IMG/VR virus record: IMGVR_UViG_3300020464_000002
Coordinates: 1,326-65,325 of that record
Direction: 5' to 3' (one strand)
DNA: 64,000 bases
Source of the DNA: a virus
A program made the position numbers and the translations under genes. Positions 1 to 64,000 of the stretch are shown here, in pieces; within the stretch, counting starts at the first letter, position 1; the number at the start of each line of letters is the position of its first letter. The notes beneath the pieces were generated by a model that worked only from the letters and a program-made list of their open reading frames with translations, did no database searches and was not told where the DNA came from.

Positions 1-1225
1 ACCTTGCCAGCACCTTTTAACCGTTGAAAACAACGCGCAAACCACCTTGACGCTATCGCAAGGCCGACTTATCGAAGACGGTACAGGGCGACAATGGCGC
101 TTGCTGGCCTCGTTAACACTGAGCGCAGGTGAGGTAAAAACAGTATTGGTTGAGCAGAGCGTGATTAATCGCGTGAGTATGACTGTGCCAGTCAATGAGC
201 CGTTTTATACCGTGTCGCTATCGACCACTGACGGCGCTTATTTTTCAGGCATTGGCATTACCAACACGACCACTGGTGAGATCTACCAGCATACGCCTAA
301 ATTCATGAACGCCGCCGTAGACGCGCCAGCCTACACCTTACAAAGTGACGATTTGGTCAATATTAATGTCGTTTTTGGGGCAAGCGATCGCGCCGGCAAG
401 ACCGTACAATCGGGTGAAGTGTACGAATTTGCAATCACTCAAAGCTATGGTGAGGTCGATGCGGCAAGCCTAGGCCAAGCCGCGCTTAGCGAGATCAATA
501 CTAGCGATGAAAGCAAGTTAAACCTTTATTTTAAAGCTGGCGATATGATCCGCGCTGGCACTAATCCACTAACGATCAATCAACTTAGATTGCTGGCCAG
601 CTTCCCCTCAATGTACGATCGTAACGCGGTATTTATGGGTAATTTTACCTTTTTGGTTATGCAGCACTTTATGAGCCGTTTTAATTACATGGCAATATGG
701 AATGAAGCCACCAATGAAAAATACTACGGCGCATCATTGGATAGCATCAATCACTTAAACCTTGCAGTCGTGGCCAAAAGTAATAACGCCAGCGAGAAAG
801 CCCAGCTGATCACCGATATTCAGCAATTAGTAGCACGCGCTGATAGCTTGTTAGAGGGGCGCGTTAGGGTTAGGGTGGTGGTTGAACGACCATACCGTAT
901 TACGATCACAGGGCGCTTGGCAGCGGTGCACGATATAGACTCAGTACGCACACAGATCAAAGAATTGTTGCTGGCCAGCTATGGCAAGGGATCACTTGCC
1001 GCAATCCATCATAACGCCGATGGGTTCAATCAATTAGAGATTGCAACGCGCTTGCGTACCGACATATCAGCCTTTCAAGATCGTATTAGTGATTTTACCG
1101 TGAGCAGTGAGGATGTAGCCGCTAATCCAGTAAAGCCGCATGAGTGGGCTTTTTTGAATAACGACAGCATAACCATCAACTTAACCCGAACGGCAGACAG
1201 TGGTAACGCGACATGGACAATGTAA
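1..1225 (+). CDS. baseplate wedge protein, P2 gpJ-like; 5' end outside window
   Basis: Frame is open from nt 2 to the stop at 1223-1225, so the listed TTG at 47 is probably internal. It overlaps a gpI-like ORF by 13 nt, as in the P2 J-I pair. Family call by eye. Confidence 0.45.
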   Translation, partial: PCQHLLTVENNAQTTLTLSQGRLIEDGTGRQWRLLASLTLSAGEVKTVLVEQSVINRVSMTVPVNEPFYTVSLSTTDGAYFSGIGITNTTTGEIYQHTPKFMNAAVDAPAYTLQSDDLVNINVVFGASDRAGKTVQSGEVYEFAITQSYGEVDAASLGQAALSEINTSDESKLNLYFKAGDMIRAGTNPLTINQLRLLASFPSMYDRNAVFMGNFTFLVMQHFMSRFNYMAIWNEATNEKYYGASLDSINHLNLAVVAKSNNASEKAQLITDIQQLVARADSLLEGRVRVRVVVERPYRITITGRLAAVHDIDSVRTQIKELLLASYGKGSLAAIHHNADGFNQLEIATRLRTDISAFQDRISDFTVSSEDVAANPVKPHEWAFLNNDSITINLTRTADSGNATWTM

Positions 1226-1842
1226 ACTTAACAGCCAGTGATTTTTTATCACCAATTTTGCACAGTAGCGCCGCCAATGAATTAGAACGCGCCATGGCTG
1301 GCGTGTTTGTCGCTACCATTCAAGATCAAATGATCGACCAGTTAAACGATATTTACAACTACGGCGCGCCTTGGCAGGGCGGCCGTACCGTTGTTGAGCG
1401 CTTTACTAAGCTAAACGGCCTTGCGGTATTGCGGCGAGATGATGACGGCCTGAGCGATAAGCTGATGAGCATTATTTATGCAAATTGGGAGGCTATGGCC
1501 AGTGAGCGCGGCCTAGGGTTTTTGCAGTTTGTTTTAGACATGCTTTACCCGAACCAAAACGAGATCAAGCAGCTGTGGCACTCGAAAGCGCTGGCAAGTA
1601 GCTATCCAAATCATGTCAGAGAAAAAGGCGGCGCTGGATTGTTTTTAACCAGTCGCGTGCGTATCAAGATCGATGCGTCCGTAAACATTGCCGAGCTATC
1701 AGAGCTTGCGCCAACCATGACCCGCCTTGTGCCTTGGCATATTGTGCCTGAGATCGCCGTTAGCCTGAGCACGGATGACACAGGGCTAACCATGGCCGCC
1801 GCTGGCACGTTGTATCAAGTGGCCAATTTTTCACCGTACTAA
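1213..1842 (+). CDS. baseplate/tail protein, P2 gpI-like
   Basis: ATG overlaps the upstream stop. N-terminal FLSPILHSSAANELERA resembles the LLPPxxxxLExA start of Tail_P2_I proteins. Follows the J-like gene. Confidence 0.45.
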   Translation: MDNVNLTASDFLSPILHSSAANELERAMAGVFVATIQDQMIDQLNDIYNYGAPWQGGRTVVERFTKLNGLAVLRRDDDGLSDKLMSIIYANWEAMASERGLGFLQFVLDMLYPNQNEIKQLWHSKALASSYPNHVREKGGAGLFLTSRVRIKIDASVNIAELSELAPTMTRLVPWHIVPEIAVSLSTDDTGLTMAAAGTLYQVANFSPY

Positions 1843-1865
1843 CCCTTATATCATAGATTGCCAAT

Positions 1866-1939
1866 GGAACACCCCTAAAAGCCCCGCCTAATAACTTGTC
1901 AAAATAGCCTTATCACTCATTCATTGATAAGGCTTTTTT
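1866..1939 (+). promoter_or_regulatory. late promoter-leader module 1
   Basis: GGAACACCCCTAAA at 1866-1879; TGtCAAAAT with hexamer at 1900-1905 (offset 34); inverted repeat AGCCTTATCA 1906-1915 / TGATAAGGCT 1925-1934; T5; ATG 1940. Confidence 0.6.
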
Positions 1940-2560
1940 ATGAAAACAAACACCCCAAGCCTAGCGGCTTACCGCAAGCAATACCAAACGATGAAGTCGT
2001 TAGGTGCTGCTATGTTGGCGTGTAACGCTGTATTGGTTATTGATGGTTACGAAAACCTATACATGCTGATACAAAACTTCCAGCGCCCAATTTGCAGCCA
2101 CCATGACCCCGCTGATGTGGACTTAGCACGCGGCTTACAGGCGCACGCCGCTGGTACGCGTAAAACCAACTTTGAGAGCCAATGGACGTTTATTGAAACC
2201 GAAAGCGGCGTTATTTCACAGTTTGCAGACGACCTAGTAAACATTCATGACGGCATTATCCCGCTGGCACGCGTTTATGACGGTTTTGTTGATGACGGCG
2301 ATAACATCAAAGGCTTGCGTGAATATGAGCTGATCGATTCCGCGATCACGTTTGCTGATGGCGGCGGTGAGATCGATTCAGCCAGCCGCAGTCAGATCTT
2401 ACAAGTACAAGCAAGTTGCCGTTACAACTTCTTTGGTAATGACAGCAAGCTAGGCTCATCAAGCACAGACGTTTTCGCTAACACCTTAAACAGCGCACTA
2501 GGCGCATTTGGCGGCCTAACCGCTACATCCAGTTCAGACAACGTTACCATTTTTGGTTAA
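1940..2560 (+). CDS. virion protein, possible tail-tube-fold (T4 gp19/gp54-like); paralog of 6282..6881
   Basis: Starts 34 nt after the late -10. Shares WTFIETESG / MTFIETSTG and overall size with 6282..6881. Function unverified. Confidence 0.4.
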   Translation: MKTNTPSLAAYRKQYQTMKSLGAAMLACNAVLVIDGYENLYMLIQNFQRPICSHHDPADVDLARGLQAHAAGTRKTNFESQWTFIETESGVISQFADDLVNIHDGIIPLARVYDGFVDDGDNIKGLREYELIDSAITFADGGGEIDSASRSQILQVQASCRYNFFGNDSKLGSSSTDVFANTLNSALGAFGGLTATSSSDNVTIFG

Positions 2561-2569
2561 GGCGGCCTT

Positions 2570-3064
2570 GTGAGCGTTAATGATACAGACGTGAATCACG
2601 TCATTGGCACGATCGAGGATGCAGCCAATGATTTGTATGAGGAGCTTTTAACGACTGGTTATTCTTTATTGCTCAGCGATGTGGTTAAGGTTTTTATTAT
2701 CAATACCAAAAAATACGCGGGGTGGTCAGGCGAGTTGCAGCATTGCCCCAAGAGCGATGAATCATGCGTAAAACCGTTGTTGGAGATCGATCAAAACACG
2801 GTTTTGGGGGTGGATGACTGGGTGATTGTTGAGCCAGTTATCCGCGCTCATTGCGATCTCGTTCAGGCGCGGCGTATGGAGGGGGCGCAGAATTTAGGCG
2901 TTCAACCCGCTGGCATGTCGTCAAGCGAGGCACGCCAGCTATACGATGATGCGGTAAGGACAATGCAAAAAGAGGCGTTTCAATTCCAGCCGTTTAGTAT
3001 TGAGATACCTAAAGACGACCCGCGCTACCCTGAGACTAGCCCTTGGCTGGTATGGCAATCATAA
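2570..3064 (+). CDS. hypothetical virion-module protein
   Basis: GTG start 9 nt after the upstream stop, with AAGG upstream. Tightly packed in the late operon. Confidence 0.6.
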   Translation: MSVNDTDVNHVIGTIEDAANDLYEELLTTGYSLLLSDVVKVFIINTKKYAGWSGELQHCPKSDESCVKPLLEIDQNTVLGVDDWVIVEPVIRAHCDLVQARRMEGAQNLGVQPAGMSSSEARQLYDDAVRTMQKEAFQFQPFSIEIPKDDPRYPETSPWLVWQS

Positions 3065-3125
3065 GACATGGCCGCCGATCTACTGGCGGCCACACCCAAA
3101 TAACCATTACTTTTGAGACAAACGC

Positions 3126-4019
3126 GTGAATATTCAGCTTGAAGATGGTAGTCAAATTGGCGGCGGTAATCTAATCAGCGCAATCTATCGAACCGACCTT
3201 GTTCCAGTGCCAGTGACATTAGAGCTGGTGGTAAAGGCTGATGATAGATTGCGTGATTTATTTACCATTGGTCGCAAGATGACCACACCAAAAGGCGTGC
3301 CGCTGGTAATTGTTAAGTCGCAAGTGATCAATGAGCAGTCAATCAAGGCTGGCCGCCGTGTTGCGGCTATTCATGTGATCGCTATTATCGGTGGCTGTGA
3401 GGCACTGCTAGGCGTGACCAATAAGGCGGTGCATTTAGAGAACACCAATTTTAATGAAGTTTACCGCGCACTTGGCGCAAAGGTGAGAATCCAGCGTGAC
3501 GTTAAACTTGCCAGCTTTACTTGCTTAAAAGGGCAGTTACCAACCGCATCGATTGCATTGGCATTGCAGCGTGAGGCCGCCGTGGTATGCAACACCGAAA
3601 GCGGCTTATCTATCATACGCCTAAATGAGCTGATGGGCGGTGATGCGATCATGTTTGATAAAACCGCCGTCCAGTGGATCGACAATCCAAACGCCGTCAG
3701 GCATAGCAATGTCAACTACTTATCGATCGATGACAATGGATCGGACATTTTAGGCACGGCAAGGGCTGAGCGCTCAATACAGTATTATCCCCGCGCTGAT
3801 ACCCGCGAATTACAGAACCTACGCCGCATTTTAATCACTAAAGCCACGATCACCCGCCAGCTGGATGAGCGCTTGGACGCTGGCGCGATCATATCGGTTG
3901 ATGATCAATCATTAGTCACGCTCACTGGTGTTCACAAGTACGAAACAGGCGCTATGGGTGGTCGCTCAGTGGCCGCAACTAAGGCATGGCTGGCACAGGT
4001 CGAGGACGCTAAACAATGA
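3126..4019 (+). CDS. hypothetical baseplate-module protein (possible hub, gpD/Mu gp44-like)
   Basis: GTG start. The stop overlaps the start of the spike gene (ATGA), which supports a baseplate role. The hub call is only positional. Confidence 0.35.
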   Translation: MNIQLEDGSQIGGGNLISAIYRTDLVPVPVTLELVVKADDRLRDLFTIGRKMTTPKGVPLVIVKSQVINEQSIKAGRRVAAIHVIAIIGGCEALLGVTNKAVHLENTNFNEVYRALGAKVRIQRDVKLASFTCLKGQLPTASIALALQREAAVVCNTESGLSIIRLNELMGGDAIMFDKTAVQWIDNPNAVRHSNVNYLSIDDNGSDILGTARAERSIQYYPRADTRELQNLRRILITKATITRQLDERLDAGAIISVDDQSLVTLTGVHKYETGAMGGRSVAATKAWLAQVEDAKQ

Positions 4020-4672
4020 GCTTTATATCCCCTTATATGCACCCCGCCAAGCTGATGAGCTATGACAAAGTTAATCGTACCGCAAAAGTCGCTATTGCTG
4101 GCTTAACGGACGGCATAGCAGAGGGTATCACCGCTATGCTGGCGTACCCCATAGGTGATGACGACTTAGACACGGAGCGCGAATTATTGGCCGGCGCTGA
4201 CGTATGGGTATTTTTTGAGCAAGGCGATGTATCAATGCCAGTGGTGGCTTTTTACCGCCGTCATGGTCAAGGCCGCGCAACCGTGGACGTGCGCCGCATA
4301 CGCCAAGAGAATATCGAGATATTGGCGCGTACCAGCATAACGCTAAGCGCTAAAGACTTTATCGATTTAAAAGCCAGCAAAATAAACCTTGATGCCGACA
4401 CTGTGACCATCAACGCCACCGAGCTAAATATCAATGCTGAGACAAACGCAAAAGGCGATATCAACCAAATTGGTGATTACTTTATGACAGGCGATCAGCT
4501 GATCAATGGCGGCCAAACGATCAACGGCAACAGCGTGTCATACGGCAATCAGACCATTAACGGTAGCGTGCACTCAACGGTTGATATAACCGCTGGCAAT
4601 ATTTCAGTGAGATACCACTATCACAGCGGCGTAAAAGAAGGCGGTAGTGATACCAGCCAATCCCAAAATTAA
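4016..4672 (+). CDS. baseplate central spike, P2 gpV-like
   Basis: GADVWVFFEQGDVSMPVVAFY matches the gpV OB-fold motif. The C-terminal half is repetitive (INATELNINAETNAKGDINQIG..QTINGNSVSYGNQTINGS), like a beta-helical needle. Confidence 0.6.
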   Translation: MSFISPYMHPAKLMSYDKVNRTAKVAIAGLTDGIAEGITAMLAYPIGDDDLDTERELLAGADVWVFFEQGDVSMPVVAFYRRHGQGRATVDVRRIRQENIEILARTSITLSAKDFIDLKASKINLDADTVTINATELNINAETNAKGDINQIGDYFMTGDQLINGGQTINGNSVSYGNQTINGSVHSTVDITAGNISVRYHYHSGVKEGGSDTSQSQN

Positions 4673-4684
4673 TCAGGCGGCAAT

Positions 4685-6292
4685 ATGAAACTTTTTGACA
4701 GAATGGCAGGTATGCTCATAAGCAACCGCGAAATGAAACAGACGCGCACACCGTCCAGTATTCATGACGCAAACCATCAGTATGATGCTATGAACCAGTT
4801 TGAGCTTGGCACGTACTACAACAAAGAAAAAATACCGCGCACCCGCCAGCAGATCTACACCATGTGGGAGTTGATGCAAAAAGACCCACAGGTTGCAGAA
4901 GCGTTGAGCTTGCACGCGACCGCCGCACTAGGTGGCCATGAAACGACAGGGGATATGATCTTTATGACCCCGCATGACCGCATTAGAGGCAAAGGCCGCC
5001 GCGCAAAAGAGCTACGCGATAAGGTAGAGCGCGAATCACGTCACATGACGACCATTATCAACCGTCACATATTCCCGCTGGCACGTCAGGCGATCGGTTT
5101 TGGCGATAGCTATGCGCGTATCTATACCGACAAACGTGCTGGCGTGGTTGGCTTGATGAATAATAGACACACCGCGCCGCCGTTGATCATGCCGTTTGAG
5201 CAAGCAGGTGATACGATCGGTTTTCATGCGTTAGAAGAAGAAGACTTTGAGCGCTCAATAGCCAAGTTAACACCTATGCAAATGTTGCGGGTAAAAATGC
5301 CGCGTATCACCAATGTGCCGCAAATGTCGCTACAAGTTTGGCAGGACGAAAAAACGCTTATTTACGACAATCGCTATGACAATCCGATTTTACCGAGTGA
5401 AGTTGGCGGTTCGTTCCTATACCCGATTGAGGAACCGTGGCAAGACGTGACCATTAGCCGCGCTGGACTCAATAACCAGCAGATTGCAGACAGCGTAAAG
5501 CAAGCCTTTTTAACGATCAACATGGAGGGGATGCCGCCAGCGCAATCTAAGAAGTATAAAGAGGGACTTACCAAAATGCTTGGTAACTATCGCGAACAGA
5601 TAGAAGAAGCATTTAAAGGCGGCGAGGCGTTGTACGGCACAAGCTACCACGTCATGCCGCAGTGGGGCGATAAGCAGATCTTACAATCAGTGGGGGATCT
5701 AACACAGCGCCAAGCACCACTTAACGAGGGTACGTTAATGGTCAACCTAAGACGCTTAGCGGGTGGCCTTGGTATTGATCTCGCACTAATGGGGTGGGCT
5801 GATATGCTGGCGGGTGGACTAGGCGATGGGGCGGCGTTCCATACATCAGCACAGATCATGAATAGATCTATGCTTATTCGTCAAGCAATCATTGATGCGC
5901 TTAATCACTTGATGAGCATTCACTGGGGGATAAAGTACGGTGAGCACTTTGACTCTAAAGAGTACCCTTGGCAGTTTGATTTTTACAGCGACCAAAACGC
6001 GGCGGCCTCACAAGCACTAAACAACAAGCAGAACCGCGCCAATACAACAACCATTCAGGTGCAAGCCATACAGATGATCAAGGAGCTGGGCTTAGACAAG
6101 GAGACAGCGCAATTAGTCCTAGAAGATGAAATGGGCTATGACATGGCCATGGCTGAGAAAATTGCTATCTCTATTACCACGCCACCGCCGGCTGAGGGTG
6201 ATCAAATGATGATGATGCCTGATGGACAACCAATGAACCCGCCACAAGATGATGAGCTGCCTGACGAATTGGATTTTGACTATGAGGAATAA
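4685..6292 (+). CDS. portal protein, T4 gp20-like
   Basis: RTRQQIYTMWELMQKDPQVAEALSLHATAA fits the R..R..Y..Y..M...PEI..ALDIYADD signature recalled for gp20-type portals. 535 aa with an acidic C-terminus. Confidence 0.5.
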   Translation: MKLFDRMAGMLISNREMKQTRTPSSIHDANHQYDAMNQFELGTYYNKEKIPRTRQQIYTMWELMQKDPQVAEALSLHATAALGGHETTGDMIFMTPHDRIRGKGRRAKELRDKVERESRHMTTIINRHIFPLARQAIGFGDSYARIYTDKRAGVVGLMNNRHTAPPLIMPFEQAGDTIGFHALEEEDFERSIAKLTPMQMLRVKMPRITNVPQMSLQVWQDEKTLIYDNRYDNPILPSEVGGSFLYPIEEPWQDVTISRAGLNNQQIADSVKQAFLTINMEGMPPAQSKKYKEGLTKMLGNYREQIEEAFKGGEALYGTSYHVMPQWGDKQILQSVGDLTQRQAPLNEGTLMVNLRRLAGGLGIDLALMGWADMLAGGLGDGAAFHTSAQIMNRSMLIRQAIIDALNHLMSIHWGIKYGEHFDSKEYPWQFDFYSDQNAAASQALNNKQNRANTTTIQVQAIQMIKELGLDKETAQLVLEDEMGYDMAMAEKIAISITTPPPAEGDQMMMMPDGQPMNPPQDDELPDELDFDYEE

Positions 6293-6881
6293 TTTTTTTA
6301 ATAGTATTGCCGCCGCTGCGACCAACACAGCCAAAAGCTACTTGCCTATGCAGGATCTTAGAAAAATGTATGGCGAAGTCAGAGCACATGAGATCTTGTT
6401 ACAGTGCATGTATGTTGTGACGATCGAGGATATTTACGGTATTGGCGCTGGCATACCGTGGTTTACCGACCAGTCGTTGAGCTATCTTGTGACCGAAACT
6501 GATTTATCGCTAGGTAGCGCTGATGCTGAGTCGTTTCATGTTGGCGCATTACCCGCCAGCTATTTAACGCAAAAAACCGCTGATGAAATGGACATGACAT
6601 TCATCGAAACCAGCACAGGCGCAATCTTTAAATCATTTAGGGCTTGCTATGATTTGGCGTTCAACAAAGACGGCACGGTAAACGTGCCTAAAGATTATTG
6701 TTTTAAGCTAAGCATTGGCTTGATCAACCATAAAAGACCGAACGACCCGCCAGCCGTCACGCGATCTTGGATCGTGTCGGTCAAAAGTGGCCGAGCCGAG
6801 ACAAGCGCCGTTGGTAGAAGTGAGGTTGCTAAAGAAGCAATCACCTTTCAGAAGATGAGGCCATTGATCTTCGAGCGTTAG
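6282..6881 (+). CDS. virion protein, possible tail-tube-fold; paralog of 1940..2560
   Basis: In-frame ATG at 6282 overlaps the portal stop by 11 nt; alternatives are 6348 and 6366. Shares the TFIETxxG motif with 1940..2560. Confidence 0.4.
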   Translation: MRNNFFNSIAAAATNTAKSYLPMQDLRKMYGEVRAHEILLQCMYVVTIEDIYGIGAGIPWFTDQSLSYLVTETDLSLGSADAESFHVGALPASYLTQKTADEMDMTFIETSTGAIFKSFRACYDLAFNKDGTVNVPKDYCFKLSIGLINHKRPNDPPAVTRSWIVSVKSGRAETSAVGRSEVAKEAITFQKMRPLIFER

Positions 6882-6886
6882 GCCAC

Positions 6887-6962
6887 GGAACACCCCTAAA
6901 CAGCACCCCTTAAAACTTGTCAGAATAACCGTATCTTATTAATTATTCATAGGTACGGCGAA
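6887..6962 (+). promoter_or_regulatory. late promoter-leader module 2
   Basis: GGAACACCCCTAAA at 6887-6900; TGtCAGAAT with hexamer at 6921-6926 (offset 34); imperfect inverted repeat CCGTATCT 6929-6936 / AGGTACGG 6951-6958; ATG 6963. Confidence 0.6.
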
Positions 6963-9900
6963 ATGGCATACACCAAACAGAATAAAGCGCACAGCAATCA
7001 CTATATCACCAAGCCTGACGGCTCAACCGCCAGTCGGTACAGCCGTTATGAGACTGGACGTATCACAGGCCGCTATCGTGAAATACCAGCCGTTCTAGCG
7101 GACAGCACAGGCTTTGACAGCCTAGGCTTTGATAGCAGCGTTGGCAGCGTTGATGACCGCTGGCACGTTGTTAACGTTTTTGACTCAGTAAATACTTATA
7201 TTGATAGCATTGCCGTTGGCGGCGCGATGGACGGCAACCACGCCTTGCAAATCGCCAAGTCACAGCTAGACAGCTTGGGCGGCACTACTTGCCAGCTAAT
7301 CACCAACAACGCCATGCAGTTTGACGGTATGGATCACGACCACGCATGGTCGATTGATGCCATTAATAAGCTGATGGATAACCCCTCGCAAAACAAGAGC
7401 TACCTACCAGTAATCACCGCGCCTGAATTGGTCGTTGAGGCTGAGCGCGTCACGTTTGATAGCGTGCAGTGGGATAGTAACAACAACCTAATCAGCCATG
7501 GCGGTAAAGACAGCCGCTTGTATCTTGATCTTACCCGCGCTGATACCCGAAACGAGCTTGTCACTGAGTTTGACTTGGCAGACGCGTTATTTGACATGGA
7601 CGCACAGGAAGCGGGTTTTGATGCGTTGATGGACACAAAAAGTCGCTTACCTCTACTAAAAGATCGTTTATTTAAAGCGCTTAGCCAAGCAGGTGATGAA
7701 AGTCTATCTGTAACCAATGTAACGCAAACCAAAGAATTTAAGCGCCAAGGTGTGATTAATATCGCGTTTGTCTTTGATTTGTCAGACGGCCAAAAGCTGT
7801 CTATTTGGTTCCACAAGCCGCTAGAGTCCTCATCCAAACTACTACCAAGCGACTACATGGTGTCGTGGAAGTGGATGTTGAATAAGCGCGATGTAACCGC
7901 CGCATTATCACCAAAACACGGCGATAACGTGCAGTTGCCAGCGCTGGCACGCCGTATCATGCGTGTGGCCGCTAAGAACTCTAAACGCTTTAAAGCCGCG
8001 CAAGCACGCAAGGCCAAGGTTGAGCAAGAGTTATTGGATGCAGAACAAGCAATCGAAGATAAAAAAGCCACGATCAGTCAATTAGACGCTGATATTGCTG
8101 ATATTAACGCTAAAATTGATGCTGCTATGAAAGCGCCCGACTCAGACACAGTTAATGAGTCAGGCTTGCAAGCTGACGAGCCAGCGGACGCGCCAGTAAG
8201 TACGACAGCGGCGACCGCCATCCCCGTAAGAGAAGCGCTTGAATACGTCAAAGCGAATATCTTTGAAGGCAAAGATGATCAAGTCTTAATGTATGTCACC
8301 GATAGAAGTACCGGTGAGATCAAAGAAACTAAGCTAGTGAAGGCGTCGAGCAAATCAGCGCAAACGCGATGGTCAAACAATTTTGTCAATGATGATACGA
8401 CTGGCTCAGTCTATAACCAGTCAATCCCTAAAACCAATAGCAACGCCGCCACCTTACTTGAAGACCTAGGGTACAAGATTAATTATGCCGATCCTGAAGG
8501 TTTCATTGATGATCAATTCAAAGTTGGTGACGCTTACCGCTTTATTGATCCTAACGACGCTAATGACACGGGCAGTGTCTTAGAGTTTAAGAGCTGGGAG
8601 GGTATCAACAGAGGTAACGACGAGCCGATACTATCATTTTCATCGTTTAGCGGCGCAAGTGGCAAGAGCTTTAAGCTTAGCGAGATGCAAAAACTTGTTG
8701 CTGACGGTGCGGCGGTACTGGTAACAGACTCAGAAGCGCAAGAAGCCAAGGATTTTGAAACCGAGCAGCCGGTATCGGTGTATGTGAACAGTAAAGGCCG
8801 TGAATTGGTAACAGTGACGTACAGTCATGGTCAATACAATCTTAAAGGCAGTGGCTTTATGAATGGCGCTGACGATGAAGCGGGCGTGTTAAAGATTTTG
8901 CGATCTATAAGAAAAGACAATAAATCCATGAAGTTGAAAGAGGGTAAAGAATTTTTCCCCGCGGGCGATGACGGTAAAGAATATCCGCCGCTTGAGTATG
9001 ACGCCGAAAGCAAAACAGTTACCGCTTACATGAATAGTAAGAAAAAAGATAGCTGGACGGCCATACCTAAAGACGATGGCGGCTTTACCGTGTACGCCGA
9101 TAACGCCCAAACTCGCGCCTACAGAACCAGCGCACCGAAAATGTTTGATAACAGCGAAGATCTCATTGCCACTTACCCCGCGTTTAGAGGTATCGACGCA
9201 TTATTGGCCAAGCATAGCACTAGCAGCGATGACGTAGACTACGCGGAGATCGATGAAAGCGAGTACCCTGAATTATTCCTAGATCGCAACAGCGATAAGC
9301 TAAATATTTTAGGTATCGGCGATGACAATATTCATGTAGGCAACCAAAACCACGGCGAGGACAGCTATAGCGATCTATACCATATCGACACCGGTATCTT
9401 TAAAGATATGACACTAAACTTTACGGATGCCGTGTGTAAGGTAGTCGATGCTTCCATCGATATAGGTGCTGATGCGGTTGTCGGTGACTATACAGCAACA
9501 GCTTATCAAGATTCAATGTTCGATGACCTTAACAGCAAATCCAACCCCACTTACGGTATCACCGTGCAGATCTCAAAAGATGGTGCTTACTTGCGCGCCG
9601 AAGTCGATGCTTATGGTGAAGCTAAGATCTTAAAAGGCATGAGTGGCCAAGACGTTGTTGCAACCGTAAAACACGTATTTACCGATAATACCGGCGAATA
9701 CAAAACAGCGATTGAAAACGCATTAGACGCACAGGCGGATCAAGATATGGACGATAAAAAAGCAGATGACGATATGAGTACAACAGACACGCATGATGTA
9801 CCTAACACAGCTGAGACAGCGCCAGCAGCCAATATTAGCAACTCAGGCATTCCCGACATAACCAATGCAGATAAAAGCAATGCCTTGGAATATGGAGAAA

Positions 9901-11147
9901 AGCTACTTGATTTTGCAAGGGCTAGCTGGGTTCCGTCTAAATCCTATGATGATATTGATGAGTGGACTAGCGAAGAACAGACGGCGGCGTACAGAAAAGA
10001 GAAAGAGTTAGTAGAAGCAGAGTTTAAAGAAGTTATCCGTCTTTTTGGTGTTCTAAAGCAGTACCGAGCCTATAAAAAGGATCAACAAGAGATTCAAGAA
10101 ATGGCAAATCTAGCAAACAGAGCTTACCTAAGCGGCTGGCGTGGCAATCCGAGTAAAGGAAGTGAGATGAATCGGTTTTTCTCAGCTGTTGACAGAAGAA
10201 AACAAATGGAAATTTACAACGAAACAAAGGAGTGGAATGCTGTTAGTGAAGATCATGTATTCCCACCAGTCGAAAAGATAGGCGATGACGAGTACAGAGC
10301 TTATCGAGATAGCGATAAAAAAGATCATTGGACAGCCAAACACGTTAGAAGTGGAGATTGGGAGGTTGTTATTGATACTGAGCGATCAAGAAATATAAAA
10401 GGCGTTAGTACATTAAGACTTTTTAACAGCATTGATGACATTATCAATGAATACCCAGCATTCAAGGGCGTTAAAGAAATTATTGCAGGCAATGATAAAA
10501 CTAAAAAAGATGACACGCTGGATGATCCCGATGCGTTATTTGCTGCATTTTTTAATGAGTTTTACGATGAGGTTATGAATAGTCAGCGTCCAAAAATACA
10601 AGGTCTGCGATTGTCAGCCAATGCGGTAGATGGAACCAATATATCTTTTGAGTCTGGAAATGGTAAGTCTTACAAAATCTTAGGATCAGAGTACAACCCT
10701 TCAGGTAAAAACGTAAACCTTAATTTGATTGAAGTTAAAGCCAACGGCGCAGGTTACACCTCTCAAAACTCTATGATATCGATTGTTGCTAGTACCAAAG
10801 TGACAAAAAATTCAGACTGGATGGAGTCATTGCGATCTAAGAAAGAGTGGCTCATATCAGAAGTTTTTGACGTACTAGACATAGATTACCAAGAAAAAAA
10901 CAAAGCCGACACAGTAGCGGAGCCAGCCACCAGCGCCGCCGCTAAGCGTATTAACGAGATCGAGCAGCAAATGAGCGCCGCTGATTTTGACCCGATGACC
11001 GTTGATACTGACGAGCTAATCGACTTGGTAGATCAGGTCGAGGGCGATGTGGAGCTTAGCGCCAAGCTAGACTATCTCAGCACGACCCTGCAGCAAAAAA
11101 TAGTTGCCGTCAGCATGAAAGCCCTTACCGATATGGCTGGCGCGTAA
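6963..11147 (+). CDS. giant virion-associated protein (1394 aa), polyvalent-protein-like
   Basis: Uninterrupted 4.2-kb ORF after a late promoter. Contains a coiled-coil segment and an internal duplicated module ending YPAFRG / YPAFKG. No catalytic motif recognised. Confidence 0.55.
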   Translation: MAYTKQNKAHSNHYITKPDGSTASRYSRYETGRITGRYREIPAVLADSTGFDSLGFDSSVGSVDDRWHVVNVFDSVNTYIDSIAVGGAMDGNHALQIAKSQLDSLGGTTCQLITNNAMQFDGMDHDHAWSIDAINKLMDNPSQNKSYLPVITAPELVVEAERVTFDSVQWDSNNNLISHGGKDSRLYLDLTRADTRNELVTEFDLADALFDMDAQEAGFDALMDTKSRLPLLKDRLFKALSQAGDESLSVTNVTQTKEFKRQGVINIAFVFDLSDGQKLSIWFHKPLESSSKLLPSDYMVSWKWMLNKRDVTAALSPKHGDNVQLPALARRIMRVAAKNSKRFKAAQARKAKVEQELLDAEQAIEDKKATISQLDADIADINAKIDAAMKAPDSDTVNESGLQADEPADAPVSTTAATAIPVREALEYVKANIFEGKDDQVLMYVTDRSTGEIKETKLVKASSKSAQTRWSNNFVNDDTTGSVYNQSIPKTNSNAATLLEDLGYKINYADPEGFIDDQFKVGDAYRFIDPNDANDTGSVLEFKSWEGINRGNDEPILSFSSFSGASGKSFKLSEMQKLVADGAAVLVTDSEAQEAKDFETEQPVSVYVNSKGRELVTVTYSHGQYNLKGSGFMNGADDEAGVLKILRSIRKDNKSMKLKEGKEFFPAGDDGKEYPPLEYDAESKTVTAYMNSKKKDSWTAIPKDDGGFTVYADNAQTRAYRTSAPKMFDNSEDLIATYPAFRGIDALLAKHSTSSDDVDYAEIDESEYPELFLDRNSDKLNILGIGDDNIHVGNQNHGEDSYSDLYHIDTGIFKDMTLNFTDAVCKVVDASIDIGADAVVGDYTATAYQDSMFDDLNSKSNPTYGITVQISKDGAYLRAEVDAYGEAKILKGMSGQDVVATVKHVFTDNTGEYKTAIENALDAQADQDMDDKKADDDMSTTDTHDVPNTAETAPAANISNSGIPDITNADKSNALEYGEKLLDFARASWVPSKSYDDIDEWTSEEQTAAYRKEKELVEAEFKEVIRLFGVLKQYRAYKKDQQEIQEMANLANRAYLSGWRGNPSKGSEMNRFFSAVDRRKQMEIYNETKEWNAVSEDHVFPPVEKIGDDEYRAYRDSDKKDHWTAKHVRSGDWEVVIDTERSRNIKGVSTLRLFNSIDDIINEYPAFKGVKEIIAGNDKTKKDDTLDDPDALFAAFFNEFYDEVMNSQRPKIQGLRLSANAVDGTNISFESGNGKSYKILGSEYNPSGKNVNLNLIEVKANGAGYTSQNSMISIVASTKVTKNSDWMESLRSKKEWLISEVFDVLDIDYQEKNKADTVAEPATSAAAKRINEIEQQMSAADFDPMTVDTDELIDLVDQVEGDVELSAKLDYLSTTLQQKIVAVSMKALTDMAGA

Positions 11148-12010
11148 TGCTGGACGCACCAGCCAACAACAAAGGCCAAAAGCCTAGCGGTAAAACGTTA
11201 GGCAGCGTTTGGCGCGAAAAAGGCTTAAACAAAAACCTTGTTGTAAAAATTAGACCAGTTGTAGAGGGTAATTTTGAGGGCGGCCAAGGTCAGCAGACTT
11301 ATAGTGTTGATACCAGCCAGCCTACGGTTGAATCTATTTTTGAGGAAGCTGATTTTTCCATCGAGAGCCAGTACAGCACGCCTTTTGAGTCATCAAACCC
11401 CGAAGGGCGCTTACCTAACCTGATGGGTATGATCCAGTCAGGCCAAATCAACGCCGCTTACTACAGCTTATTTGCGGTAACAAATGATCCAACTGGTGTG
11501 GGTGCTGGGATTGCCGAACTAGGCGCGGCCGCCGCTGAACTGACAGGCGTTGCTGATGCGTTGAGCGAGTCCGAGGGTAAATTACAAGGCTTGATGGGGC
11601 GCTCAAACTTTACCAAGTTAAACAGCCGTCAGATCTTCACGTCTGCTAGCTCGATCCGTATTACTGGCAGCTTGTTTTTTGAAGCGTGGGCTAACGCAAA
11701 AAGTGAGGTAGAAGACGCTTTACAACAATTACAAATATGGGCATCGGCCGCCGAACTATCCAAGCAATCACTATTGGTTAGCGGGATAAAAGACGGTTTT
11801 TCCGAGGCCATGTTTCCTTCAATCATTCCCCCATTGGTACAACTTCAATACGGCGGCAAAACCTATAGCCCCATGGTGGTTGAAAGTGTATCAGCACCAA
11901 TCACAGCACCTATGACCAAAGACGGCGACCGCATTGCCGTTAGGGTGCAGGTTGTCTTCTTATCATTGACCGCATGGGATGCACAAAACATTATCAACAC
12001 GAGGCGCTAA
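11147..12010 (+). CDS. hypothetical protein
   Basis: ATG overlaps the upstream stop (TAATG), indicating translational coupling. Confidence 0.6.
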   Translation: MLDAPANNKGQKPSGKTLGSVWREKGLNKNLVVKIRPVVEGNFEGGQGQQTYSVDTSQPTVESIFEEADFSIESQYSTPFESSNPEGRLPNLMGMIQSGQINAAYYSLFAVTNDPTGVGAGIAELGAAAAELTGVADALSESEGKLQGLMGRSNFTKLNSRQIFTSASSIRITGSLFFEAWANAKSEVEDALQQLQIWASAAELSKQSLLVSGIKDGFSEAMFPSIIPPLVQLQYGGKTYSPMVVESVSAPITAPMTKDGDRIAVRVQVVFLSLTAWDAQNIINTRR

Positions 12011-12012
12011 TC

Positions 12013-12750
12013 ATGACCACAACACTAACCATTCAATTATTAAATGAAAGCCTGAGCTTGCCTGATCTCAGTATTGGCGATGCCATAGACATTGCACAAA
12101 TACCGTCAGGCTTTAATGAAAAACGCCTAAGCGCCTTAATTGGCCATTTAAGCGGCGATGCAGCGTTGGCAGGTCGATTAACCGCGCAAGAGCGCTATTA
12201 CATACTGCTAAACCATCAAGCAACCACGAGCCACAAGTACAACGCTGATGACGCTGGCGCGAACGATGAATATATGATCGAAACTATCCAATCAGACGTA
12301 CCAAATGAGGTGCAAGTGGGTGAATTGATTATCAACCATTTACGCGGCGCTCACGTTGTTGTTTTAGAGGGGATTTGTGAAAACGTGGCCGAATGGCTTA
12401 TGGGGCAAATGGCGTGCCAGCTTAGCGGAAATCTAGCCAGCATTATTGGTGGCGATGACGTTGTATGGGAGCCAGTACCAGCAACCATGACCGACAGCGA
12501 GATCAACGCCGTTATTCAAGAGCGTTTTCGCTTCATTAGCGGCCTATCTGCCACCAGCGCTTTTAACGATCTTGTCGATGCCTATAGTAACGGCGCACAC
12601 CAGCTGACGCATTTTGTCAAATTAGGAAGCGACAATAAAGGCTTAACCGTTATTAAGTCAGGAGGTGACGGCAATATGGAGCCGTCACGATTTCACACCC
12701 TTGACCATTTATCAGGGGCAGCCGCAAGACTTGCAACATGCCTTGCTTGA
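12013..12750 (+). CDS. hypothetical protein
   Basis: The ATG at 12013, 2 nt after the upstream stop, is preferred over the listed 11974 start, which would overlap the previous gene. Confidence 0.6.
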   Translation: MTTTLTIQLLNESLSLPDLSIGDAIDIAQIPSGFNEKRLSALIGHLSGDAALAGRLTAQERYYILLNHQATTSHKYNADDAGANDEYMIETIQSDVPNEVQVGELIINHLRGAHVVVLEGICENVAEWLMGQMACQLSGNLASIIGGDDVVWEPVPATMTDSEINAVIQERFRFISGLSATSAFNDLVDAYSNGAHQLTHFVKLGSDNKGLTVIKSGGDGNMEPSRFHTLDHLSGAAARLATCLA

Positions 12751-12949
12751 AGACGCATTTACGATGGTGGAACACGGCAAAATGAGCTTGCCCGAAGCCC
12801 TTAAAATAGGATTGTCTTTTATAAAGCTGTATCGAGACTCACCAAGTTTTGAGCGCGTATCAAAAACCATTGAAAACGAGCGTATTTACAAGTCAGGCGT
12901 TATAGATCGTTTAAACGCAATCATACAGGTAAGCCAAGCGCGGCGTTAA
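12665..12949 (+). CDS. possible small ORF, start uncertain (12665 GTG, 12763 or 12784 ATG)
   Basis: Overlaps the previous gene in the +1 frame and contains a late-promoter-like motif. Coding status is doubtful. Confidence 0.25.
   Translation: MTAIWSRHDFTPLTIYQGQPQDLQHALLEDAFTMVEHGKMSLPEALKIGLSFIKLYRDSPSFERVSKTIENERIYKSGVIDRLNAIIQVSQARR
12769..12807 (+). promoter_or_regulatory. late-promoter-like motif upstream of lysis cassette (weaker copy)
   Basis: GGAACACGGCAAAA at 12769-12782; TAAAAT at 12802-12807 (offset 33). It lies inside a doubtful ORF, 158 nt before the holin-like gene. Confidence 0.35.
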
Positions 12950-12964
12950 TGGAGAAAGCACAGA

Positions 12965-13486
12965 ATGAATCACCGCATAGAAACAGCAAGGCTTGCGCTG
13001 GCAAATATAAGCGGCGGCAGCGCAACTTATGTGGCAACCGCATCAAGCGCCGCTGGGCTAAGCCAACAACTCAACCAAACCCATATGTTCTTATATTTGG
13101 ATCTACCGATTTGGATATTTTTTACGGCGGCATTTTTACTGGCAATCGTTGGATCGTTGGGATCTTTATATATTGATGTGATGAGGGAATCTAACCTTAC
13201 GCTCGCTCAAAAATTTATCAACTTGTCATTAGGGTTTATAACAGGACTGCTAGGCGCGTTCGTGGTCTTGCCAGCGTTCACCGCCGCGCCGCCAATGCCA
13301 GTCATCCTACTAACGTCATTAGTCACATCGTTTGCAGGTACGGTTGTTATTAGAAACGTGGGTGATCTTATTCGTAATGAGGAATTGTGGGACGCGGTAA
13401 AAACGCTGGTGATAGAACGCCTAAAAATGCTGTCTATCGACCGTGTTAAAGAACTGCTAACACTATTTTTCGGAGGTCGCAAATGA
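12965..13486 (+). CDS. holin-like membrane protein (about 3 TM segments)
   Basis: GGAGA SD. Hydrophobic stretches IWIFFTAAFLLAIVGSLGSLYI, LSLGFITGLLGAFVVLPAF and VILLTSLVTSFAGTVVI. Lies two genes upstream of the muramidase. Confidence 0.5.
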   Translation: MNHRIETARLALANISGGSATYVATASSAAGLSQQLNQTHMFLYLDLPIWIFFTAAFLLAIVGSLGSLYIDVMRESNLTLAQKFINLSLGFITGLLGAFVVLPAFTAAPPMPVILLTSLVTSFAGTVVIRNVGDLIRNEELWDAVKTLVIERLKMLSIDRVKELLTLFFGGRK

Positions 13487-13884
13487 CCCTTATTAGCTAT
13501 CTATTCAACTGGCACATAATCAATGGCGCAATGCCGTTTTTTGGGATATTAGCCAGCGCTTATATTCTTTTTAGCAGGAAGACTTGCACCGCCAACAAAG
13601 CCATATCTACAGCGCTATCATTGAGCATTATTCTATGGCTAATGCTGATATGGGCTGACTGGGGGAGCGCTGTTTTTACGCCGTCTTATCAAAGCATGTG
13701 GGCGCGAATACTGTTATTGATCGTGTCCACACTCATCATGTTTGAGTTACGCCGAAATACGATAAACAACCAAAAATTAAACCGCGCCAATGCCAGTATT
13801 ATAAAGGAAAACCAACGCCTCAATACGATCAACCAGCTACTACACCAAAAGATTAACCAACAACAAGGATTAAACAATGAGTAA
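13483..13884 (+). CDS. second lysis-cassette membrane protein (holin/antiholin-like), coiled-coil tail
   Basis: ATGA overlap with the upstream gene. About 3 TM segments, then a Q/N-rich helical C-terminus. Overlaps the muramidase start by 8 nt. Confidence 0.4.
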   Translation: MTLISYLFNWHIINGAMPFFGILASAYILFSRKTCTANKAISTALSLSIILWLMLIWADWGSAVFTPSYQSMWARILLLIVSTLIMFELRRNTINNQKLNRANASIIKENQRLNTINQLLHQKINQQQGLNNE

Positions 13885-14458
13885 GTATTTAACCAAACCT
13901 CAAATCGTGGCCGCCGCCAATGATCTTGACGTGGAATATGCGGCGCTAAAATCCGTGCTTGAAGTGGAGTGCCGTAGTAGCGGTTTTTTCAGCACAGGCG
14001 AACCCGCGATCTTGTTTGAGCGCCACGTTTATTGGCGGCGTTTAGGTGATATCTACTGGTACACCAAGCGCTTGCAGATCATGGCCAAACACCCACGCGT
14101 CTGTAATAAGTTTAGCGGCGGCTATGGCAAGTTTAGCGAACAGCACGACAAGCTAGCGATTGCAGCCAGTTACAACCGTGACGTGGCGTTAGAGTCTGCT
14201 AGCTGGGGTATCGGTCAGGTCATGGGCTATCACTGGGAGAAACTGGGCTATCCATCGCTACAGGCGTTTATCAATGATATGTATGAAAGCGAAGCCAAGC
14301 AGCTAGAAGCCGTGGTTCGTTATATCAAACACTTCAATCTTGATGGGGCTTTACGCCGTAAAGACTGGGCGGCGTTCGCTTATGGTTATAATGGCAAGGA
14401 TTACGCCAAAAACAACTATGACGAGAAGCTAAAACAGGCTTACCGCAAGTACGCATAG
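13877..14458 (+). CDS. endolysin, N-acetylmuramidase family (DUF3380-type)
   Basis: LDVEYAALKSVLEVECRSSGF..PAILFERHVY..SASWGIGQVMGYHW..DWAAFAYGYNGKDYAKNNYDEKL matches the conserved blocks of this muramidase family. Confidence 0.8.
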   Translation: MSKYLTKPQIVAAANDLDVEYAALKSVLEVECRSSGFFSTGEPAILFERHVYWRRLGDIYWYTKRLQIMAKHPRVCNKFSGGYGKFSEQHDKLAIAASYNRDVALESASWGIGQVMGYHWEKLGYPSLQAFINDMYESEAKQLEAVVRYIKHFNLDGALRRKDWAAFAYGYNGKDYAKNNYDEKLKQAYRKYA

Positions 14459-14467
14459 GGGCTAACC

Positions 14468-16954
14468 GTGGACATTAAAGACAATCTTAGCAAGATCAAG
14501 GAGTTGCAGAAAGCCACCGCCGAAGTACAGGCGGCGGCCAATGCTGTGAGTCGTATCAAAGCCAGCCAGCGCCTAATTGAGCTTTTAAAGAGTATGGGCG
14601 TTTATGATCAAAACCAACATGACATTATAGGCGAAGAAGATGAAGCGGACGACGAATACAGCGACAACACTAATGATGAAAATTACCGTTATGCTGATAC
14701 TGGTTATATCGCTGGGAGTCATAAAGAAAAGGCTGCTAAACGCATTAAAGAGCTAGCCAAAGATGGCCATACCGTCAAAGATACCGATATCGAATGGGAT
14801 GAGATCGAAGCGGACGCCTTGTTTGCTGAGGACGTAATCAAAAAGGCTAATATCTTAGGTGATATCGACTATCAAGCCATGAAAGACGCGGGCGGCGATG
14901 CTGGCACGGCGTTTATCATTCAAAAAGTATTTGCTTCTATTGCGCCAAAGCCGCATTGGGATATTCTCGAATTTTTTGAAAAAAGCAATACAGGTAAACG
15001 CATGATACGGCCGGTTAGTCACGGCGATCGTGAGCGTATCTATAAAGACATTGAAAGTAATGTCGCTGAGCGGCAAAAGCTGGCACGTAAAGCCTATGTT
15101 ACTGGGATCAATACCCTAAAAGATCGCATTATCGGTATCACTGATATCAAGTCATTGGTGGCCGAGCTAAAAGAGATTGCTGAAGAAATGGGCGGCACTA
15201 AAGTCAGTGCTGAGGACGCCAAACGTTATAAAGAATTAGATCAAAAACTAGCAGACGCTTTATCTTCCATGAAAGAGCGATCCGCTAAGTTTGAAGCCGA
15301 GTACAAAGCCGCTGAATCTAAAGCGGCGGACGAAATGGATATGCCAAAGAGCACTAAGCGGCGCGGCACGGCCATTCCCGATTATTATGACGGCAAGTTT
15401 AAGCCATTGGTAACAAAAAGCGCCTATTACCACCGCCGCCAGTCTATGAAAAGGTGGCTTGCTGACAAATACCCCGATATCGGCTTCTCAGGGTTAGAAA
15501 ATAGAAACTTCCCCGCCGTAACAACCGTTAAAAGTATTATGGCCTATAAGAATCTATTAGATGAATTTGATCTTATGACGTTGCAAGCTGGATTAAGCGG
15601 CCTTCGAGATCCAAACGCTAACCTTGCATGGGTGTCACTTGGCGAACGCTTTTGGAATATCATCGAGTTTACGTCAGGATCTTTTGTTAAACACGCCAAC
15701 ATGGCGCTAAACAAGCGTTATGACGACTGGGCTTTAACCATCAATGAGGGCGGCGCTGGCAAAGGCGGCGCTAAAAAAGGCAAGACCAAAACCACGTTTG
15801 AATTGGTGGTTGCTGACAAGATCGAGAGAAAGGGCGGGCGTGAGGTCAACGTAAGATCGACTGAAGAGTTAAAAGATATGTTCGGCTTCCGTGATATCCA
15901 GTCCGGTAACTGGGTGCTCAAAGACAAGGCTGTCGCTAAATTTCACGTTGAAAATGCGGCGGCGGCCATGATGGATCTATCCGACGTGGTAGGGATTGAT
16001 GCCAAGTCGCTAGCGTTTGGCGGCCGTTTGGCGCTGGCACTGGGCGCGCGGGGTAAAAAAGGCGCAATGGCTCATTATGAACCGGTTGCGCGCGTGATCA
16101 ACTTGAGCAAGATGAAGGGCGGCGGTGCACTTGGCCATGAGTGGTTTCACGCTATCGACAACATATTGGCCGAGGTGATGGACGTTGACGGCGGCACTAG
16201 CGCTGGCTTGTTTTTAAGTAAGGATTCATCCATTTTAGGCGATAGCCCAATAAATGCCGCGTTCAATAAGCTACGATCAGCGATGCTAGAGGGTGATATT
16301 CGAGCACCTGAATCGTTTGAGATCACAGAGTCTCTTGTTAGAGCCGCTAAGCTAAACCTACCTGACGGCGATTATTTAGGCAAGTTACAAAGAGTCATTA
16401 AGGACAACGATGCCACGCAAGCGGTGATCGAGGTTGATAGAATATTGACGCGTAGTAATGGCGGCAAGCGCAGCAAAAATCACAAAACATGGCGTAGAAT
16501 AGCCGCTGCCTATCACAACCAAGACAAGATAGGCGAAACAATCACGCTAAACACTGGTGAACCGTCATCTAGTTTTTATGCTGAGTCAAAACGACTGGAC
16601 GAGGGTAGATCTAAGCCGTACTGGTCAACCACGCTCGAAATGGCAGCGCGTGCGTTCCAAGCCTTTTTAGAAGACAGCTTAAAGGCGCAGGATCGCCAAA
16701 ACGACTATCTCAGTTACGGTGCTAACAATGCGCTATATAAAAACCATAACGCTTATCCCGATGGGGCGGAGCGTGAGAATATCAACGCCGTCTTCACTGA
16801 ATTGTTTAAAGTAATCAAAGACGAACGTATTTTTGAAAACGCCATGGAAGATGAAGCCATGATGGATGCCATTTTTGGGGCAAAAAGTATCTTTTTTGAC
16901 GAAGAACAGGCAGCCATTAACACGTTGTTTGGTGACAACGAGTATCACTGGTAA
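14468..16954 (+). CDS. large polyvalent protein with zincin-like metallopeptidase motif
   Basis: 828 aa, GTG start after AGGGG. Single HExxH (LGHEWFHAIDN). Adjacent to the DarB-like gene. Confidence 0.55.
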   Translation: MDIKDNLSKIKELQKATAEVQAAANAVSRIKASQRLIELLKSMGVYDQNQHDIIGEEDEADDEYSDNTNDENYRYADTGYIAGSHKEKAAKRIKELAKDGHTVKDTDIEWDEIEADALFAEDVIKKANILGDIDYQAMKDAGGDAGTAFIIQKVFASIAPKPHWDILEFFEKSNTGKRMIRPVSHGDRERIYKDIESNVAERQKLARKAYVTGINTLKDRIIGITDIKSLVAELKEIAEEMGGTKVSAEDAKRYKELDQKLADALSSMKERSAKFEAEYKAAESKAADEMDMPKSTKRRGTAIPDYYDGKFKPLVTKSAYYHRRQSMKRWLADKYPDIGFSGLENRNFPAVTTVKSIMAYKNLLDEFDLMTLQAGLSGLRDPNANLAWVSLGERFWNIIEFTSGSFVKHANMALNKRYDDWALTINEGGAGKGGAKKGKTKTTFELVVADKIERKGGREVNVRSTEELKDMFGFRDIQSGNWVLKDKAVAKFHVENAAAAMMDLSDVVGIDAKSLAFGGRLALALGARGKKGAMAHYEPVARVINLSKMKGGGALGHEWFHAIDNILAEVMDVDGGTSAGLFLSKDSSILGDSPINAAFNKLRSAMLEGDIRAPESFEITESLVRAAKLNLPDGDYLGKLQRVIKDNDATQAVIEVDRILTRSNGGKRSKNHKTWRRIAAAYHNQDKIGETITLNTGEPSSSFYAESKRLDEGRSKPYWSTTLEMAARAFQAFLEDSLKAQDRQNDYLSYGANNALYKNHNAYPDGAERENINAVFTELFKVIKDERIFENAMEDEAMMDAIFGAKSIFFDEEQAAINTLFGDNEYHW

Positions 16955-16996
16955 GTTTAAAAAACGGCAGCCTAGCCAGCGTTTAGCGCTAACCAA

Positions 16997-17021
16997 CCCC
17001 GCCAAAAATGGCGGGGTTTTT
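16997..17021 (+). terminator. intrinsic terminator
   Basis: CCCCGCC / GGCGGGG stem, 6-nt loop, T5. Confidence 0.7.
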
Positions 17022-17025
17022 CATT

Positions 17026-17101
17026 GGAACAGTGTAAAAGTTGCTAGCCGTTTACTTGTCATAATTGGTTATTGCTTTTTATAACCAATCGGACAGCATT
17101 T
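17026..17101 (+). promoter_or_regulatory. late promoter-leader module 4
   Basis: GGAACAGTGTAAAA at 17026-17039; TGtCATAAT with hexamer at 17060-17065 (offset 34); inverted repeat ATTGGTTAT 17064-17072 / ATAACCAAT 17081-17089; ATG 17102. Confidence 0.55.
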
Positions 17102-20100
17102 ATGAAAACAGATCAAACGCCGTCAGGCACTAAAGCCAAGTTTAAAAACATTGCCGACCTACAAGCCGCGCTTGCCAAGTTGCAAGGCGCAACCAACACA
17201 AAAGACCGACTAGCCGCCACACAAGGCGTTGTCGATGTTTTGAAAAGAATTGGATCGCTGAGATCGATAACCATTCAAGAGGCCAAAAACGGCAAACTTG
17301 ATGACGATCATGACACGCCAGCACCAGCCGCCGAAAAAACGCCAACCAGTGATATTGTTGATCGTACTGGCATGGTTGAGCTGGCGGGAACCAGTAAGCG
17401 CCAAGCAGCCAATAATAAAGCGGTCGAACTTTTGGCCAAAATCAAGGCCGAGGGCTTAACCCGCGATGATCTATCATCTGAGCAGATCGAAACGCTGGCG
17501 GCCTATACTGGCAGCGGCGGCGGCCTGATCTCAAACAAGGGTAAACGCGGTAGCGCTTACGAGTATTACACCCCCAAAGCCGTTGCCTCAAAAATGTGGG
17601 AATTGGCCTCAGAAATGGGCTTTACTGGCGGCAAGGTACTAGATCCGAGCGCTGGTACTGGCGTTTTTGCGGCCACCAGCCCTGAAAGTGCCGTTATTGA
17701 CAGTATCGAGCTTGACGAAGTATCAGGCGGCATTGCCTCGATCTTAAACGATGGGGATCGCAGCAATACGGTTGTATCGTCTTTTGAGAAGCGCAACGAG
17801 CTGATCGCAGATGATAGTCTCGATATGGTAATGACAAACGTGCCTTTTGGCGACAATAAAACACGCGGCGAGCACAAAATGGACGATGACGCGTACCAAA
17901 ATGAGAGCTTAGAGACTTACTTTATCTTGCGTTCGCTTGAAAAGATTAAGCACGGCGGCCTTGCCGTATTTATCACGCCAACGTCTGTGATCTCAGGCAA
18001 AAAAGGCGACAAGGAACGCTTGCGCAAATTGACCAGCCTAAAAGCTGAGCTGCTGGGCGCGTACCGCTTACCAAACAAAGTATTTGAACAGACAGGCGCG
18101 GACGTAATGACGGATATCATTGTTTATCGCAAGCATAGCCGTGAAGCGACCGATCAAATCAACGCGCTGTATGAAGCTGGCGATATGGACACGTTGGCCA
18201 AAACCAAGGTCATGTGGGATGAATATATCAGCGGCGCTTATTTTAAAAACCCAATCCATAAAGCTAAATTCATGTTGGGTAACGAAGTGCAAGTACCAAG
18301 CCGTTTTAACCCCGAAGAAATGGTAACGGCGCTAAGCAACCCCAAACCAACGCCTGAGATCATGAAAGACATTAAAAAGTTTGGCGGTAGTCGTATTGAT
18401 TGGGAAGCACTGGGCGCAGCTGAGGCCGCTTATATCGAATACAACAACGGTGACGTGATATTCCAAAACGGCAAGCAATTAGAGTACCAAGACGGCCGCT
18501 GGCACGTTATGGCCGCCGAGCCGACCGACAGTGACCGTGAAATGCAGAAGGCACTTGCTAACATGGGCAGTGCGATCGAAATGGTTGTAGCTGGCATGAC
18601 GTTTGACATGATGGATCGTGTGAACAGCTACACCTTAACGACTGGCCAAGCCGATTTAATCCCGCGTGCTGCTAGATCTTTGTTTAATCGAACCCTCGTT
18701 GTCGCCCCTAAAATGCGTGCCGCCGCGTGGAATTGCGTTATCGCAGCACAAGCGATAAAAGACGTGATCGCCGAGCAAGATTATGGCTATGACTTCATGA
18801 CCAACGAGCCGGCCTTGACCAGCTTTATGAAAACCGCCTTTTTGGACGGCAAAAATACCAAGCTGACCAAAGAACCAAAGCAAGACTTTAATTTTGTCAA
18901 ACTCTACTACGATAATGGCAAGTATAACGCGGTATGGCGCGGCCAAATTGATACCGAGGTCGAAGTTAAGGACGAGGCGCGATCTTATACAAGCCTTATT
19001 GCACGTATGCAGTATGACAATAAGAGCCTATATTTAAGCCGTGAGCAGTTGGCCAAAGTTAACCCCGATACTGACCCATTAACCGATAATGAGTGGTTTA
19101 TCAATCATGACGGCAGCCAAGTTATCGCCGCTAGTGACTTTTTGACTGGCAGCTTATCGAATTGTTTGGCCAAGATTGACGAGCAGATCAAACAAGCGAC
19201 CGACAGCAAGATCATTGCCAAGCTAGAACAGCAAAAACTATTTGCGACTGAAAACGTAACACGTATCAACTTGCAAAGCGTGGACTTTGACTTGCGCAGC
19301 CCACTAATCAGCGCCGAGGACAAAGTACGCTTTTTAAAGCAGTCAGTGCACAAAGACGCGTATATCTCGTTTGATGAGTACGGCAAGGGCACGCCTGATA
19401 TTGACGTAAAAGGCGGCAATCTAAGGGATGAAGAAAAGCTGTATAACCGTATCGGTGACTGGTTGGCTAAGGGAACCGTGACCACTGGCGGCGTGACACT
19501 TAGCAGAATGACCGAGCGTGAAGCGCTGGACTGGATGAGCGAGCAAATTAACGTTGCTAACGTCAAATTTAGCAGCTGGGTTAAAGCCAACGACAAGCTA
19601 ATGGCCAGCCTTGAGCGCACCATAAACCATAACGACAACCTATTTTTTAGCCAAAACAGTGATGAATCACCAGTCGAAATCGCTGGCATGAACCCTCAAC
19701 TCAAGTTGCATGGCTATCAAAACGCGTTTGTGCGCAGCCAAGGCCGACATTTTGGCGGGATTAACGGCATGGGCGTTGGACTTGGTAAGACGTTTTCGTC
19801 ATTGTCCAGCACGCAACATGCGCATAATATTGGCGCTAAGAAAAAAACTATTTTTGTTGTGCCAAATAGCGTGCTGTCAAACTGGCGTAAAGAGGTCGAT
19901 TTTGCCTATACCAGCACTGATGACTGTTTGTTTGTTGGCTTGCGTGAAAAGGGCGACCAATTCCGCGTCTATTCCAACAAGTATGATGAAGATCTACTAA
20001 AAGCGGTCGATAGCAAGTACCGTAAGATTTTTATGACTTATGAAGCGTTTAAGCGTATTAGATTGAAAGATGAGACTATAGCGGACTATGCAAGGTACGT

Positions 20101-23100
20101 TAAACAAAACGATTCAGCCTACGCTAATAAAGACTTGCAAAAAGCCAATGAAAAAGCCAAGGGCATGATTGCTGAGTTAATCGATCGCCTATCGATGGAC
20201 ACCAACGCGCCATTTTTAGAAGACATGCGCGTTGATAGCGTGGTGATCGATGAAGCCCATGCGTTCAAAAACTCAATCAGTGCGCCCAATACAGACAACC
20301 GTATTAAGTACCTATCACAGCCCCAAGAGTCAGCACGCGGTGAGGACGCACAGGCTAAGTTATTTTACATACGCGGCCTGACCCCAGCCAATGACGGCGT
20401 GCAGCTGCTAACAGCAACACCTATCACCAACAGCCCCTTGGAGATCTACTCTATGCTATCGCTGGCTGGCGGTCGTGACACAGTAAATAAAATGTGTGGC
20501 GGTATTGTGGGTGCAGACGACTTTTTGGCCGTTATGTGCCAAATTGAAGAAGAAGTCGTACCAACGATTGACGGCAAGACGCGCTCACAAAACGTTTTTA
20601 CTGGCATTAGAAACGCGCAGATCTTGAAAAAAGCGGTACGAGCCAATGCCGTGATCAAGGACGCGCAAGACGTTGGCATGTCGGTTGTTATTCCCGAACG
20701 TGAAGAATTGGCAACCTCGGTCAATTTAGGCAAAGAGATTGACGGCCAGTTAAGAGAATTACAAGATGCGTATGTGGTAGCGCGTCAGATCGAGGCTGAA
20801 AAGCTGGACAATGAATTAAAAGACCCAACCCATCCACAAAGCCCATACAATCCAAAAAGCCCTTATAGCATTGTTGCTGGCAAGTACGGTGAAACCAACG
20901 ATCTAATAGCACACCCATTCAACCTGATCCGTAAGATGGACGTAATGATTGCCGATGCTGAGTTTAGCGAGGGTGTGACGTTTTATGACTTTGACGAAAA
21001 CCAACAGGCGATCGCTGAAAAGGTAGTGAACCAATTTAGCAACGGTAGAAAAAAACACACTGATGAACGTTCGCGCCCTAGCGCATACACTGCTGAGGAA
21101 GACGCTAAACCGATCTATAAGAAAGAAGACGGCGAACAGGTGCTAAAGGGTTATAAAATCGCTTGCAAGGCTAGAATTGTTATCCACAAAGGCCGTTCAC
21201 GTATTATGATTGACACAATCGAGAGCAAGTTTCAATCCAGTTTTGAGGCTATGGCCGATAAAGCCAAGCTAAATCTTGATGTTGCCGTGTCTGCTAAAGT
21301 TGCGGCCTTGCTTGAAAACTTTAAAAACGAACAGGCCAACCCGCGTGGGATCAGTAACGACAATACAACCAGCAAGATCGTTAAGCAGATCATCTTCTGT
21401 GATCACTTATTTTTGCATAACAAGATCAAGCGTGTTTTAATCAAACGCGCTGGCGTGCCAGCTAACAAGATCGTCATCATTACAGGACAGACAAATAACG
21501 ATCCTGACAAAATGATCGATATTCAAGACGGTTTTAACGCGTTTGGTGCAGATAATCAGTATCAAGTGGTTATTGCTAACAAGAAAGCTGAGGTCGGTAT
21601 CAACTTGCAACGTGGTACGCAAGCAATCCATCATTTAACGACTGGCTGGACACCCGACAGCTTAGAGCAGCGCAACGGACGCGGCGCACGCCAAGGCAAC
21701 AAGACAGAGAGGGTTAAGATTTTTCATTATGACGCGGACGGCACGTTTGATGAGTTTAAACGCACCATGATCGACAAAAAGGATGAGTGGATCACCAGCG
21801 TGTTATCAGATGAAGACACGAACACGATTGAGGTATCAGGCAGTATCACCCGCGCTGAGCAAGACGCGCTTATTCGTTTGGGTGGTGATCGTGAGGCCAT
21901 GCGTGCGTATCAAGCCGAGCGTGACGCACAAGAGGCGCAAGCGCGTAAGGAAGCCGCTATCAAGCGTCATAAAGTCAATATGCAAGTCGTTGATGAGCAA
22001 ACCAAGATTGTTAAAAAGCTCAAGATAGATGATTTTTATGAGAACGCTGTAAAAGAAGTCGTTAACCTCATTAAAGATAATAACGTTGTCTATAAGAAAA
22101 TACACGCTAACAAAAGCAGCGCCAGCACCAAAGCAAACAGCACCAAGCGTTACAATGCCACCAAGTCGGTTATCCTCGATAAGATCGAAGAAATTTTTGA
22201 TAACGTGAAATCACAGGCGGTAAATAGTAATTGGGTAGCAATAGAGAGTATCAGTCCTTATCGCGCCACTATTAGCGCTGAGGATGCCTATGATATCGTG
22301 CAAAACAACTTAGGTCGCGGCGAAAATTTTGCTAATGATAATAGTGGATCATGGGCGGTGCATTTTGCTCGTAAGATTTTAACCCATGGCGCTAATTTTG
22401 ATAGATCCAAAACTATTATCAACAGCGATGGTATTTATCAAGCCACGTATGATGAGATCAACACAACGGCTAGAAACCTCATTAAGCAAGCGCTACTAGC
22501 AGCAAATGAGTTGGCCGATCGTGCTGGCTTGGCTGGCATGACGATACCTGACGATGCAGGTAATTTAATTGCTGACGGTAAAGCGGTTATTCATGATGGT
22601 TTTTTCTTTATGGCTGGCTCGATTGCAATTAGCGATCAGTGGTCGCCAGTTAGAAAAGAGGACTTTTTATTTGCAATTAACGATAAATTGAGAGGCCACG
22701 CACTAACAAGCCGCGTAGATACAAGGGGCGTAACCGTTTATCAAAGCCCCGAAAGCTCACCTCAAGGCATAAAAGCAAAAGCAGTTATTCATCCAAACAC
22801 GCCTGAATACCTAGAATACGTTAAGGCTATGGCTAAGATTGAAGATGAGCACTACGGCGCAGGGCAGTTAAGCGAAGCCGTTTACAGTAATATCATTCCT
22901 CAAGTTGCCGAATATAGAGATAATAGTATTCAACCGTTGTGGCATTTAAGCCCTAATTTAGCTGGCCGTCAGGTTGGCTTATCAAATTGCGACTTCTTGG
23001 TGATGTTGCCTTATGAGGTTTTGGCCGCTGGCACGCCGTTTGCGAATAAAATGCTAAGCGACTATAGCGCCGCTGGCATTAGTATTGATCTTGATAGCAA

Positions 23101-23788
23101 AACTTATCAAGCGACTAACGACAAAGTGCAAATTAACGCCGATCAATACGATACGCAAATGATCCACGATCTTTATTACAGTTATGTTGGTTTAATGATT
23201 AAGCATAGCGGCGTTAAGTTAACCGCTGACGATAAAGCGCTAATGGGGCAACCTCAGATTATAGCTGAGCTATTAAAGGAACCAGCTGATCAGTTGATAA
23301 CCGCGCTTAGAGCCGCCGCCGACAGCATTACCGAGCGCCAAAGCAATCGAGTGTTAGAAGATATGGTCGTTAAATTGTTTGATGATCTTATTTATAGCGA
23401 TGAATATATGAGCGATGAGCCAACAGCCGATATGAAGATTTATACGCTAGAATATGTTTATGACGAACACTTAAACCGTCAAAATGTTTTAGATGCCGTG
23501 GACTTCTTACGGACTGAGAGCAGCAAAAACATTGCTGAGGCTAAAGTTAAGGCGATGGGCTTAGAGGCAAGCGCCGCTGGTATAAAAGACAGCGACACGG
23601 TTTACGTTAGCGGTGATACCCAAACGTACTATAAAACTATCAAGGCATACGGCAATAAAAACGGTGAGAAAGCAAGATATCAAGGCAATAAATACCAGTC
23701 GTGGGCGATGAGTTTTAGAGCCTACAAAGAAATGATAACCGCTAGACCTGAATTGGCTAATCTTTTACCTATGAGCAAAACACGATAA
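17102..23788 (+). CDS. DarB-like N6-adenine DNA methyltransferase + SNF2/DEAH helicase polyvalent protein
   Basis: MTase motifs LDPSAGTGVF and NVPFG. Helicase motifs GVGLGKT, VIDEAHAFKN, LLTATPITNS and QRNGRGARQG. The ATG at 17102 is chosen because the predicted TSS falls near the listed 17072 start. Confidence 0.85.
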   Translation: MKTDQTPSGTKAKFKNIADLQAALAKLQGATNTKDRLAATQGVVDVLKRIGSLRSITIQEAKNGKLDDDHDTPAPAAEKTPTSDIVDRTGMVELAGTSKRQAANNKAVELLAKIKAEGLTRDDLSSEQIETLAAYTGSGGGLISNKGKRGSAYEYYTPKAVASKMWELASEMGFTGGKVLDPSAGTGVFAATSPESAVIDSIELDEVSGGIASILNDGDRSNTVVSSFEKRNELIADDSLDMVMTNVPFGDNKTRGEHKMDDDAYQNESLETYFILRSLEKIKHGGLAVFITPTSVISGKKGDKERLRKLTSLKAELLGAYRLPNKVFEQTGADVMTDIIVYRKHSREATDQINALYEAGDMDTLAKTKVMWDEYISGAYFKNPIHKAKFMLGNEVQVPSRFNPEEMVTALSNPKPTPEIMKDIKKFGGSRIDWEALGAAEAAYIEYNNGDVIFQNGKQLEYQDGRWHVMAAEPTDSDREMQKALANMGSAIEMVVAGMTFDMMDRVNSYTLTTGQADLIPRAARSLFNRTLVVAPKMRAAAWNCVIAAQAIKDVIAEQDYGYDFMTNEPALTSFMKTAFLDGKNTKLTKEPKQDFNFVKLYYDNGKYNAVWRGQIDTEVEVKDEARSYTSLIARMQYDNKSLYLSREQLAKVNPDTDPLTDNEWFINHDGSQVIAASDFLTGSLSNCLAKIDEQIKQATDSKIIAKLEQQKLFATENVTRINLQSVDFDLRSPLISAEDKVRFLKQSVHKDAYISFDEYGKGTPDIDVKGGNLRDEEKLYNRIGDWLAKGTVTTGGVTLSRMTEREALDWMSEQINVANVKFSSWVKANDKLMASLERTINHNDNLFFSQNSDESPVEIAGMNPQLKLHGYQNAFVRSQGRHFGGINGMGVGLGKTFSSLSSTQHAHNIGAKKKTIFVVPNSVLSNWRKEVDFAYTSTDDCLFVGLREKGDQFRVYSNKYDEDLLKAVDSKYRKIFMTYEAFKRIRLKDETIADYARYVKQNDSAYANKDLQKANEKAKGMIAELIDRLSMDTNAPFLEDMRVDSVVIDEAHAFKNSISAPNTDNRIKYLSQPQESARGEDAQAKLFYIRGLTPANDGVQLLTATPITNSPLEIYSMLSLAGGRDTVNKMCGGIVGADDFLAVMCQIEEEVVPTIDGKTRSQNVFTGIRNAQILKKAVRANAVIKDAQDVGMSVVIPEREELATSVNLGKEIDGQLRELQDAYVVARQIEAEKLDNELKDPTHPQSPYNPKSPYSIVAGKYGETNDLIAHPFNLIRKMDVMIADAEFSEGVTFYDFDENQQAIAEKVVNQFSNGRKKHTDERSRPSAYTAEEDAKPIYKKEDGEQVLKGYKIACKARIVIHKGRSRIMIDTIESKFQSSFEAMADKAKLNLDVAVSAKVAALLENFKNEQANPRGISNDNTTSKIVKQIIFCDHLFLHNKIKRVLIKRAGVPANKIVIITGQTNNDPDKMIDIQDGFNAFGADNQYQVVIANKKAEVGINLQRGTQAIHHLTTGWTPDSLEQRNGRGARQGNKTERVKIFHYDADGTFDEFKRTMIDKKDEWITSVLSDEDTNTIEVSGSITRAEQDALIRLGGDREAMRAYQAERDAQEAQARKEAAIKRHKVNMQVVDEQTKIVKKLKIDDFYENAVKEVVNLIKDNNVVYKKIHANKSSASTKANSTKRYNATKSVILDKIEEIFDNVKSQAVNSNWVAIESISPYRATISAEDAYDIVQNNLGRGENFANDNSGSWAVHFARKILTHGANFDRSKTIINSDGIYQATYDEINTTARNLIKQALLAANELADRAGLAGMTIPDDAGNLIADGKAVIHDGFFFMAGSIAISDQWSPVRKEDFLFAINDKLRGHALTSRVDTRGVTVYQSPESSPQGIKAKAVIHPNTPEYLEYVKAMAKIEDEHYGAGQLSEAVYSNIIPQVAEYRDNSIQPLWHLSPNLAGRQVGLSNCDFLVMLPYEVLAAGTPFANKMLSDYSAAGISIDLDSKTYQATNDKVQINADQYDTQMIHDLYYSYVGLMIKHSGVKLTADDKALMGQPQIIAELLKEPADQLITALRAAADSITERQSNRVLEDMVVKLFDDLIYSDEYMSDEPTADMKIYTLEYVYDEHLNRQNVLDAVDFLRTESSKNIAEAKVKAMGLEASAAGIKDSDTVYVSGDTQTYYKTIKAYGNKNGEKARYQGNKYQSWAMSFRAYKEMITARPELANLLPMSKTR

Positions 23789-23797
23789 GGAATATTT

Positions 23798-24226
23798 ATG
23801 AATTATTTATATGATCCTGATTTTCTATCGAGAAAAACAGCGGCCACCAAAAGATCACTAGCAGAAAACCAGCCAAATGCAGACTTCGTTGAGTTTGCCG
23901 CTGGCGTGATCTATGATCGCCTTAAAAAGAACATACAGCGCTATAGAGTGTATGGGATGTACTGGTGGGCATTAAAGGACGTTCTAGCGCGTCAGGGCTA
24001 CGATATGGGCGCAGAAACCGATGATGATATGGCTGCCTTGTATAAGGGCGCTGACGATGCTGAAACATTAGTCGCAGCCGATCTGTTTTATCTTGATATG
24101 AGTAGTCAAAAGCCGGTTGATAATAATCGCTGGACGATCGACAACCGCCGCGATGATTATGTTTTGTATGATGCAGACATGGAAGAACGCAACAGAATTA
24201 CCGACAGCTCATTTTTAGTAAAATAA
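23798..24226 (+). CDS. hypothetical protein
   Basis: AGGA SD 6 nt upstream. Last gene of the late unit before attP. Confidence 0.6.
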   Translation: MNYLYDPDFLSRKTAATKRSLAENQPNADFVEFAAGVIYDRLKKNIQRYRVYGMYWWALKDVLARQGYDMGAETDDDMAALYKGADDAETLVAADLFYLDMSSQKPVDNNRWTIDNRRDDYVLYDADMEERNRITDSSFLVK

Positions 24227-24250
24227 GTTGCATAGTCATTTTGGTAGTTT

Positions 24251-24278
24251 TTGCGTAGCGCGAAAAAGGCGCTATAAT
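24251..24278 (+). promoter_or_regulatory. sigma70-type promoter
   Basis: TTGCGT (24251-24256), 16-nt spacer, TATAAT (24273-24278). Confidence 0.6.
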
Positions 24279-24284
24279 AAATTC

Positions 24285-24369
24285 ATAACGTAGGTTGCGT
24301 TATACTCACTCCATAGTATCTATTGTTATTTTACAGTAAGCAAAAGCCCATCCCAGTGATGGGCTTTTT
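24285..24369 (+). ncRNA. candidate small RNA / structured leader
   Basis: About 85 nt between the promoter and a terminator (GCCCATC / GATGGGC, T5 at 24365-24369). No ATG-initiated ORF. 5' hairpin ATAACG / CGTTAT. Confidence 0.3.
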
Positions 24370-24379
24370 GCTGTCTAAT

Positions 24380-24409
24380 GAACGCAAATTAACGCAAATG
24401 AACGCAAGG
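24380..24409 (+). repeat. three tandem 10-bp repeats (G/T)AACGCAA(A/G)(T/G)
   Basis: GAACGCAAAT, TAACGCAAAT, GAACGCAAGG, immediately before the SD of 24417. Confidence 0.8.
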
Positions 24410-24416
24410 ACAGATT

Positions 24417-24833
24417 ATGAGTAGTGAAACGATATTAGATCAAGTTAGAGAAATGGTCATAAAAGTAACGGCAGCAAAAAAGATTGATGACGAGTATGAA
24501 GCATACAGGATGCAAGATCAGGGCGATAGTTGGGATCAAGTACGCGAGCAGTTAAGGGCTGGCTATGAAGTATCGCACCTTGTAATGAGCCACGATATTT
24601 ATCAAAAAATATCTCAGGAATCGCTAGACAGGGCACTTAGAAACGAACCTAACCCGCATTTCTTTTGGGGCTTGGCAGTCGAAGTTGATACCAGTCTGCC
24701 TGATAGCACTTTTGGCGTAGTGCTCAAAAAAAGCGACATAGTAGAGCCTCGCAAACGGAATATGGTACAACACATGATTAACACACATACAGCACACAGA
24801 ACCATAAGTATGATTGATATGCCTTATATTTAA
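24417..24833 (+). CDS. hypothetical protein, att-proximal (moron-like position)
   Basis: AAGGA SD. It lies downstream of the sigma70 promoter at 24251 and has a terminator at 24933-24965. Lies between the late genes and the attP core. Confidence 0.6.
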   Translation: MSSETILDQVREMVIKVTAAKKIDDEYEAYRMQDQGDSWDQVREQLRAGYEVSHLVMSHDIYQKISQESLDRALRNEPNPHFFWGLAVEVDTSLPDSTFGVVLKKSDIVEPRKRNMVQHMINTHTAHRTISMIDMPYI

Positions 24834-24854
24834 AGGCTTTGAGGGCAACTATAA

Positions 24855-24874
24855 GACTCCCGCCATCTCCACCA
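24855..24874 (+). other. attP core candidate: mimic of tmRNA (ssrA) 3' end
   Basis: GACTCCCGCCATCTCCACCA versus the E. coli ssrA 3' end recalled as ..CAACTCCCGCCAGCTCCACCA. It has T-stem, acceptor strand, discriminator A and CCA, and lies 200 nt upstream of a P4-type int. Confidence 0.6.
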
Positions 24875-24880
24875 CTTATA

Positions 24881-24920
24881 AACAAGCAACAATAAACATC
24901 AACGAACATCAACGAACATT
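24881..24920 (+). repeat. phased 10-bp repeats AAC(G/A)A(A/G)CA(T/A)(C/T), 4 copies
   Basis: aacaagcaac, aataaacatc, aacgaacatc, aacgaacatt. Candidate integrase arm-type or bending sites. Confidence 0.6.
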
Positions 24921-24932
24921 ATTTACCCTAAA

Positions 24933-24965
24933 CCCCTTACAGCTTATGGCTTTAAGGGGTTTTTT
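24933..24965 (+). terminator. intrinsic terminator (would terminate ssrA after integration)
   Basis: CCCCTTA / TAAGGGG stem, 13-nt loop, T6. Confidence 0.6.
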
Positions 24966-24980
24966 AATGCCTAAAACAGA

Positions 24981-25030
24981 CATTAACGAACACTAACGAA
25001 CATTGACAAGCATCAACAAACATCGTAATA
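24981..25030 (+). repeat. phased 10-bp repeats CA(T/C)(T/C)(A/G)AC(G/A)A(A/G), 5 copies
   Basis: cattaacgaa, cactaacgaa, cattgacaag, catcaacaaa, catcgtaata. Same family as 24881-24920. Confidence 0.55.
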
Positions 25031-25074
25031 ATGCACACAGAACACACACGGCCTTACACACAGGAATTGCAACT

Positions 25075-26238
25075 ATGATCACTAAAGACAGTCAGGTTAA
25101 GTCTTTAAAACCTAAAGAAAAAAGGTACACTAATGCCGCTGGTGACGGCTTGTTCCTTGATGTTATGCCAACTGGTAAGAAATCATGGACGGTGGCGTAC
25201 AGCAAGAACGGTAAACGCACACGAACCAAGATAGGTACTTATCCAGTATTGTCATTAAAGGATGCACGCGTATTAGCTCAGGATCTACAACGTCAAGCAT
25301 TGTTAGGTTATAGCGATATACTGATGAAAGATCTTGTTAAGGAATGGTTATCAGTTTATAGCCCTAACTGGACGAGTAAAAAATATGAAAAAAATGTAAT
25401 TCATCGACTAGAATTGGTCACAGAGCGCATAGCTGACGTGAAAGCAAACGAGGTGACACGCTCGATGATCTCGGATGAGATAGGGCTAATTGTAGGCAGG
25501 GGTACGATAGAAACGGCCAATCGTTGCTTGCGGCTTATTAAAACCGTCTTTGATTATGCCGTAGCTAAAGAGTATGTTGAGACCAACCCATGCACATTGG
25601 TTAGCAAGATGATACCCGCTAGAAAGGTCGTTAATATGGCCTCATTGCCGATCAGCGAAATGCCTAAATTTTGGACAGCGCTTAACTATATGGACATGGC
25701 TTATGAAACTAAGCAAGCAATAGCGCTTTATAATTATCTTGCTTGCCGACCAAGTGAGCTGGTAAAGGCGCGATGGGATACTGGTGAGTTTGACTTAGAT
25801 AAGGGTGTTTGGATTATCCCAAAACACCGTATGAAAATGCGGCTTGAGCACATGATACCGCTAACCGAAAAACCATTACAGATACTCAGAGATCTATACG
25901 ATCGCCGCATTGATGATGAGTTTGTTTTTAAGAAAAAAAATAAGCCTTGGGAACACATGCCAACAGAAACGCCGCTGGCAGCGGTAAAGCGAGCTGCTGG
26001 TAATGGTAAGATGACAACACATGGTTTTAGATCGCTACTATCAACCAATGCGAACGAGGCCAAACTAGCGGACGGCACGCGCATGTTTCATGAAGACATT
26101 ATTGAGCGTCATTTAGCACACGTACCGCATAATAAAGGCCGCGCCGCTTATAATCGCGCTAAATACTGGAATGACAGGGTAAGGTTGATGGAATGGTGGG
26201 CGGCGATTGTTACGCCATGGATTGAACCTGAATCTTGA
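25075..26238 (+). CDS. int: tyrosine integrase, P4-type
   Basis: N-terminal KSLKPKEKRYTNAAGDGLFLDVMPTGKKSW (P4-int arm-binding domain pattern); CRPSEL, HGFRS, HLAHV..AAYNRAKY catalytic blocks. The ATG at 25075 with an AGGA SD is preferred to the listed 25003. Confidence 0.9.
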   Translation: MITKDSQVKSLKPKEKRYTNAAGDGLFLDVMPTGKKSWTVAYSKNGKRTRTKIGTYPVLSLKDARVLAQDLQRQALLGYSDILMKDLVKEWLSVYSPNWTSKKYEKNVIHRLELVTERIADVKANEVTRSMISDEIGLIVGRGTIETANRCLRLIKTVFDYAVAKEYVETNPCTLVSKMIPARKVVNMASLPISEMPKFWTALNYMDMAYETKQAIALYNYLACRPSELVKARWDTGEFDLDKGVWIIPKHRMKMRLEHMIPLTEKPLQILRDLYDRRIDDEFVFKKKNKPWEHMPTETPLAAVKRAAGNGKMTTHGFRSLLSTNANEAKLADGTRMFHEDIIERHLAHVPHNKGRAAYNRAKYWNDRVRLMEWWAAIVTPWIEPES

Positions 26239-26240
26239 TC

Positions 26241-26275
26241 AAAAAAAATAGGGTATGCACTGCATACCCCTATTT
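26241..26275. terminator. bidirectional terminator between convergent int and xis-like genes
   Basis: A8, then GGGTATGCA / TGCATACCC palindrome, then TATTT. Strong in the minus direction. Confidence 0.65.
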
Positions 26276-26279
26276 GGTG

Positions 26280-26483
26280 TTAGTTGTTTTCAACCTCAAC
26301 TTCTTCAACCTCTACACCGAATACCTCTCTTTTAATGCGATTTGCGTCGGCTCGTGTCCAAGATTTGCGGTCAGCAACCCACCGCTGCGGCGGATTTTCG
26401 GCCATATAATTAGCGATAAACGTTCGCTTGTCAATTCCACATTCTTTTGATAGCTGTGTCAGTGATACCCATTCAATAGGCAT
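26280..26483 (-). CDS. excisionase / AlpA-like small HTH protein
   Basis: 67 aa. WVSLTQLSKECGIDKRTFIANY is HTH-like. Adjacent and convergent to int. GGAGA SD. Confidence 0.5.
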   Translation of the reverse strand: MPIEWVSLTQLSKECGIDKRTFIANYMAENPPQRWVADRKSWTRADANRIKREVFGVEVEEVEVENN

Positions 26484-26537
26484 GGTAGTCTCCTATGGTT
26501 TCAAGATGATTGTTTGAGCAGACGGCGTATTTATCAT

Positions 26538-27059
26538 TCATCGGTTAGCCTCCGTATTAAGTCTTAATAGACAGTCACATATATTTTCACCCTCTAGCAT
26601 TGAGAGATAATCCGTAGCGATAATTTTTCTAAATTCATGAATATTATTTTCAATAATACCGCTGGTATTGGCGGGGTTATTCTCAGAATAAGCGCGGGTA
26701 TAAATAACCTCATTAGACATCGATATATCTAGTACCTCTATAATTACCTTATGATTAAATCGATCTAACCAGCGCTGGCCAATACTAAAGCCGCTAGCGT
26801 CATATTCCTCTTGTTTTTTGGCGTAGTGGACGTTTAATATCCAATCGTTTGCGTCATCGTGACTGATAAAACCGTGTCGCTGATCCGACTCATTAGTAAT
26901 GCGATTAGCCCAACGAACGCTTAAACCATTTTTTTTGTCCACATAGACCGTGTAGAAGTGAGTAGGTGACATAGCAACGTTGCCTTGTTGCCAGTTAAGC
27001 GGGGTTAGTTTGTCTGCGTTATCGATGGTTGATCCTTGTTTGCTTGTGTTATTGCTCAT
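26538..27059 (-). CDS. hypothetical protein (AT-rich, moron-like)
   Basis: Visibly more AT-rich than its neighbours. No recognised motif. Confidence 0.55.
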   Translation of the reverse strand: MSNNTSKQGSTIDNADKLTPLNWQQGNVAMSPTHFYTVYVDKKNGLSVRWANRITNESDQRHGFISHDDANDWILNVHYAKKQEEYDASGFSIGQRWLDRFNHKVIIEVLDISMSNEVIYTRAYSENNPANTSGIIENNIHEFRKIIATDYLSMLEGENICDCLLRLNTEANR

Positions 27060-27120
27060 ACTTAAAACCTTTTAATTGCTGGCCGTCATCGAGCGTGACG
27101 GCTCCTTAAAATTTGATTAA

Positions 27121-28050
27121 TCAGGCTGGCTTGAATAATGCCTCGCCTACATAAGCATCTATAGCCGCTAGATTGAGATTTTTAGGGCTGGTTATGTTTA
27201 GCACGTCTTCCGATAAATCACTTCTTACTACCAGTTGCCTATTGCCGACAAATCGATCAATCTTGTACTTACGTCCTTTGTCATAGTTTTTATTGCCCTT
27301 GGTGCACTCCAATTCAGTGCCAGTAAGCACCGTTTGAAATTCTTTTAATAGGTAAGGATCACTAATATCCTCACTGATTAGGTAGAAAAAGTAACCGCGA
27401 CCTGACTTAGTGGCAGCCAAGTCTTTTATTTTTTTACCTTTTTCTTTACCGAACGTCATTACCGTTGGTATGCGTGTCATTTCGCTAAACTCATAAAGCG
27501 ACTGCATATCGGTTATACCAGCTTCACGGCAAAATATGCGTAGAAGACGAACACAAAATCTCACGTCATGCGCCGCACTATGGGCGTTTTGTGCGTGCTG
27601 TCTTGCATAGTCATAGTCAAAACGGTACAACAGCGCCGCTAACTTATGATCTGCATCAGGGTAAAGGTGACGTGCTATTGCTAGCGTGCATATTGACTTG
27701 TATTTGCTGGTATCAACGCCTGAATTACGTGCAACTTGCAAATCATAGTCAATGTTATGGCCAATGATATAAGCCGCGCCGTATGGCATGTGATCTAGTA
27801 ATACCTTTTCGTGGCTTTCTGCCGCCTCTAAGTCCTCGGGGCATATACCAGTAACCGCCATTGCGCCATAACTGATATCACGATCAGGGCGGCAACTCTT
27901 GGCGTATGCGTCCGTTGTGGGGTTCAAGATACCCTTATTGCTAAAAGCAATCGAGCAATAACCAATTTGAGTTGCTTGCGCGTCAGGGCTTGCGTCAGTG
28001 GCCTCAAAATCAATAGCCATGGCTGGCAAGTTTGAGTTTGATTGCATCAT
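27121..28050 (-). CDS. DEDDh 3'-5' exonuclease (DnaQ/ExoX-like) with C-terminal extension
   Basis: ExoI AIDFEAT, ExoII GHNIDYDL, ExoIII HSAAHDV. FGKEKGKKIKDL resembles the ExoX-like C-terminal module. Confidence 0.75.
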   Translation of the reverse strand: MMQSNSNLPAMAIDFEATDASPDAQATQIGYCSIAFSNKGILNPTTDAYAKSCRPDRDISYGAMAVTGICPEDLEAAESHEKVLLDHMPYGAAYIIGHNIDYDLQVARNSGVDTSKYKSICTLAIARHLYPDADHKLAALLYRFDYDYARQHAQNAHSAAHDVRFCVRLLRIFCREAGITDMQSLYEFSEMTRIPTVMTFGKEKGKKIKDLAATKSGRGYFFYLISEDISDPYLLKEFQTVLTGTELECTKGNKNYDKGRKYKIDRFVGNRQLVVRSDLSEDVLNITSPKNLNLAAIDAYVGEALFKPA

Positions 28051-28065
28051 AAAATTCCTCTCTAT

Positions 28066-28377
28066 TTAGTTGGCAAGCTGACTGCCAGCGGTTAACTTGA
28101 TACTACCGCATGAGTCGGTGGCAACGTACTGATTACCCGCGATAGGGTGGCCATTGGTACTGATCGTGATCTCGATACTGTCACCATCAATCACTAGGTC
28201 TTTTAACGGCACACCCACGACCAATTCCAGCAAGTCTTCTGCGCTCATTGCGCCGAGCGCTTGCGGATCAACGAGCGTACTTTTAACAGTCTTTCTCGAT
28301 TTTCTTGCTGACAAAAAGGAAGTCGCCGCAATGATGGTTGCTATGGCTGTGATCAGCGCTAAAAAACTGGTATTCAT
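28066..28377 (-). CDS. small membrane-anchored protein
   Basis: N-terminal TM FLALITAIATIIAATSFL followed by RKSRK. Confidence 0.5.
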   Translation of the reverse strand: MNTSFLALITAIATIIAATSFLSARKSRKTVKSTLVDPQALGAMSAEDLLELVVGVPLKDLVIDGDSIEITISTNGHPIAGNQYVATDSCGSIKLTAGSQLAN

Positions 28378-28429
28378 TATTTAATATCCTTATGCTTAAT
28401 AAGGCGGCCAAGCGACCGCCTATTTTGGC

Positions 28430-29491
28430 TTACGCCATTTCTTGTTGATTGTTATAGACGTTGTATTGACCACCATCATCAGCGATCACCTCTGCATAAT
28501 CATTCGGATCAACCGATTGTGTGTTTTGCTGCTGAGCATAACTTGCTTGCTCGTCTTTTATCACTTGCGCGTCTATTGTTGCCTTTAGTTTGTTTTGATA
28601 GTAATCAAAACGACCCGCTGGTATAAGCCTTACGTCAGGTATAGCCTTTTTGATATTGGCAACAGAATTGGGATCGGTAACGCAAGCAATCATCTTGGTT
28701 AAAATATCGACCTGCTCGTCATCGATATATTGAATTTGCGGCTCAGGTTGCGGCTGCTCGCTTGGCTCCTGCTGCGGGGTTACATCCCGCGCTTGCGTAA
28801 AGTCCTCAACCTCGTCTTTAGTGTAAATCCCCATCATGACTTCGGGCGCGTAAAGCCGACCAAAAAAAGCGGCGGCGCGATACTTCGCCATTTGCTCAGG
28901 CATAGTTGGCCATTTGCTGCCCCGCTTAAAGTACCAACCCTCTTTGATAGCTAGCTCCAAGGTAATAGGTGACGACTCAACCCTATTACCAGTCTCCTTG
29001 TCGATCGCCCACGCCACGCAAGAGAAATCGTTAACATTGGTCGTTTTGGTAAAATATTTCTTGTTTCTGCCATAGCCGCTAGTCTCTTGGTATTCGATAT
29101 TGCGATTGCCAAGATCGGTAAATTCAAAATTTAACGTGCCAAACCGAACGCAAGAGTTAATACCCGCAATGATGAATGTCGAAGACCAAGCGGGTCGCCC
29201 CTCTATGAGATAAAGGTTTTGCATAATCATTAGGGGATCTGCGCCCATGCGATTAGACATATTGAGTGCGACCAAGCAGTTAGCGACCGCGTTGGGGTTG
29301 TTTATGTGTTCCTCTCTATAAGTGTCACCCCAGCCTGATTTTTTCACTATCACAGCGCGGTATGCTTCGGGGACGATGTTAGAATTGGCTAGCATGTGGG
29401 CGGCCTTAACCACCTCGTTGAAGTTGCTAAAATTAAAAAGCCCAGTGCCAGCGGCTTGCGTTTGGTTGTTGGTTGTCGTTAACTCACTCAT
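28430..29491 (-). CDS. recT: RecT-family single-strand annealing protein
   Basis: VANCLVALNMSNRMGADPLMIMQNLYLIEGRP..ELAIKEGW..KWPTMPEQMAKYRAAAFFGR fits the conserved RecT core. Confidence 0.8.
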   Translation of the reverse strand: MSELTTTNNQTQAAGTGLFNFSNFNEVVKAAHMLANSNIVPEAYRAVIVKKSGWGDTYREEHINNPNAVANCLVALNMSNRMGADPLMIMQNLYLIEGRPAWSSTFIIAGINSCVRFGTLNFEFTDLGNRNIEYQETSGYGRNKKYFTKTTNVNDFSCVAWAIDKETGNRVESSPITLELAIKEGWYFKRGSKWPTMPEQMAKYRAAAFFGRLYAPEVMMGIYTKDEVEDFTQARDVTPQQEPSEQPQPEPQIQYIDDEQVDILTKMIACVTDPNSVANIKKAIPDVRLIPAGRFDYYQNKLKATIDAQVIKDEQASYAQQQNTQSVDPNDYAEVIADDGGQYNVYNNQQEMA

Positions 29492-29492
29492 T

Positions 29493-29984
29493 TTATTTAT
29501 ACCCCGCTATCTCACCGTTAAATATCTTGTCCAACTGATCGTCAGTTGGATTAATAAAGATCGTCGCTGGCTGGCTGTTGCGTTGCCCTTGTGCCAGCCT
29601 GATTAGATAGCCTTTATCGACCCCCTTTTTTGCTCGGGCTGGCTTGTCTGCCATGGCTTCAAAATGAGACTTAATAGAAGACACGCGTTTTTGCATGACA
29701 ATAGGGTCAGTTTCACGAATAAATTTAAACGTATCACCCTTGGCGCTTATCAATGATTGAAACTTAGCGGCAATAGCTTTTTTGTAGCTTGGCTTTAAAT
29801 GTACTCGCAACCACATACAGTTAACAAACTTAAGGGCGCTATCACCGACATTGCCGTCTTGATCAGCTACGCACGCATACATAGATGGGTTGCAATTTTT
29901 ATCGTAAATCATGACTTGACCAGCAAAGCTACCGTCAAAATAACGGCGCACCGTGGTCGTGTTTATCATTGCGCGTACTTTCAC
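29493..29984 (-). CDS. hypothetical protein
   Basis: Stop is 1 nt from the recT start. Part of the early-left operon. Confidence 0.6.
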   Translation of the reverse strand: MKVRAMINTTTVRRYFDGSFAGQVMIYDKNCNPSMYACVADQDGNVGDSALKFVNCMWLRVHLKPSYKKAIAAKFQSLISAKGDTFKFIRETDPIVMQKRVSSIKSHFEAMADKPARAKKGVDKGYLIRLAQGQRNSQPATIFINPTDDQLDKIFNGEIAGYK

Positions 29985-30355
29985 TTGTCACCCCCTAGGC
30001 CTAATAGGTAGTCAATTCTTTCATGTGCTTGTTGCATTGCACGCTTAGCCTTTTCAACGCCAAGCGTTAAACGATCCAAGTCTAATTCTTCTAACTTTTG
30101 CTCCAAGCTGGCAACCTCACCTTCTAAATCCTCTATCTCGGATAGCAAGTCTTCTCTGCTTTTGTCGTCTATTCTTTTTAAGTCATCAGCACTAAAAAAT
30201 AAGCCTTTGTTGTTGCCGCTTCGGTAAATAATCCCCAGCTTATCCACTTGATAGGCTAGCTGATAAGCTAGCGTGTCATCAGGGTTATCAAGTAGTGCAT
30301 CAACCAACTCAGCATCATTCATTATGCTAATAGGGCGCAGTAATAGATCACTCAT
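29981..30355 (-). CDS. hypothetical coiled-coil protein
   Basis: Overlapping start/stop with both neighbours. Heptad-rich EDLEGEVASLEQKLEELDL. Confidence 0.6.
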   Translation of the reverse strand: MSDLLLRPISIMNDAELVDALLDNPDDTLAYQLAYQVDKLGIIYRSGNNKGLFFSADDLKRIDDKSREDLLSEIEDLEGEVASLEQKLEELDLDRLTLGVEKAKRAMQQAHERIDYLLGLGGDK

Positions 30356-30855
30356 TGAACACCCCCAGTAGAAGCGTATCGCTTCATTTCTGCCAGCTTT
30401 TCGTTAGCGTACTGATTTTGCTTTCTAAACTCGATGAGAGCGGGGCTTTCAAGATCGGTTCGAGCATTTATGGTTGATGTGGCTATGTCTTTTTCAGCTT
30501 GGCTCATCACATAGCTATTGCACCCAGTCACATTGCCAACCGTTGCGATGATCGCGCCAACGGTCAAACCAACGGCAACGTGCCGAATATATGATTTAAA
30601 CTGGCTTGCCTTGGCTGGCGTGTCAGTATCGATAAACTGATCATCGGTATCACCTGCCAGCAACTTAGCTGGCGAATAACCCATTTCACGTAAACCATCC
30701 CAGCCTATATAGCGGATATACGATCCAGTTTCGGCATCGGTTATGTCTGCATACTGGTCTTCCAAGTGAATGTTTAAGCGCTCATTGCGTCCAAACTTAT
30801 AAACAGCTGGCGTGTAGCGCTCAGCTTTATTGATTAGCGTTAGAATCTGTGTCAT
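30352..30855 (-). CDS. hypothetical membrane protein
   Basis: One TM (VAVGLTVGAIIATVGNV). Its leader shares an 11-mer with the leader of 31222..31614. Confidence 0.6.
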   Translation of the reverse strand: MTQILTLINKAERYTPAVYKFGRNERLNIHLEDQYADITDAETGSYIRYIGWDGLREMGYSPAKLLAGDTDDQFIDTDTPAKASQFKSYIRHVAVGLTVGAIIATVGNVTGCNSYVMSQAEKDIATSTINARTDLESPALIEFRKQNQYANEKLAEMKRYASTGGVQ

Positions 30856-30928
30856 AATATTTTTTCCGTTGAAAGTGTTTGACCCCTTTTTTGATTCCAG
30901 TCAAAAAAGGGTTTTTTATTGTCTAAAT

Positions 30929-31225
30929 TTAGCTGTGGTGATCGATACACGCTTGCTTAGTATCAAAAACCAACTCAGCCCCTTTTAACCCCAAGTCATC
31001 ATTCATTCGCGCTGCGTGCCTGACAAAAGCGTTTTCATGGCCTTTCATCAGCATGTGACCAGCACATTGCTTGCGATCTCTTAATGTACCGCCAGTTGTT
31101 TTGTGACAGATAAATGAATCAGCGTTTAAAATCTCAGTCATGCGATCTTCACCAAGCCAGCCTTCTAGCGTGTCTTTTCTAAAAGGACAGTCTTTACAGG
31201 GTGTTTTAACTCTAGGTATTTTCAC
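30929..31225 (-). CDS. hypothetical Cys-rich protein
   Basis: CKDCPF..CH..C..C pattern. 4-nt overlap with the upstream gene. Confidence 0.6.
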   Translation of the reverse strand: MKIPRVKTPCKDCPFRKDTLEGWLGEDRMTEILNADSFICHKTTGGTLRDRKQCAGHMLMKGHENAFVRHAARMNDDLGLKGAELVFDTKQACIDHHS

Positions 31226-31614
31226 TTTTCACCCTCGTTCATTTGCTTTTCGGCCATTGCCGCCATGTCTTTATCAGATAAAGACTTGCCTTGTTTTTTT
31301 GGCTCATTGACTGGCGGGTTAGCTGGTTGCTTGCTAATTTGCTCGCAAAAGTCCATTGCAAGATCAAGCACCATTTCTGCTATGTCTACCTTAAAGACAC
31401 CTGACTGCCCCTTTTTCTTATCCGTAACCTGAATGATCAGCCCTAGACCTTCACCCTCAACAGGCATTTCCTTGCTTACTTCAACTTCTACATGATCTGC
31501 TTTGGCTGAAAAAAAACCTTGAGCTAAAAGAAAACCAGTATCAGGCTTGATCGCTTCAACCGTTGTGGTTAAAACAGCTATATCGTTTTTAACAGTTACT
31601 TTTTTACCAAACAT
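31222..31614 (-). CDS. hypothetical protein, first gene of early-left operon
   Basis: GGAGA SD. Downstream of the operator-like repeats at 31716-31781. Confidence 0.6.
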   Translation of the reverse strand: MFGKKVTVKNDIAVLTTTVEAIKPDTGFLLAQGFFSAKADHVEVEVSKEMPVEGEGLGLIIQVTDKKKGQSGVFKVDIAEMVLDLAMDFCEQISKQPANPPVNEPKKQGKSLSDKDMAAMAEKQMNEGEK

Positions 31615-31715
31615 AAATTTTCTCCGTTGAAAGCCAAAATGGTTTTTTTTGACTTTGTTGTTGCGATTGCAAAAGAGTTGTTTTTTTAAATAATTTCGGC
31701 TGATTCGTCACCATC

Positions 31716-31781
31716 CGATAGTGATAAGTTTACTAAACGAAACCAAACAAAGCAAGTATAAGTTGCCAAAAAGAAACTTAT
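31716..31781. promoter_or_regulatory. left operator region (shared half-sites with cI-cro intergenic region)
   Basis: CGATAGTGATAAGTTTA at 31716-31732 (reverse complement TAAACTTATCACTATCG); ATAAGTT at 31758-31764 and GAAACTTAT at 31773-31781. Confidence 0.5.
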
Positions 31782-31794
31782 TTTGATCAGGCAA

Positions 31795-31819
31795 TAAAAA
31801 ACCCGCACAACGGCGGGCT
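31795..31819 (-). terminator. terminator of cI
   Basis: On the minus strand: CCCGC / GCGGG stem followed by T6. Confidence 0.6.
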
Positions 31820-31845
31820 TTACAGCGGTTTACTTTTTTAAATTA

Positions 31846-32544
31846 TTACCATCTTTCCATGTTTGACCATTCCCACACCCAGCCTAGTATCTCTATATCA
31901 TCCATTTGCTCAGGGGGGACTATTTCATCTTCGTACTCAGGATTATGGCTTCTTATAAGCAATCCGCCATCAGGTCGCCAGTATAAATACTTGGTACGCC
32001 TCATAACCCCATGTCTGAAACAATATATCTTACCGTCTTTGATCTCTTTTTTGCTAGCATCTGCGGTGCATCTAGCGCCGTCCGATATTCGATCGGACAT
32101 ACTGTCACCATCGTTTATATAGCTAAAAGATTGTGTGATGCTTGCACCTGCTTTACGAGCAGATCTTTTGCTCATGCGTATTTTTTTATCAGTCATTTCT
32201 TGTATTTCGCCCTCTTTGTTACCCGCTGTAACTAATACTTTATCGTAGTGACTGATTTCAAATTCGTCGTCATCTAATGGGGTGCTGTCATCCCAGCCTA
32301 AGACCTCAGAAGTATCATCGCTTGTAGAAGTTTCTTTTTCTTTTTCTATACCAGTCAGCAACCATTCTGAGTCTACATCTAAAAATTTAGCAAGTGCTAT
32401 TAAGTAACTTCCTTTGGGCGTGTTTGTGCCTGACAGCCATTTAGATACCGTGCCCTTGCTGGCTCCCGTAACCCTAACAATATCCGCTTGCTTGCTATCG
32501 CTTGCTGCCAATCTACTTTGAATCCTATCTGCTACCGTCTGCAT
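31846..32544 (-). CDS. cI: CI-type repressor (XRE HTH + S24 LexA-like peptidase)
   Basis: N-terminal QADIVRVTGASKGTVSKWLSG HTH. C-terminal GDSM...K (S24 Ser/Lys dyad context). Divergent from the cro-like gene. Confidence 0.85.
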   Translation of the reverse strand: MQTVADRIQSRLAASDSKQADIVRVTGASKGTVSKWLSGTNTPKGSYLIALAKFLDVDSEWLLTGIEKEKETSTSDDTSEVLGWDDSTPLDDDEFEISHYDKVLVTAGNKEGEIQEMTDKKIRMSKRSARKAGASITQSFSYINDGDSMSDRISDGARCTADASKKEIKDGKIYCFRHGVMRRTKYLYWRPDGGLLIRSHNPEYEDEIVPPEQMDDIEILGWVWEWSNMERW

Positions 32545-32603
32545 AATCAGCCCTCCAGCCTATTTATAGTTTCTTAGAGTAGACCAGACTGTTGATTTTT
32601 GGC

Positions 32604-32639
32604 TAAACTTATGGTTTACTATCGGAAACTTTATGTTTA
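32604..32639. promoter_or_regulatory. right operators in cI-cro intergenic region
   Basis: TAAACTTATGGTTTA (32604-32618) and GAAACTTTATGTTTA (32625-32639), both AAAC-N5-GTTT dyads. They overlap the candidate PR TTGATT (32592-32597). Confidence 0.55.
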
Positions 32640-32653
32640 TTTAAGGAAACGTT

Positions 32654-32983
32654 ATGGACATAGACTCGATCCATAAGTATTGCGGCACAAAAGCTGATGT
32701 AGACCTCAAACCTTTCTTGGGTGTGAGTAAGTCAACTATAAGTAAATGGCGTGCCAATGGCATACCCGCTGAGCGTCAAGCCATATTTGAATTGCTGTCT
32801 AATGGTGCGCTTAAAGCTGATCTAAACGAATTTAAGTTAGAACAGCTACAGACCAAAAGTGGCGTACCTATTGAGCGTCAAGCCATATTTCAAGCGCTAT
32901 CTAATAGCGCTACGAAAGCCGATCTAGCGAGTTTTAAGTTAGGACAACCTCGATCAAAAAATGTTTCATCTAAGCGTCTGTAA
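32654..32983 (+). CDS. cro: Cro/YdaS-like HTH protein with internal 34-aa tandem duplication
   Basis: LGVSKSTISKWRANGIPAERQ HTH. AAGGAA SD. Divergent from cI. Confidence 0.6.
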   Translation: MDIDSIHKYCGTKADVDLKPFLGVSKSTISKWRANGIPAERQAIFELLSNGALKADLNEFKLEQLQTKSGVPIERQAIFQALSNSATKADLASFKLGQPRSKNVSSKRL

Positions 32984-33040
32984 TAAATATTACAACAAAC
33001 TATCATCAAAAAGAACGTACAAATGCAAGGAAAAAATACG

Positions 33041-33550
33041 ATGCGCAATCCAATGGATATTATTGATGCGGCATACAAAACTGTGCACGAATACCCACAC
33101 GGCGGCAGCGCTGCATTAGCAGCACGCATGGGGTTTAAGTCAGTAGCACTGCTTAATAACAAAGTAAACAAAACCGCACCCGCGCACCACCTCCGCTTAG
33201 ATGAGGCGGTAAGCATTATGGAATTAACAGGCGATCATGCCATTGTGCACGCGATCGCTTACCGTTTGGGTGGGGTGTATTGCGAGATCAATACTGTGGA
33301 AACGCAGAAAGAAGATTTGATTATGACGGCGCTGTCTGCATCTGCCAGCTCAGGCGATGTTATCCAAGAGCTTCACCACGCGCTTGAAGATGGACAAATA
33401 AGTTGCGACCAGCGCATTACGCTACTTGCCAAGATCCAAGACGCGCAAACCGTACTACAGTCATTGGCTCAGAGTGTCAAAGATAAGCACGCTATAGACA
33501 ACCCCCATGTGGTTGCGTATCAGCAAGCAAATAGCAAAGCACTGGGCTAA
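33041..33550 (+). CDS. CII-like regulatory protein (tentative)
   Basis: Lies directly after cro. The ATG at 33041 with an AAGGAAAAA SD is preferred to 33023. Family call is weak. Confidence 0.35.
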   Translation: MRNPMDIIDAAYKTVHEYPHGGSAALAARMGFKSVALLNNKVNKTAPAHHLRLDEAVSIMELTGDHAIVHAIAYRLGGVYCEINTVETQKEDLIMTALSASASSGDVIQELHHALEDGQISCDQRITLLAKIQDAQTVLQSLAQSVKDKHAIDNPHVVAYQQANSKALG

Positions 33551-33578
33551 AAATCACCATTTTAACGGACAAAAAACT

Positions 33579-34439
33579 ATGAGTATCGCAACCAAAAAAG
33601 CAACCATTATTAAAGAAGATAACAAGCCTTATTCCTCGTTCAACGCGTATCAGCGACCCAAGCGCAAGCACACCAGCTACCACAAGCCTAAAAACGTCAG
33701 AGTTATAAATCTCGACCCTACCGATGATCCCGATCAGGTATGTGAGGCGTATCGCCAAATCAGAATAAAAGAGCAATACAAACGCATTGCTAAAAATGAA
33801 GCGCGTTTTGCTGAAAAGCGCCGCCTTGCTGAGATAGCAGCTGAAAAAGCTGCCGCTAAAGAAGCAAAAAGGGAAGAAAAAAGAAGAATGGGGGCTGCTA
33901 TGGCAGTTAAGAAGCGTAGAGAGTCGAGCAAGTCTGTAGCAGCAAGACAGCGCCAAGCGCTTATCTCAAAAATATTAAAAGCTGGCAAGCCCATAAGTTT
34001 AAAAGCCAGTGAGATCATAAGCGGCGACCAAAAAAGCACCGTCAAGGATTTTAATATTAAAAAGGAAGTGGAAAAACTAAGAGTCCATGGCCACGACATT
34101 GTATCGATAGTCTCAGCTGGCAGACAGTGCAACAGAGCTATATCTATTTCTTTATTTGTGATTGATGACTTTGAGCGACCGACCGAGCGCATAAACGAGA
34201 TCTACGCAGCCAGCCAAGCCGATGCTAATAAAGTGATTATTGAGGCTTTACAAAAAGGTTTTGTTTTAACCGCTGATGACGTAAGAGCGTCCGCATCAGC
34301 AGTTAGAAACGCGATCTATCAGCTTAGGCTTGAGGGCTGGCCGATTTGTACCATCAAGAATCGCGCTACTGATGATCAGACGCGTGGCTGGATACTGCCT
34401 TGTGAGGCAAACGGCTTGCAAGCGTTTGTGGCCGAATGA
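33579..34439 (+). CDS. hypothetical Lys/Arg-rich DNA-binding-like protein
   Basis: The ATG at 33579, after the upstream stop, is preferred to the overlapping 33507. Highly basic central segment. Confidence 0.5.
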   Translation: MSIATKKATIIKEDNKPYSSFNAYQRPKRKHTSYHKPKNVRVINLDPTDDPDQVCEAYRQIRIKEQYKRIAKNEARFAEKRRLAEIAAEKAAAKEAKREEKRRMGAAMAVKKRRESSKSVAARQRQALISKILKAGKPISLKASEIISGDQKSTVKDFNIKKEVEKLRVHGHDIVSIVSAGRQCNRAISISLFVIDDFERPTERINEIYAASQADANKVIIEALQKGFVLTADDVRASASAVRNAIYQLRLEGWPICTIKNRATDDQTRGWILPCEANGLQAFVAE

Positions 34440-34517
34440 CAGGCAGTAAAAAGCCAGCGTGGGGCGCTGGCTAGTATTAAACAACTCGAAAGAAGTTAAC
34501 AAATAGGATTATATCAC

Positions 34518-35180
34518 ATGCAACAGCTTATGCAACAAAACACAGATAGCATGATGAGCAGCCGAGAGATTGCGCAATTATGCGGAAAAAATCACTCTCA
34601 TGTCTTGCGAGATATTAGAGAAATGATTAAGCAAATAGGTAATCCAAGTTTGGATTATAAACAATATCAAACACTTAGCGATGATATTGGCCGTACCGCA
34701 TCAATCAATTTAAACAAAGATCTAACCATGACTTTGATCACAGGCTATCGCGCCGACATACGTTATCAGGTGATCAAACGCTGGCAAGAGTTGGAGCAGT
34801 CAGCCGCCGCACCAGTTATGCCAGCGATACCGCAAACATTTTCAGAAGCCTTGCTACTTGCTGGATCACTACAGCAAAAAATAGAGCAAGACGCGCCCAA
34901 AGTTGCTCACTACGACAGTATCGTTGACCGCCATACGCTGCTAACCGCCACACAGGTTGGCCAAAAGGTAGGCGTGTCAGCTACAAAGCTAAATATCTTT
35001 TTGGACACGCTAAATGTTTATAACAAAACCGTTAAGCGTAGCAGAGTGTTTAACACTTGGTTTATATCAAAAGGGCTTGGTCAGTTAAAGCAGGTCAAAA
35101 AGGGCTACGATCAGCCGCTATTCACGCTAAAGGGTGAGGCATGGGTAGTGAGTCAGTATAAGAAAGCGGAGGTGGCTTAA
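34518..35180 (+). CDS. antirepressor (Rha N-terminal / KilAC C-terminal type)
   Basis: SSREIAQLCGKNHSHVLRDIREM matches the Rha signature. PKVAHYDSIV..LLTATQVG matches the KilAC pattern. Confidence 0.7.
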   Translation: MQQLMQQNTDSMMSSREIAQLCGKNHSHVLRDIREMIKQIGNPSLDYKQYQTLSDDIGRTASINLNKDLTMTLITGYRADIRYQVIKRWQELEQSAAAPVMPAIPQTFSEALLLAGSLQQKIEQDAPKVAHYDSIVDRHTLLTATQVGQKVGVSATKLNIFLDTLNVYNKTVKRSRVFNTWFISKGLGQLKQVKKGYDQPLFTLKGEAWVVSQYKKAEVA

Positions 35181-36190
35181 TGAGATATCACGGCCGCATT
35201 AACTATGTTAAGTGCTACGAATGGGGTCTAAGCATGGCTCAAGGGGCGTTGTTTGATCTCTTGAATGAGTCAAGCTCATGGGCGAAAACACACATTATCG
35301 GTGACGAGGTTTACTACTGGGTGTCGCGTAACAAGGTGATAGATGAATTACCGGTAGCTTATACCAAGTCGGACACTGTTTACAGACACTTAAAGCTACT
35401 GGCTAAAAAGGGCTTGATCTTTTATCGCAAAGAGGGTGTTAAAGATTTGGTGATGTTAACCGAAAAGGGCAAGACGTGGAACGCTAAAATCAACTCGGAT
35501 TCAAATCCGAATAGCAACAAAACCTCGGATTCAGATCCGAATAGCTCGGATTCAAATCCGAATAAACTCGGAAATAAATCCGAAAATACAGGCAAAAACT
35601 CGGATTCAGATCCGACAGATAAGGATACCAGTCTTAATAAGAATACCAATGATAAGAATACTAATGATAAGGGTGCTGATAAACCTACAAAGAGTAGAAA
35701 GAAAAAGTTAACTGAATATCCTGATGACTTTAAACCTACCGACAAGCAAATAGAAAAAATGAATAAGTATGGGATCGACATACCTTTATTTTTAGAAACA
35801 TTTAAAAGCGGAACAAAGGCTAAGGATATTCAGTATAAGTGCTGGACTAGCGCACTTACTACTTGGATAAACAACGAGATCAAATTTAATAAGCTCGTTC
35901 CAGTATCGGAAAAGCGATTTAGCATTGACGATGAGGATTGGAGTAATCCAAACGCGCCAGCTAGATACCAGCAGCCTGATACATACCATCCTAGCCACCA
36001 ATTAGATAAGCCGATGATTGATACTAGGCCAAACCCGCTAGTTGCAGATGACTGGCACTGGAAAGAGCCACTGCCAAACATGAGCGTTCCTGAGACTTAC
36101 AAGTATCTCAAGGCCAATCGCAAGGCTGGCGAGACTGAGAAAAAGGCTTATGACCGTTTATACGCTGAAATGCAAGGTGGGGCATCATGA
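35180..36190 (+). CDS. replication initiator-like protein carrying internal ori iterons
   Basis: Winged-helix-like N-terminus. Five palindromic iterons plus an AT-rich tract lie inside the gene, as with lambda O. Confidence 0.55.
   Translation: MRYHGRINYVKCYEWGLSMAQGALFDLLNESSSWAKTHIIGDEVYYWVSRNKVIDELPVAYTKSDTVYRHLKLLAKKGLIFYRKEGVKDLVMLTEKGKTWNAKINSDSNPNSNKTSDSDPNSSDSNPNKLGNKSENTGKNSDSDPTDKDTSLNKNTNDKNTNDKGADKPTKSRKKKLTEYPDDFKPTDKQIEKMNKYGIDIPLFLETFKSGTKAKDIQYKCWTSALTTWINNEIKFNKLVPVSEKRFSIDDEDWSNPNAPARYQQPDTYHPSHQLDKPMIDTRPNPLVADDWHWKEPLPNMSVPETYKYLKANRKAGETEKKAYDRLYAEMQGGAS
35495..35680. repeat. origin of replication candidate: five TCGGATTCA(A/G)ATCCGA iterons + AT-rich tract
   Basis: Iterons at 35495-35510, 35525-35540, 35546-35561, 35568-35583 (variant) and 35600-35615, followed by AATAAGAATACCAATGATAAGAATACTAATGATAAG. 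Confidence 0.65.
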
Positions 36191-36435
36191 ACACAGTAGT
36201 AAAAATAACCGCTTACGACCCGCTAGATATGGGGGATGATGATGTTGATGGTCTTGATGCAGGTTGGCACGCGGTAAGCGCTAATCATGGTGATATGCAA
36301 ATACTGTGTAGCGGCTTTTTTTTCGGTGATGGTGCAAGCGGTATCGAGTATCAGCTAAAAGAGCGCAAGCGCGGCGGTATCACATGCTGTGAGTGCTTGC
36401 GGTTAATCAAGGCATACAAGGCGGTGAAGCTATGA
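36187..36435 (+). CDS. hypothetical protein
   Basis: ATGA overlaps with both neighbours. Confidence 0.5.
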   Translation: MNTVVKITAYDPLDMGDDDVDGLDAGWHAVSANHGDMQILCSGFFFGDGASGIEYQLKERKRGGITCCECLRLIKAYKAVKL

Positions 36436-37298
36436 GTATCAAACCACTAATGAGGTATCACGGAGCCAAGTGGCGCTTAGCCCCTTGGATTATCAGCCAC
36501 TTTCCACAGCATCATTGTTATGTCGAGCCTTTTGGTGGTAGTGCGGCGGTACTCATCAGTAAAGAGCCATCGATACGTGAAGTCTATAACGATAAAAACG
36601 ATGAGATTGTGAACCTGTTTAACGTGATTCGATGCAACAACATGCGTCCTGAGCTACTTAGACTGCTACATATGACGCCATATAGCCGTACTGAGTTTGA
36701 ATTTTCAAAAGAGCATAGCGATGCACATCGTGATTCGCGTGGAAACATCATACCGGGCGACTCTGCGGTAATAGAAGCCCTTAAACTACTGGTACGCGCT
36801 CAGATGGGCTTTGGCAGCGCTGGCGCGACACGTGGTAATACTGGCTTTAGATTAGATACAGCACGTGGCGGAACCTCTTTACAGTCGCTTTGGTCAGAAT
36901 TGCCGGAAAGGGTTTTAGAAGTCACTGAGCGCTTGCGTAACGTCATCATTGAAAATACCGATGCTTATAACGTTATCAAGCAGCACGACCGCAGCGACAC
37001 ACTCTTTTATCTTGATCCTCCGTACACATTGGACACGCGCACTAATACAGACAGCTACGGCAAGTTTGAAATGCGCGAGTTTGAGCATGAGCGCTTACTC
37101 GATCTGACTCTAAAATCAAAAGGCATGTTTGTGATTAGTGGTTATGACAATGAGCTTTACAACGACATGCTGAACGGTTGGACTAAATCATCAAGACAGA
37201 CAGCTATCAGTAGTCGCAATGGTAGTGGTAAGCGCACTGAGGTACTTTGGATATCGCCTAATTGTGAGCAGCAGCAACCTGACATTTTTGATTTCTAG
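36432..37298 (+). CDS. dam: DNA adenine methyltransferase, Dam/D12 class
   Basis: MRYHGAKWRLAPWI..EPFGGSAAV..FYLDPPY motifs. The ATG at 36432 overlaps the upstream TGA. Confidence 0.85.
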   Translation: MSIKPLMRYHGAKWRLAPWIISHFPQHHCYVEPFGGSAAVLISKEPSIREVYNDKNDEIVNLFNVIRCNNMRPELLRLLHMTPYSRTEFEFSKEHSDAHRDSRGNIIPGDSAVIEALKLLVRAQMGFGSAGATRGNTGFRLDTARGGTSLQSLWSELPERVLEVTERLRNVIIENTDAYNVIKQHDRSDTLFYLDPPYTLDTRTNTDSYGKFEMREFEHERLLDLTLKSKGMFVISGYDNELYNDMLNGWTKSSRQTAISSRNGSGKRTEVLWISPNCEQQQPDIFDF

Positions 37299-37309
37299 GA
37301 GGTAAGCGC

Positions 37310-37714
37310 GTGAGTAATCCTAAGCATAAAGTTATTAAGGCGCTTGATCAGCCAAAAATTGAGGTCGATCGCGGCGCGCATAAGTTGGATAAGTGGCTAG
37401 ACAGACAGCGCGGGATCATCGAGCAAGCGGGCGTCGATCATAAGGCGGCCAACCCCGACAGATATTTTGTCGCATTTGTCAGGCTCGATATGCCGAGATC
37501 AACCGCACCTGAGCGCGTATGGCCTAGATCCATCAATGAGACTTTTTTATTTGAGCAGCCTGATATGCCGTCACTAGACGATGTTGTTGCTACAGCTAAA
37601 AAAGCATGGGGTATTGCGGACAGGGTTGAAGTGTTGAATTTTTATGAAATGAATGAGGTGGATTACATGGCGTTTCTTGGTGACGAGTCGGGCTGGACGG
37701 TGATACACGAATGA
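37310..37714 (+). CDS. hypothetical protein
   Basis: GTG start after an AGGAGG SD. Confidence 0.6.
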   Translation: MSNPKHKVIKALDQPKIEVDRGAHKLDKWLDRQRGIIEQAGVDHKAANPDRYFVAFVRLDMPRSTAPERVWPRSINETFLFEQPDMPSLDDVVATAKKAWGIADRVEVLNFYEMNEVDYMAFLGDESGWTVIHE

Positions 37715-38019
37715 AAAAAGATCCAACCGACTATACATCAGGCGAGCGCAAATTTGCTGATTTAGTAGCAGCGCTCAAAGCTGGCAAGCCGAACGCCTAT
37801 ACGTACCGCGTAAATAGTGCAGTCACCGAGGACGGCGATTTTGTAATAGGGCTGACATACCATAGAGAGCGCCGGTATTACTCAGCCAGTGCGATTGAAG
37901 TTGATGGGGTGCGAGATAACAGCAAGTTATGCAGTTGGGATGCAGAGGGCGGCGCGTTAGAAAGCGATTTAAGCGACTTAAATATTAACTCAGTACACGC
38001 ATCGGTCAGGACGGTTTAA
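37711..38019 (+). CDS. hypothetical protein
   Basis: ATGA overlap with the upstream gene. Confidence 0.6.
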   Translation: MKKDPTDYTSGERKFADLVAALKAGKPNAYTYRVNSAVTEDGDFVIGLTYHRERRYYSASAIEVDGVRDNSKLCSWDAEGGALESDLSDLNINSVHASVRTV

Positions 38020-38039
38020 AGGGCAGGAGGGGCGGCCAC

Positions 38040-38522
38040 ATGGCACGCAAAACAGCAAAGAGAAGCAGGATCACATACAAAGACATTGCACACACCAAAG
38101 TTGGTATGGCAAATCTTCATAAAGTGGCCGAATTATGGTCAAAAAAACCTAAGAAAAAAGGCAATAAGTTTGGCGCGATCAAGGTTGTTATTGACGGCAT
38201 TAAGTTTGACAGCGAGGGCGAGGGCGAACGCTACAAGTTCTTAAAATCCAAACTGGCCGCTGGCGTGATTCGAGATCTACGGTTGCAGGTTAAGTATGAG
38301 CTGACACCAAAATATGAGGAAAAGGACGGCACAAAGGTTCGCGCCATGAATTACGTTGCCGATTTTGTTTACTTCAATGTCTTAACCGGCACGGAAGTGG
38401 TCGAGGATTTTAAAGGCCGCCGCACTCAGTCGTATAAAGACAAGCGCAAGCAGATGAAAATAATACATGACATAGAGATCTATGAGACAACCCGAAAAAC
38501 ATTAAAGGATGGGATTTTATGA
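38040..38522 (+). CDS. DUF1064-family endonuclease-like protein
   Basis: GAIKVVIDGIKFDSEGEGERYKFLK..YVADFVY matches the conserved DUF1064 core. The position is Nin-region-like. Confidence 0.65.
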   Translation: MARKTAKRSRITYKDIAHTKVGMANLHKVAELWSKKPKKKGNKFGAIKVVIDGIKFDSEGEGERYKFLKSKLAAGVIRDLRLQVKYELTPKYEEKDGTKVRAMNYVADFVYFNVLTGTEVVEDFKGRRTQSYKDKRKQMKIIHDIEIYETTRKTLKDGIL

Positions 38523-38761
38523 CCGAGCTTATAGCAAGTTTTGGAAACCAGCAACCAACAAAGAGGCAGCAAGCCATGAGTAAAGAAGCCAAGTATTTAG
38601 AAGATGATAGCCCAATCGGTAACGTTGTTAACAGCCGCGTCATGTGGTTAAGAAGTCAGTATAACCAAGGCGTGAGAAACAACCAAACACGCGCCGCCAA
38701 CACGCTATATGGCCGCGTTCGCCGTGACAAACTTGCTAGCAAAAAGCGAGGTGAGGTATGA
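38519..38761 (+). CDS. hypothetical protein
   Basis: ATGA overlaps on both sides. Confidence 0.5.
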   Translation: MTELIASFGNQQPTKRQQAMSKEAKYLEDDSPIGNVVNSRVMWLRSQYNQGVRNNQTRAANTLYGRVRRDKLASKKRGEV

Positions 38762-39399
38762 GCTTAGCAGAAGACATGAAAACGCTAGCAAGCGCTGGCG
38801 ATCAGCGCCGTAAATGCGTTGAATGTAGGAACGCCTATCACGTAAGCACGCCTGATGGGATATGGATTGATGGTTGTGGGCGATGCGTTAGTTGCCAGCA
38901 GTCAAAGCCTCACAACAAAAAATCGGTCGATGTTACCAAGTGCATATCAACGAATATGGCTTACGTCCAAAAGGCAACAGGGGAGAGGGTTGTTATTGAG
39001 TCTGTTTCCTTAGACTACGAGGGTATTTACCAAGTGGTTTTTAGAACAGTCGCCTATAGCAGTACAGTCTCAATGAGGTTAACCGATTTCTTCTTGCAAT
39101 ATGAATTAGACATAATTACAGAAAATGATCAGAAGTTAGCCGCGCCGCTGGCAGGTAATGAAAAAACTTATTACTACGTTACTTATTCGTTTTTGGCTGG
39201 CCGTAGAAAAACGCATAAGCGAGGGTTTACGGCAATAAGCATCAAGGGGTTATCGATATTTAATTTATCAGCATTGCAGAAACAAATAAAAAATGAGGAG
39301 CAAAAACAAACAGGGCTAAAAGTGCATAGCGTGTTAATAGAAAACTGGATAAAAATTAATGAAACCAAGTATAACGATTTAATGGGTCATGTTTTATGA
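38758..39399 (+). CDS. hypothetical protein with N-terminal Cys4-type zinc ribbon
   Basis: CVEC-x18-CGRCVSC. Near the end of the early-right operon, where a late regulator might be expected. Confidence 0.5.
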   Translation: MSLAEDMKTLASAGDQRRKCVECRNAYHVSTPDGIWIDGCGRCVSCQQSKPHNKKSVDVTKCISTNMAYVQKATGERVVIESVSLDYEGIYQVVFRTVAYSSTVSMRLTDFFLQYELDIITENDQKLAAPLAGNEKTYYYVTYSFLAGRRKTHKRGFTAISIKGLSIFNLSALQKQIKNEEQKQTGLKVHSVLIENWIKINETKYNDLMGHVL

Positions 39400-39459
39400 G
39401 TATTAAAAAGTCACTCAAAACAACGCGATTAATCAGCGTGTCAGGCTTGGGCTAATACG

Positions 39460-39558
39460 ATGTTTGACCTAATTTTATCAATGGTGGCAGCGCTTGTAAT
39501 GACAGGCGTTTTTCTAAAAGCAAGTGAGTGGTTTTGGCTAAAAGGTAAGAAAAAATGA
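39460..39558 (+). CDS. unlisted 32-aa hydrophobic peptide
   Basis: MFDLILSMVAALVMTGVFLKASEWFWLKGKKK. Its TGA overlaps the ATG of 39555 (ATGA coupling). Confidence 0.35.
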   Translation: MFDLILSMVAALVMTGVFLKASEWFWLKGKKK

Positions 39559-39821
39559 CGTTAAGAAAAGCGACACAGGCAACATTTAAAATCGCCCCGC
39601 CTTGGGTTAAATCAATCGCGGTTAATCGTAACGGTGAGTGCTGGGGTTTTGAAGTAGTAGTGGCCGACCTTGAAAGAAACGATCGCCGTTTTTGGTGTGC
39701 ACTTATGGATAAGAGAGATGTTCTTTTAGGATCAGGTTTTGATACAACCAAGTGGAAGAATAGCGCTATTAATAGTTTAGAGGTGAAAGCAAGAATACGT
39801 CAGCAAAGAAATAATGTGTAA
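39555..39821 (+). CDS. hypothetical protein
   Basis: Last ORF of the early-right operon, followed by the hairpin at 39832-39858. Confidence 0.5.
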   Translation: MTLRKATQATFKIAPPWVKSIAVNRNGECWGFEVVVADLERNDRRFWCALMDKRDVLLGSGFDTTKWKNSAINSLEVKARIRQQRNNV

Positions 39822-39831
39822 GCAATAAAAA

Positions 39832-39858
39832 AGCGCCTATGTTCGAGCATAGGCGCTT
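39832..39858. terminator. hairpin closing the early-right operon (orientation ambiguous)
   Basis: AGCGCCTATG / CATAGGCGCT, a 10-bp stem. The A-run is upstream and only a weak U-tract is downstream on the + strand. Confidence 0.4.
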
Positions 39859-39956
39859 AGATCGTTGCAGGATTTGAACTGAACAACTGGCATAACAATT
39901 ATACAATGTTATTTGCTTTTTGCAACAATGGTTGTGGAGAGTGTTCAGGGGGAATA

Positions 39957-40655
39957 ATGGCTAAACGATCAGGATATACAAAACGTGATATTAAAAACAT
40001 CAATGTTACGGTAGGGCTAAATTTAGCAGCAGCGCGGCGTAATGCTGGCATGTCTCAAACTGATGTGATGAAAGCTGTATGGGGTGTATCTAATAACCGA
40101 AATCGTATTAGTGAGATTGAGAACGGCAAAAAAGACTTAACGCTTATCGATCTTCTTATTTTTCAAGATCTTTACGGTCAATCATTGGATTATATATGCG
40201 GTCTATCGACAGAACCCGAAGTTGATATGCTGGCGGGAACCGTTAACCATGTGGTTAACCAGTCGCACGCATTGATTGAAATGCTGACAGGTAGCATGGC
40301 TGACGTGATCGTCAATCATGTTAAATCGATCAGTAAAAATGATCATGAGGCGTTGCTGGACGCGTCAAAGCGTCTATGTAATATCGTTAGGAATGATCAC
40401 AAAGACGACAGTGCCAGCGTTGAAGCTGTGGTGGCCGCCAGTACCGTAATGCGCGTTGTTAGATCGATAGAGGTCAAGCAAGCAAGGCAAGCACAAGCCA
40501 TTGATACGCAGATGACACAAATCGCCGAGCGTGTTGATCGTGAAGACCGTCACCGCTTGCTAAAAGATCGTGACCGTCACTATCAGTACAGCATACCTTT
40601 ACCCGCGCCAATGATGTTGGACGGCGCAAACGTGGTGGGGGTTAGCTGTGAGTGA
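39957..40655 (+). CDS. XRE-family HTH regulator (233 aa), candidate middle/late regulator
   Basis: LNLAAARRNAGMSQTDVMKAV..ISEIENGKKDLTLIDL HTH. GGGGA SD at the 39957 ATG. First gene after the hairpin. Confidence 0.6.
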   Translation: MAKRSGYTKRDIKNINVTVGLNLAAARRNAGMSQTDVMKAVWGVSNNRNRISEIENGKKDLTLIDLLIFQDLYGQSLDYICGLSTEPEVDMLAGTVNHVVNQSHALIEMLTGSMADVIVNHVKSISKNDHEALLDASKRLCNIVRNDHKDDSASVEAVVAASTVMRVVRSIEVKQARQAQAIDTQMTQIAERVDREDRHRLLKDRDRHYQYSIPLPAPMMLDGANVVGVSCE

Positions 40656-41592
40656 TCAATCCTTAAAAGACGAGATATGGGCGGCGGCTAAGTTAATATG
40701 GGAGAACACACCCAAAATCACCGACCGAGAATTACTGGATCAACTACAAACGACCTACGGAGAAAGTGCACCAAAGTCGAGCGGTTCGGTAAGCAAAAGG
40801 CGAAAAAAGGAAGCATGGACGAAGCAAAGCCTTGTTAAATCGCCTAAAAATAGCCTAAAAATAGAGGGAGAGGACGCAGGAAGCAAGCAACCTAGGAAGC
40901 AGGAAGCGCAAAATAATACTTTGATTCCTTCAAAAAATAATAAAGCACAAAACGGCTATTTAGAGAGGGAAGCGGAAGCAGCAGGAAGCAAGATTGGTGA
41001 AATAACCGACAATGTGGTGATCGATGCCAAAGGTCGCGCCGCCATTATTAATAGGACTAGACGAAGGTTTAGTAATTTAGGTGAATTGTTTGATCAAGCG
41101 CTTGCCATAACGCTAAGTATTCCTGAGCTGGCAGATGAGGTAGAGAGAATAGAGCAAGAGGCGCTGGCAGGTGAATACGGCGCTAACTTTGAAATAGGTG
41201 AGAACGACAAAAAAGAACCGATAGCCGAGGTCGAGGCCGCCGCGCAACGATTGCAACGAGCCATGGTGTTAAGCAAGTCTTTAACCGAGACTACAACCAG
41301 CTTGTCTATGGCGCTTAAAACCATATCAGAAGTTGAAATGCCGTTATGCGGGATCACAGCGGACGACTTCAAACAGTCAGACCAAGACCGCCGTTTGGAT
41401 GCCTTGGCCGCGCTGGGCGATATCAATAAGAAAGAGCGTGAGGCACGCGAACAGTTGCAGCCTGAGTTATATGAGCGCTTGAACCGCATTAAGGCGGCAG
41501 AGGCAAGCGCTGATTTTGGCCTTGATGATGAGGGTAATGAGGGAAACCCCGATGATGATATCGATGATATCGATTATACGAGCGTTGACTAG
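40648..41592 (+). CDS. hypothetical protein (HTH-like N-terminus, acidic C-terminus)
   Basis: GTG start overlapping the upstream gene by 8 nt. No catalytic motif. Confidence 0.5.
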   Translation: MSDQSLKDEIWAAAKLIWENTPKITDRELLDQLQTTYGESAPKSSGSVSKRRKKEAWTKQSLVKSPKNSLKIEGEDAGSKQPRKQEAQNNTLIPSKNNKAQNGYLEREAEAAGSKIGEITDNVVIDAKGRAAIINRTRRRFSNLGELFDQALAITLSIPELADEVERIEQEALAGEYGANFEIGENDKKEPIAEVEAAAQRLQRAMVLSKSLTETTTSLSMALKTISEVEMPLCGITADDFKQSDQDRRLDALAALGDINKKEREAREQLQPELYERLNRIKAAEASADFGLDDEGNEGNPDDDIDDIDYTSVD

Positions 41593-41617
41593 GCTGGCAG
41601 GTAATAAGGAGGGGGTT

Positions 41618-41761
41618 ATGGGTAAGATCTTAGAGGTAATTGATAAGATTATTGGGGTTGTAATAGAGCAATCCCCGCGCTGGCTGGCCATTGTTTTTTA
41701 TATGATGGTTTTATCGATGCTTATAACTTGGGTAGGGTCGATGTTTAGTTACTACTACTGA
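41618..41761 (+). CDS. 47-aa membrane peptide
   Basis: A strong AAGGAGGGGG SD precedes the internal ATG at 41618. MGKILEVIDKIIGVVIEQSPRWLAIVFYMMVLSMLITWVGSMFSYYY. Confidence 0.5.
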   Translation: MGKILEVIDKIIGVVIEQSPRWLAIVFYMMVLSMLITWVGSMFSYYY

Positions 41762-41773
41762 GGGAGCGTGTAA

Positions 41774-41846
41774 GGAACACCAAGGCCGCCGTATCACTTA
41801 GCAATGCCATAATCTAATGACTGAATTATCAAATAAGGCATAGATC
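41774..41846 (+). promoter_or_regulatory. late promoter-leader module 5
   Basis: GGAACACC at 41774; TGcCATAAT with hexamer at 41808-41813 (offset 34); ATG 41847. Confidence 0.5.
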
Positions 41847-44210
41847 ATGACATACCTAAACTATGATGCTGGCGGCTTCATCGTTGGCGTTAATAAAATG
41901 AATGATGGTATCGACCGTGTGCACAATGACACGCAAGAGATCATCCAAATACTAAAGAGCCAAAATCAAATTGCTAATACGCGCATGACTGAGCTAACAA
42001 GGGCGGTCAGAAAGGCCACCTATCAAGCCAGTAGTCAGAGCGCCGTTAACAACAACCGAGAACGCGCCGCCAGTGGCCGCACCTCGTCCACAAGTCGCAT
42101 TGCCGGTGAACCCGCCAGCATAACCCGACAAGCACCAAGCGCTAGACAGCGCACGCAATCAAACAGCAACACTCAAAACATTGGTAGTCAGGCACGCGCC
42201 GCAAGACGCAACCAAGGCGGTAGTCAGGCGGATGGTGACGCCGTACCGATCAGCCGTGACAGCACCAATGCCAGCACGCGAACGCGCAGCCCCAACAGTG
42301 ACAGCCCCGCCAGTACGGACGCAGCAGGGCGCGAACGTGACGCAAGAGGTCGCTTTACTGGGGGTAGTAGCTCAGCGTCCGAAAACGAGCGTAGAAAGCT
42401 GGGTTTTGGCTCATTAAGTGGCGGCCGCAGTGATACCAGTGGCATTGACCCATTAGTCGATAGCTTTAGAGAGGCAAAAGATCTTTTATCGCCGATTGGT
42501 GGCATTGGTAAGCTGGCAGGTCGCGGCGTTAAATTTAGCGTGTCAAAGCTAAGGGCTATGAAGCGGCGGGAACCATTGCCAAACGATCAAGATCGACATA
42601 ACAATGAGAACGAGAAGCTACTAGATAAGATCTTAAAGGCCATTATAAAGCAAGGCAGTAACGGCGGCGGTGGCGGCTTGCTGGGCGGCTTACTGGGCGG
42701 CGGTCGCGGTGGCCGTGGCGGTGGCCTCAAAAACCTATTTAAGAAAATGGGCGGCCTAAAGGCGCTAGGCGTAATTGGGGCGCTGGCTGGTACAGCTGGC
42801 CTTGCGATGGACTGGGATAATCTTGATCATCAAGGCAAATCAGAGGGTGTAGGTAGGCTGGCGGGTGCTGGCGCTGGTGCAATCGCTGGCGCGACCGCTG
42901 GATCACTAGTCGTACCAGTGGTCGGTACAGCTATTGGCGCGGTTGTTGGTGGCTGGCTTGGTAGTGAGGGCGGTGAATGGCTTGGCGGTGTGGCCTCACC
43001 ATATATTCAGAGTTGGACGAGCGCGATCACAGCCTATAACTTGCCAGCGAAAATGAGCGACACATGGGATGATGGTATTAAACCGTTTTTTACTCGCATG
43101 GACGCGCTGGCAGGTAAGATGAGCGCTTGGGTTGATCGAAAAATGACCGATATTGGCGATGCTGTCTCATCGACTGGCGCGGGGCTTAGTGAAGCGCTTG
43201 GACTGGCAGATCTTGGCTCGGTGGCAGAGAAGTATGAATCCGGTGGGCGCGGCGTTGGTACGATATCAACGGGCAAAGGTGATCACGGCGGCGTATCGTA
43301 TGGCACACATCAGTTATCATCAAAAACCGGTACGATGGCCGCGTTTTTAAGAAGTCCTGACGGTAAGAAGTTTGCCGACGAGTTTGCGGGCATGTCGGCC
43401 GGATCAGCGGCGTTTAATGCCAAGTATAAAGACGTGGTTAGCAGACGCGGTGACGAGTTTAAGCAAGCGCAAAAAGACTACATTACCCGCACGCACTACA
43501 TGCCGGCTAAAAAGATCGCTGAAGGGTACGGCTTCGACACCTCTAATCGTGGTATTCAGGAAGCTATTTACTCGCACTCTACCCAGTACGGGGCTAACCA
43601 TAAGTCACGGTTTAAGCGGGTGGCAGAGTCAGGCGTTGATATGTCCGACAATGAGGCTGTGTTAAAGGCGTTTTATGAAGACAAGGCGCGTTACGTTGAT
43701 AGCGACTTTAAAAGCAGCTCAGCAAACGTAAGGGCTGGCGTGCGCAAGCGCATCAAGAGTGAGAAAGCGGACGTATTGGCCATTTCTAAGGTATCGGACG
43801 TTAAAGAGGCGGTTGTAAATGCTGTTGCGCCTGAAACCGCGCCAAAGAGTGAGACTGGTAAATATACTGGCGGTATCATGGGGCGTGACGCTAGAGAGCA
43901 AATCAAGTCTGTTGCAAATAAAGGATCATTGGATAAGGTTAGCAGCAACTTTAGCGACAACGTGCCAATGATCTTTAATTCGAGCACGCCAGCTGGCAGG
44001 GATCTTGGTTATGCCCCCGCAAACTTCCCTAGTGCACCTATGCTGAATGTGCCTAATATGCCAAAGGTTAAGCAACGACTGGATAGCGGCGGGGATAGCA
44101 AGCCGATCATGATACAGAGCAGCAATGACAGCATTAACCAAAACGTGTCAGACCGCAGCTTGGCACACGCGATCACTGGTGGGTTAGGCCAACAACGCCA
44201 GTGGGGTTGA
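41847..44210 (+). CDS. tape-measure-like / ejected protein with Gly-zipper membrane segment and possible C-terminal cell-wall hydrolase module
   Basis: 787 aa. S/R/T-rich low-complexity N-terminal third, then GGGGGLLGGLLGGGRGGRGGG and AGAGAGAIAGATAGS segments. GKGDHGGVSYGTHQLSS resembles lysozyme-like modules (unverified). Confidence 0.4.
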   Translation: MTYLNYDAGGFIVGVNKMNDGIDRVHNDTQEIIQILKSQNQIANTRMTELTRAVRKATYQASSQSAVNNNRERAASGRTSSTSRIAGEPASITRQAPSARQRTQSNSNTQNIGSQARAARRNQGGSQADGDAVPISRDSTNASTRTRSPNSDSPASTDAAGRERDARGRFTGGSSSASENERRKLGFGSLSGGRSDTSGIDPLVDSFREAKDLLSPIGGIGKLAGRGVKFSVSKLRAMKRREPLPNDQDRHNNENEKLLDKILKAIIKQGSNGGGGGLLGGLLGGGRGGRGGGLKNLFKKMGGLKALGVIGALAGTAGLAMDWDNLDHQGKSEGVGRLAGAGAGAIAGATAGSLVVPVVGTAIGAVVGGWLGSEGGEWLGGVASPYIQSWTSAITAYNLPAKMSDTWDDGIKPFFTRMDALAGKMSAWVDRKMTDIGDAVSSTGAGLSEALGLADLGSVAEKYESGGRGVGTISTGKGDHGGVSYGTHQLSSKTGTMAAFLRSPDGKKFADEFAGMSAGSAAFNAKYKDVVSRRGDEFKQAQKDYITRTHYMPAKKIAEGYGFDTSNRGIQEAIYSHSTQYGANHKSRFKRVAESGVDMSDNEAVLKAFYEDKARYVDSDFKSSSANVRAGVRKRIKSEKADVLAISKVSDVKEAVVNAVAPETAPKSETGKYTGGIMGRDAREQIKSVANKGSLDKVSSNFSDNVPMIFNSSTPAGRDLGYAPANFPSAPMLNVPNMPKVKQRLDSGGDSKPIMIQSSNDSINQNVSDRSLAHAITGGLGQQRQWG

Positions 44211-44237
44211 TCAGGCGTGACGCGGCGCGGTTGGCAG

Positions 44238-44246
44238 TGCTACAAT
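44238..44246 (+). promoter_or_regulatory. extended -10 sigma70 promoter of moron
   Basis: TGcTACAAT, 29 nt before the ATG at 44275. GAGGGG SD. Confidence 0.5.
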
Positions 44247-44274
44247 CATAAACTTCTTACATGAGGGGTTAATT

Positions 44275-44778
44275 ATGCAGTTACAGACAGTTTTAAAACG
44301 TGCCAGTATTGGCTTATTGGCTGGCGTGGCCATGATGAGTCAGGCGCAAGCGGCCAACTCATCAAAAGATGATAACTTGATGTGCGCCGCTTACATGGAT
44401 ATTGCAGTGGCAGATCTTTACCCGCTAAAGCTCATACCGTATGCCAAAGCCAAGCAAATGCTAAGTAGCAGATTTTTACGTTTGGCCACCACGTCCATAT
44501 CAACCGATGAGTCGATTAGCGCGGTCGTTGATAGTTTCATCAATTCACGGAACCAAGCAAGGGAAGCCTTGCTTAAAAATAACCAGTTTAACGACTTGCG
44601 CTTAAATCCTGAAGGTGATCTTCTCACGTATGCGCAAGCGATCGACAAACAGATGAATCAGTATTGCCCGAAAGGTAACACCAGCTATGAGGCAATGGCC
44701 AACGATTACGATCGTGAGGATATTTTGGCCATGGTGGTTGAGATATCAAAAGAGCTAAAAAAGCACGGCGAAAAATAA
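44275..44778 (+). CDS. secreted/periplasmic protein (moron)
   Basis: Signal peptide MQLQTVLKRASIGLLAGVAMMSQAQA. Has its own promoter and terminator inside the late region. Confidence 0.65.
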   Translation: MQLQTVLKRASIGLLAGVAMMSQAQAANSSKDDNLMCAAYMDIAVADLYPLKLIPYAKAKQMLSSRFLRLATTSISTDESISAVVDSFINSRNQAREALLKNNQFNDLRLNPEGDLLTYAQAIDKQMNQYCPKGNTSYEAMANDYDREDILAMVVEISKELKKHGEK

Positions 44779-44799
44779 CGGCGTGATCAGGCGTTAAAC

Positions 44800-44830
44800 A
44801 AGCTCTCGTTAGAAATAGCGGGGGCTTTTT
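44800..44830 (+). terminator. intrinsic terminator of moron
   Basis: AAGCTCTCG / CGGGGGCTT stem (2 G-U pairs), then a T-run. Confidence 0.55.
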
Positions 44831-44858
44831 GCTGGCGAGCACTCACTCATAAAGCCTA

Positions 44859-44935
44859 GGAACACCCCACCAGCCAGCCCCCGCAAGCCCCTTAAACTAG
44901 ACGTATTCACCACGTTTATTTAAGGGGCATTTTTT
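44859..44935 (+). promoter_or_regulatory. late promoter-leader module 6
   Basis: GGAACACCCC at 44859; TAAACT at 44893-44898 (offset 34); inverted repeat CCCCTTAAA 44888-44896 / TTTAAGGGG 44919-44927; T5; ATG 44936. Confidence 0.6.
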
Positions 44936-45865
44936 ATGTCAAAAAGAACAGATCCAATCACCTATAACCTAGCAGATCGCGGCCGCAAGCATGTTGGCGT
45001 TGATCGATCGGACATGAATATTCAATCAATGATTGAGCGTATCAACGCGCCTGATGTTCAAGAGCTGGTGGCCAGCGGCGATCTATACGGCTATTACGGC
45101 CATGAAGTACGCGCACGTTTTGGTATGAACCCGCCTGATGTTTGGTTGAACCCCAAAACTGGCGAAAACATACGCATCGAGCCAGCCCTACGCACAATCG
45201 AGCTGACCGCCGACAGTGACGGCAATGTCACGTCAAGACATGAGTTTTTAGACACCGATACTGGTAAATACTCAGAACGTCTTTACACCAACAAGGCTGG
45301 CGGGTTTAGCAGTGCTGTTATGCGTAAGCGCGGCGCGTCAGGCAAGTTTGATATCACAGGTTTTTACGGCTTTGATTATGTGCGCCAGCCTAATTACAAC
45401 ACCAATCGCGGTAATGGCATGTTCGATAGCTTGTTTTGGCTTGATGAAGAAGAAGCTGAAATGGCGTTTGATAGCTTGGACAACCTAACCCCGCAGCAAG
45501 CCAGCCACAAGGCCGCGCTTGAAGCCGCCATTTTGCACCAGTACGACAGCATTGCCACCGCTAATGAAGCGGACGTGATGATCGGTCATTACCAAAATGA
45601 GTTAATGCGATCGCAAGACGAGCAGATCAGCCGCCAAGAGAAGTTGGAGCGCCTACGCCAGCGCCGCCATGATCGCAAACTAGAGGTTTTTGACAGTCTG
45701 ATTTGTCCGTCAGTGCCGTTTGATGAGGCTGTGGCGCAGTGGGATAGTTTCAACGCGCAGGGCACAAGTGATCTTGACCTACGCACGACAGGCGACACCA
45801 AAAAAGCCAAGGCTGATCAAGAGCGCCACCGCCGCGAACGCACCCGCATTTTTAAAGGCCGCTAA
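44936..45865 (+). CDS. head-morphogenesis protein (possible prohead protease/scaffold)
   Basis: First gene of the operon that ends with terminase. The basic/coiled C-terminal third is scaffold-like. No catalytic residues confirmed. Confidence 0.3.
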   Translation: MSKRTDPITYNLADRGRKHVGVDRSDMNIQSMIERINAPDVQELVASGDLYGYYGHEVRARFGMNPPDVWLNPKTGENIRIEPALRTIELTADSDGNVTSRHEFLDTDTGKYSERLYTNKAGGFSSAVMRKRGASGKFDITGFYGFDYVRQPNYNTNRGNGMFDSLFWLDEEEAEMAFDSLDNLTPQQASHKAALEAAILHQYDSIATANEADVMIGHYQNELMRSQDEQISRQEKLERLRQRRHDRKLEVFDSLICPSVPFDEAVAQWDSFNAQGTSDLDLRTTGDTKKAKADQERHRRERTRIFKGR

Positions 45866-45874
45866 GGGGTAGGT

Positions 45875-46294
45875 ATGAGTCAATATCATAAAAATGGGTG
45901 TGTGTTTTGTGATCACTCAAAAATACAGGCTGGCGATATAAGAGAGCACCACTTGAGAGGCGTTGATTTTTTGTCTTTTACGCCGCTTAACCCGATAGCG
46001 TTAGGGCACTTGGTGGTGATACCAGTGCCACACGTTGACGATGCCAGCGCCGCGCCTGAAATCACTGGCGCAACGTTCGAGCTGGCCGCCACGATCGCTA
46101 AAGATCTTGGCTTGGATAACTACAACTTAATCGTGAATAAAGGTGCTGACGCAGATCAGACGGTTTTTCATCTTCACGTTCACATTGTGCCGCGTTTCAA
46201 GGGCGATGAAACCATCACCGTTTGGAATACCAGCGAGGCAGTACAAGCACGCTCAGAATTTACCGACCGACCAACCATTTTTAGACGCACTTAG
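45875..46294 (+). CDS. HIT-family nucleotide hydrolase/transferase
   Basis: CVFC..GHLVVIPVPH..DQTVFHLHVHIVPR contains the histidine triad HxHxHxx. Confidence 0.8.
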   Translation: MSQYHKNGCVFCDHSKIQAGDIREHHLRGVDFLSFTPLNPIALGHLVVIPVPHVDDASAAPEITGATFELAATIAKDLGLDNYNLIVNKGADADQTVFHLHVHIVPRFKGDETITVWNTSEAVQARSEFTDRPTIFRRT

Positions 46295-46303
46295 GAGATT
46301 ATT

Positions 46304-47206
46304 TTGAGTAAAGCTAGCCGTTTGTTATCCCCGCTGGAATCGATACAGAACGCATGGGGATTAAAGCTAAGGGATTTTCGCCAGTGGTGCACGCCAGCTG
46401 GTCAAAAGTCTATTAGAGACTGGAAAACGCGCCGCATTGAGGGCGCGATCATCGTGGCCAAAGGCAGCATGGTTGATGATGTTGAAAGAATGCTAAAGGC
46501 CGTCCAGCAGAACGAAAATGCCGAGGCCATGGGTGATACGACCAATTCAGGCACGTCAGTAAATCTACCATTCATGGTGACGGCAATCAGCGCCATTGAG
46601 TCGCCGCCTGAGCGTGAAGTGGTTATTGGTTCCCCAACATGGCAAAACGTGGTGATCCCGACCGATCCATTGCAACGCGTAGTACAGGCAAGAACCGCCG
46701 CCGTGTCTTATCGATGCCAAATTGCATTTTTTGCGCCTGATCCTCATGCCGCCTCATCGATTGCCAACCAGTTTGTTAATTTTTGGAAGCATGAGCGCAA
46801 GCGCGGCATTGATGTTTTTTATGAGCTTGGTTTTGCTGGCGAGACAATTATCAAGGATAAGTGGAATTTTAGAGTCGTAGAAAACACGCTTTACCCTGAC
46901 AAGGCAGACGTAGGTATTGAGACTGTGCACGCCGTGACGGTTGATTGCATTGTGGTGGGTGCTGAGCCAAACGTAGTAGGGCTGGGCGGCTATGATGACG
47001 ATATTACCGATGCTGGCGAACCTGACGGCAGCATACCGCCAACCTTGCCACCAGTGGGCGGCCACCGTGACCCGCCTGAGAAGCTAAACAGCTTTGTGAT
47101 TGAAGCGGACGTGATCGAGCGTGAAGCGAATAGACACACCCGCGTAACAGCCGATCCGACCACTGGCGAGGTTAACCAATCCGACATTAAGGACGACACA
47201 CCATGA
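46304..47206 (+). CDS. hypothetical protein
   Basis: TTG start 6 nt after an AGGAG SD. Confidence 0.55.
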   Translation: MSKASRLLSPLESIQNAWGLKLRDFRQWCTPAGQKSIRDWKTRRIEGAIIVAKGSMVDDVERMLKAVQQNENAEAMGDTTNSGTSVNLPFMVTAISAIESPPEREVVIGSPTWQNVVIPTDPLQRVVQARTAAVSYRCQIAFFAPDPHAASSIANQFVNFWKHERKRGIDVFYELGFAGETIIKDKWNFRVVENTLYPDKADVGIETVHAVTVDCIVVGAEPNVVGLGGYDDDITDAGEPDGSIPPTLPPVGGHRDPPEKLNSFVIEADVIEREANRHTRVTADPTTGEVNQSDIKDDTP

Positions 47207-47733
47207 GCGATAAAAAGCCAGTAAACCCAAATGCTGTCTATATTGATGCGCGTGCTGCCACCTATGACGGTGAGGCCGTGCGTATCTTAGCTGTCACCCT
47301 TGCTGATACTGGCAAGATCTTGGTCAGTAAGACGGCTGAGTGGCGCGATCAACCAGTGGCCAAAGGCGATACAATCGTTGTAACCGATACGCCTAATGTT
47401 TTTAATCATTGGAGCCTATCGTTCAATGAAAAAGAGCAAATGCAAGCAGTTATGGCGGCTTATAAGGCCAGCTTAGCCGCTGGCTTGCTAGTGATCGATA
47501 GCTCAGTGCAGCGTTACGACCCTAAACAGGTGATCCAAACGCGCAAGGTCGATGAGCGCGGTAAAGCGCTCGATTTTGACAGCATGGGGATTAATAACGG
47601 CCATATTGCAGTATTGCTTGCAGTGTGGGCGGCAAGATCAGCCCATGGCGGCTATGTTATAACCCGCCAGCCTGATCCTGAGCAAAAAGAGGACGAAGCT
47701 GACGAGTTCGATATGATGCCATTTAGCATCTAA
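47203..47733 (+). CDS. hypothetical protein (small-terminase position)
   Basis: ATGA overlap upstream. Immediately precedes terL. No motif recognised. Confidence 0.4.
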   Translation: MSDKKPVNPNAVYIDARAATYDGEAVRILAVTLADTGKILVSKTAEWRDQPVAKGDTIVVTDTPNVFNHWSLSFNEKEQMQAVMAAYKASLAAGLLVIDSSVQRYDPKQVIQTRKVDERGKALDFDSMGINNGHIAVLLAVWAARSAHGGYVITRQPDPEQKEDEADEFDMMPFSI

Positions 47734-47743
47734 GTGAGTTGCA

Positions 47744-49297
47744 ATGATAGAGAGCTTGCTAGAGTTACCTGAATGGCTTGAGGTATGCGACCGATACCGC
47801 TACGACATAACACGTTTTGCGGTTGAAGCACTGGACATGACGGTTGATTCAGGACAGGCCGTAACCCCGCAGCAAGAATTGCTTTTTCAGTCAATCCAAA
47901 TTCCAAGTAGTCGCACGTCCGTTGCATCAGGACACGGTACAGGTAAATCTAGGTCGGCTGGCATTATCGCGTTGTGGCACTTACTGTTTTACCCTGAGTC
48001 CGTCATGCTTTTTACCGCGCCGCAAATTGGCCAGTTAAGGACGGTCGTTTGGAAAGAGATCAATATTTGTATTCAGCGCTTACGCAATAACCCCGCGCTG
48101 AGCTGGCTTGCTGATTTTGTCGTGGTGCTGGCAGAAAAGATCTACATTAAGGGCTTTAAAGATACGTGGTTCGTTTTTGCCAAGACCGCGCCCAAACACC
48201 AGCCGACTAACATTGCTGGCCAGCATGGTGATCACTACATGGTATGGGCTGATGAGGCTTGCGGTATCGATGATGCCGTGATGGAAGTCGCTATCGGTGC
48301 ATTGACCCATGAAAACAACCGCGCCGTACTGACAAGTCAGCCAGCAACCAACACTGGCTTTTTCTATGACACGCACCATAAGCTAAGCCACCATAACGGC
48401 GGCGTGTGGATTGCGTTAGAGTTTAACGGCGAGTTATCCCCGCTAGTGAGTGAGTCTAAGCTGATTGAAGCGCTATACCAGTATGGCAGCCGCGATCATG
48501 CAGGTTATATGATCCGCATACGTGGCAAGTTCCCCGAATTAAAGGGCAAGTTCTTACTGACGCGATCCGAAATAACGCAGATGCTCAAGCGTAAACCCGC
48601 GATCACTGAGGAAGACGAGTACGGTTACATCATAACCGTGGACGTTGGCGGTGATGTTGGCCGTGATAGCAGCGTAATCAGTGTATTTAAGGTGGTCGAT
48701 AAAGACTACCAAGGCCGTATTGAACGCCATGCGCACTTGGTCGATATACCGCTATTTAGCAACCGCGCCAATATTAATGAGCTAAAAGCCAAGATCTATG
48801 CAACGGTAGCTGAATATGCTGGCGCGACCGTTGTTATCGATCCTATGGGCGCTGGTATGGGTTTATGCCAGTCGCTAAAAGCTGAGGGTTTGTATTTTGA
48901 GACTGTCAACTGGGGCGTGCCTTGTTTCAACAACAACCTAAAAACGCTTTACTTCAACAAACGTGCTCACGCTTATGTGACCATGGCAAAAACCGTTGAG
49001 CGCGGTATATTCAGCATAGCGCCAAAAGTGCGCCGTATGTACCAAGTTGTTACTAACCTTGAAACACAGATGAGCCGATTACCGTACTTCTTTGACGAAA
49101 AATCGCGCTGGGGTATCACTAGCAAAAAAGACATGCTAAAAGACGGTATTACCTCACCTGATATTGCTGATACGTTCGCGTTCGCGTTCCTTGAAAACAT
49201 CAATTACACGCCAGCAAACAAGGTCGGATTTAAGGGCAGCGATAAGGACAAACAGCAATGGGAGGACTTGGACGAATTGGCCGCGCTTATGGGGTAA
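47744..49297 (+). CDS. terL: terminase large subunit
   Basis: Walker A ASGHGTGKS, Walker B YMVWADEACG, and a C-terminal nuclease-like ITVDVGGDVGRDSSVISV. Confidence 0.85.
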   Translation: MIESLLELPEWLEVCDRYRYDITRFAVEALDMTVDSGQAVTPQQELLFQSIQIPSSRTSVASGHGTGKSRSAGIIALWHLLFYPESVMLFTAPQIGQLRTVVWKEINICIQRLRNNPALSWLADFVVVLAEKIYIKGFKDTWFVFAKTAPKHQPTNIAGQHGDHYMVWADEACGIDDAVMEVAIGALTHENNRAVLTSQPATNTGFFYDTHHKLSHHNGGVWIALEFNGELSPLVSESKLIEALYQYGSRDHAGYMIRIRGKFPELKGKFLLTRSEITQMLKRKPAITEEDEYGYIITVDVGGDVGRDSSVISVFKVVDKDYQGRIERHAHLVDIPLFSNRANINELKAKIYATVAEYAGATVVIDPMGAGMGLCQSLKAEGLYFETVNWGVPCFNNNLKTLYFNKRAHAYVTMAKTVERGIFSIAPKVRRMYQVVTNLETQMSRLPYFFDEKSRWGITSKKDMLKDGITSPDIADTFAFAFLENINYTPANKVGFKGSDKDKQQWEDLDELAALMG

Positions 49298-49317
49298 GGT
49301 GATTAAGTGCTATGTTT

Positions 49318-49368
49318 TGCAACTTGCAATTTGCAATTTGCAAGTTGCAATATCAAGGCGCTTGCAAA
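49318..49368. repeat. array of palindromic TTGCAA hexamers, 7-bp period
   Basis: TTGCAA at 49318, 49325, 49332, 49339 and 49346 (exact 7-bp spacing), plus 49363. Confidence 0.9.
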
Positions 49369-49417
49369 CTAAAAAGACAACCCGCCGTGACCCTCACATG
49401 ACCCCGATCAAAGCAAT

Positions 49418-49492
49418 GGAACACGTCTAATCATGCCAGCTGGCACGCGGTAAAATTATCCATACTCATTAATTGAATAGCGAATAATAATT
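49418..49492 (+). promoter_or_regulatory. late promoter-leader module 7
   Basis: GGAACACGTCTAA at 49418; TAAAAT at 49451-49456 (offset 33); ATG 49493. Confidence 0.5.
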
Positions 49493-51856
49493 ATGGCGGC
49501 TAATACCAAATCTATTATTTTTAAGATCACCGAGGCTGGCAAGCAAGCTGCCCTTGATGCTCAAGAAAATGCAGCACAAATAAAAATCAATCTAACACAA
49601 GTGGCCGTTGGTACAGGTAAGCGCATTATTACCGGTAATGAAACGGCGTTACTATCCGAAGTTAAGAGATCTGCTATTGTCTCAGGCGATATTGAGGTAA
49701 ACAGTAATACTTTACGCTTTACCAGCCCGATGAATGGCAGCGCTAAAACTGATGTTTACGAGGTGGGGTTGTTCACTGATGCCGGCGTATTGTTTGCTGT
49801 TGCCTCATCGACTGATAACCCGCTATTTAGCTTGCATCCTGACATTACTTTTGTGATTGGCTTTGGCTTATCTTTGCAAGACGTGGCAGCCGATAGCGTG
49901 ACGGTCACAACTGATCCCAATGGGGCGCTGGCAATAGTCATCATGGAGCAGCATTTAGCCGCGCCTGATCCGCATCCGCAATATCTTAATAAGGATCGTT
50001 TTCAGTTTGCCATGCGTGCCCTATATCCTATCGGTTATCAATATCATTCACACGAAGCGGTAAACCCTAAGCCTATCTTTGATGATATTTTAGGAGTCGA
50101 TACGGCTTGGCGGCGTATCACCGGTAAGATCATAATTGCCTCAGATCCTAACGATCCGTTTATCAATGATCATAGTATCGTCTTAGGTCAGCGCGGTATG
50201 ACTGATCTTGCTAGCAGTGGTCAGCGTCCGCATGTCTATCCATTGCAGACAACGCACTTATTTGAGCGTTATGACCCTAACTCAAACATCGATACTGTAT
50301 GGAATGTCAGAGCAGACAAAAACTCTATTGGCGAGGGAGGCAATGTCCGATTTACCGTGACTGCCAATAATCTGCCGGATGGTCAGTCGCTAGATTGGAC
50401 GGTTAAAGAGGGGGTGCTCGATAGCGCCAATAATAATATCACCAGTCCTGAGAAAACCGATCAAGGCCAAGTCACGTTGACAAATGGTCAAGCGATTATA
50501 AATTACACTACCACAGAGGATGATAACGAAGTAGAGCCGCAAAAACACGTCCGCCTAACCGTGGGCGCACCGGCTAACTTGTCAATCAATGTACCGATCA
50601 ATGATCTAGGTAACACTGAATCGATTGTCCATATTGCCCAAAGCACAACCAACGGCATACAGCTTGATGAATACTACAAACAGCAAAGCGGTAGCTACCC
50701 AGCTGCTAGCGATAAGATTCGCTTTATTGTTGATGAAGGCGTGGATATTATCGCACCTGACACGCAAACGCCCGCATTGGTAGAGGGCGCGAATTGGCCT
50801 ACAGGTAATACCCCTATCGTAGAAAATCATGGGCGCATCTTAGGGCGTGGCGGTGACGGTGGACGTAGTGCAGAGTATCAAGGCGGTCAATTTGTTAATG
50901 AATTACCGAAGTCTGAAAATGATGAAAATTGGGTAATGCCGGAGAATGGAAAAAATGGCGGCGTGGCCGTTTATTCATCAAAACAACCTATCATCATAGA
51001 AAACTACAACCTTGTCGCGGGCGGCGGCGGCGGCGGAGCTGGCGGCGGTGCAGTAACCTATAGGATTGACAGTCAGTACAATGATGCAGGTGCTTATGAA
51101 ATGGTAGGTGGGAGTGGTTCAGGCGGCGGCGCACCGCTTGGCAAAAGATCGCCTAACGCTAACACTATCGAGAGCTATTACAAGTATAGTGCAGCAGAGG
51201 GTTATACGGTTTTTGATTATGAAAACCTATCATCCCCGATACGCTTCATGATAGTACAGAAAGAAGATGGGAGGTGCGATTTTTCCCCTTGGTGGAGTGG
51301 TGGTGGTGACACTATCAGCAAGATTATCCCCCAAAAAGACCCCACACTTAAAGACTCATTTCCTCGTTTTTTTACACCGTACTACGAAAGCAACGGAGTG
51401 GATTATAAGCTCATCTCATACGAGGTAAATGAAGATATCGCAGATCAATCGTTACCTTGGGTACAGGGTAATGGAGGTAGGGTTTACCATAACCATAGCG
51501 TCAAGCTCAGACAATCAACAGACGGCACGATAACTAGCGGCGGTGATTACGGTTATGGGGGTATCGGGATTGTAGGCGCAAACGTAAGATCAGATCTTGT
51601 TATGCCTAATTATTTTGAAGCGTTAGATTTTAGCCAGTATCACGGAGGATCAGGCGGGGATTTAGGTAGCAGTGGTGGTACAGGCGCAAATATTACTAAG
51701 CCAACAATACGAAAATTGTTGGGTGACAGGCTTCTTGGGGATTATGCAAAGGTGCATGAAATAACACCCGCAGCAAAAGGCGGCTTAGCCGGTTACGTCA
51801 AAGAAGGTAATGTCACCATTACAAACTACGGAAGCGGAATAACCAAGGGGCGTTAA
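49493..51856 (+). CDS. tail fibre protein with Gly-rich C-terminal half
   Basis: N-terminal ITEAGKQAALDAQ..INLTQVAVGTG..TALLSEVKR..YEVGLFTDAG and HLAAPDPHPQYL match P2 H / Mu-type fibre N-domains. GGGGGGAGGG and GGSGSGGG runs lie downstream. Confidence 0.65.
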   Translation: MAANTKSIIFKITEAGKQAALDAQENAAQIKINLTQVAVGTGKRIITGNETALLSEVKRSAIVSGDIEVNSNTLRFTSPMNGSAKTDVYEVGLFTDAGVLFAVASSTDNPLFSLHPDITFVIGFGLSLQDVAADSVTVTTDPNGALAIVIMEQHLAAPDPHPQYLNKDRFQFAMRALYPIGYQYHSHEAVNPKPIFDDILGVDTAWRRITGKIIIASDPNDPFINDHSIVLGQRGMTDLASSGQRPHVYPLQTTHLFERYDPNSNIDTVWNVRADKNSIGEGGNVRFTVTANNLPDGQSLDWTVKEGVLDSANNNITSPEKTDQGQVTLTNGQAIINYTTTEDDNEVEPQKHVRLTVGAPANLSINVPINDLGNTESIVHIAQSTTNGIQLDEYYKQQSGSYPAASDKIRFIVDEGVDIIAPDTQTPALVEGANWPTGNTPIVENHGRILGRGGDGGRSAEYQGGQFVNELPKSENDENWVMPENGKNGGVAVYSSKQPIIIENYNLVAGGGGGGAGGGAVTYRIDSQYNDAGAYEMVGGSGSGGGAPLGKRSPNANTIESYYKYSAAEGYTVFDYENLSSPIRFMIVQKEDGRCDFSPWWSGGGDTISKIIPQKDPTLKDSFPRFFTPYYESNGVDYKLISYEVNEDIADQSLPWVQGNGGRVYHNHSVKLRQSTDGTITSGGDYGYGGIGIVGANVRSDLVMPNYFEALDFSQYHGGSGGDLGSSGGTGANITKPTIRKLLGDRLLGDYAKVHEITPAAKGGLAGYVKEGNVTITNYGSGITKGR

Positions 51857-52152
51857 TGCTAACTAATATCTACCTAAACGCCGTTCGTACCCATGTTGAC
51901 TTATTGGTACGCCGATCGCGTACCGATAAGCTGATCGTTTGGGATATTGGCACGGATGAAGTGCACGACCCCAGCTTGGTTGCTTATCGTGCGTATGGGA
52001 ACCGCGATAATGCAGACGTTGTGATGCTATGCGCTGGCACGAATCGCATTGGCGAGCCGTTGCCGCGCCGTACCATCTTCTTACCCTTGCCAGCAAACTT
52101 AGCACAGCTTAAACGTGAGCACATGAGCAAGGGGGCTGGTATCGATGGATAA
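51856..52152 (+). CDS. P2 gpX-like (LysM-like) tail protein
   Basis: 98 aa. SLVAYRAYGNRDNADVVMLCAGTNRIGEPLPRRTIFLPLP fits the Phage_tail_X pattern. Confidence 0.45.
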   Translation: MLTNIYLNAVRTHVDLLVRRSRTDKLIVWDIGTDEVHDPSLVAYRAYGNRDNADVVMLCAGTNRIGEPLPRRTIFLPLPANLAQLKREHMSKGAGIDG

Positions 52153-53338
52153 TTACCCCGAAGACTTTTTAAGCCCTGATCGTGAGGACAGCACCAGTTA
52201 TCAAGATCGCCAGCTTAACAATATGACGCTCGATGAGCTTAGACGCTGGCGCACGCAAACTGGTAAGACCGTTGGTCAGCAGCGCAAGCACGCCAGCCGT
52301 CAAAAGCGGTATTTTAAGGATGTACTACAAGACATTGAGCACGGCGAACGCCTGACAACCAAAAAATTAGAGTCATTGGTTAAGACGGCCAAAAACCGCG
52401 CTGGCATTAGTGCTGGCGAGTTATTGGAGTTTACCCTAGGCGATACCAAGCGCAACCGTGAGTTAAAAAAGACGCTTAACGCCGCGATACTTGATGCCTA
52501 TCTTGCCAATGTCAAAGCAGCCTCAAACAAGTTTCTAGGCGGTATCACGCCCCAGCAAGTGATCAACCAATCCCGCGTAGAAGATATCAAGCGTGCCAAC
52601 ACTCAGATTCACCTTGCCAGCGTTTTTAAGCGCAAGGGTAACACGCTTCATTTTGTCACGAACGCAGGTATCGGTAGTAAGGACACACACCACTATGTCA
52701 CGGTGCAGCTACTCGACTATCCAAACTTGCTGCTAGGTCGCACTAAAGCGCCAAGCGTGGTGGACGTGAGAGAAGCAGTTATTGACGGCAAGATTCGCTT
52801 CGACTGTGATTGCGGCCGTCATCGCTACTGGTACAGATACGTGGCCACCGTAGGCAAGTATAACTACGGTATCGATGAGAACCGCTACCCATCAACGCGC
52901 AACCCTAAATTAACTGGCGTGGCTTGTAAGCACGCCTTACGTGTCATGAAGTACGTCACCAGTCCGCACATGATCGCCAAGATCAGAGATTATGCGCGTG
53001 AAGACATAGCCAAGGCCAGCAACCAAGTGAAGTCGCACCGTAGGCCAGCCAGCACGCTAGAACGTGAAGCCATGAAGCAGACAGAGGCGCTTAATAACTG
53101 GAATGGTCGTTTGCATTGGAGCAAAAAGATCAAGCAAGCCGCTACCGCCGCTGAAAAGCAGGTCAAAGCCGAGCAAAAGCGCCAGCAAGCTAAGTCGCCT
53201 CATCAGCCCACGCAAGCCGAACGCGCCAGCTACCAGTACGCCAAAAATCAGCTAGGCAAAAAGAACGTGCCAGCCAATTTTAAAGAGATCTATCAAACCG
53301 AAGTTAATAACTATCAGAAAAAATGGGGCAATAAATGA
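52145..53338 (+). CDS. SWIM zinc-finger protein
   Basis: CDCGRHRYW-x-CKH is the CxC..CxH SWIM signature. Basic termini. Confidence 0.6.
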   Translation: MDNYPEDFLSPDREDSTSYQDRQLNNMTLDELRRWRTQTGKTVGQQRKHASRQKRYFKDVLQDIEHGERLTTKKLESLVKTAKNRAGISAGELLEFTLGDTKRNRELKKTLNAAILDAYLANVKAASNKFLGGITPQQVINQSRVEDIKRANTQIHLASVFKRKGNTLHFVTNAGIGSKDTHHYVTVQLLDYPNLLLGRTKAPSVVDVREAVIDGKIRFDCDCGRHRYWYRYVATVGKYNYGIDENRYPSTRNPKLTGVACKHALRVMKYVTSPHMIAKIRDYAREDIAKASNQVKSHRRPASTLEREAMKQTEALNNWNGRLHWSKKIKQAATAAEKQVKAEQKRQQAKSPHQPTQAERASYQYAKNQLGKKNVPANFKEIYQTEVNNYQKKWGNK

Positions 53339-53901
53339 GCTTACGGATAGAAAATGAGCTGGTGACGAATGGCCAGCGTTTGGCCAATCGCATTATCACC
53401 TTGCGCAGTCAGTCAGTGATCCCTACCTTTGCTTTTAGACGCGTTGTTTTACCAGTCGGTGACAGTACCAACGACCGCGACCGTGATACTTGGTCAGGGC
53501 TTGGCACGGTAAGCAATAGCGATGAGCACGCGATTGATTACAAGCCGTTAGGTCATGCCATGGTTTTAATGCTCGATAGCTTGGGCGGCGCGTTTCATGA
53601 TACTGGCATGTTTGTTTTGCCCGAAGAAATGTCATCGATCGTACTGGTTGAGCCTTACGATATCAAGTTGCAGGGCGATGAGCGCTTAAAAAATATGCCA
53701 AATTGGGAGCCAAAAAAAGGCGATCTTCTTTGTTTTATGCTAAACGGCCATAAGGAGTACCACGAAGTCACAGGCATCATGGCGCAAGCAATGCTTGCCA
53801 GCGCTGGCAAGCGATACGCACTGGCGCAGCGCTTCGATCTTGACTACCTCGATGCGTTTGACGAGAGCGACATAAAGGATGTGGCCACGCCCTATGAGTA
53901 A
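53335..53901 (+). CDS. hypothetical protein
   Basis: ATGA overlap upstream, followed by a terminator. Confidence 0.6.
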   Translation: MSLRIENELVTNGQRLANRIITLRSQSVIPTFAFRRVVLPVGDSTNDRDRDTWSGLGTVSNSDEHAIDYKPLGHAMVLMLDSLGGAFHDTGMFVLPEEMSSIVLVEPYDIKLQGDERLKNMPNWEPKKGDLLCFMLNGHKEYHEVTGIMAQAMLASAGKRYALAQRFDLDYLDAFDESDIKDVATPYE

Positions 53902-53925
53902 AAATCAATATACCAATCACTAAAT

Positions 53926-53949
53926 AAGCCGCCTAATAAGCGGCTTTTT
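53926..53949 (+). terminator. intrinsic terminator
   Basis: AAGCCGC / GCGGCTT stem, then T5. Confidence 0.7.
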
Positions 53950-53955
53950 GCGTTT

Positions 53956-54053
53956 GGAACACCCCTAAAACGCCCATTTGAAACGCTATTAACATTAATC
54001 CTATCAGTTTAGATGTTCTATCACTATCCAACCGACCATATAGGATTAACCCC
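53956..54053 (+). promoter_or_regulatory. late promoter-leader module 8
   Basis: GGAACACCCCTAAAA at 53956; TAACAT at 53990-53995 (offset 34); inverted repeat TTAATCCTAT 53995-54004 / ATAGGATTAA 54040-54049; ATG 54054. Confidence 0.6.
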
Positions 54054-55868
54054 ATGGATAAGAAGCAAGCAGCAGTATTTGACGCAGCAGCACATAAAGA
54101 AGTACAGGCAGTACGCCGCCTGATGCGTTCTTTAGAAAACAAGGGCAATAGCAGCGATCAAGTCGCCGCGTTTGACTCGATGCTGGCAAGCAACCCCCAA
54201 GGCCGTGAGGCAGCAATGAGCGAGCTACCCGAGTCGCTACAGCGTATCTTAAACAGTAAATACATGGCAGAAGACAAGCAAGCCGTTTTTGATGGTTTAG
54301 AAGACGGTATTATTGAATTTAAACGCCGTAATGGTGGTGAAATGCCGTCAGAGTACGCGATTGCCGCCGCATTGACCACAGCCGCCGCGCCGTTTGGTGG
54401 TGCTGAAAAATACGATAGCAACTCAGAGCCTACGTTTGATAGCCTATCACTAGGTCATCATGAAGCGTTGTCAGTCGTGCCAGCCGCAACTCAAGTCATT
54501 ATCGCGTACGGTATCTCTAACTCACTACCACTGCTATCGATGTTACCTAACCCAATGGGTAGCAACGAATTGCCGATCGTTTATGGTACAGCTGTTGCCG
54601 GCTTAGACATGGGCGTTATGCGCCGTGGTGAATTGATGGACGGCGACAAAGCGGGTATGCCATACCTAGAAAACCGTCATACATTGACCATGGAAAAGAC
54701 CGCCGCTGGCACGTTCACGCTAGAATCTCATGTCGCTTATACCGCTGAAAAGCGCGGCGATAAAACTGTTAAATTTACCGTTGATAAAACCTCGTCACTT
54801 GCGCCGTTCTTAGGCGGCCGTGTTGTCGTTATGATCAAGGGCATTGAGATCGCCAACGACAAGCACCGTGATCACCCGACTAAGGGTGGCCGTAGTGTTC
54901 TACAGCCGCTAGATCCAGTTGATATCGGTACAGATACTTATATCGTAACAACCGCTGTGGCTGATCTTGACACGTACACTATCGAAGTGAATTTTGATAC
55001 GACAAACGGCGTTGATCCTGAGCCTGATGACGTGAGCATTGAGCTTATCTTTGACTACGAGCGTAAAGACAGCAACGGCAACAATATTTTGCGTGAACCA
55101 TCGGTAGATATGGAGTTTTTACACCGTTCTATCTATGCAGCCCCTCATCGTTCGCGTTCTACCGCAACAATCGATGCGATCACTCAGCTATCGAATGAGC
55201 TTGGTATCAACTGGTACGGAGCCGCGCAGACAATCGCTATGCAGCGTTACTACTTTGAGCAGACAGGCCGCTTATTGCGCACCGCGTTTAATATGTGTCT
55301 ATCGGATCAAAACCCAAAAACTGGCCGCGTGGTGACGTTTGACTTTAACAAGACTGGTGTGTCACCGACCAACCTAGCGGATGCGTTTTCTAACGTCAAT
55401 ATTACGTTAGGGCTGGCGCGTACTCGCTTGTCTCGCGCTATTAACACAGCGATTGCAGGTTACGATCTGTATGTATCAGATCGCGGCGCGGCGTTCTTCT
55501 CAGGCATGGGCGGCCAAAACTACGAATCAACAGGCGTACCGTTTGGTGATCAGTATTCCGTCTACCGTATTGGCCGTCTTAAAAACAACGGTGCAAACGT
55601 CTATTACGTTCCATCAAGCATGGGCGTATTTGATGAAGAAACGGACACCACCACAGCACACGCATTGTTAGTGCCACGCGCTATCACGCCAGCACAAGCG
55701 CCGTTTGTTGGCTTTACCGCAGTACCGCCAATGGTGCTAACGTCAAATGCCACCGCGTTTGAAAAAGACGTGGCGATCTACAGCCGTATGGCTGGCGAGG
55801 TTAACCCGCTACCTCGTTATCGCAATCAGTGCATGTTGATTGAAATGATCAACTTGCCAGCGCTTTAA
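54054..55868 (+). CDS. major capsid protein candidate
   Basis: Monocistronic unit bracketed by a late promoter and the strongest terminator in the window, the expected arrangement for the most abundant virion protein. No motif-level support. Confidence 0.4.
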   Translation: MDKKQAAVFDAAAHKEVQAVRRLMRSLENKGNSSDQVAAFDSMLASNPQGREAAMSELPESLQRILNSKYMAEDKQAVFDGLEDGIIEFKRRNGGEMPSEYAIAAALTTAAAPFGGAEKYDSNSEPTFDSLSLGHHEALSVVPAATQVIIAYGISNSLPLLSMLPNPMGSNELPIVYGTAVAGLDMGVMRRGELMDGDKAGMPYLENRHTLTMEKTAAGTFTLESHVAYTAEKRGDKTVKFTVDKTSSLAPFLGGRVVVMIKGIEIANDKHRDHPTKGGRSVLQPLDPVDIGTDTYIVTTAVADLDTYTIEVNFDTTNGVDPEPDDVSIELIFDYERKDSNGNNILREPSVDMEFLHRSIYAAPHRSRSTATIDAITQLSNELGINWYGAAQTIAMQRYYFEQTGRLLRTAFNMCLSDQNPKTGRVVTFDFNKTGVSPTNLADAFSNVNITLGLARTRLSRAINTAIAGYDLYVSDRGAAFFSGMGGQNYESTGVPFGDQYSVYRIGRLKNNGANVYYVPSSMGVFDEETDTTTAHALLVPRAITPAQAPFVGFTAVPPMVLTSNATAFEKDVAIYSRMAGEVNPLPRYRNQCMLIEMINLPAL

Positions 55869-55896
55869 TCATCAAGCAAAGGCTTAGCCACTAAAA

Positions 55897-55932
55897 GCCT
55901 TGCTGTCATGAGTGGCAGCAGGGCTTTTTTTA
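55897..55932 (+). terminator. strong intrinsic terminator
   Basis: 12-bp stem AGCCTTGCTGTC / GGCAGCAGGGCT (2 G-U pairs), 6-nt loop, T7. The listed ATG at 55908 lies at the loop/stem boundary. Confidence 0.75.
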
Positions 55933-55967
55933 AATCTATTTTTAACCAATACCCAAGGATTACCGAT

Positions 55968-56663
55968 ATGACAGACGTTAAGCAATTACCTGAAAATCTT
56001 GATCAACTAGAGCAGCTGACAGAGTTCAAACGCGTGTATAAAAAATACACCGCTGATCAGCTGGAAGATCTATTGACCGAAGCTGAGGTGGATTACCTAA
56101 GCGCTGACAACAAGTCAGAGCTAACATGGCGCTTACTGGATCATCAGGGCTTTGATTTTGAAGCCGCGCTTGCCGAAGAAAACAGCGATCAATCAGCACC
56201 GCAAGATGAGCCAGTACCAGCGGATGATAAGAATGATGCCAATGAAGACGTACAGACGGTTCAAGATGATGCTGATAGCGAGCAAGGCGATCAGATCGAT
56301 AGCGAAGCAAACGCCGATCTTGGTTCAGGTGGTGAAAGCACTGACGACAGCGAAAAATCTAGTCAAATGGATAACGTTACCAACGATTATGCGCCGTCAG
56401 ATATTAGTAACGGCAATGACGCTAACGCAAACGAAGTTGAGCAACCAGCAGAAGCGGCAGATCAGCCAGTGAAAGAGAAAGATCATGTGGCCGTTTTTAA
56501 TACTGGTGCGTGGCCTTTTTTCGAGACAGCGACCAGCACGCTAGTTCCCGCTAAGAAGACAACTAAGATCTATCCTACGGCCTCAGTCGATAAAGATCGG
56601 ATTTTGCGTAATGTGGAGCAGTACAACCACACACGCGGTAATAAATTGCGCGTTATTAATTAA
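55968..56663 (+). CDS. acidic protein with N-terminal HeH/Rho-N-like helix pair
   Basis: The ATG at 55968 with an AAGGA SD is preferred to 55908. YTADQLEDLLTEAEVDYLSADNKSELTWRLL is followed by a long D/E-rich tract. Confidence 0.5.
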   Translation: MTDVKQLPENLDQLEQLTEFKRVYKKYTADQLEDLLTEAEVDYLSADNKSELTWRLLDHQGFDFEAALAEENSDQSAPQDEPVPADDKNDANEDVQTVQDDADSEQGDQIDSEANADLGSGGESTDDSEKSSQMDNVTNDYAPSDISNGNDANANEVEQPAEAADQPVKEKDHVAVFNTGAWPFFETATSTLVPAKKTTKIYPTASVDKDRILRNVEQYNHTRGNKLRVIN

Positions 56664-56734
56664 GCGAGTGGTGATTTATTGGCGGCCATGCTGACGTTGT
56701 GGCCGTCTTTTCTACCTAACACAAGGGATTTGCT

Positions 56735-57823
56735 ATGATCAACAGCAAAACACTAGGATCAGCCGCCGGTATTCAATACCAAGGCGTGATCGACAACTCA
56801 GAGGGTACGAATCTACCATCACTGGCTAATGGCGTGGTCATTGGCAAGTTTAAGCGCGGGCGCATGGATAAGCCGTTTAAGGTGACTGCTAGCAACTACA
56901 AGGCATTGCTTGGCCGCGATCCATCTAACCCTAGCTACTTAGCCGTAGAGGACGCCTTTAAGCGCGGCGTTAGCGAGGTTAGTATTTTGCGCATTGGTGG
57001 CACTGGCGGCGCAGCAAAGCCCATCCCAGTTAACACAGGAACCGTTATTTTTAGCGTTGAGAGCTACGAGAACCCATCTAGTGAATATCCAGTATATATT
57101 TATATTGAAAATCCAGTTGGCGACTGGACGCTAACCGAGGCGGGCGAGTTAATCGCTGATTCAACAGGGTTTGCCGCTGACGGCGTGGATTTGGATATCT
57201 ATGACGGCGGCGCTGATATTCTCTTTACGGTTGTTACGCCCGACAAGCGATCTTTTGAGCTTGATGTAACCGCCGAATATGCCGATATTTCTTATGATGG
57301 ACAGCATAACTTTCATAGCCCAAACAGCGATGTGGCTACCTTAGATCCGCTAGGCGAGGTTGTTATCAGTCAATTTTCGTCAAAGATACCTAGTTTTTCA
57401 ACAGCATTTTTCAACACGCTTTTAACCGTGCCTGAACATATACCGCCTGAATTGGTCGATATCAGTTATTTATTTTTCGAAGCCTCGCGTTTTAACCAAA
57501 ACATAAGTATGTGGGATGTAAGTCACGTACTCAATATGAATAGCACTTTTTATAACGCTAAGATTTTTAACCAAGATCTATCTAATTGGTGTACGCCTAA
57601 TCTACCGTTCGGTGGTGTAGATTTTGATACTGGCGCCGATGCGTGGTTATTGCCTAGACCAGTTTGGGGTACTTGTCCACGCAGAGAGGGCGGCGCGACT
57701 GATTATGTTTTTGATCCATTGCTACCAAGCCAGCCGCCGAGCACAGATAGCAGTTATATCCGCATAGCACCAGTAACGCCGATAGACGGCTGGCATGATG
57801 CGTCAAATAACATGACAACATAA
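56735..57823 (+). CDS. sheath-N-terminal-domain paralog A fused to BspA/DUF285-type repeats
   Basis: Residues 1-90 are conserved in 59082 and 60331 and resemble the T4 gp18 N-terminus (GKFKRGRMDKPFKVT..LLGRDP..FKRGVSEVSILRIG). The C-terminus has FNQNISMWDVSHVLNMNSTFYNAKIFNQDLSNW. Confidence 0.5.
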   Translation: MINSKTLGSAAGIQYQGVIDNSEGTNLPSLANGVVIGKFKRGRMDKPFKVTASNYKALLGRDPSNPSYLAVEDAFKRGVSEVSILRIGGTGGAAKPIPVNTGTVIFSVESYENPSSEYPVYIYIENPVGDWTLTEAGELIADSTGFAADGVDLDIYDGGADILFTVVTPDKRSFELDVTAEYADISYDGQHNFHSPNSDVATLDPLGEVVISQFSSKIPSFSTAFFNTLLTVPEHIPPELVDISYLFFEASRFNQNISMWDVSHVLNMNSTFYNAKIFNQDLSNWCTPNLPFGGVDFDTGADAWLLPRPVWGTCPRREGGATDYVFDPLLPSQPPSTDSSYIRIAPVTPIDGWHDASNNMTT

Positions 57824-57832
57824 GGGTGATTC

Positions 57833-58969
57833 ATGACTACTATAGCAGCTTGTTTAAAAGTAAAAATAAACAATCAGGAGGCAAAGCTAAATAGTTTTGT
57901 TGATCTAAATTTTAATAACTTGTCAGACATTAGCACTGAACAGCTAGCGGTCGTTAGATTGCTTAAAAACTATCTTGGTGGGTTTTTTAGATGGTCGCAA
58001 CTATTGCCTGATAGAGAGCTTGGTATCATGGATGGTGTTGGCGGTATGGGTGGCGAGCCAGCAGATAAAAGCGGGTTTTACATAGGCACTATCAATATGC
58101 GCGAATATCCGTTCTCATTCGCCGCTTTCGATGAGCAGCAATTTAGATCAGCGATTAGTGAGGTTGAAGATGTATTGAAACTCTTTAATTTTGACGAGCT
58201 TGTCAATGCCGCCAGCCTTGAGGATTTGCAGCAGTTGATCGATAATGAGATCAATAGTAGCAACCCAAAATATACGGTTACGGCTCACACAGAGCCAGTC
58301 ACCTTGCGTATATTGCGTTGCACACAGAGCGATATTAACTCTATCGCCGTAGACGGTGCGCCGCCTCATGTGGATATGTTCGATTCATTAGTGCAGATGC
58401 TACCGCACCACTCACCAACACTGGACAAGGCCGATTATGCGCCAGCTTATTATGACGCTGGATTTGATCAGATTATTTTTAAATCTAAGTTTGGCTTGCA
58501 TCAAAAGCTGGCGGGTTCTAATGATGACTTTGTTACTAGCGTTACAGTCAGTAAAGACCTGATTAATGACACTGTGACAAATTATCTTTTTTCATATCAG
58601 ATTAACGATAGACCTATTGTTAGAGCTAGTTTTGACGGCAGTAGCTTTATGCCAACCTCGCTTGCGGACTATATCGTATGGCACATGCCTGATGATCATA
58701 TATTCAAGTTTGATTTTGACCGACACCCTAGCGATAACGAGATTTTACAGCCGTTTTGGATCAACAACGAAAGCGATGCTAACGGTAATTATGTTTTCTC
58801 AGGCTTAGACGGTACGGAGAATATACCCAATGTAACGCTATTTGAGCAGCAAAACACTCTTAAATTCTTATTAACGCCTGATGCGACTAATGATAATGAC
58901 TTAGTACGCATACTATTCGGTGGTGATATTGAAATCAGATCGTCTTTTGCCTCAAGTGGATCTCAATAA
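57833..58969 (+). CDS. hypothetical protein, paralog of 59480..60202
   Basis: Shared blocks: AACLKVKINN / AACAKMQVNN, TLRILRC / TLRIMPC, PHVDMFDSLV / PRVDIFNLV. Confidence 0.6.
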   Translation: MTTIAACLKVKINNQEAKLNSFVDLNFNNLSDISTEQLAVVRLLKNYLGGFFRWSQLLPDRELGIMDGVGGMGGEPADKSGFYIGTINMREYPFSFAAFDEQQFRSAISEVEDVLKLFNFDELVNAASLEDLQQLIDNEINSSNPKYTVTAHTEPVTLRILRCTQSDINSIAVDGAPPHVDMFDSLVQMLPHHSPTLDKADYAPAYYDAGFDQIIFKSKFGLHQKLAGSNDDFVTSVTVSKDLINDTVTNYLFSYQINDRPIVRASFDGSSFMPTSLADYIVWHMPDDHIFKFDFDRHPSDNEILQPFWINNESDANGNYVFSGLDGTENIPNVTLFEQQNTLKFLLTPDATNDNDLVRILFGGDIEIRSSFASSGSQ

Positions 58970-59009
58970 TTTTTTTAAAGTTATCGTCAGGCATCCAAGC
59001 CTAGCCTTT

Positions 59010-59081
59010 GGAACACCCTAAAACCCTAACCTCGACAAAGCCTATACTGAGTCATAAACCACTCAGTATAGGCATTTTATT
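59010..59081 (+). promoter_or_regulatory. late promoter-leader module 9
   Basis: GGAACACCCTAAAA at 59010; TATACT at 59043-59048 (offset 33); arms GCCTATACTGAG 59040-59051 / CTCAGTATAGGC 59062-59073; ATTTTATT; ATG 59082. Confidence 0.6.
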
Positions 59082-59429
59082 ATGATCGAGAGTAAAACAC
59101 TAGGTAGCGCCGCTGGCGTGCAGTATCAGGGCGTTATCGACAAGACAGAAACAAACAGCTTGCCGTCATTGGCCAATGGCGTGGTCATTGGCAAGTTTAA
59201 GCGCGGCCGTATGGACAAGCCGTTTAAGGTGACTGCCGTCAATTATCAGGCATTGCTAGGGCGTGATCCGATGAATCCAAGCTACTTAGCAGTAGAGGAT
59301 GCCTTTAGGCGCGGTATTAGCGAGGTGAGCGTATTGCGCGTTGGCCAAACGGGCGGCGCGTCAGTTGTGGAGGTCGAAAAATACAGCTATCTTGATTTAT
59401 CGCTACCCTTGCCGCCAGCCGTCGCTTAA
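59082..59429 (+). CDS. sheath-N-terminal-domain paralog B (short, 115 aa)
   Basis: The first 90 aa are highly similar to the first 90 aa of 56735 and 60331. Only a 25-aa tail follows. Confidence 0.5.
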   Translation: MIESKTLGSAAGVQYQGVIDKTETNSLPSLANGVVIGKFKRGRMDKPFKVTAVNYQALLGRDPMNPSYLAVEDAFRRGISEVSVLRVGQTGGASVVEVEKYSYLDLSLPLPPAVA

Positions 59430-59479
59430 ACCTACCGCAATAATAAACATGAATTTTTAATAAATATAAGGATTTTCTT

Positions 59480-60202
59480 ATGGCTAACGAATGGTTTTAT
59501 GCAGCATGTGCAAAAATGCAGGTTAATAACAGTGAGCCTTTCATACTATCTTTTGAAGATACTGCTTTTAGAGATATGGCTGAACAAATACCCAACGTAG
59601 ATTTTAACGATTTATGTATTTTTGCTTTAATTTCGCCATTTTTCACCCCCAATGTAACAAATATGGATCAAAATTGGTCGGCACGCTTGCCGCGCTTAAA
59701 TTTCACTGCCATTCCTGAAGATATGGTCATGTTAGGCCGGCAGGTTAATAGCCTATCTAACCCTTATCCCGAAAACCGCACTGGTCTTGTTTGTTTTACT
59801 AAAGAATCGTTTAAGGCGCTCATGATGCAAGAGCCGCCCACTACGGACATGACGCCACAGGAGTGGCAAGACTTGGTAATTAGCACACCATTTGATGAGC
59901 TACAATCTCTACTAGAAACGTTTGGATCATCACCTTTCAAGATTAATGGTACGAGATCAACGCTCAGAATAATGCCATGTAGTCGAGAAGAAATAAAGAG
60001 CCTTGATCCGTACGGCGGGCTTGATGCGCCGCGTGTAGATATTTTTAACCTTGTTAAAGAGCGTTTAACCAATACGGTTAAACAGCTTGACGATAAGGGT
60101 TTAGAGCCAGCCAAATACTATGCAGGCGGCAATTATATCGAGTTTGTTGCGGAGTGTTCGATAAGTATTTCTGAGACTATGCCTACTAACCCACAGTTAT
60201 GA
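59480..60202 (+). CDS. hypothetical protein, paralog of 57833..58969
   Basis: See 57833..58969. AAGGA SD. Confidence 0.6.
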   Translation: MANEWFYAACAKMQVNNSEPFILSFEDTAFRDMAEQIPNVDFNDLCIFALISPFFTPNVTNMDQNWSARLPRLNFTAIPEDMVMLGRQVNSLSNPYPENRTGLVCFTKESFKALMMQEPPTTDMTPQEWQDLVISTPFDELQSLLETFGSSPFKINGTRSTLRIMPCSREEIKSLDPYGGLDAPRVDIFNLVKERLTNTVKQLDDKGLEPAKYYAGGNYIEFVAECSISISETMPTNPQL

Positions 60203-60258
60203 TAAGGATTAGCTTGACAGGTGAGTAGCTGGTGTCGAGCGAACCCGATTCAAGCTAT

Positions 60259-60330
60259 GGAACACTGCTAAAGCCACAAGCCAAGCCAAGCCTATACTGA
60301 GCTATTACTACTCAGTATAGGCTTTTTATT
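60259..60330 (+). promoter_or_regulatory. late promoter-leader module 10
   Basis: GGAACACTGCTAAA at 60259; TATACT at 60293-60298 (offset 34); arms at 60290-60301 / 60311-60322; T5ATT; ATG 60331. Confidence 0.6.
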
Positions 60331-61143
60331 ATGATCAACAGCAAAACACTAGGATCGGCCGCCGGTATTCAATACCAAGGCGTTATCGATAAGACAGAAA
60401 CAAACAGCTTACCGTTATTGGCCAATGGTGTGATCATTGGCCGGTTTAAGCGTGGGCGTATGGATAAACCATTTAAAGTGACTGCTAATAACTACCAATC
60501 GTTGCTAGGCCGCGATCCGTCTAATCCTAGCTACTTAGCGGTTGAGGACGCGTTTAAGCGTGGTATCAGCGAGGTTAGTATTTTGCGCGTTGGCGGGCGG
60601 GCAGCTGGCGATGGTTTAGGCGATGGTTTAGGCGATGGAGGATTGGGCGGCGGCAGTGGTTGGAGTGATATTGATTTCGTTGGATCGGTGGGCGGTATGT
60701 CGATTGGGTACGAGATGGGTTATCTTTATATATTTCAATACCAAATTAATGATGAAACGCCGGTTATTGTAGAAGTACCCGCCAACCGGACTGAATTGGT
60801 GGGTACTAACCTTGGGATGCTTGTCGTTGACTTCACCCCCAATGTTTTTAAAGATTCAGCAAGCGGTGATCCGTATGAGTATTGGATGGAATGGGAGGTT
60901 CAAGAAAACTCTAATTGGATTACTCTAAAAGGTCTAAGATCCGGATATACCGCGCCGCAAATGGATTCAATGCTGGAAAATAATATACTTAGAATAACAG
61001 AGGTTTCGGAAGAGGAGCGCTACTCTATATCCATTAACAATCCTAATCTAACAACCTATGATATAGGGCTAAATAATAACACTGCTGAAATGGGTGTGAG
61101 GTCAGAAATTAGGGTTGTAGCGCCGGATCTAGGTGCTGTGTAA
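60331..61143 (+). CDS. sheath-N-terminal-domain paralog C with GDGL-repeat linker and distinct C-domain
   Basis: Conserved N-terminal 88 aa, then GDGLGDGLGDGGLGGG (12-bp DNA repeat). YIFQYQINDETPVIV resembles YLFSYQINDRPIV of 57833. Confidence 0.5.
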   Translation: MINSKTLGSAAGIQYQGVIDKTETNSLPLLANGVIIGRFKRGRMDKPFKVTANNYQSLLGRDPSNPSYLAVEDAFKRGISEVSILRVGGRAAGDGLGDGLGDGGLGGGSGWSDIDFVGSVGGMSIGYEMGYLYIFQYQINDETPVIVEVPANRTELVGTNLGMLVVDFTPNVFKDSASGDPYEYWMEWEVQENSNWITLKGLRSGYTAPQMDSMLENNILRITEVSEEERYSISINNPNLTTYDIGLNNNTAEMGVRSEIRVVAPDLGAV

Positions 61144-61153
61144 ATAAGGCATT

Positions 61154-61226
61154 GGAACACCCCTAAAGGCCTAAAGCAAACCTTGCCTATACTGAGTTGA
61201 TACCAACACAGTATAGGCATTTTATT
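61154..61226 (+). promoter_or_regulatory. late promoter-leader module 11
   Basis: GGAACACCCCTAAA at 61154; TATACT at 61188-61193 (offset 34); arms GCCTATACTGAG 61185-61196 / CACAGTATAGGC 61207-61218 (1 mismatch); ATG 61227. Confidence 0.6.
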
Positions 61227-62615
61227 ATGAGCGCTCAGATCCTTTATTTAAGTATTCTAGCGTCTTCCATGGCACTGACGGAATCGCCCGATCCCGCAGC
61301 GCTGGCAAGCGTAGAGCTTGTCACGGAATACGCTTTTGATTCAAACGTTGTGGCAAAAGTCATGGTGGTTGATCAAAAAACCTTTACCACTGCCGCCGAC
61401 CCCTTAAACAACCTTGTTTTTAAGATCAGCTTTAACGACAAGATCGATGGCAGTACGCTAACAGAATTACAAGGCCGTTTATACACTGGCGGCGGCGTTG
61501 AGGCGCTAGAAGAAAACCATGCCGATGACTTTAGTTACGTCACAGGTAAGCTAGACTTTCACGGCGCATTAGATAGCCAGTATGACTTTTTCGAGTCCGT
61601 CACGACCAGTTATAGCGCAAGCAGTGCAGCAGCGATCAAAACAGCGCTTGAAACCGTGGGCGCATTAAACGAGCTTGGCGCTTATCGCACCAAACAAGTT
61701 GAATTGGCCGTACCAGCTAGCACCGTAACCGACCTGACACCAAAAGAGCTTAAAAACGCGTTGTTAGACATGCGCGATCGTCCACGCTACCTAGTCACTT
61801 GTGACGTGGCCAGCTTACCCCATATTGAAGCGCTGGCAGAGGTGATGGGTAAGATCAACTGTCACGTATTGCTTGATATTGGCAATATCACCGACTGGCA
61901 ATCAGCCGTAGCGTTAACTGAGACATTGAGCATTAACGATCACCGTTTTTGGGTGTTTTGGAACCCTAATAAGTCACGTCCAAGCAATGCAACAACCGTG
62001 CTGGCGCGTAAAAAATGGCGACCGTGTGTTGGTGATTACCTCGCTCAATTATTGTTGCGCAACGCGGCCACCAATGCCGCTGGCATCCCGCCAATCTATC
62101 GACCAATCGCAGGTTACGACTTCCCAGTGGCGTTCCGCGATATGGAAAAAATAGGCGGTTTAACGCTGGATGAAGAAGCACAAAACGCGCTTGCCAGTGC
62201 TGGCGTGAACGTGGTTATTAATGAGCGTTTTGAGGGCGGCGATCGCTGGATCTATGGCGATGCGTTGACCCAGTATGACAGCAAGACCAGCGCCTTGCGC
62301 CTGATCAACTCATCCGAGATTGAGACTTATACCGCCAATGTTGTGATCGGCATTGCTAAAAAGCACTTGCTAAAAGGTATGAGTAGTTATGTCAAAGATG
62401 CGACCAATGAGTGTGAGCGCTTTTTGGATTCATGCGTTGTTGATGATAGTGGTAAGGGCTTGTTGGTGCAGTCGTCAGAGCTTGGCGGTCGTTATTATGC
62501 GCTAAGTATTACGCCACGCGCTGACGATCCATTCAGTAAAGTAGATATCAAGTTTAGCCGCCGTCCGCAAGGTTGTGCACGCCAAGCATTTTTAGAAACC
62601 ACAGTAACGAAGTAA
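61227..62615 (+). CDS. tail sheath core protein (gp18-like middle and C-terminal domains, N-terminal segment absent)
   Basis: KKWRPCVGDYLAQ..PIAGYDFPV..LASAGVNVVINERFEGGDRWIYGDALTQ..LRLINSSEIE aligns by eye with T4 gp18 NRWVPLAADIAG..SPAGYNRG..AINPVTGTGGDGYVLYGDKTAT..DRINVRRLFN. The ATG at 61227 is chosen because 61197 lies in the leader hairpin. Confidence 0.6.
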   Translation: MSAQILYLSILASSMALTESPDPAALASVELVTEYAFDSNVVAKVMVVDQKTFTTAADPLNNLVFKISFNDKIDGSTLTELQGRLYTGGGVEALEENHADDFSYVTGKLDFHGALDSQYDFFESVTTSYSASSAAAIKTALETVGALNELGAYRTKQVELAVPASTVTDLTPKELKNALLDMRDRPRYLVTCDVASLPHIEALAEVMGKINCHVLLDIGNITDWQSAVALTETLSINDHRFWVFWNPNKSRPSNATTVLARKKWRPCVGDYLAQLLLRNAATNAAGIPPIYRPIAGYDFPVAFRDMEKIGGLTLDEEAQNALASAGVNVVINERFEGGDRWIYGDALTQYDSKTSALRLINSSEIETYTANVVIGIAKKHLLKGMSSYVKDATNECERFLDSCVVDDSGKGLLVQSSELGGRYYALSITPRADDPFSKVDIKFSRRPQGCARQAFLETTVTK

Positions 62616-62696
62616 TAACCCCACTGATCGCTATCACGCCAGCGTTAGCGATCAGCACCAACCACAGTGTAAATAACCATTTTTCAAGGAAAAGTT

Positions 62697-63596
62697 ATGT
62701 TAAACCCAATGATGAACCAACGCCGCCGTGATCGTAACCATGAGCGCCAACAAGCCCAGTTTGATGCAATGAATCCAAAAGATGCCGCCGACAAGTTGGG
62801 CGCTGATCGAATCAGCGAACGTATGGCGATTGCGGCCACCAGTCAGATGCGTATTCAGGCGCTATCGGTTGTCTTTATGCTTGCCGCCACGCTGTCAGAA
62901 GCCGATTATGACGATGAAGATATCCTACCAAGCGAAGTGCTAGACGCGCTGATGCTTGAAGCGTTTGTTGATGATGACGATGAAGATATCGACGGTATCG
63001 ATGAAGACGTTAAAGTCGTATTTTCAGCCCACGTAGCAGACGCGCTATCAACCCTTGGCGTTGAAGACTCAGTAATTGATGATCTTTTTGATGATGATGT
63101 TGAAGTAGCAGATGCAGCAGCCCTTGCCGCCGCCGAAACGGTACTAGAAAACATGCCCGATGATGGTGATGATCTTGATGTGTTTGTGGCCGCATTTGCT
63201 TATAGCGATGAAGACGTGGACGCTGCCGAAGAATCAGGCGCGTTTGATAGTATTGATGATCAAGAACCGCAGTTTGATGCCGCTCGCAAGAAATTGCGCG
63301 TTGGCAAAAAGACCGTGAAAAAGGTCAACGGTAAAACGCTTACCTACAAAGCGGTTAAGGCTATTCGTAACGGTAAAAAAGTCACGATCAATAAGCGCAT
63401 TGGGGGCAAACCGCTACTCAAAGCTGGCCAAAAAGCCGCGCTTAAAAAAGCACGCCGTAAAGCGGGTACTGGTTCCGCGATCAAGAAGCAAATGAAGTCA
63501 TTTAGTAAAGGTATGCGCATGAACCTTTACAAAGGCAATAAAAACCGCCTAAAAGCCTTACAAAAAGCAGGGGCAGCGCGTTATTTTAACTCTTAA
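62697..63596 (+). CDS. bipartite acidic/basic virion protein
   Basis: D/E-rich centre and K/R-rich C-terminal 100 aa. Followed by a terminator. Confidence 0.5.
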   Translation: MLNPMMNQRRRDRNHERQQAQFDAMNPKDAADKLGADRISERMAIAATSQMRIQALSVVFMLAATLSEADYDDEDILPSEVLDALMLEAFVDDDDEDIDGIDEDVKVVFSAHVADALSTLGVEDSVIDDLFDDDVEVADAAALAAAETVLENMPDDGDDLDVFVAAFAYSDEDVDAAEESGAFDSIDDQEPQFDAARKKLRVGKKTVKKVNGKTLTYKAVKAIRNGKKVTINKRIGGKPLLKAGQKAALKKARRKAGTGSAIKKQMKSFSKGMRMNLYKGNKNRLKALQKAGAARYFNS

Positions 63597-63615
63597 TAAC
63601 GACTAGCCAGCCATA

Positions 63616-63647
63616 AAAAACCGCCTCAACATGGGGCGGTTTTTTTA
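63616..63647 (+). terminator. intrinsic terminator
   Basis: ACCGCCTC / GGGGCGGT stem, then T8. Confidence 0.7.
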
Positions 63648-63649
63648 TT

Positions 63650-63729
63650 GGAACACCGCCAATGACCCGCCAAGCGATACACCTACAATAGATGGATAAA
63701 CATTAACATTCATTTTATACAGGTGGCAC
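63650..63729 (+). promoter_or_regulatory. late promoter-leader module 12
   Basis: GGAACACCGCC at 63650; TACAAT at 63684-63689 (offset 34); weak inverted repeat CACCT 63680-63684 / AGGTG 63721-63725; ATG 63730. Confidence 0.55.
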
Positions 63730-64000
63730 ATGAAACTATCCGATATCACAAAAAAGACCAAATTGGTTGCCGACTTCTCAAAACGCTTGTCTTATAGCGC
63801 AAAAGAAAAGATCGTGGCCACCGAGGTTGAAAAAGTTAAGCGCATATCAGGTGCAAGCGTGCGACCAGTCAATATGGCGTTAGAGAACGGCCAAACGGTC
63901 AAGATCTATTTGCGCTTGGTTGATGACGGCGCTAAGTACGACATATTCCGTATCGATGTTAACGGTAAGATGATCCCGCTATCAGGCGATTTTGATAACA
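63730..64000 (+). CDS. hypothetical late protein, 3' end outside window
   Basis: ATG after an AGGTGG SD. The frame is open to the window edge (MKLSDITKKTKLVADFSKRL...). Not in the ORF track because no stop is reached. Confidence 0.5.
   Translation, partial: MKLSDITKKTKLVADFSKRLSYSAKEKIVATEVEKVKRISGASVRPVNMALENGQTVKIYLRLVDDGAKYDIFRIDVNGKMIPLSGDFDN

Follow-up and report, generated by a model that had tools for sequence, protein, structure and literature searches.

GGAAC-box late promoters, probably sigma70-type and −10-only, in a temperate Psychrobacter myovirus and its relatives

Activator-dependent late promoters in P1 and elsewhere

The closest described counterparts of the promoters considered here are the Lpa-dependent promoters of P1. 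That phage, too, is a temperate myovirus, and its structural, Dar and packaging genes are related to those of the present phage. P1 has 11 late promoters, and the box in them is a 9-bp inverted repeat (PMC10695390). The phage under study similarly has about a dozen dispersed ones (12 against the 11 of P1), and in both phages the −10 hexamer has no functional −35 partner and is accompanied by a conserved box serving a phage activator, a putative one in the present case. Lehnherr et al. in 1992 are said to have placed the P1 box between the −10 and −35 positions, with its centre near −22, whereas the box here is asymmetric, its GGAAC core falls at about −46 to −42, and no conservation is seen from −35 to −13. 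Further, the P1-like phage D6 has an Lpa homologue yet lacks the GGAAC module, and neither the sequence analysed here nor that of Acinetobacter phage ABMM1, a relative considered below, has a detectable Lpa homologue.

Several other systems share parts of this architecture. With lambda cII at PRE and PI, with PhoB, with T4 MotA/AsiA and with CRP in its class II mode, a good −10 is accompanied by a poor or absent −35 and by an activator site in fixed phase, one that overlaps or abuts the −35 region. A GGAAC core at −44 is found in none of them: the box of MotA has its centre near −30, the cII site is TTGC-N6-TTGC, that of PhoB consists of direct repeats and that of CRP is a dyad. P2 Ogr, Mu C and Mu Mor are small phage activators serving several late promoters without a good −35, but each binds dyad-symmetric sites (TGT-N12-ACA near −55 for Ogr, dyads at −30 to −55 for Mu C and Mor) and the present box is asymmetric. 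Domain searches of the large ORFs, the early-region ORFs and some of the small late ones detected no homologues of cII, PhoB, MotA/AsiA or CRP-type activators, and matched no Ogr-like zinc-finger or Mor/C-like protein.

A box, a fixed spacing and a −10 hexamer

The window, a stretch of 64,000 nucleotides, is nearly the entire genome, itself about 65.7 kb long, of a temperate Psychrobacter myovirus that encodes an integrase and a CI/Cro/CII switch and has structural genes of distant P1/D6 likeness. An earlier sequence-only reading had listed twelve plus-strand GGAACA sites with a −10-like hexamer 33 or 34 nt after the first G, and all 12 are exact (Table 1): the [TC]AnnnT hexamer starts at +33 at 12769, 49418 and 59010 and at +34 at the other nine, with 28–29 bases between GGAAC box and hexamer in every copy. 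GGAACA is present at 14 plus-strand positions, these 12 plus 25950 and 35810 (both intragenic), and at three on the minus strand. The composite of GGAACA and hexamer occurs 12 times on the plus strand and never on the minus, against a mean of 1.26 and a maximum of 5 in 300 dinucleotide-preserving shuffles of the window; motif plus spacing is rarer in shuffled sequence. GGAACAC by itself occurs 12 times on the plus strand and once on the minus (shuffles: 3.4 ± 1.7 per strand, maximum 8). Also as described there, five copies have a (C)CTAAA-type box, GGAACACCCCTAAA in four and GGAACACCCTAAAA in one, and the copies at 1866, 6887 and 17026 have ACTTGTCAnAAT in common.

Table 1. Late promoters, associated hairpins and terminators, and candidate activator genes in the window (L numbers, orthologous copies)
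Feature	Coordinates	Strand	Elements	Target	Orthologous copies
Late promoter 1	1866..1905	+	box GGAACACCCCTAAA 1866-1879; TGn-extended CAAAAT 1900-1905; predicted +1 A1912	tail-tube gene at 1940	L001, L003, L006-L008, L010-L013
Hairpin of promoter 1	1906..1939	+	AGCCTTATCA/TGATAAGGCT + T6, up to ATG
Late promoter 2	6887..6926	+	box GGAACACCCCTAAA; CAGAAT 6921-6926	1394-aa gene at 6963	L001, L021, L024, L025
Hairpin of promoter 2	6929-6958		without T-run
Late promoter 3	12769..12807	+	box GGAACACGGCAAAA; TAAAAT 12802-12807		L021, L024, L025
Intrinsic terminator directly 5′ of promoter 4	16995..17018	+	10-bp GC-rich stem + T-run, −23.8 kcal/mol
Late promoter 4	17026..17065	+	box GGAACAGTGTAAAA; TGn-extended CATAAT 17060-17065	DarB-like 2228-aa gene, ATG 17102
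Hairpin of promoter 4	17066-17090		TTGGTTAT/ATAACCAA; begins directly past hexamer; without T-run
Candidate late activator A	39957..40655	+	232 aa; N-terminal XRE-type HTH (HTH_3), long helical hairpin
Candidate late activator B (partner)	40648..41592	+	314 aa
Late promoter 5	41774..41813	+	box GGAACACCAAGGCC; TGn-extended CATAAT 41808-41813; weak hairpin 3′	787-aa tail lysin / tape-measure-like gene at 41847
Late promoter 6	44859..44898	+	box GGAACACCCCACCA; TAAACT 44893-44898	309-aa gene at 44936
Hairpin of promoter 6	44887..44935	+	GCCCCTTAAAC.../...TTTAAGGGGC + T6; −22.5 kcal/mol
Late promoter 7	49418..49456	+	box GGAACACGTCTAAT; TAAAAT 49451-49456	tail-fibre gene at 49493	L001, L034-L047
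Intrinsic terminator directly 5′ of promoter 8	53926..53946	+
Late promoter 8	53956..53995	+	box GGAACACCCCTAAA; TAACAT 53990-53995	604-aa gene at 54054, homologue of ABMM1 'head vertex protein'	L001, L005, L006, L012
Long-range hairpin of promoter 8	53995-54049		TAATCCTAT/ATAGGATTA
Late promoter 9	59010..59048	+	box GGAACACCCTAAAA; TATACT 59043-59048	ATG at 59082
Hairpin of promoter 9	59040-59073		13-bp, encloses hexamer; then ATTTTATT
Late promoter 10	60259..60298	+	box GGAACACTGCTAAA; TATACT 60293-60298	ATG at 60331
Hairpin of promoter 10	60288-60324		encloses hexamer; then TTTATT
Late promoter 11	61154..61193	+	box GGAACACCCCTAAA; TATACT 61188-61193	tail-sheath ATG at 61227	L001-L009, L012-L015; spacer diverged
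Hairpin of promoter 11	61184-61219		encloses hexamer; then TTTTATT
Intrinsic terminator directly 5′ of promoter 12	63617..63646	+	AAAAAACCGCCTC...GGGGCGGTTTTTTT, −18.9 kcal/mol
Late promoter 12	63650..63689	+	box GGAACACCGCCAAT; TACAAT 63684-63689	gene at 63730 (MKLSDITKKT...)	13 distinct orthologous versions

All 12 sites are co-oriented with, and 5′ of, structural, packaging, lysis or Dar-type anti-restriction genes, and none is in the early region (26.5–41.6 kb, including the CI/Cro/replication genes), the copy at 41774 being the first past the early-right operon. Among the targets, the 1394-aa protein has an N-terminal region matching a PHROG 'released from the phage upon host infection', D6 DarA being annotated likewise, and the 309-aa one resembles the product of a D6 gene annotated P1 pro-like. 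The proposal that the sites are intergenic, before late genes and never before early ones stands for the choice of genes, but not for the intergenic position of 12769, which is within a 94-aa ORF (12665–12949) with a good Shine Dalgarno (SD) sequence and homology to ABMM1 sequence; protein-coding constraint could be an alternative cause of the conservation of this copy. The ATG of a long ORF follows the hexamer end by 32–40 nt in ten copies and by 58 nt at 53956; the gene next to 12769, at the start of the lysis cassette (endolysin, 13877–14458), is 141 nt downstream.

Information content taken over 33 sites from five phages leaves three conserved elements and no more: (T)GGAAC, the hexamer and the A that stands at hexamer start +12. 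This A is the predicted +1, relative to which the core would be one helical turn past the usual −35 position. Within the hexamer A2 and T6 are the strongest positions (1.65 bits each) and position 3 the weakest (0.2 bits), which is the sigma70 −10 pattern, and the class may be summarized as nAnAAT with a TGn extension in some copies. Over those 33 sites the spacer between box and hexamer has no conserved column, nor does the box, which is asymmetric, show a second half-site. A sigma70 consensus scan found no −35 partner for 11 of the 12 window copies.

In relatives, where a motif search had been suggested, box, spacing and hexamer stay while the 19–20 nt spacer diverges. The design is kept 5′ of orthologous late genes in Psychrobacter relatives of 62–96% sheath identity, it precedes at least 11 late genes in ABMM1 (portal 44% identical), and it is present too in distant loci with a GC content of 37–52%. 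What is common across genera is only (T)GGAAC and not the 14-bp box, the ACACCCCTAAA extension being Psychrobacter-specific. D6, serving as negative control, has no enrichment (5 sites on the plus strand and 5 on the minus). Since the design is kept in phages of both Psychrobacter and Acinetobacter, the GGAAC-box late promoters constitute a real and, it appears, hitherto undescribed promoter class, and enrichment, strand bias, location, −10 pattern, sigma70 scan and phylogenetic footprint agree with the earlier view of them as a dedicated late class without a −35.

Could the box be the −35 element of an ECF-type or other alternative sigma, whether of phage or host? GGAAC is the textbook ECF sigma −35 motif, and the pentamer here is identical to that canonical core, invariant, and, as in ECF promoters, uniform in both its orientation and its distance to a downstream element. 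However, the gap to the only conserved downstream element is 28–29 bp and not 16–17 bp, offsets 21–27, the expected place of an ECF −10, are unconserved, and the downstream element carries the signature of a sigma70 −10, TGn extensions included. Pfam and PHROGs searches, covering the large ORFs, those of the early region and a sample of the small late ORFs, matched no sigma domain, and no such gene is common to the window and ABMM1. The unusual sigma that the sequence-only reading had entertained gains no support from the ORFs scanned, the spacing does not suit an ECF sigma, and we consider an alternative sigma of any kind very unlikely.

A candidate activator cassette

The probable reading is instead that of sigma70-type, −10-only late promoters dependent on a phage activator bound at about −46 to −42. 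Left to itself, host RNA polymerase carrying the primary sigma would be unable to use them; an activator encoded where the early-right operon ends would bind the box in one orientation and recruit or stabilize polymerase at the −10, as class II or −35-replacing activators do. The outcome would be the activation of a dozen or so separate late units, which encode tail, head, packaging, lysis and Dar-type anti-restriction functions.

Three regulator candidates had been put forward, two of which, A and B, are conserved in other motif-bearing phages, and the third, at 38758–39399, is not. Candidate A, which has a coiled coil in addition to its HTH, has 31% identity to ABMM1 gp68. Candidate B has a conserved three-helix domain at its N terminus and an acidic tail at its C terminus, together with a basic linker and coiled coils, and its gene is the last sizeable one ahead of the first late promoter. 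The two are adjacent in every relative examined, B directly 3′ of A, and the cassette is among the very few non-structural genes common to the window and ABMM1. To judge by such sequence comparison, it is most likely here that the late activator is to be sought. Because the predicted structures of the candidates are of moderate confidence (pLDDT about 70) and the fold search returned generic HTH only, it is synteny and co-occurrence on which this assignment is founded, and the test of co-occurrence between motif and cassette is one-sided since the HTH protein was the query by which the distant loci were retrieved. XRE-HTH proteins are usually dimers on dyad-symmetric sites, and an asymmetric box with no second half-site counts against the XRE-HTH candidate as the binder.

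Hairpins nested with the promoters

The hexamer and the predicted start site either are enclosed by a covarying hairpin or stand at its base; the 3′ arm of this hairpin contains the SD sequence. Folding of 108 non-redundant modules gives a mean z-score of −2.45. Of the 108, 70 have a fold at least as strong as −8 kcal/mol, and 97% of these 70 folds begin no more than 3 nt past the hexamer. At promoter 1 the 5′ arm begins 1 nt past the hexamer, the 3′ arm contains the SD (AAGG) and compensatory pairs occur among orthologues; at promoter 6 the 5′ arm contains the hexamer, the 3′ arm is the SD (AAGGGG), and the pairing is retained among orthologues, one of which (L032) has a compensatory TACAC:GTGTA. 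The promoter 9 hairpin is the top terminator-like match.

As only read-through transcripts could form the hairpin, a terminator or insulator nested with each promoter is suggested. A transcript begun 7 nt past the hexamer would lack the 5′ arm, would not be terminated and would have its ribosome-binding site exposed; one arriving from upstream would fold the hairpin and be either terminated or translationally silenced. Acting only on read-through, the hairpin would insulate each late block and tie it strictly to its own activator-dependent promoter. Within the window, T-runs are found where a separate upstream terminator is missing, and not at the terminator-preceded 17026, 53956 and 63650. 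The terminator role is not universal, given the weak hairpins at 41774 and 49418 and a clear T-run just before the ATG in only 5 of the 12 copies. A-rich hexamers such as CAAAAT could in part be the A-tract of a bidirectional terminator.

A hexamer within a stem brings to mind a lambda-Q-like antitermination unit, in which transcription would start 5′ of the hexamer, the latter would be a sigma-dependent pause, and a factor loaded at GGAAC would allow read-through of the hairpin. The five copies in which a −10-like element is followed by a terminator-like hairpin and T-run fit such a scheme, as does the location of the candidate regulator genes in the position of lambdoid Q. The other seven copies, however, have no T-run, there is no −35/−10 pair upstream and no conserved element in the spacer or in the sequence upstream of the box, Pfam and PHROGs returned no Q-family match for the ORFs scanned, and twelve dispersed units contrast with the single PR′ of Q systems. 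We rate this possibility slightly below that of an alternative sigma.

Slightly lower still is the probability that the modules are operon-boundary punctuation only, that is, A/T-tract terminators plus a conserved RNA- or protein-binding box that serves processing or packaging, with no promoter function. They are at gene-block boundaries, and hairpins with A-rich (CAAAAT) and T-rich flanks do resemble bidirectional terminators. Nevertheless many of the hexamers are not A-tracts (TATACT, TACAAT, CATAAT, TAACAT, GATAAT) and yet retain A2 and T6; the distance between box and hexamer is fixed to within 1 bp whereas hairpin position, length and sequence vary; and the blocks past the strong terminators at 16995–17018, 53926–53946 and 63617–63646 would be left without any promoter.

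A hairpin overlapping the hexamer does not feature in the sequence-only reading. Promoters 9 and 10, both with a hairpin that encloses the hexamer, are paralogous, and their downstream genes have an N-terminal domain in common.

GGAAC-box modules and their conservation

The 12 modules of the window, in each of which a GGAAC box is followed at fixed spacing by a -10 hexamer, are real and strongly conserved, and they make up what is apparently an undescribed class of late promoter. There are 14 GGAACA on the + strand and three on the - strand, and at all 12 of the sites from which the sequence-only reading proposed such a class there is a [TC]AnnnT hexamer that begins 33 or 34 nt downstream of the first G, with the hexamers exactly as it had listed them. 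The remaining + strand occurrences, at 25950 and 35810, are within genes and lack the hexamer, and the composite of box, spacing and hexamer is absent from the - strand of the window. That this combination exceeds chance is borne out by 300 dinucleotide-preserving shuffles, where its mean count is 1.26 and its maximum 5, versus 12 observed; for GGAACAC, 3.4 +/- 1.7 per strand are expected from shuffles, versus 12. The sub-claims that five copies read GGAACACC(C)CTAAA and three share ACTTGTCAnAAT also hold, and the hexamer has a TGn extension in four window copies. As had been said, the ATG follows the hexamer at 32-40 nt in ten copies and at 58 nt in one, and every site is directly upstream of late genes and co-oriented with them, none being in the early region (26.5-41.6 kb). 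The upstream box is at a fixed distance, in a fixed orientation and restricted to late genes. Its supposed intergenic placement has to be qualified for the 12769 copy, which is within a 94-aa ORF that has a good Shine-Dalgarno (SD) sequence and is homologous to ABMM1 sequence, 141 nt upstream of the lysis cassette that includes endolysin.

Information content was computed over 33 sites from five phages. Conservation is confined to (T)GGAAC, the hexamer and the A of the predicted +1, located 7 nt past the hexamer. Within the hexamer A2 and T6 have 1.65 bits each, positions 4 and 5 about 1.0 and position 3 just 0.2, which is the sigma70 -10 pattern. Across these sites the spacer between box and hexamer has zero information, with neither a conserved element nor a dyad, and the box itself is asymmetric. 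The -35 position is unconserved save for the tail of a box extension, CCCCTAAA, that is specific to Psychrobacter phages; the longer box of the sequence-only reading stands for those phages, and across the five it contracts to (T)GGAAC. The absence of a -35, also claimed there, is upheld by a sigma70 consensus scan in which 11 of the 12 hexamers are unpaired and 63650 alone pairs, with a weak ATGACC. On sequence grounds the modules read as activator-dependent late promoters of a sigma70 -10-only type, with both the start site and the dependence on a phage protein being predictions.

Psychrobacter relatives, whose sheath identities range from 96% to 62%, keep box, 33/34-nt offset and hexamer before orthologous genes, with free divergence of the 19-20 nt in between; the spacer of the sheath promoter, for instance, has ggcctaaagcaaaccttgc, gccatcaccaaaactagcc or caatactgttagcccaact. 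One clade (loci L006 and L026) replaces GGAACACCCC by GGAACAGCAC. In ABMM1, TGGAAC(Y)-N28/29-(C/T/A)AnAAT precedes at least 11 late genes, and the same module is present in more distant loci of 37-52% GC. P1-like phage D6, used as a negative control, has five sites on each strand, with no enrichment or strand bias and all apparently within coding sequence. A reading of the modules as a repeat element was rejected: the copies share box and hexamer only, bar a gene-plus-promoter duplication at 59010/60259.

Relation to other modes of late transcription

In every well-studied phage, as far as is known, late genes are under positive control, and the mechanisms that are understood are few: Q, Lpa, Ogr/Delta, Mor/C, MotA/AsiA, gp55/gp33 and RinA. 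The closest functional analogue is P1, where Lpa binds a 9-bp inverted repeat that goes with a -10 in each of the 11 late promoters (PMC10695390). Here too about a dozen dispersed late promoters (12 in the window) head separate late operons in a P1-related myovirus, one that has homologues of portal, TerL, DarA/DarB, pro and baseplate in common with D6. The activator site of P1 is between the -10 and -35 positions, whereas the present box is at about -44, and there is no Lpa (a tblastn with D6 Lpa, run on the window and ABMM1, gave nothing better than E = 0.2) and no inverted repeat; with these defining features absent, membership of the P1 class fails. Counts of 9-bp inverted repeats in D6 gave no clear late-promoter motif, so the P1 comparison rests on the literature.

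Could the box be the -35 element of an ECF sigma factor, whose core GGAAC matches? ECF promoters have a 16-17 bp spacer and a short conserved -10 of CGTC or TCNAA type, whereas here nothing is conserved at offsets 21-27 and the sole downstream element is at offset 33/34. The 28-29 bp spacing together with a sigma70-type -10 excludes an ordinary ECF promoter. Sigma70_r2/r4 domains were found neither in about 30 window ORFs scanned with Pfam nor in PHROGs scans, which took in part of the small ORFs and from which, on the Pfam side, very divergent sigmas can escape. A sigma70 or ECF -10 hidden in the 19-20 nt spacer, which would place the start upstream of the hairpin considered below, was also rejected, the spacer being without information.

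The modules are mechanistically akin to activator-dependent sigma70 promoters whose -35 is replaced by an activator site (lambda cII, PhoB, MotA/AsiA), from which they differ in the box, in its position and probably in the protein. Nothing relevant turned up in the literature on late promoters with GGAAC/TGGAAC or on promoters of Psychrobacter or ABMM1. The class is clear-cut and recognizable by sequence, and since its lineage includes the cultivable Acinetobacter baumannii phage ABMM1 it is directly testable. It provides an annotation handle for late transcription units in Psychrobacter and Acinetobacter prophages and, possibly, a tool in the form of a compact and tightly phage-dependent promoter for Moraxellaceae.

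A hairpin overlapping the hexamer

What the sequence-only description of the module, sound in its box, spacing and hexamer, did not include is an inverted repeat directly after or overlapping the hexamer, whose 3' arm holds the SD sequence (AAGG, TAGG or AAGGGG) and stops 4-10 nt before the ATG. The hexamer is inside the stem at 44859, 59010, 60259 and 61154 (-21 to -22.5 kcal/mol), the stem begins 0-3 nt after it at 1866, 6887, 17026 and 53956, and the hairpins at 41774 and 49418 are weak. For 108 non-redundant modules from all loci the mean hairpin z-score against shuffles is -2.45; 70 of the 108 have a fold of -8 kcal/mol or stronger, and 97% of these 70 begin no more than 3 nt after the hexamer. 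Among orthologues of the tail-tube promoter there are covarying pairs, UA to CG in 4/10 and GC to AU in 2/10, and one relative (L032) combines the hexamer variant TACACT with a 3'-arm GTGTA, as against TAAACT and GTTTA in other orthologues.

The predicted start, 7 nt after the hexamer, is inside the 5' arm, so that transcripts from the module's own promoter would be unable to form the hairpin, which would be confined to read-through RNA. A T-run follows the hairpin in five of the 12 copies (1866, 44859, 59010, 60259 and 61154), while 17026, 53956 and 63650 have a separate strong terminator just before the box and hairpins with no T-run. A lambda Q-like pause and antitermination unit would call for a terminator of this predicted kind downstream, but no -35/-10 pair is present upstream of the hexamer, and with no upstream promoter to launch the transcript such a unit is disfavoured. 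The pattern of T-runs and upstream terminators fits an insulating role against upstream transcription, in which the hairpin may serve as terminator and/or SD-occluding insulator. If functional, the nesting of a -10 and start within a covarying terminator/anti-SD hairpin would be an economical means of insulating adjacent operons; no description of such nesting was found elsewhere.

A two-gene cassette and the phage that carries it

Coordinates of genes and other features of the window
Feature	Position	Remark
DarA-like 1394-aa gene	6963-11147	own GGAAC late promoter
94-aa ORF	12665-12949	
Endolysin	13877-14458	
DarB-like methyltransferase/helicase, 2228 aa	17102-23788	own GGAAC late promoter, behind strong terminator
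Short direct repeats	24377-24407 and 24870-25023	two clusters
138-aa ORF	24417-24833	
Integrase	25003-26238	
Third regulator candidate	38758-39399	
Region of predicted ~65-nt RNA with its promoter	39823-39925	- strand
Promoter of predicted RNA	39925-39898	TTGCAA-16-TATAAT
Terminator stem of predicted RNA	39858-39831	followed by T-run
XRE-HTH protein	39957-40655	
Partner protein	40648-41592	
47-aa hydrophobic ORF	41628-41771	AAGGAGG SD
HIT-domain protein	45875-46294	
Genes sharing ~87-aa N-terminal domain	56735-57823, 59082-59429, 60331-61143	before sheath
Sheath	61227-62615	

The module points to a specific, uncharacterized two-gene cassette, an XRE-HTH protein and its partner, as candidate late activator, the chances of which we would put a shade under even. 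No match to Q, Ogr, Mor/C or sigma families was found in the ORFs scanned with PHROG and Pfam. The non-structural genes common to the window and ABMM1 are a CI-like repressor, integrase, the XRE-HTH protein (31% identical to ABMM1 gp68) and the N-terminal domain of the partner (its counterpart being in gp69). In every relative examined the two cassette genes stand side by side, also at loci whose HTH protein is just 26-40% identical, and those loci carry the promoter module; in the window the pair closes the early-right operon, some 180 bp before the first late promoter, 41774. It is this sharing, adjacency, co-occurrence and location that suggest the cassette, and structure searches add nothing specific. 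AlphaFold2 (pLDDT ~70) models the one protein as an XRE HTH with a long helical hairpin; in the other, a three-helix N-domain is followed by a basic linker that is disordered, by coiled coils and by an acidic tail. When PDB was searched with Foldseek and its sequences with profiles, the first protein matched a generic XRE HTH and the second unspecific coiled coils or nothing, with no sigma-, Q-, MotA- or Mor-like fold in either. A typical XRE dimer is expected on a dyad site, and the asymmetry of the box counts against binding by the cassette. Another of the three regulators put forward from sequence (38758-39399) can be set aside: it has no family matches and no counterpart in ABMM1.

With the odds somewhat against it, one may tentatively envisage an undescribed late-transcription system, belonging to a widespread lineage of temperate myoviruses of Moraxellaceae, that combines a two-protein activator with promoters nested in a terminator/anti-SD hairpin. 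The XRE-HTH/coiled-coil protein and its acidic-tailed partner would bind to the asymmetric pentamer, which is a helical turn further upstream than the -35 position, and would redirect host RNAP-sigma70. The hairpin would let only those transcripts born at its own promoter escape termination and be translated, a built-in insulator that would make every late operon independently activator-dependent.

Next to the cassette are two features in their own right. Divergent from the XRE-HTH gene, a good sigma70-like promoter runs leftward into a strong terminator, and the predicted ~65-nt RNA includes tRNA T-arm-like GTTCAAATCC, so that it could be a regulatory sRNA or the remnant of a tRNA gene; Rfam and tRNA scans of the window were empty. 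Between the cassette and the first late promoter there is a small hydrophobic ORF, MGKILEVIDKIIGVVIEQSPRWLAIVFYMMVLSMLITWVGSMFSYYY, with a strong SD.

PHROG and Pfam matches identify baseplate, tail tube, portal, sheath, tail fibre and TerL, together with endolysin, integrase and a DarB-like anti-restriction protein, and the N-terminal part of the 1394-aa protein matches the PHROG 'released from the phage upon host infection', which is the annotation of D6 DarA. The Dar genes of P1 are likewise expressed late. A CI/Cro/CII switch, RecT, an exonuclease and an O-like replication protein are also encoded. Among annotated phages the nearest are vB_AbaM_ABMM1 of Acinetobacter (portal 44% identical), Rb1 of Xanthomonas and, at a distance, the P1-like D6 of E. 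coli; the close relatives are prophages or contigs of Psychrobacter, and no match came from a megablast of 19 kb of the window against 50,697 phage records. The window, whose ends are at 1-46 and 63730-64000, holds nearly all of a ~65.7 kb genome in permuted form, and a protein identical to one of its regulator region is on a 65,667-bp contig. Synteny with a relative (L001) indicates that ~1.3-1.7 kb is missing between the window's end and start, where one further late promoter could lie.

Between the P1 pro-like and the terminase genes, inside a late operon, is the gene for a HIT-domain (histidine triad) protein. The ~87-aa N-terminal domain shared by three genes before that for sheath has matches in ABMM1 gp13 ('tail sheath protein', 92 aa) and among sheath-related PHROGs, and the latter two of the three have been duplicated along with promoter and hairpin. 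Finally, short direct repeats phased at 10 bp, AATGAACGCAA x3 and (C/T)AACGAACA(T/C) x6, flank a 138-aa ORF and continue into the beginning of the integrase gene; within attP they would probably serve as arm-type sites for integrase or as accessory binding sites.

Follow-up and report, generated by a model that had tools for sequence, protein, structure and literature searches.

Why should an inverted repeat lie across a phage promoter and its leader in such a way that one arm touches the -10 element and the other carries the next gene's ribosome-binding site (RBS)? The question arises in the leader of a tail-tube gene near one end of a 64,000-nt stretch of viral DNA (the window, analysed over its whole length), and it returns at most of the late promoters further along. 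The window appears to be nearly the whole of a temperate Psychrobacter phage or prophage, circularly permuted and about 65 kb in size. A prophage in Psychrobacter piscatorii HQB-372 (contig NZ_JBHZRK010000004.1) has a capsid-like protein with 96% identity. Its structural genes are P1-like and its early region is lambda-like; an unassigned 213-aa ORF at 38758-39399 occupies the position expected for Q. A search for a late activator among the ORFs at 37310-41592 (Pfam, PHROGs and PDB sequence searches) returned only a weak HTH_3 match, at 39906-40655. Megablast of 20 kb against GenBank phages gave no matches, no Rfam family was found at the gathering threshold on either strand of the entire window, and a tRNA scan found none. 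Intergenic gaps are about 100 nt and completely occupied, and the late genes seem to be divided into short units, each with its own activator-type promoter.

These promoters form a conserved class, in which TGGAACACCCCTAAA is followed by 27-28 nt and then TAnnnT. Eleven members are found in the window and more than 70 others come from relatives; the distance from GGAACAC to the -10 is fixed across 65 distinct promoters of a first set and 17 of a replication set. A 14-mer search of viral contigs yielded 119 matches, mostly due to chance, of which 19 survived filtering for a -10 and an ORF; 17 of these resemble family promoters and the other two (L062 and L091) resemble chance matches. In the putative layout TGGAACACCCCTAAA occupies roughly -47 to -33, a -35 element is lacking, and the -10 is a sigma-70 TAnnnT. 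Because the same offset is kept in promoters lacking a hairpin (module Y, below), TAnnnT can be taken as a promoter element rather than mere stem sequence. Other assignments were rejected: a sigma-54 promoter, since the GG/GC spacing is wrong; an ECF/sigma-E promoter, for which GGAAC is -35-like but the hexamer is 27-28 nt away instead of 16-17, the GTCAAA-like sequence being confined to modules A to C; and GGAACA as a -35 with a -10 17 nt downstream, such positions being unconserved. A promoter-like GGAACA at 12769 was left uncounted; it is unconserved in relatives and stands about 150 nt before the next ATG.

All features described here are on the plus strand. In module A, the tail-tube leader, no separate terminator intervenes between the preceding stop codon (1842) and the promoter (1865-1905; TGGAACACCCCTAAA at 1865-1879, -10 CAAAAT at 1900-1905 with TGT before it). 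The hairpin occupies 1906-1939: AGCCTTATCA (1906-1915) and TGATAAGGCT (1925-1934) form a perfect 10 bp around a 9-nt loop, with AGG at 1930, TTTTT at 1935-1939, the ATG at 1940, and a predicted transcription start at about 1912. In module D (promoter 44858-44898, GGAACACCCCACCAG; -10 TAAACT at 44893-44898) the -10 is within the left arm of a long hairpin (44887-44935) with outer arms CCCCTTAAA and TTTAAGGGG and an inner ACGT/ACGT stem; the arms at 44888-44896 and 44919-44927 are a perfect 9 bp, the whole stem is 18-20 bp with a predicted energy of -22.5 kcal/mol, and TTTTTT (44930-44935) leads directly into the ATG at 44936. Module F1 (59009-59081 with its hairpin; GGAACA at 59010) also has its -10, TATACT at 59043-59048, inside the left arm, GCCTATACTGAG (59040-59051) pairing with CTCAGTATAGGC (59062-59073) over a perfect 12 bp, followed by ATTTTATT and the ATG at 59082. 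The same module recurs as F2 (60258-60330; -10 at 60293-60298; perfect 12-bp arms at 60290-60301 and 60311-60322; TTTTTATT after the right arm; ATG 60331) and, before the tail sheath gene, as F3 (61153-61226; -10 at 61188-61193; arms at 61185-61196 and 61207-61218 with one A.A mismatch; ATTTTATT after the right arm; ATG 61227).

The remaining modules have no T-run in the leader, or only weak pairing. The module B promoter (6886-6926, CGGAACACCCCTAAA; -10 CAGAAT at 6921-6926) begins 5 nt past the preceding stop codon, without a terminator; its arms, CCGTATCT (6929-6936) and AGGTACGG (6951-6958), include one U.G pair and no T-run follows, with AGG at 6951 and a DarA-like ATG at 6963. Module C (17025-17089 with its hairpin; GGAACA at 17026, -10 CATAAT at 17060-17065) is directly preceded by a canonical GC-rich intrinsic terminator (16995-17018); ATTGGTTAT (17064-17072) and ATAACCAAT (17081-17089) form a perfect 9 bp, with neither an AGG in the right arm nor a T-run before the DarB-like ATG at 17102. 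Module E (53955-54049 with its repeat; TGGAACACCCCTAAA, -10 TAACAT at 53990-53995), also directly downstream of an intrinsic terminator (53926-53946), has a long-range repeat of a perfect 10 bp, TTAATCCTAT (53995-54004) with ATAGGATTAA (54040-54049), AGG at 54042, no T-run, and a capsid-like ATG at 54054. Module G (63649-63725 with its repeat; GGAACACCGCCAAT, -10 TACAAT at 63684-63689, ATG 63730) follows directly on a strong intrinsic terminator (63615-63645) and has an inner stem and a weak outer repeat of 5 bp only, CACCT (63680-63684) with AGGTG (63721-63725), again without a T-run. Module X (41773-41841 with its repeat; GGAACA at 41774, -10 CATAAT at 41808-41813, ATG 41847), absent from the original prediction, has a weak 5-bp repeat, ATGCC (41804-41808) with GGCAT (41837-41841), that covers AAGG. 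The leader of module Y, a tail fibre promoter (49417-49456, GGAACACGTCTAAT; -10 TAAAAT at 49451-49456; promoter at 49418), has no such repeat or hairpin in the window.

The original prediction, made from the sequence, had named nine arm pairs (A to E, F1-F3 and G), and all nine are present: six perfect, two with a single T.G or A.A, and one of 5 bp. They represent about seven independent cases, F1-F3 being paralogous copies of one module. Its claim that the left arm overlaps or abuts the -10 is correct, TAnnnT being inside the arm in D and F1-F3 and the arm starting 0-3 nt later elsewhere. The right arm was said to contain the only AGG 10-15 nt before the ATG; over the 25 nt checked this is so in eight of the nine modules, at a distance of 9-13 nt, and the exception, module C, had been recognized as such. 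The T-run described as often following the right arm is found in five of the nine (A, D, F1-F3), with no run of four or more T in B, C, E or G.

Where would transcripts begin relative to the arms? RNA started 5-9 nt past the -10 had been expected to lack the left arm. With the start predicted 7 nt after the hexamer, this is borne out for D, F1-F3 and G, in which the start would fall in the loop; in A, B, C and E it would fall within the final 1-4 nt of the left arm. The 5' arm begins 3-20 nt before the predicted +1, and its anti-Shine-Dalgarno part is always upstream of it. If transcription started upstream of the left arm instead, the hairpin would be present in local RNA and might attenuate in the 5' UTR or terminate prematurely unless a Q-like factor intervened, stabilise the RNA as a 5' stem-loop, or serve as a translational operator. 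Terminators in 5' UTRs just past promoters are common in some phages (PMC10914365), and the lambda-like early region, with its 213-aa ORF at the Q position, would suit such a scheme. A sigma-70-type start cannot, however, precede a TAnnnT that is itself inside the left arm (D, F1-F3) or 0-3 nt before it, and the hexamer offset is kept in module Y, which has no hairpin at all; there are, moreover, 11 dispersed promoters rather than a single one of Q type, and folding predictions leave the RBS region of local RNA almost without structure. The same two features, a 5' arm that starts upstream of the predicted +1 and a nearly unstructured local RBS region, are unlike a 5'-terminal stem-loop of the ompA type. 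An upstream start is very unlikely.

Is the pairing specific to each leader? In the window, the 20 nt before the predicted start pair with their own RBS region at -10.9 kcal/mol and with those of other modules at -5.6 ± 0.5 kcal/mol. None of 14,751 derangements (permutations) of the nine independent modules of the window reaches the observed complementarity, a result that is stable wherever the start-site cut is placed between 4 and 10 nt past the -10, and in the same test on the window modules a control 20-mer from farther upstream has no excess complementarity. Over the 65 promoters the matched and mismatched values are -10.9 and -5.7 kcal/mol, and in the replication set -9.7 and -6.9. Masking of the RBS by the hairpin in read-through RNA, as originally proposed, agrees in silico with thermodynamic modelling of the RBS region: the predicted cost of opening positions -15 to +5 is 4.2 kcal/mol for local RNA, 12.1 for read-through RNA (range 7-19) and 7.1 for RNA given a foreign upstream segment (Wilcoxon p = 1e-10). 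Sequestration of the Shine-Dalgarno sequence or AUG is predicted for the modules described except C, whose arm lacks AGG, and Y, which has no hairpin.

These observations point to a mechanism in which the 25-30 nt leader and the -10 region of most units together encode a hairpin whose 5' arm, or at least always its Shine-Dalgarno-complementary part, would be upstream of the start, and whose 3' arm holds the Shine-Dalgarno sequence. RNA initiated upstream carries both arms, and would therefore either terminate or continue with a locked RBS: termination would be expected where a U-tract follows the hairpin (A, D, F1-F3), and continued transcription past a locked RBS in B and E and, weakly, in G and X. 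RNA from the unit's own promoter would lack the 5' arm, so that it would be neither terminated nor masked. Judged from sequence and folding models, it is probable that the leader hairpins of the late units block read-through RNA in this manner and that own-promoter RNA escapes; the model as first proposed is supported in each sequence-level prediction that was tested. Because the upstream units are themselves late genes, we infer the benefit of blocking read-through, which may be one of stoichiometry or of silence in the lysogen.

How much of this could be explained if the hairpins were simply the ordinary intrinsic terminators of the upstream units, overlapping the -10 and the Shine-Dalgarno sequence as a result of compaction and with no selected role in translation? 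The anatomy of a rho-independent terminator, with a G+C-rich stem base, 4-6 T within 0-2 nt and a position at the end of a unit, is indeed found in A, D and F1-F3 (not in B, C, E and G), the F1 hairpin is the top-ranked terminator-like site in a pattern scan, and the gaps of about 100 nt are full. T-runs and separate terminators are also complementary. Among 75 junctions, three have both a leader T-run and a separate upstream terminator, 24 a T-run only, 28 a terminator only and 20 neither (Fisher p = 7e-5, uncorrected for phylogeny); module D, with a weaker hairpin and T-run at 44800-44832 before its promoter, is one of the three. In the replication set the corresponding numbers are 0, 8, 6 and 5, within modules A and G the switches between T-run and terminator are independent, and in the window no separate terminator is found 5' of A, B, F1-F3, X or Y. 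Against plain termination, hairpins without T-runs are conserved over the Shine-Dalgarno sequence (in B, in E, and in A of six relatives), the Shine-Dalgarno-complementary part of the arm stays upstream of +1 despite a register shift, and module Y of the relatives L012/L014 has a 9-bp hairpin, lacking a T-run, that masks the bases from the Shine-Dalgarno sequence to the AUG. Unlike intrinsic terminators generally, these hairpins have the next -10 in or next to the 5' arm and the next Shine-Dalgarno sequence in the 3' arm; the next unit's transcripts are predicted never to hold the whole hairpin, and B, C, E and G lack the U-tract. Terminators alone are an unlikely explanation. The insulating role favoured here carries an assumption of its own: since hairpins are kept in modules E and A of relatives in which a terminator already stands upstream, read-through must be assumed to be leaky there.

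The hairpins might also serve the upstream message, as a 3' stem-loop shielding it from exonucleases or as a processing mark, with any downstream effects incidental. They do lie where the upstream units end, and at 18-20 bp the module D stem might be long enough for RNase III. RNase III sites as a general explanation were rejected, however, because most stems, at 8-12 bp, are too short; a separate terminator, where present, already supplies a 3' stem-loop, and the placement of the next Shine-Dalgarno sequence in the 3' arm and of the -10 in the 5' arm would be left unexplained. The chance that this is the main function seems remote.

Relatives retain the hairpin with altered, register-shifted or replaced stems; the stems differ among modules and vary among relatives, and complementarity is kept. 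Module A has compensatory changes from G-C to A-U, U-A to C-G and C-G to U-A, although support from covariation in MAFFT alignments is modest (the observed value is reached in 27 of 500 shuffles, with few sequences and register shifts), and module E has one double change in its MAFFT alignment. The F modules occur in two registers, with the anti-Shine-Dalgarno GCCT upstream of +1 in both, and the inner stem of module D has been wholly swapped between clades. New hairpins are found in modules Y and G of L016/L017, the one at module Y being 12 bp long. Stems contain 18 G.U pairs and 5 A.C mismatches, an excess inflated by the folding algorithm.

This pattern bears on whether the repeats act as DNA, either as operators or recombinase sites for dimeric proteins or as N4-like extruded hairpins that aid promoter opening. 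Their place over the -10 and the start is operator-like, and the F repeats, with their 12-10-12 geometry, look like the core site of a tyrosine recombinase. The arms of the different modules in this one phage are, however, unrelated, so that no single protein could read all of them; loop lengths lie anywhere between 8 and 35 nt; most mismatches are of the T.G kind, which plus-strand RNA tolerates, with A.C less frequent; the link to T-runs and Shine-Dalgarno sequences makes sense for RNA only; and module Y works without a repeat. Recombinase core sites in particular were rejected, as the spacers of the three F copies differ and the arms of other modules are unrelated to theirs. A role as DNA is highly improbable.

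The principle of the proposed insulation is already known. For the T4 genes e (lysozyme), soc, 49 and I-TevI, long transcripts from upstream form a helix in which the Shine-Dalgarno sequence or AUG is sequestered, and a late promoter of the gene's own, within the DNA for the helix 5' strand, gives late transcripts that lack that strand and are translated (PMC3014915). The present phage differs in that its promoters combine a sigma-70 -10 with the upstream GGAACAC motif, in place of the gp55 promoter TATAAATA; in that the device is found at the majority of late promoters, where both neighbouring units belong to one temporal class, whereas T4 uses it at a few genes to keep early and late expression apart; and in that the hairpin in about half of the cases also has a U-tract and should terminate. 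Fold-back inhibition in IS10/Tn10, the work of Davis, Simons and Kleckner in 1985, is reportedly similar: an upstream segment of external read-through RNA is said to pair with the transposase RBS, and IS10's own promoter to start inside the structure, leaving its own RNA translatable. IS10 differs in involving a single transposon gene with no fused terminator, and its purpose is low transposition. Regulon-wide use, fusion with a terminator and this promoter class appear to be undescribed.

A broader reading, put forward tentatively, is that the late regulon consists of self-opening insulators, each combining a terminator for upstream RNA with a lock on downstream translation that only a start inside the structure, from an activator-dependent promoter of the TGGAACACCCCTAAA-27-28 nt-TAnnnT class, would bypass. 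The phage lineage concerned would reach from prophages of Psychrobacter and Moraxella as far as E. coli P1, where traces are seen. Such insulators would fix the ratios in which structural proteins are made and protect the silence of late genes in the lysogen from stray transcription. If confirmed, the rule of translation from the own promoter only, as in T4 and IS10, would apply systematically within a temperate phage family, at the majority of its late promoters, with a single element of 30-40 nt uniting terminator, promoter -10 and ribosome-binding site. Start-codon-adjacent hairpins in compact genomes would then need a start site before being annotated as terminators or 5'-UTR elements, an uncharacterised activator-driven late-promoter class would be flagged in Moraxellaceae phages, and the modules could serve as compact, portable insulator parts for synthetic operons.

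P1 is the natural comparison, given the related structural genes (DarA, DarB, Ulx, sheath, tube, PmgG) and its annotated Lpa-dependent late promoters, which likewise have a TANNNT -10 and no -35 element. For P1 the start sites have been mapped, and both Lpa and SspA can be obtained. The upstream elements differ: that of P1 is a 9-bp box, AAGTGACTT, at -22 (4 nt 5' of the -10), and here TGGAACACCCCTAAA spans roughly -47 to -33. Among the window promoters the 9 nt at the position of the P1 box are unconserved, and TGGAACACCCCTAAA, 20 nt further upstream, is conserved. A tblastn search for an Lpa homologue in the window, outside which about 1.2 kb of the genome lies, gave a best E of 2.3. For the 11 late promoters of P1 the matched-versus-mismatched test is not significant (p about 0.11), the geometry being found at a minority. 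If the mechanism is confirmed, it would offer a testable reason for the hairpins at this minority: LPsit has the same geometry, CTCGTAGAAT pairing with ATTCTACGAG over 10 bp at -21 kcal/mol, and shorter or weaker versions are found at LPdar (lydA holin; CCTCCT/AGGAGG), LP23 (CTCTTCC/GGAAGAG) and LPpac (CTTTCGT/ACGAAAG).

Each of the nine promoter-leader inverted repeats of the original prediction (modules A, B, C, D, E, F1, F2, F3 and G) is present where it had been placed: six of the arm pairs are perfect at 9-12 bp, those of modules B (T.G) and F3 (A.A) have one mismatch, and that of module G is only 5 bp long. The left arm was said to overlap or abut the -10, and does, with the hexamer inside the arm in D and F1-F3 and directly before it elsewhere. 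The right arm was also expected, except in C, to carry the only AGG, 10-15 nt before the ATG; eight of nine modules do have there their sole AGG of the last 25 nt ahead of the ATG, at a spacing of 9-13 nt instead. The end of the -10 lies 31-37 nt from the ATG in most promoters, so leaders would be only ~25-30 nt long. If transcription starts 7 nt after the hexamer, as predicted (P1 annotation implies 7-8), modules A, B, C and E would have their +1 within the final 1-4 nt of the left arm, and D, F1-F3 and G would have it in the loop.

On the proposed reading, RNA from a unit's own promoter would lack the 5' arm and be free, and read-through RNA entering from the upstream unit would hold both arms, terminating if a U-tract follows the hairpin and otherwise carrying a locked ribosome-binding site. 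Every sequence-level test available supports this reading, and we consider it probably correct: the analysis shows the anatomy, its specificity and conservation, and the complementary distribution of terminators, and from these we infer the start sites, termination and translational effect. Such an arrangement could allow abundant structural proteins to be dosed separately, tube, sheath and capsid each being first in a unit, or could keep late genes silent against stray transcription in a lysogen.

The motif TGGAACACCCCTAAA is found upstream of every listed repeat (nine matches at ≤3 mismatches, versus 1.1 expected), confined to the coding strand ahead of late genes. Promoter motifs lie at 1865-1879 (A), 6886-6900 (B), 17025-17039 (C), 44858-44872 (D), 53955-53969 (E), 59009-59023 (F1), 60258-60272 (F2), 61153-61167 (F3) and 63649-63663 (G), and in two further late promoters, X (41773-41787) and Y (49417-49431). 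When the promoters are aligned on GGAACA, a TAnnnT hexamer stands at a constant 33-34 nt, with 27-28 nt separating it from GGAACAC; the hexamers are CAAAAT, CAGAAT, CATAAT (twice), TAAAAT, TAAACT, TAACAT, TATACT (three times) and TACAAT, four of them preceded by TGn in the extended -10 pattern. The same architecture is seen in 65 distinct promoters from the window and its relatives, in more examples from genome contigs, and in 17 additional cases from a pattern scan of viral contigs; it is common to Psychrobacter and Moraxella prophages, with a degenerate form, GGAAC[TC], in Acinetobacter phage ABMM1. We read TGGAACACCCCTAAA plus TAnnnT as a putative activator-dependent sigma-70 promoter whose specific element spans about -47 to -33 and which lacks a -35. 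Another possibility is that transcription starts upstream of the hairpin, which would then be an attenuator, part of a Q-type system or a 5' stabiliser; 5'-UTR terminators of the attenuator kind are known in other phages (PMC10914365), but this is incompatible with the -10 positions, which are within the left arm or immediately precede it, and with 11 dispersed promoters, and it seems improbable.

No Lpa homologue is encoded within the window; candidate activator ORFs are at 38758-39399, 39555-39821, 39906-40655 (with a weak HTH_3 match) and 40648-41592. We found no description of this promoter class or its presumed activator in the literature. An extra match to the pattern at 12768-12807 (TGGAACACGGCAAAA, then TAAAAT at 12802-12807) is followed after ~150 nt by a probable lysis cassette (membrane proteins 12965-13486 and 13483-13884; endolysin 13877-14458); it is not conserved in two relatives (L020, L022), and therefore may be a chance match. 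A small ORF (41618-41761) for a 47-aa hydrophobic peptide, MGKILEVIDKIIGVVIEQSPRWLAIVFYMMVLSMLITWVGSMFSYYY, sits immediately upstream of the first right-arm late promoter (GGAACA at 41774). In the stretch that separates the terminase gene from the tail-fibre promoter downstream of it, five TTGCAA hexamers in strict 7-nt phase (49317-49350) form a 34-bp near-palindrome, TTGCAACTTGCAATTTGCAATTTGCAAGTTGCAA, which looks like a putative protein-binding array.

Predicted pairing of the segment before each start with the ribosome-binding region is specific to the module. When the 20 nt up to the predicted start were paired with the 25 nt ending at AUG (RNAduplex), matched pairs averaged -10.9 kcal/mol over the 65 promoters, versus -5.7 for cross-module pairs. 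For the nine independent window modules (F1, F2 and F3, copies of one duplicated module ahead of paralogous genes, being counted once) the matched mean was -10.9, while derangements gave -5.6 ± 0.5 and not one of 14,751 reached the observed value; the excess was robust to start-site cuts 4-10 nt after the -10. It was absent for a control 20-mer that stops 4 nt short of the -10 (-7.2 vs -6.8), and recurred in an independent replication set from the viral-contig scan (-9.7 vs -6.9). Accessibility was calculated as the cost, in ensemble free energy, of unpairing positions -15 to +5 (means, n=65): the predicted opening cost is 4.2 kcal/mol for RNA from the predicted +1, 12.1 for read-through RNA 36 nt longer upstream, and 7.1 when the upstream segment comes from another module (read-through vs foreign, paired Wilcoxon p = 1e-10). 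In the window modules, local RNA costs 2.4-5.3 and read-through RNA 6.8-19.4 kcal/mol. Were the repeats DNA-level palindromes, one would not expect arm sequences unrelated from module to module, loops of 8-35 nt, or links to T-runs and Shine-Dalgarno sequences that are sensible only for RNA; we regard this as very improbable.

Upstream of orthologues in relatives (handles L006 to L026), hairpin position is kept and the stem altered. The window's module A stem is AGCCTTATCA/TGATAAGGCT; L007 has AGCCTTATT/AATAAGGCT there and L016/L017 have AACCCTATC/GATAGGGTT, and L006 shows a U.G stem pair. The F family has two registers, one with the -10 within the left arm (window, L008, L010, L011, L026) and one with a separate left arm, GCCTATAC, beginning 2 nt past the -10 (L012, L016, L017); in both, the GCCT partner of the ribosome-binding-site AGGC stays upstream of +1, and paralogues in L016/L017 show a T-A to C-G double change. 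In module D the outer stem is invariant and the inner stem wholly different in two clades, self-complementary in each. Module Y, without a hairpin in the window, has a 12-bp one in L016/L017 (CCTACACTAAGT/ACTTAGTGTAGG) and a 9-bp one over AUG-adjacent nucleotides in L012/L014; in L016/L017 the module G hairpin, weak in the window, is strong and has a T-run after it. The replication set adds new stems (AACCCCAAA/TTTGGGGTT and AACCCTATTA/TAATAGGGTT). A Moraxella prophage has TCCTAT/ATAGGA and ATGATA/TATCAT at the same positions. Formal pair counting on MAFFT alignments appears to support the hairpins only modestly (three pairs changed on both sides in module A, a value reached by 27 of 500 shuffles; one in module E), so unrelated stems at the same position are the stronger argument. 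Predicted helices contain 18 interior G.U pairs vs 5 A.C mismatches, a count biased by the folding algorithm, and this points to coding-strand RNA.

Almost no promoter has both a T-run (at least four T within 12 nt before the ATG) and a separate terminator (G+C-rich, just upstream of GGAACA): in the first set 3 have both, 24 a T-run only, 28 a terminator only and 20 neither (Fisher p = 7e-5, not corrected for phylogeny), and in the replication set 0, 8, 6 and 5. Of the window's modules, C, E and G carry a separate terminator (16995-17018, 53926-53946, 63615-63645) and no T-run, A and F1-F3 the reverse, D both, and B, X and Y neither. Modules A (window, L026 and L016/L017 vs six others) and G each switched between the two independently. 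Leader hairpins accompanied by a separate terminator tend to be weaker (median -9.2 vs -13.8 kcal/mol, p = 0.056). The F1 hairpin is the highest-ranked terminator-like site in a pattern scan; plain terminators overlapping promoter and Shine-Dalgarno by accident would nevertheless leave unexplained the conserved hairpins that cover the Shine-Dalgarno without a T-run, and are unlikely, if the least so of the alternatives. That the hairpin protects the 3' end of the upstream message, or serves in its processing, leaves the Shine-Dalgarno and -10 link unexplained and is hardly more probable than DNA-level palindromes.

The principle behind leader hairpins absent from locally started RNA is known: IS10 fold-back inhibition is one case. 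T4 e, soc, 49 and I-TevI are others (PMC3014915). What the window holds appears to be a new variant, differing in its presence at most late promoters of one regulon, its fusion with the preceding unit's terminator in about half of cases, and its tie to its own promoter class and presumed activator; there are no Rfam family matches. The promoter logic is shared by P1 late promoters, whose box differs (AAGTGACTT at -22). P1 LPsit has the same hairpin geometry (10 bp, -21 kcal/mol), and LPdar, LP23 and LPpac have shorter versions of it, but for the 11 P1 late promoters as a set pairing is not significant (p ~0.11). At these four (AF234172: 46608-46626, 31212-31230, 58825-58843 and 90475-90493, respectively) the first gene (pmgC, lydA (holin), 23 (capsid) and pacA) has a Shine-Dalgarno region complementary to sequence at the -10 or immediately past it; we found no discussion of this in the accessible literature.

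By protein-family scans, the late genes are a P1-type set: tail tube (1940-2560), portal (4685-6292), DarA-like (6963-11147), PmgG-like, endolysin (13877-14458), DarB-like (17072-23788), Ulx-like, large terminase (47744-49297), tail fibre (49493-51856), a 604-aa capsid-like protein (54054-55868) and tail sheath (61227-62615). Between them, at 25-41 kb, is a lambda-like early region with a minus-strand CI-like repressor, Cro-like and CII-like regulators, an anti-repressor, integrase, O-like replication protein, methyltransferase and RusA-like resolvase. This joining of integrase and lambda-like immunity/replication genes (25003-26238 and 26538-41592) to P1-like genes for morphogenesis and anti-restriction (DarA, DarB, Ulx) makes a mosaic genome, and therefore probably an integrating rather than a P1-type plasmid prophage. 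In relatives the tube gene follows module G by ~3 kb; the window is thus a circular permutation of an almost complete genome of ~65 kb, with ~1.2 kb missing. A megablast of 20 kb gave no DNA match to any GenBank phage; the nearest genomes are Psychrobacter prophages (capsid-like protein 96% identical in P. piscatorii HQB-372), followed by a Moraxella boevrei prophage (43% identity) and, as nearest annotated phage, Acinetobacter vB_AbaM_ABMM1 (32%).

A further feature is a trio of paralogous genes at 56735-57823 (362 aa), 59082-59429 (115 aa) and 60331-61143 (270 aa), sharing a nearly identical N-terminal domain of ~90 aa that matches only the N-terminus (positions 6-90) of tail-sheath profile phrog_1036. 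The ATG of the first cassette (56735) is preceded at 28 nt by a good intrinsic terminator (56681-56707; 10-bp stem, then TTTT); no GGAACAC promoter follows that terminator, so this cassette has no obvious promoter of its own. The sheath gene (61227-62615) matches phrog_1036 positions 105-531 and lacks the N-terminal domain, which appears to be encoded separately and in variable copy number, relatives having 2-5 such cassettes.

Follow-up and report, generated by a model that had tools for sequence, protein, structure and literature searches.

To our knowledge, contractile sheaths with a two-chain protomer are known only from the bacterial type VI secretion system (T6SS). In the T6SS sheath TssB1C1, strand beta1 of the small subunit TssB is the handshake donor, its strands beta2-beta3 are interlaced with five strands of TssC in domain 2, and the C-terminus of TssB lies in the outer domain 3; the large subunit supplies the remainder, including the C-terminal strand (PMC5807055). 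The sheath protein of phage P1, gp22 (PDB 8JAN, 8JAJ, 9AY3; phrog_1036), is one chain of 529 aa. Its handshake arm is formed by residues 3-34, domain II by residues 35-99 and 243-425, and domain III, which is outside the sheath, by residues 100-242; the handshake sheets are the only obvious inter-subunit contacts (PMC10304247). We analyzed a stretch of 64,000 nucleotides of viral DNA, called the window below (IMG/VR record IMGVR_UViG_3300020464_000002, positions 1,326 to 65,325). An earlier note had proposed from the letters of this stretch that the phage has a split tail sheath. All the features described here are on the plus strand.

The organization of the window resembles that of P1. In P1 the gene order is 23-22-21, where gene 23, the counterpart of the capsid gene, directly precedes the sheath gene, and the gene of gp21 follows it. 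In the window, the major capsid protein gene (54054..55868; phrog_1014, E 2e-84) is upstream of the sheath genes, and the gene of a gp21 homolog (62697..63596; BLASTP to P1 gp21, E 1.3e-8; phrog_1053) is downstream of them. The rest of the window is also P1-related, with PmgG-like, DarB-like, tube and baseplate genes. Since the tail tube protein gene (1940..2560; phrog_1120 tail tube, E 7e-35) and other tail genes, among them those of the baseplate and the tape measure, are present, the phage has a complete contractile-tail module. Unlike P1, it carries an integrase. The window belongs to a temperate, P1-like phage.

Between the capsid gene and the sheath-core gene, within the late structural operon, lie three ORFs that encode proteins of 362 aa (N362, 56735..57823), 115 aa (N115, 59082..59429) and 270 aa (N270, 60331..61143). 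The N-terminus of about 90 aa that the earlier note had read as common to them is indeed shared: residues 1 to ~92 align with 69 invariant columns, and over the first 88 codons the paralogs are 84-89% identical in protein and 78-83% in nucleotide sequence. In the DNA, this N-terminal module corresponds to a direct repeat of 288 nt that is present three times and begins 24 nt 5' of each module ATG. The values of dS between the copies are 0.8-1.2, and dN/dS is 0.08-0.10. This indicates that the copies are old and constrained, and reflect neither chance likeness nor a recent duplication. The modules of N362 and N270 are constrained as strongly as that of N115, and the module sequence alone contains no feature that separates the long forms from N115; the module HMM matches all three (E 1.7e-47 for N362, 1.7e-48 for N115 and 3.5e-47 for N270). 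The proteins differ in what follows the module. In N362, the module (56735-57010) is continued by a 270-aa extension with a DUF285/BspA-type repeat at aa 241-288 (Pfam DUF285, E 2.6e-14), and a 72% identical ortholog occupies the equivalent position in Psychrobacter sp. T6-6. N115 is the "bare" form with a tail of only 20 aa. Its exact sequence is present on 11 contigs of several sources, and 78 clusters from Psychrobacter and relatives consist of stand-alone proteins of its type, which measure 55-158 aa and in almost all cases 89-133 aa. In N270, a Gly/Asp-rich linker leads to a domain of ~150 aa related to the C-terminus of the neighboring protein Y378; this paralog is missing from the T6-6 prophage, which is otherwise collinear with the window.

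Profile searches assign the module to the tail sheath family. The module of each paralog matches positions 6-91 of the 531 positions of phrog_1036 "tail sheath" (E 1e-9 to 2.5e-9). By BLASTP, module residues 5-67 are 31-36% identical to residues 8-71 of P1 gp22, with pairwise E values of 1.5e-5 to 1e-3; this is also the region of gp22 with which N115 aligns. Identity to the N-terminus of P0101, a sheath protein in which the two parts are fused, is 40%. The earlier note had likened the module to the N-terminus of T4 gp18. The sheath homology behind this comparison stands, but the match to gp18 itself is weak, as Pfam Gp18_domIII_N gave sub-threshold matches to 7 of the 17 module sequences with a best E of 0.003.

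The product of the next gene (61227..62615, 462 aa), the large sheath subunit, or core, matches positions 105-531 of phrog_1036 (E 6e-60). The full length of the profile is therefore matched only by the two products together, which agrees with the earlier reading of this gene as a sheath core minus its N-terminal segment. In the numbering of fused sheaths the core starts at about residue 100-105, where the outer domain III has its first strand, so it has no N-terminal strand of its own. Besides domain III, it contains domain I, the C-terminal arm and what remains of domain II. Among 108 core homologs, 107 are without the module, and 104 begin no more than 10 residues from the same profile position. 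The window yielded no further sheath gene. The ORF finder listed a start of the core at TTG 61197, which is an artefact; the distance of ATG 61227 from a conserved upstream hairpin equals that of the paralog ATGs. On P1 gp22, the module region corresponds to the N-terminal handshake arm and the first segment of domain II, and the split point maps to the junction with the outward-facing domain III. In this way the two arms are on separate polypeptides, the N-terminal arm on the small proteins and the C-terminal strand on the core. Judged by the descriptions of P1 gp22 and TssB1C1, the division of the genes corresponds exactly in topology to that of TssB/TssC, and at this level the resemblance pointed out in the earlier note fits.

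Structure prediction gave the same picture. P0101 (544 aa) is a natural fusion, in which module and core are collinear in one chain. In its AF2 model (pLDDT 83.8), residues 1-27 are disordered, residues 30-92 are confident, and a low-confidence linker, residues 93-108, is located exactly at the split point. The best Foldseek matches of this model were P1 gp22 (E 1e-17) and about 40 other sheaths. We also joined the window pieces in silico, as a covalent single-chain fusion of N115(1-96) and the core rather than a complex. The pieces are confidently predicted to fold into a P1-like protomer: pLDDT is 86.9 and pTM 0.86, and in the module region pLDDT is about 90-94 at residues 31-80 and 87 at residues 81-90. 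Compared with P1 gp22, the fusion has a TM-score of 0.61-0.65 and a Foldseek E of 1e-19. For both models P1 gp22 is followed by the sheaths of T4, phi812, phiKZ, pyocin, AFP and PVC.

The small-subunit genes alternate with two unannotated genes. Next after N362 comes Y378 (57833..58969), of which the N-terminal part of ~220 aa is a paralog of Y240 (BLASTP, E 3e-10) and the C-terminal domain is shared with the C-terminus of N270 (E 7e-5). Searches of Pfam, PHROG and NCBIfam gave zero matches for Y378. Y240 (59480..60202), which follows N115 and is a paralog of the N-terminal part of Y378, has no similarity to the sheath profile; only 11 clusters of relatives were found, and all the named ones are from Psychrobacter. 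A conserved 13-bp hairpin with a T-run (59040..59073, z -6.8) leads straight into the ATG of N115. Its second copy (60288..60324, z -4.3) is directly 5' of the ATG of N270, and the third one (61184..61219, z -4.2) is directly 5' of the core ATG. The hairpin in front of the core gene is kept in loci L002, L006, L010, L012, L015 and L016.

The split is not peculiar to the window: it is fixed and widespread in Moraxellaceae phages and prophages, and the genes of module and core are found together in different genera. Of the seven split loci retrieved via the core, six contain module genes as well, and further loci retrieved via the module likewise have both. In L007 (Moraxella) and L009 (a metagenome contig), the module gene abuts or overlaps the start of the core gene and has its own SD. 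The distance can be greater: in L019 and L023, the module genes are 8 kb or more from the core. In the split locus L008 (Acinetobacter chengduensis), no module gene was detectable within 10 kb of the core, and in the module loci L022 and L024, no core was found within 10 kb. Some loci, for example L014 and L021, contain short module remnants. The three alternative N-terminal fragments noticed earlier are present, but they turned out to be one case of a much larger radiation. At 50% identity, module-bearing proteins form 339 clusters; 147 of the best 150 of these are without a sheath core, and their lengths are 69-1106 aa. The extensions contain the Pfam domains DUF285, PKD_3, BiPBP_C, LRR_5, I-set, Ig_3 and Laminin_G_3. 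In the sequences read, the module is always at the extreme N-terminus, and there is no signal peptide. The name of one long module-bearing protein in NCBI is that of a bacterial "BspA family surface protein", and because of this name a non-virion role for the long forms is conceivable.

We consider it probable that, in this phage, the core and a separately translated small subunit associate non-covalently into a heterodimeric sheath protomer, and that the three small forms compete, giving mosaic tails. Domain I, which faces the tube, would belong to the core, as would the outer domain III, most of domain II and the C-terminal handshake strand. The small subunit would give a flexible N-terminal handshake arm (about residues 1-27) and a strand-strand-helix-helix-strand segment (about residues 30-90) that would complete the domain II fold of the core. 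Its arm would pair with the C-terminal strand of a neighboring core and with a hairpin of a subunit of the next ring. Since these pairings would be made by the small subunit, the mesh that transmits contraction would be held through the split-domain interface, as in TssB/TssC of T6SS, and we predict that the module itself is not dispensable for assembly. The small subunit ends where single-chain sheaths pass from domain II to the outer domain III; therefore, C-terminal additions to it should project from the tail surface. The nearly bare N115, N362 with its DUF285/BspA-like part and N270 with its ~150-aa domain would compete for one site on the core, which would make the tail a mosaic of bare and decorated protomers. 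Weak adhesion to surfaces of the host or the environment would be the most likely role of the decorated protomers. We infer that the parts assemble together in trans, that all three paralogs are used, and that the extensions are exposed at the surface and adhesive. For the clade as a whole, the chances seem to us evenly balanced that P1-related phages of Moraxellaceae have a TssB/TssC-type two-component sheath, the load-bearing small subunit of which has radiated into hundreds of interchangeable adaptors (the 339 clusters) for the display of Ig, PKD, LRR and lectin domains. If so, a single phage with one to three paralogs would build mosaic, adhesin-coated contractile tails.

It is also possible, if unlikely, that N115 alone is the real small subunit at nearly all positions, and that N362 and N270 either use their module to dock in a small number of particular places, for instance in the ring below the neck or beside the baseplate, or are made in trace amounts, so that there is no mosaic. 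Stand-alone short forms are indeed the commonest relatives of N115, and a short form is the sole one in the simplest loci (L007, L009, L016 and ABMM1). In P1, the terminal sheath ring has handshake contacts with the terminator, which makes the end positions structurally special (PMC10304247). However, L023 shows only long forms (366, 202 and 194 aa), and the 3.8-kb contig L011 has three forms of 245-261 aa just 5' of the core; the equal constraint on long and short modules, which the module sequence does not tell apart, also speaks against this reading. We regard it as improbable that the module proteins are not sheath parts at all, the truncated core being the whole sheath and the module being recycled, for example, in host surface proteins of lysogenic conversion. 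The long forms have domains (BspA/LRR, Ig and lectin) that are characteristic of surface proteins of bacteria, one NCBI name agrees with this, and the core of L008 has no module gene nearby. Yet such a core would lose the arm, that is, half of every handshake sheet, which are the only obvious contacts between P1 subunits (PMC10304247), and, judging by the models, would miss part of the domain II fold. The extreme N-terminal position of the module, the absence of a signal peptide, the location of the genes in the late structural operon from capsid to sheath core, and the co-occurrence of module and core across genera point in the same direction.

The close spacing of the genes in some loci (an overlap of the module gene with the core start in L009, and 9 nt from the end of the module gene to the core in L007) would suit a single-chain sheath that continues to be produced by recoding (frameshift, read-through or bypass) or by RNA splicing of module to core. 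This is very improbable, since the 83 nt between N270 and the core of the window contain stop codons and a strong hairpin and the two genes differ in frame, and in ABMM1, L016, L019 and L023 the module gene is downstream of the core, up to 8 kb off. No intron or other RNA family was found, and the core has its own conserved start context, with an SD before the core ATG in L007 and L009. Finally, direct repeats that share an upstream element, together with the module remnants in L014 and L021, could suggest that the copies are 5' pieces in decay after duplication or recombination, or an assembly artefact. The data on selection and conservation already contradict this explanation and leave it almost no probability: the three ORFs are intact, dN/dS is about 0.1 at a dS of about 1, the same genes are in the same positions in independent genomes, and the exact N115 recurs on its 11 contigs.

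The proposed heterodimer with competing small subunits can be placed among the known systems. P1 gp22 is similar in fold, in family by both profile and structure, in synteny and in the handshake elements, and differs in that the equivalent of its residues ~1-99 is on a separate polypeptide in the window phage, in three versions. Like TssB/TssC (VipA/VipB) of T6SS, the window phage would have a two-chain protomer, and its genes and their mapping fit the same topology of division. In contrast to T6SS, a domain 3 for ClpV recycling is lacking, the setting is that of a virion, and the small subunit in the phage clade is multi-copy with highly variable extensions. The Pfam families of TssB (T6SS_VipA) and TssC (VipB) gave no match even at E 10, and the genes of a T6SS neighborhood (Hcp, VgrG, TssE-M, ClpV) are not present in the surroundings, which are a phage structural operon. 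The existence of the fused relatives P1 and P0101 suggests that the split arose within the P1-type sheath family.

The same split is found in the Acinetobacter phage vB_AbaM_ABMM1 (gp12/gp14; OQ471969), which has a 431-aa core and a 92-aa module protein. Its GenBank record annotates both as "tail sheath protein" without comment on the split, which can thus already be seen there. The two-part interpretation of the earlier note is supported. Electron microscopy showed relaxed and contracted tails of ABMM1; the text of that paper neither discusses the split nor names the bands identified by MS (PMC10345192). ABMM1 differs from the window phage in having one bare small subunit, the gene of which is downstream of the core and the gp21 homolog, with no decorated paralogs and no Y genes. 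On phage structural proteins with display domains, bare and decorated subunits typically occur side by side. The module proteins combine a conserved anchor with variable Ig, PKD, LRR or lectin-type domains, as display proteins do; T4 Hoc is likewise built of display domains on a virion-binding module (PMC10385173). The difference is that the anchor in the window phage would bear load as an integral part of the sheath fold instead of being an accessory binder, and the mixture would arise from paralogous genes and not from frameshifting. Afp2-4 of AFP and Pvc2-4 of PVC are paralogous complete sheath protomers. In these extracellular contractile injection systems, a single sheath is made from the products of several genes (PMC10304247), as would be the case in the window phage, which encodes two complementary fragments of one protomer instead.

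Three open reading frames of the window begin with a common N-terminal module: N362 (56735-57823, 362 aa), N115 (59082-59429, 115 aa) and N270 (60331-61143, 270 aa). We confirmed the observation of an earlier note that they are paralogs; about 92 N-terminal residues are common to them, with 69 invariant columns. The modules are 84-89% identical as proteins and 78-83% identical in nucleotides over the first 88 codons, and at the DNA level they make up a three-copy direct repeat of 288 nt. Pairwise dS among the copies is 0.8-1.2, with a dN/dS of 0.08-0.10. All three copies are old, with strong purifying selection acting on each. Beyond the module, the three proteins show no mutual relationship, except that the C-terminal domain of N270 is related to that of Y378, the protein encoded after N362. 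The C-terminal tail of N115 (59366-59429) has a short motif, …Y-S-Y-L/F-D/V-L…, which is kept in "bare" module proteins of 110-130 aa and is not found in those of about 92 aa.

Directly downstream of the paralogs lies a 462-aa open reading frame that starts at ATG 61227 (61227-62615) and represents the large part of the sheath, the core. A perfect hairpin of 13-14 bp (GCCTATACTGAG...CTCAGTATAGGC) precedes N115, N270 and the core at 59040-59073, 60288-60324 and 61184-61219. The hairpins are very stable (z -4.2 to -6.8), and TGGAACAC is located about 30 nt upstream of each of them. A T-run after the hairpin leads straight into the ATG of all three genes, with no SD sequence between this element and the ATGs. 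The same element is present before the core gene in six related loci. It resembles an intrinsic terminator, yet it occupies the expected position of the ribosome-binding site, and no Rfam family matches it. The reading as a P1-type late promoter was rejected, since the hairpin is dissimilar to the P1 -22 boxes and lies too near the ATG. The spacing between ATG 61227 and its hairpin is the same as for the ATGs of N115 and N270. An alternative start at TTG 61197, giving a 472-aa frame (extension 61197-61226), is an ORF-finder artefact; this TTG is inside the conserved hairpin. In two database homologs, P0029 and P0058, the hairpin region has been translated into the same spurious extension at the N-terminus.

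Module and core had been proposed to complement each other, and the PHROGs "tail sheath" profile phrog_1036 bears this out: the module corresponds to positions 6-91 of 531, and the core to positions 105-531 (E 6e-60). Of the 108 homologs of the core in the database, one (P0101, 544 aa) joins both parts in a natural fusion: about 95 residues at its N-terminus share 40% identity with the module, the remainder aligns with the core, and on its contig both matches are collinear within one gene. In the AF2 model of P0101 (pLDDT 83.8), residues 1-27 are disordered, residues 30-92 form a confident strand-strand-helix-helix-strand unit, residues 93-108 are a low-confidence linker, and the outer beta domain and the remaining protein follow from residue 108 onward. 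Neither sequence nor profile searches of the PDB, run with the core, the module and the family alignment, returned a match even at E 10, and Pfam contains no significant family for the core or the fused homolog. Because the PDB searches were empty, the fold was reached through AF2 and Foldseek. The best Foldseek match of the P0101 model is the tail sheath protein gp22 of phage P1 (E 1e-17), followed by about 40 more sheaths (T4, phi812, phiKZ, pyocin, AFP, PVC).

We also joined residues 1-96 of N115 directly and covalently to the 462-aa core in silico, and modelled the product on an alignment of cores, modules and three natural fusions. It turned out that this model has a higher confidence than the natural fusion (mean pLDDT 86.9, pTM 0.86). 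In the module region the pLDDT is about 90-94 at residues 31-80 and 87 at residues 81-90; the first 27 residues are disordered, as in P0101. In Foldseek the model matched P1 gp22 (E 1e-19, TM 0.61-0.65, about 560 aligned columns). As judged from this single-chain fusion, the model shows that the N115 module and the core are compatible as one P1-like protomer.

In P1 gp22, residues 3-34 are the N-terminus, whose strand pairs with the C-terminus of the neighbouring subunit in a "handshake"; domain II comprises residues 35-99 and 243-425; domain III, residues 100-242, "extends outside the sheath"; domain I comprises residues 426-516, and the C-terminus residues 517-528 (PMC10304247). Apart from the handshake, gp22 subunits have no obvious mutual contacts, and the termini act as hinges in contraction (PMC10304247). 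The module HMM falls on residues 8-67 of gp22, and BLASTP places the three window modules on residues 7/8-71 with an identity of 31-36%. Since the module aligns to the N-terminal residues of gp22, it represents the handshake arm and the first segment of domain II. The split point is the junction of domains II and III, within the linker that is flexible in the AF2 model. The similarity to T4 gp18 that the earlier note had seen by eye is weak: the Pfam family Gp18_domIII_N gave sub-threshold matches to 7 of 17 module sequences (best E 0.003).

The split is not confined to the window. The module is absent from 107 of the 108 core homologs, which come from Psychrobacter, Faucicola, Moraxella, Acinetobacter and metagenomes, and the starts of 104 homologs fall no more than 10 residues from one shared profile position. 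The position of the module gene varies between loci. In Moraxella (L007) and in contig L009 it has an SD of its own and either adjoins the core start or overlaps it; in Faucicola (L006) one gene separates the two. The Psychrobacter sp. T6-6 prophage is collinear with the window and has two paralogs, one of 363 aa with DUF285 and one of 118 aa. In Acinetobacter phage vB_AbaM_ABMM1 and in L016, the module gene is downstream of the core and the gp21 homolog, and in L019 and L023 module genes are at least 8 kb downstream of the core. In L008, no module gene was found within 10 kb of the core, even at E 50. A locus search with a narrower module alignment returned Psychrobacter and Acinetobacter loci only. 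ABMM1 is an isolated phage whose tail was seen relaxed and contracted by TEM, and in its authors' list both gene products figure, uncommented, as tail sheath proteins (PMC10345192). In L011 (538-3763), three tandem long module genes (252, 245 and 261 aa) precede the core, and L023 (10007-12826) has three as well (366, 202 and 194 aa); neither has a short one in the available sequence. These sets bear on the question of whether a bare subunit is needed at all. Partial short module matches adjoin intact module genes in L014 (1077-1220), L021 (3917-3982) and L024 (9625-9795), and look like remnants of past cassette duplication or recombination.

When 1.84 billion representative proteins were searched exhaustively with the module HMM, 339 module-bearing clusters came to light; a word-indexed database search had found short proteins only. 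In all of the best 150 of the 339, the match is at or near the N-terminus, mostly starting within the first 8 residues and never past residue 37. Only three of these 150 contain the sheath core, and the others are 69-1106 aa long. We scanned with Pfam the extensions of 119 long module proteins (117 of the best 150 matches, N362 and N270). DUF285 was found in 8 proteins, PKD_3 and BiPBP_C in 4 each, LRR_5 (BspA type) and I-set in 3 each, IG_AIR9 and Ig_3 in 2 each, and Laminin_G_3 in 1. Domains of these kinds typically serve display or adhesion. The 1106-aa protein is named "BspA family leucine-rich repeat surface protein" at NCBI.

N362 and N115 are followed by Y378 (57833-58969) and Y240 (59480-60202), which are paralogous over about 220 residues (E 3e-10). 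The unit of duplication is therefore the module gene together with the Y gene. In the Psychrobacter loci examined, every Y gene directly follows a module gene. Y378 has an extra C-terminal domain akin to that of N270 (E 7e-5), pointing to a swap of domains between the Y proteins and the small sheath subunits. The Y proteins match nothing in Pfam, PHROG or NCBIfam; among 5.8 billion proteins their relatives form only 11 clusters, every named one from Psychrobacter. A diverged sheath domain was rejected for Y (no sheath profile similarity, hhalign probability 0.9%).

The window is a P1-related temperate myophage with an integrase. The P1 gene order is capsid (23), sheath (22), 21, and the 299-aa protein after the core in the window is a gp21 homolog. 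Integrase, tube, portal, terminase, tape-measure, PmgG-like and DarB-like genes are present, and no second sheath gene was found in the window. The likeness to P1 covers virion and Dar genes, whereas the integrase is a difference. The DarB-like methyltransferase/helicase (antirestriction) has 2238 aa (17072-23788), and the integrase is of the tyrosine type (25003-26238). The capsid gene and the first module gene flank the gene of a very acidic low-complexity protein of 251 aa with no family match (55908-56663); T6-6 has a counterpart with 59% identity, and in the fused-sheath relative a gene of 106 aa takes this place. Megablast found no match to the region among 50,697 phage records.

We propose that the sheath protomer is a heterodimer of a small subunit and the core. 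The small subunit would fill out domain II of the core and supply the arm linking protomers. Its C-terminus would exit at the point where single-chain sheaths pass out to domain III, and the extensions would therefore point outward. N115, N362 and N270 may compete for one core site, giving mosaic tails. It is plausible, though on balance unlikely, that N115 alone is the bulk subunit and the long forms take special positions; some loci, in which only long forms are seen, speak against this. That the module proteins are unrelated to the tail is quite improbable, since their genes lie in the operon and co-occur with the core, which by itself is structurally incomplete. We rejected a single chain made by recoding or splicing as highly improbable, given the frames, the stop codons, the gene order in relatives and the negative Rfam search. 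Decay products or an artefact are hardly credible as the source of the module copies, in view of selection and conservation. The two-chain phage sheath is well supported in silico and biochemically unproven.

No account of a split phage sheath turned up in the literature searched. In a 2022 survey that covers 112 phage sheaths, T6SS is the only case for which two-protein sheaths are mentioned (PMC9230969), and the P1 paper sets phage sheaths made of one protein against the multi-paralog sheaths of eCIS (PMC10304247); phage sheaths are regarded as single-chain, and the two-protein sheath as a T6SS feature (PMC9230969, PMC10304247). This rule may fall. The fused relatives suggest that the split arose within the P1-like sheath family, where fission can be traced from fused (P1, P0101) through abutting (L007, L009) to insert-separated genes (L006), and further to duplicated, decorated or relocated small subunits (window, T6-6, L011, L023, ABMM1). 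The small subunit would be a naturally tolerant slot for foreign domains, in high copy along the tail and with the core untouched, which would be useful in phage or tailocin engineering. Many large "BspA-like surface proteins" and "hypothetical proteins" of Psychrobacter and Acinetobacter may be prophage sheath subunits.

A natural phage split at the topological point of TssB/TssC would demonstrate that a handshake arm provided in trans can work in a virion, and the fission series gives a concrete model of the way in which TssB/TssC may have originated. In TssB, beta1 enters the handshake, beta2-beta3 join the seven-stranded sheet of domain 2, and the C-terminus is in the outer domain 3 (PMC5807055). 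The phage sheath would be divided in the same way, with a small chain carrying the handshake strand and strands of the middle domain. By sequence, the phage module and core are not members of the TssB and TssC families, and they lack a T6SS context.
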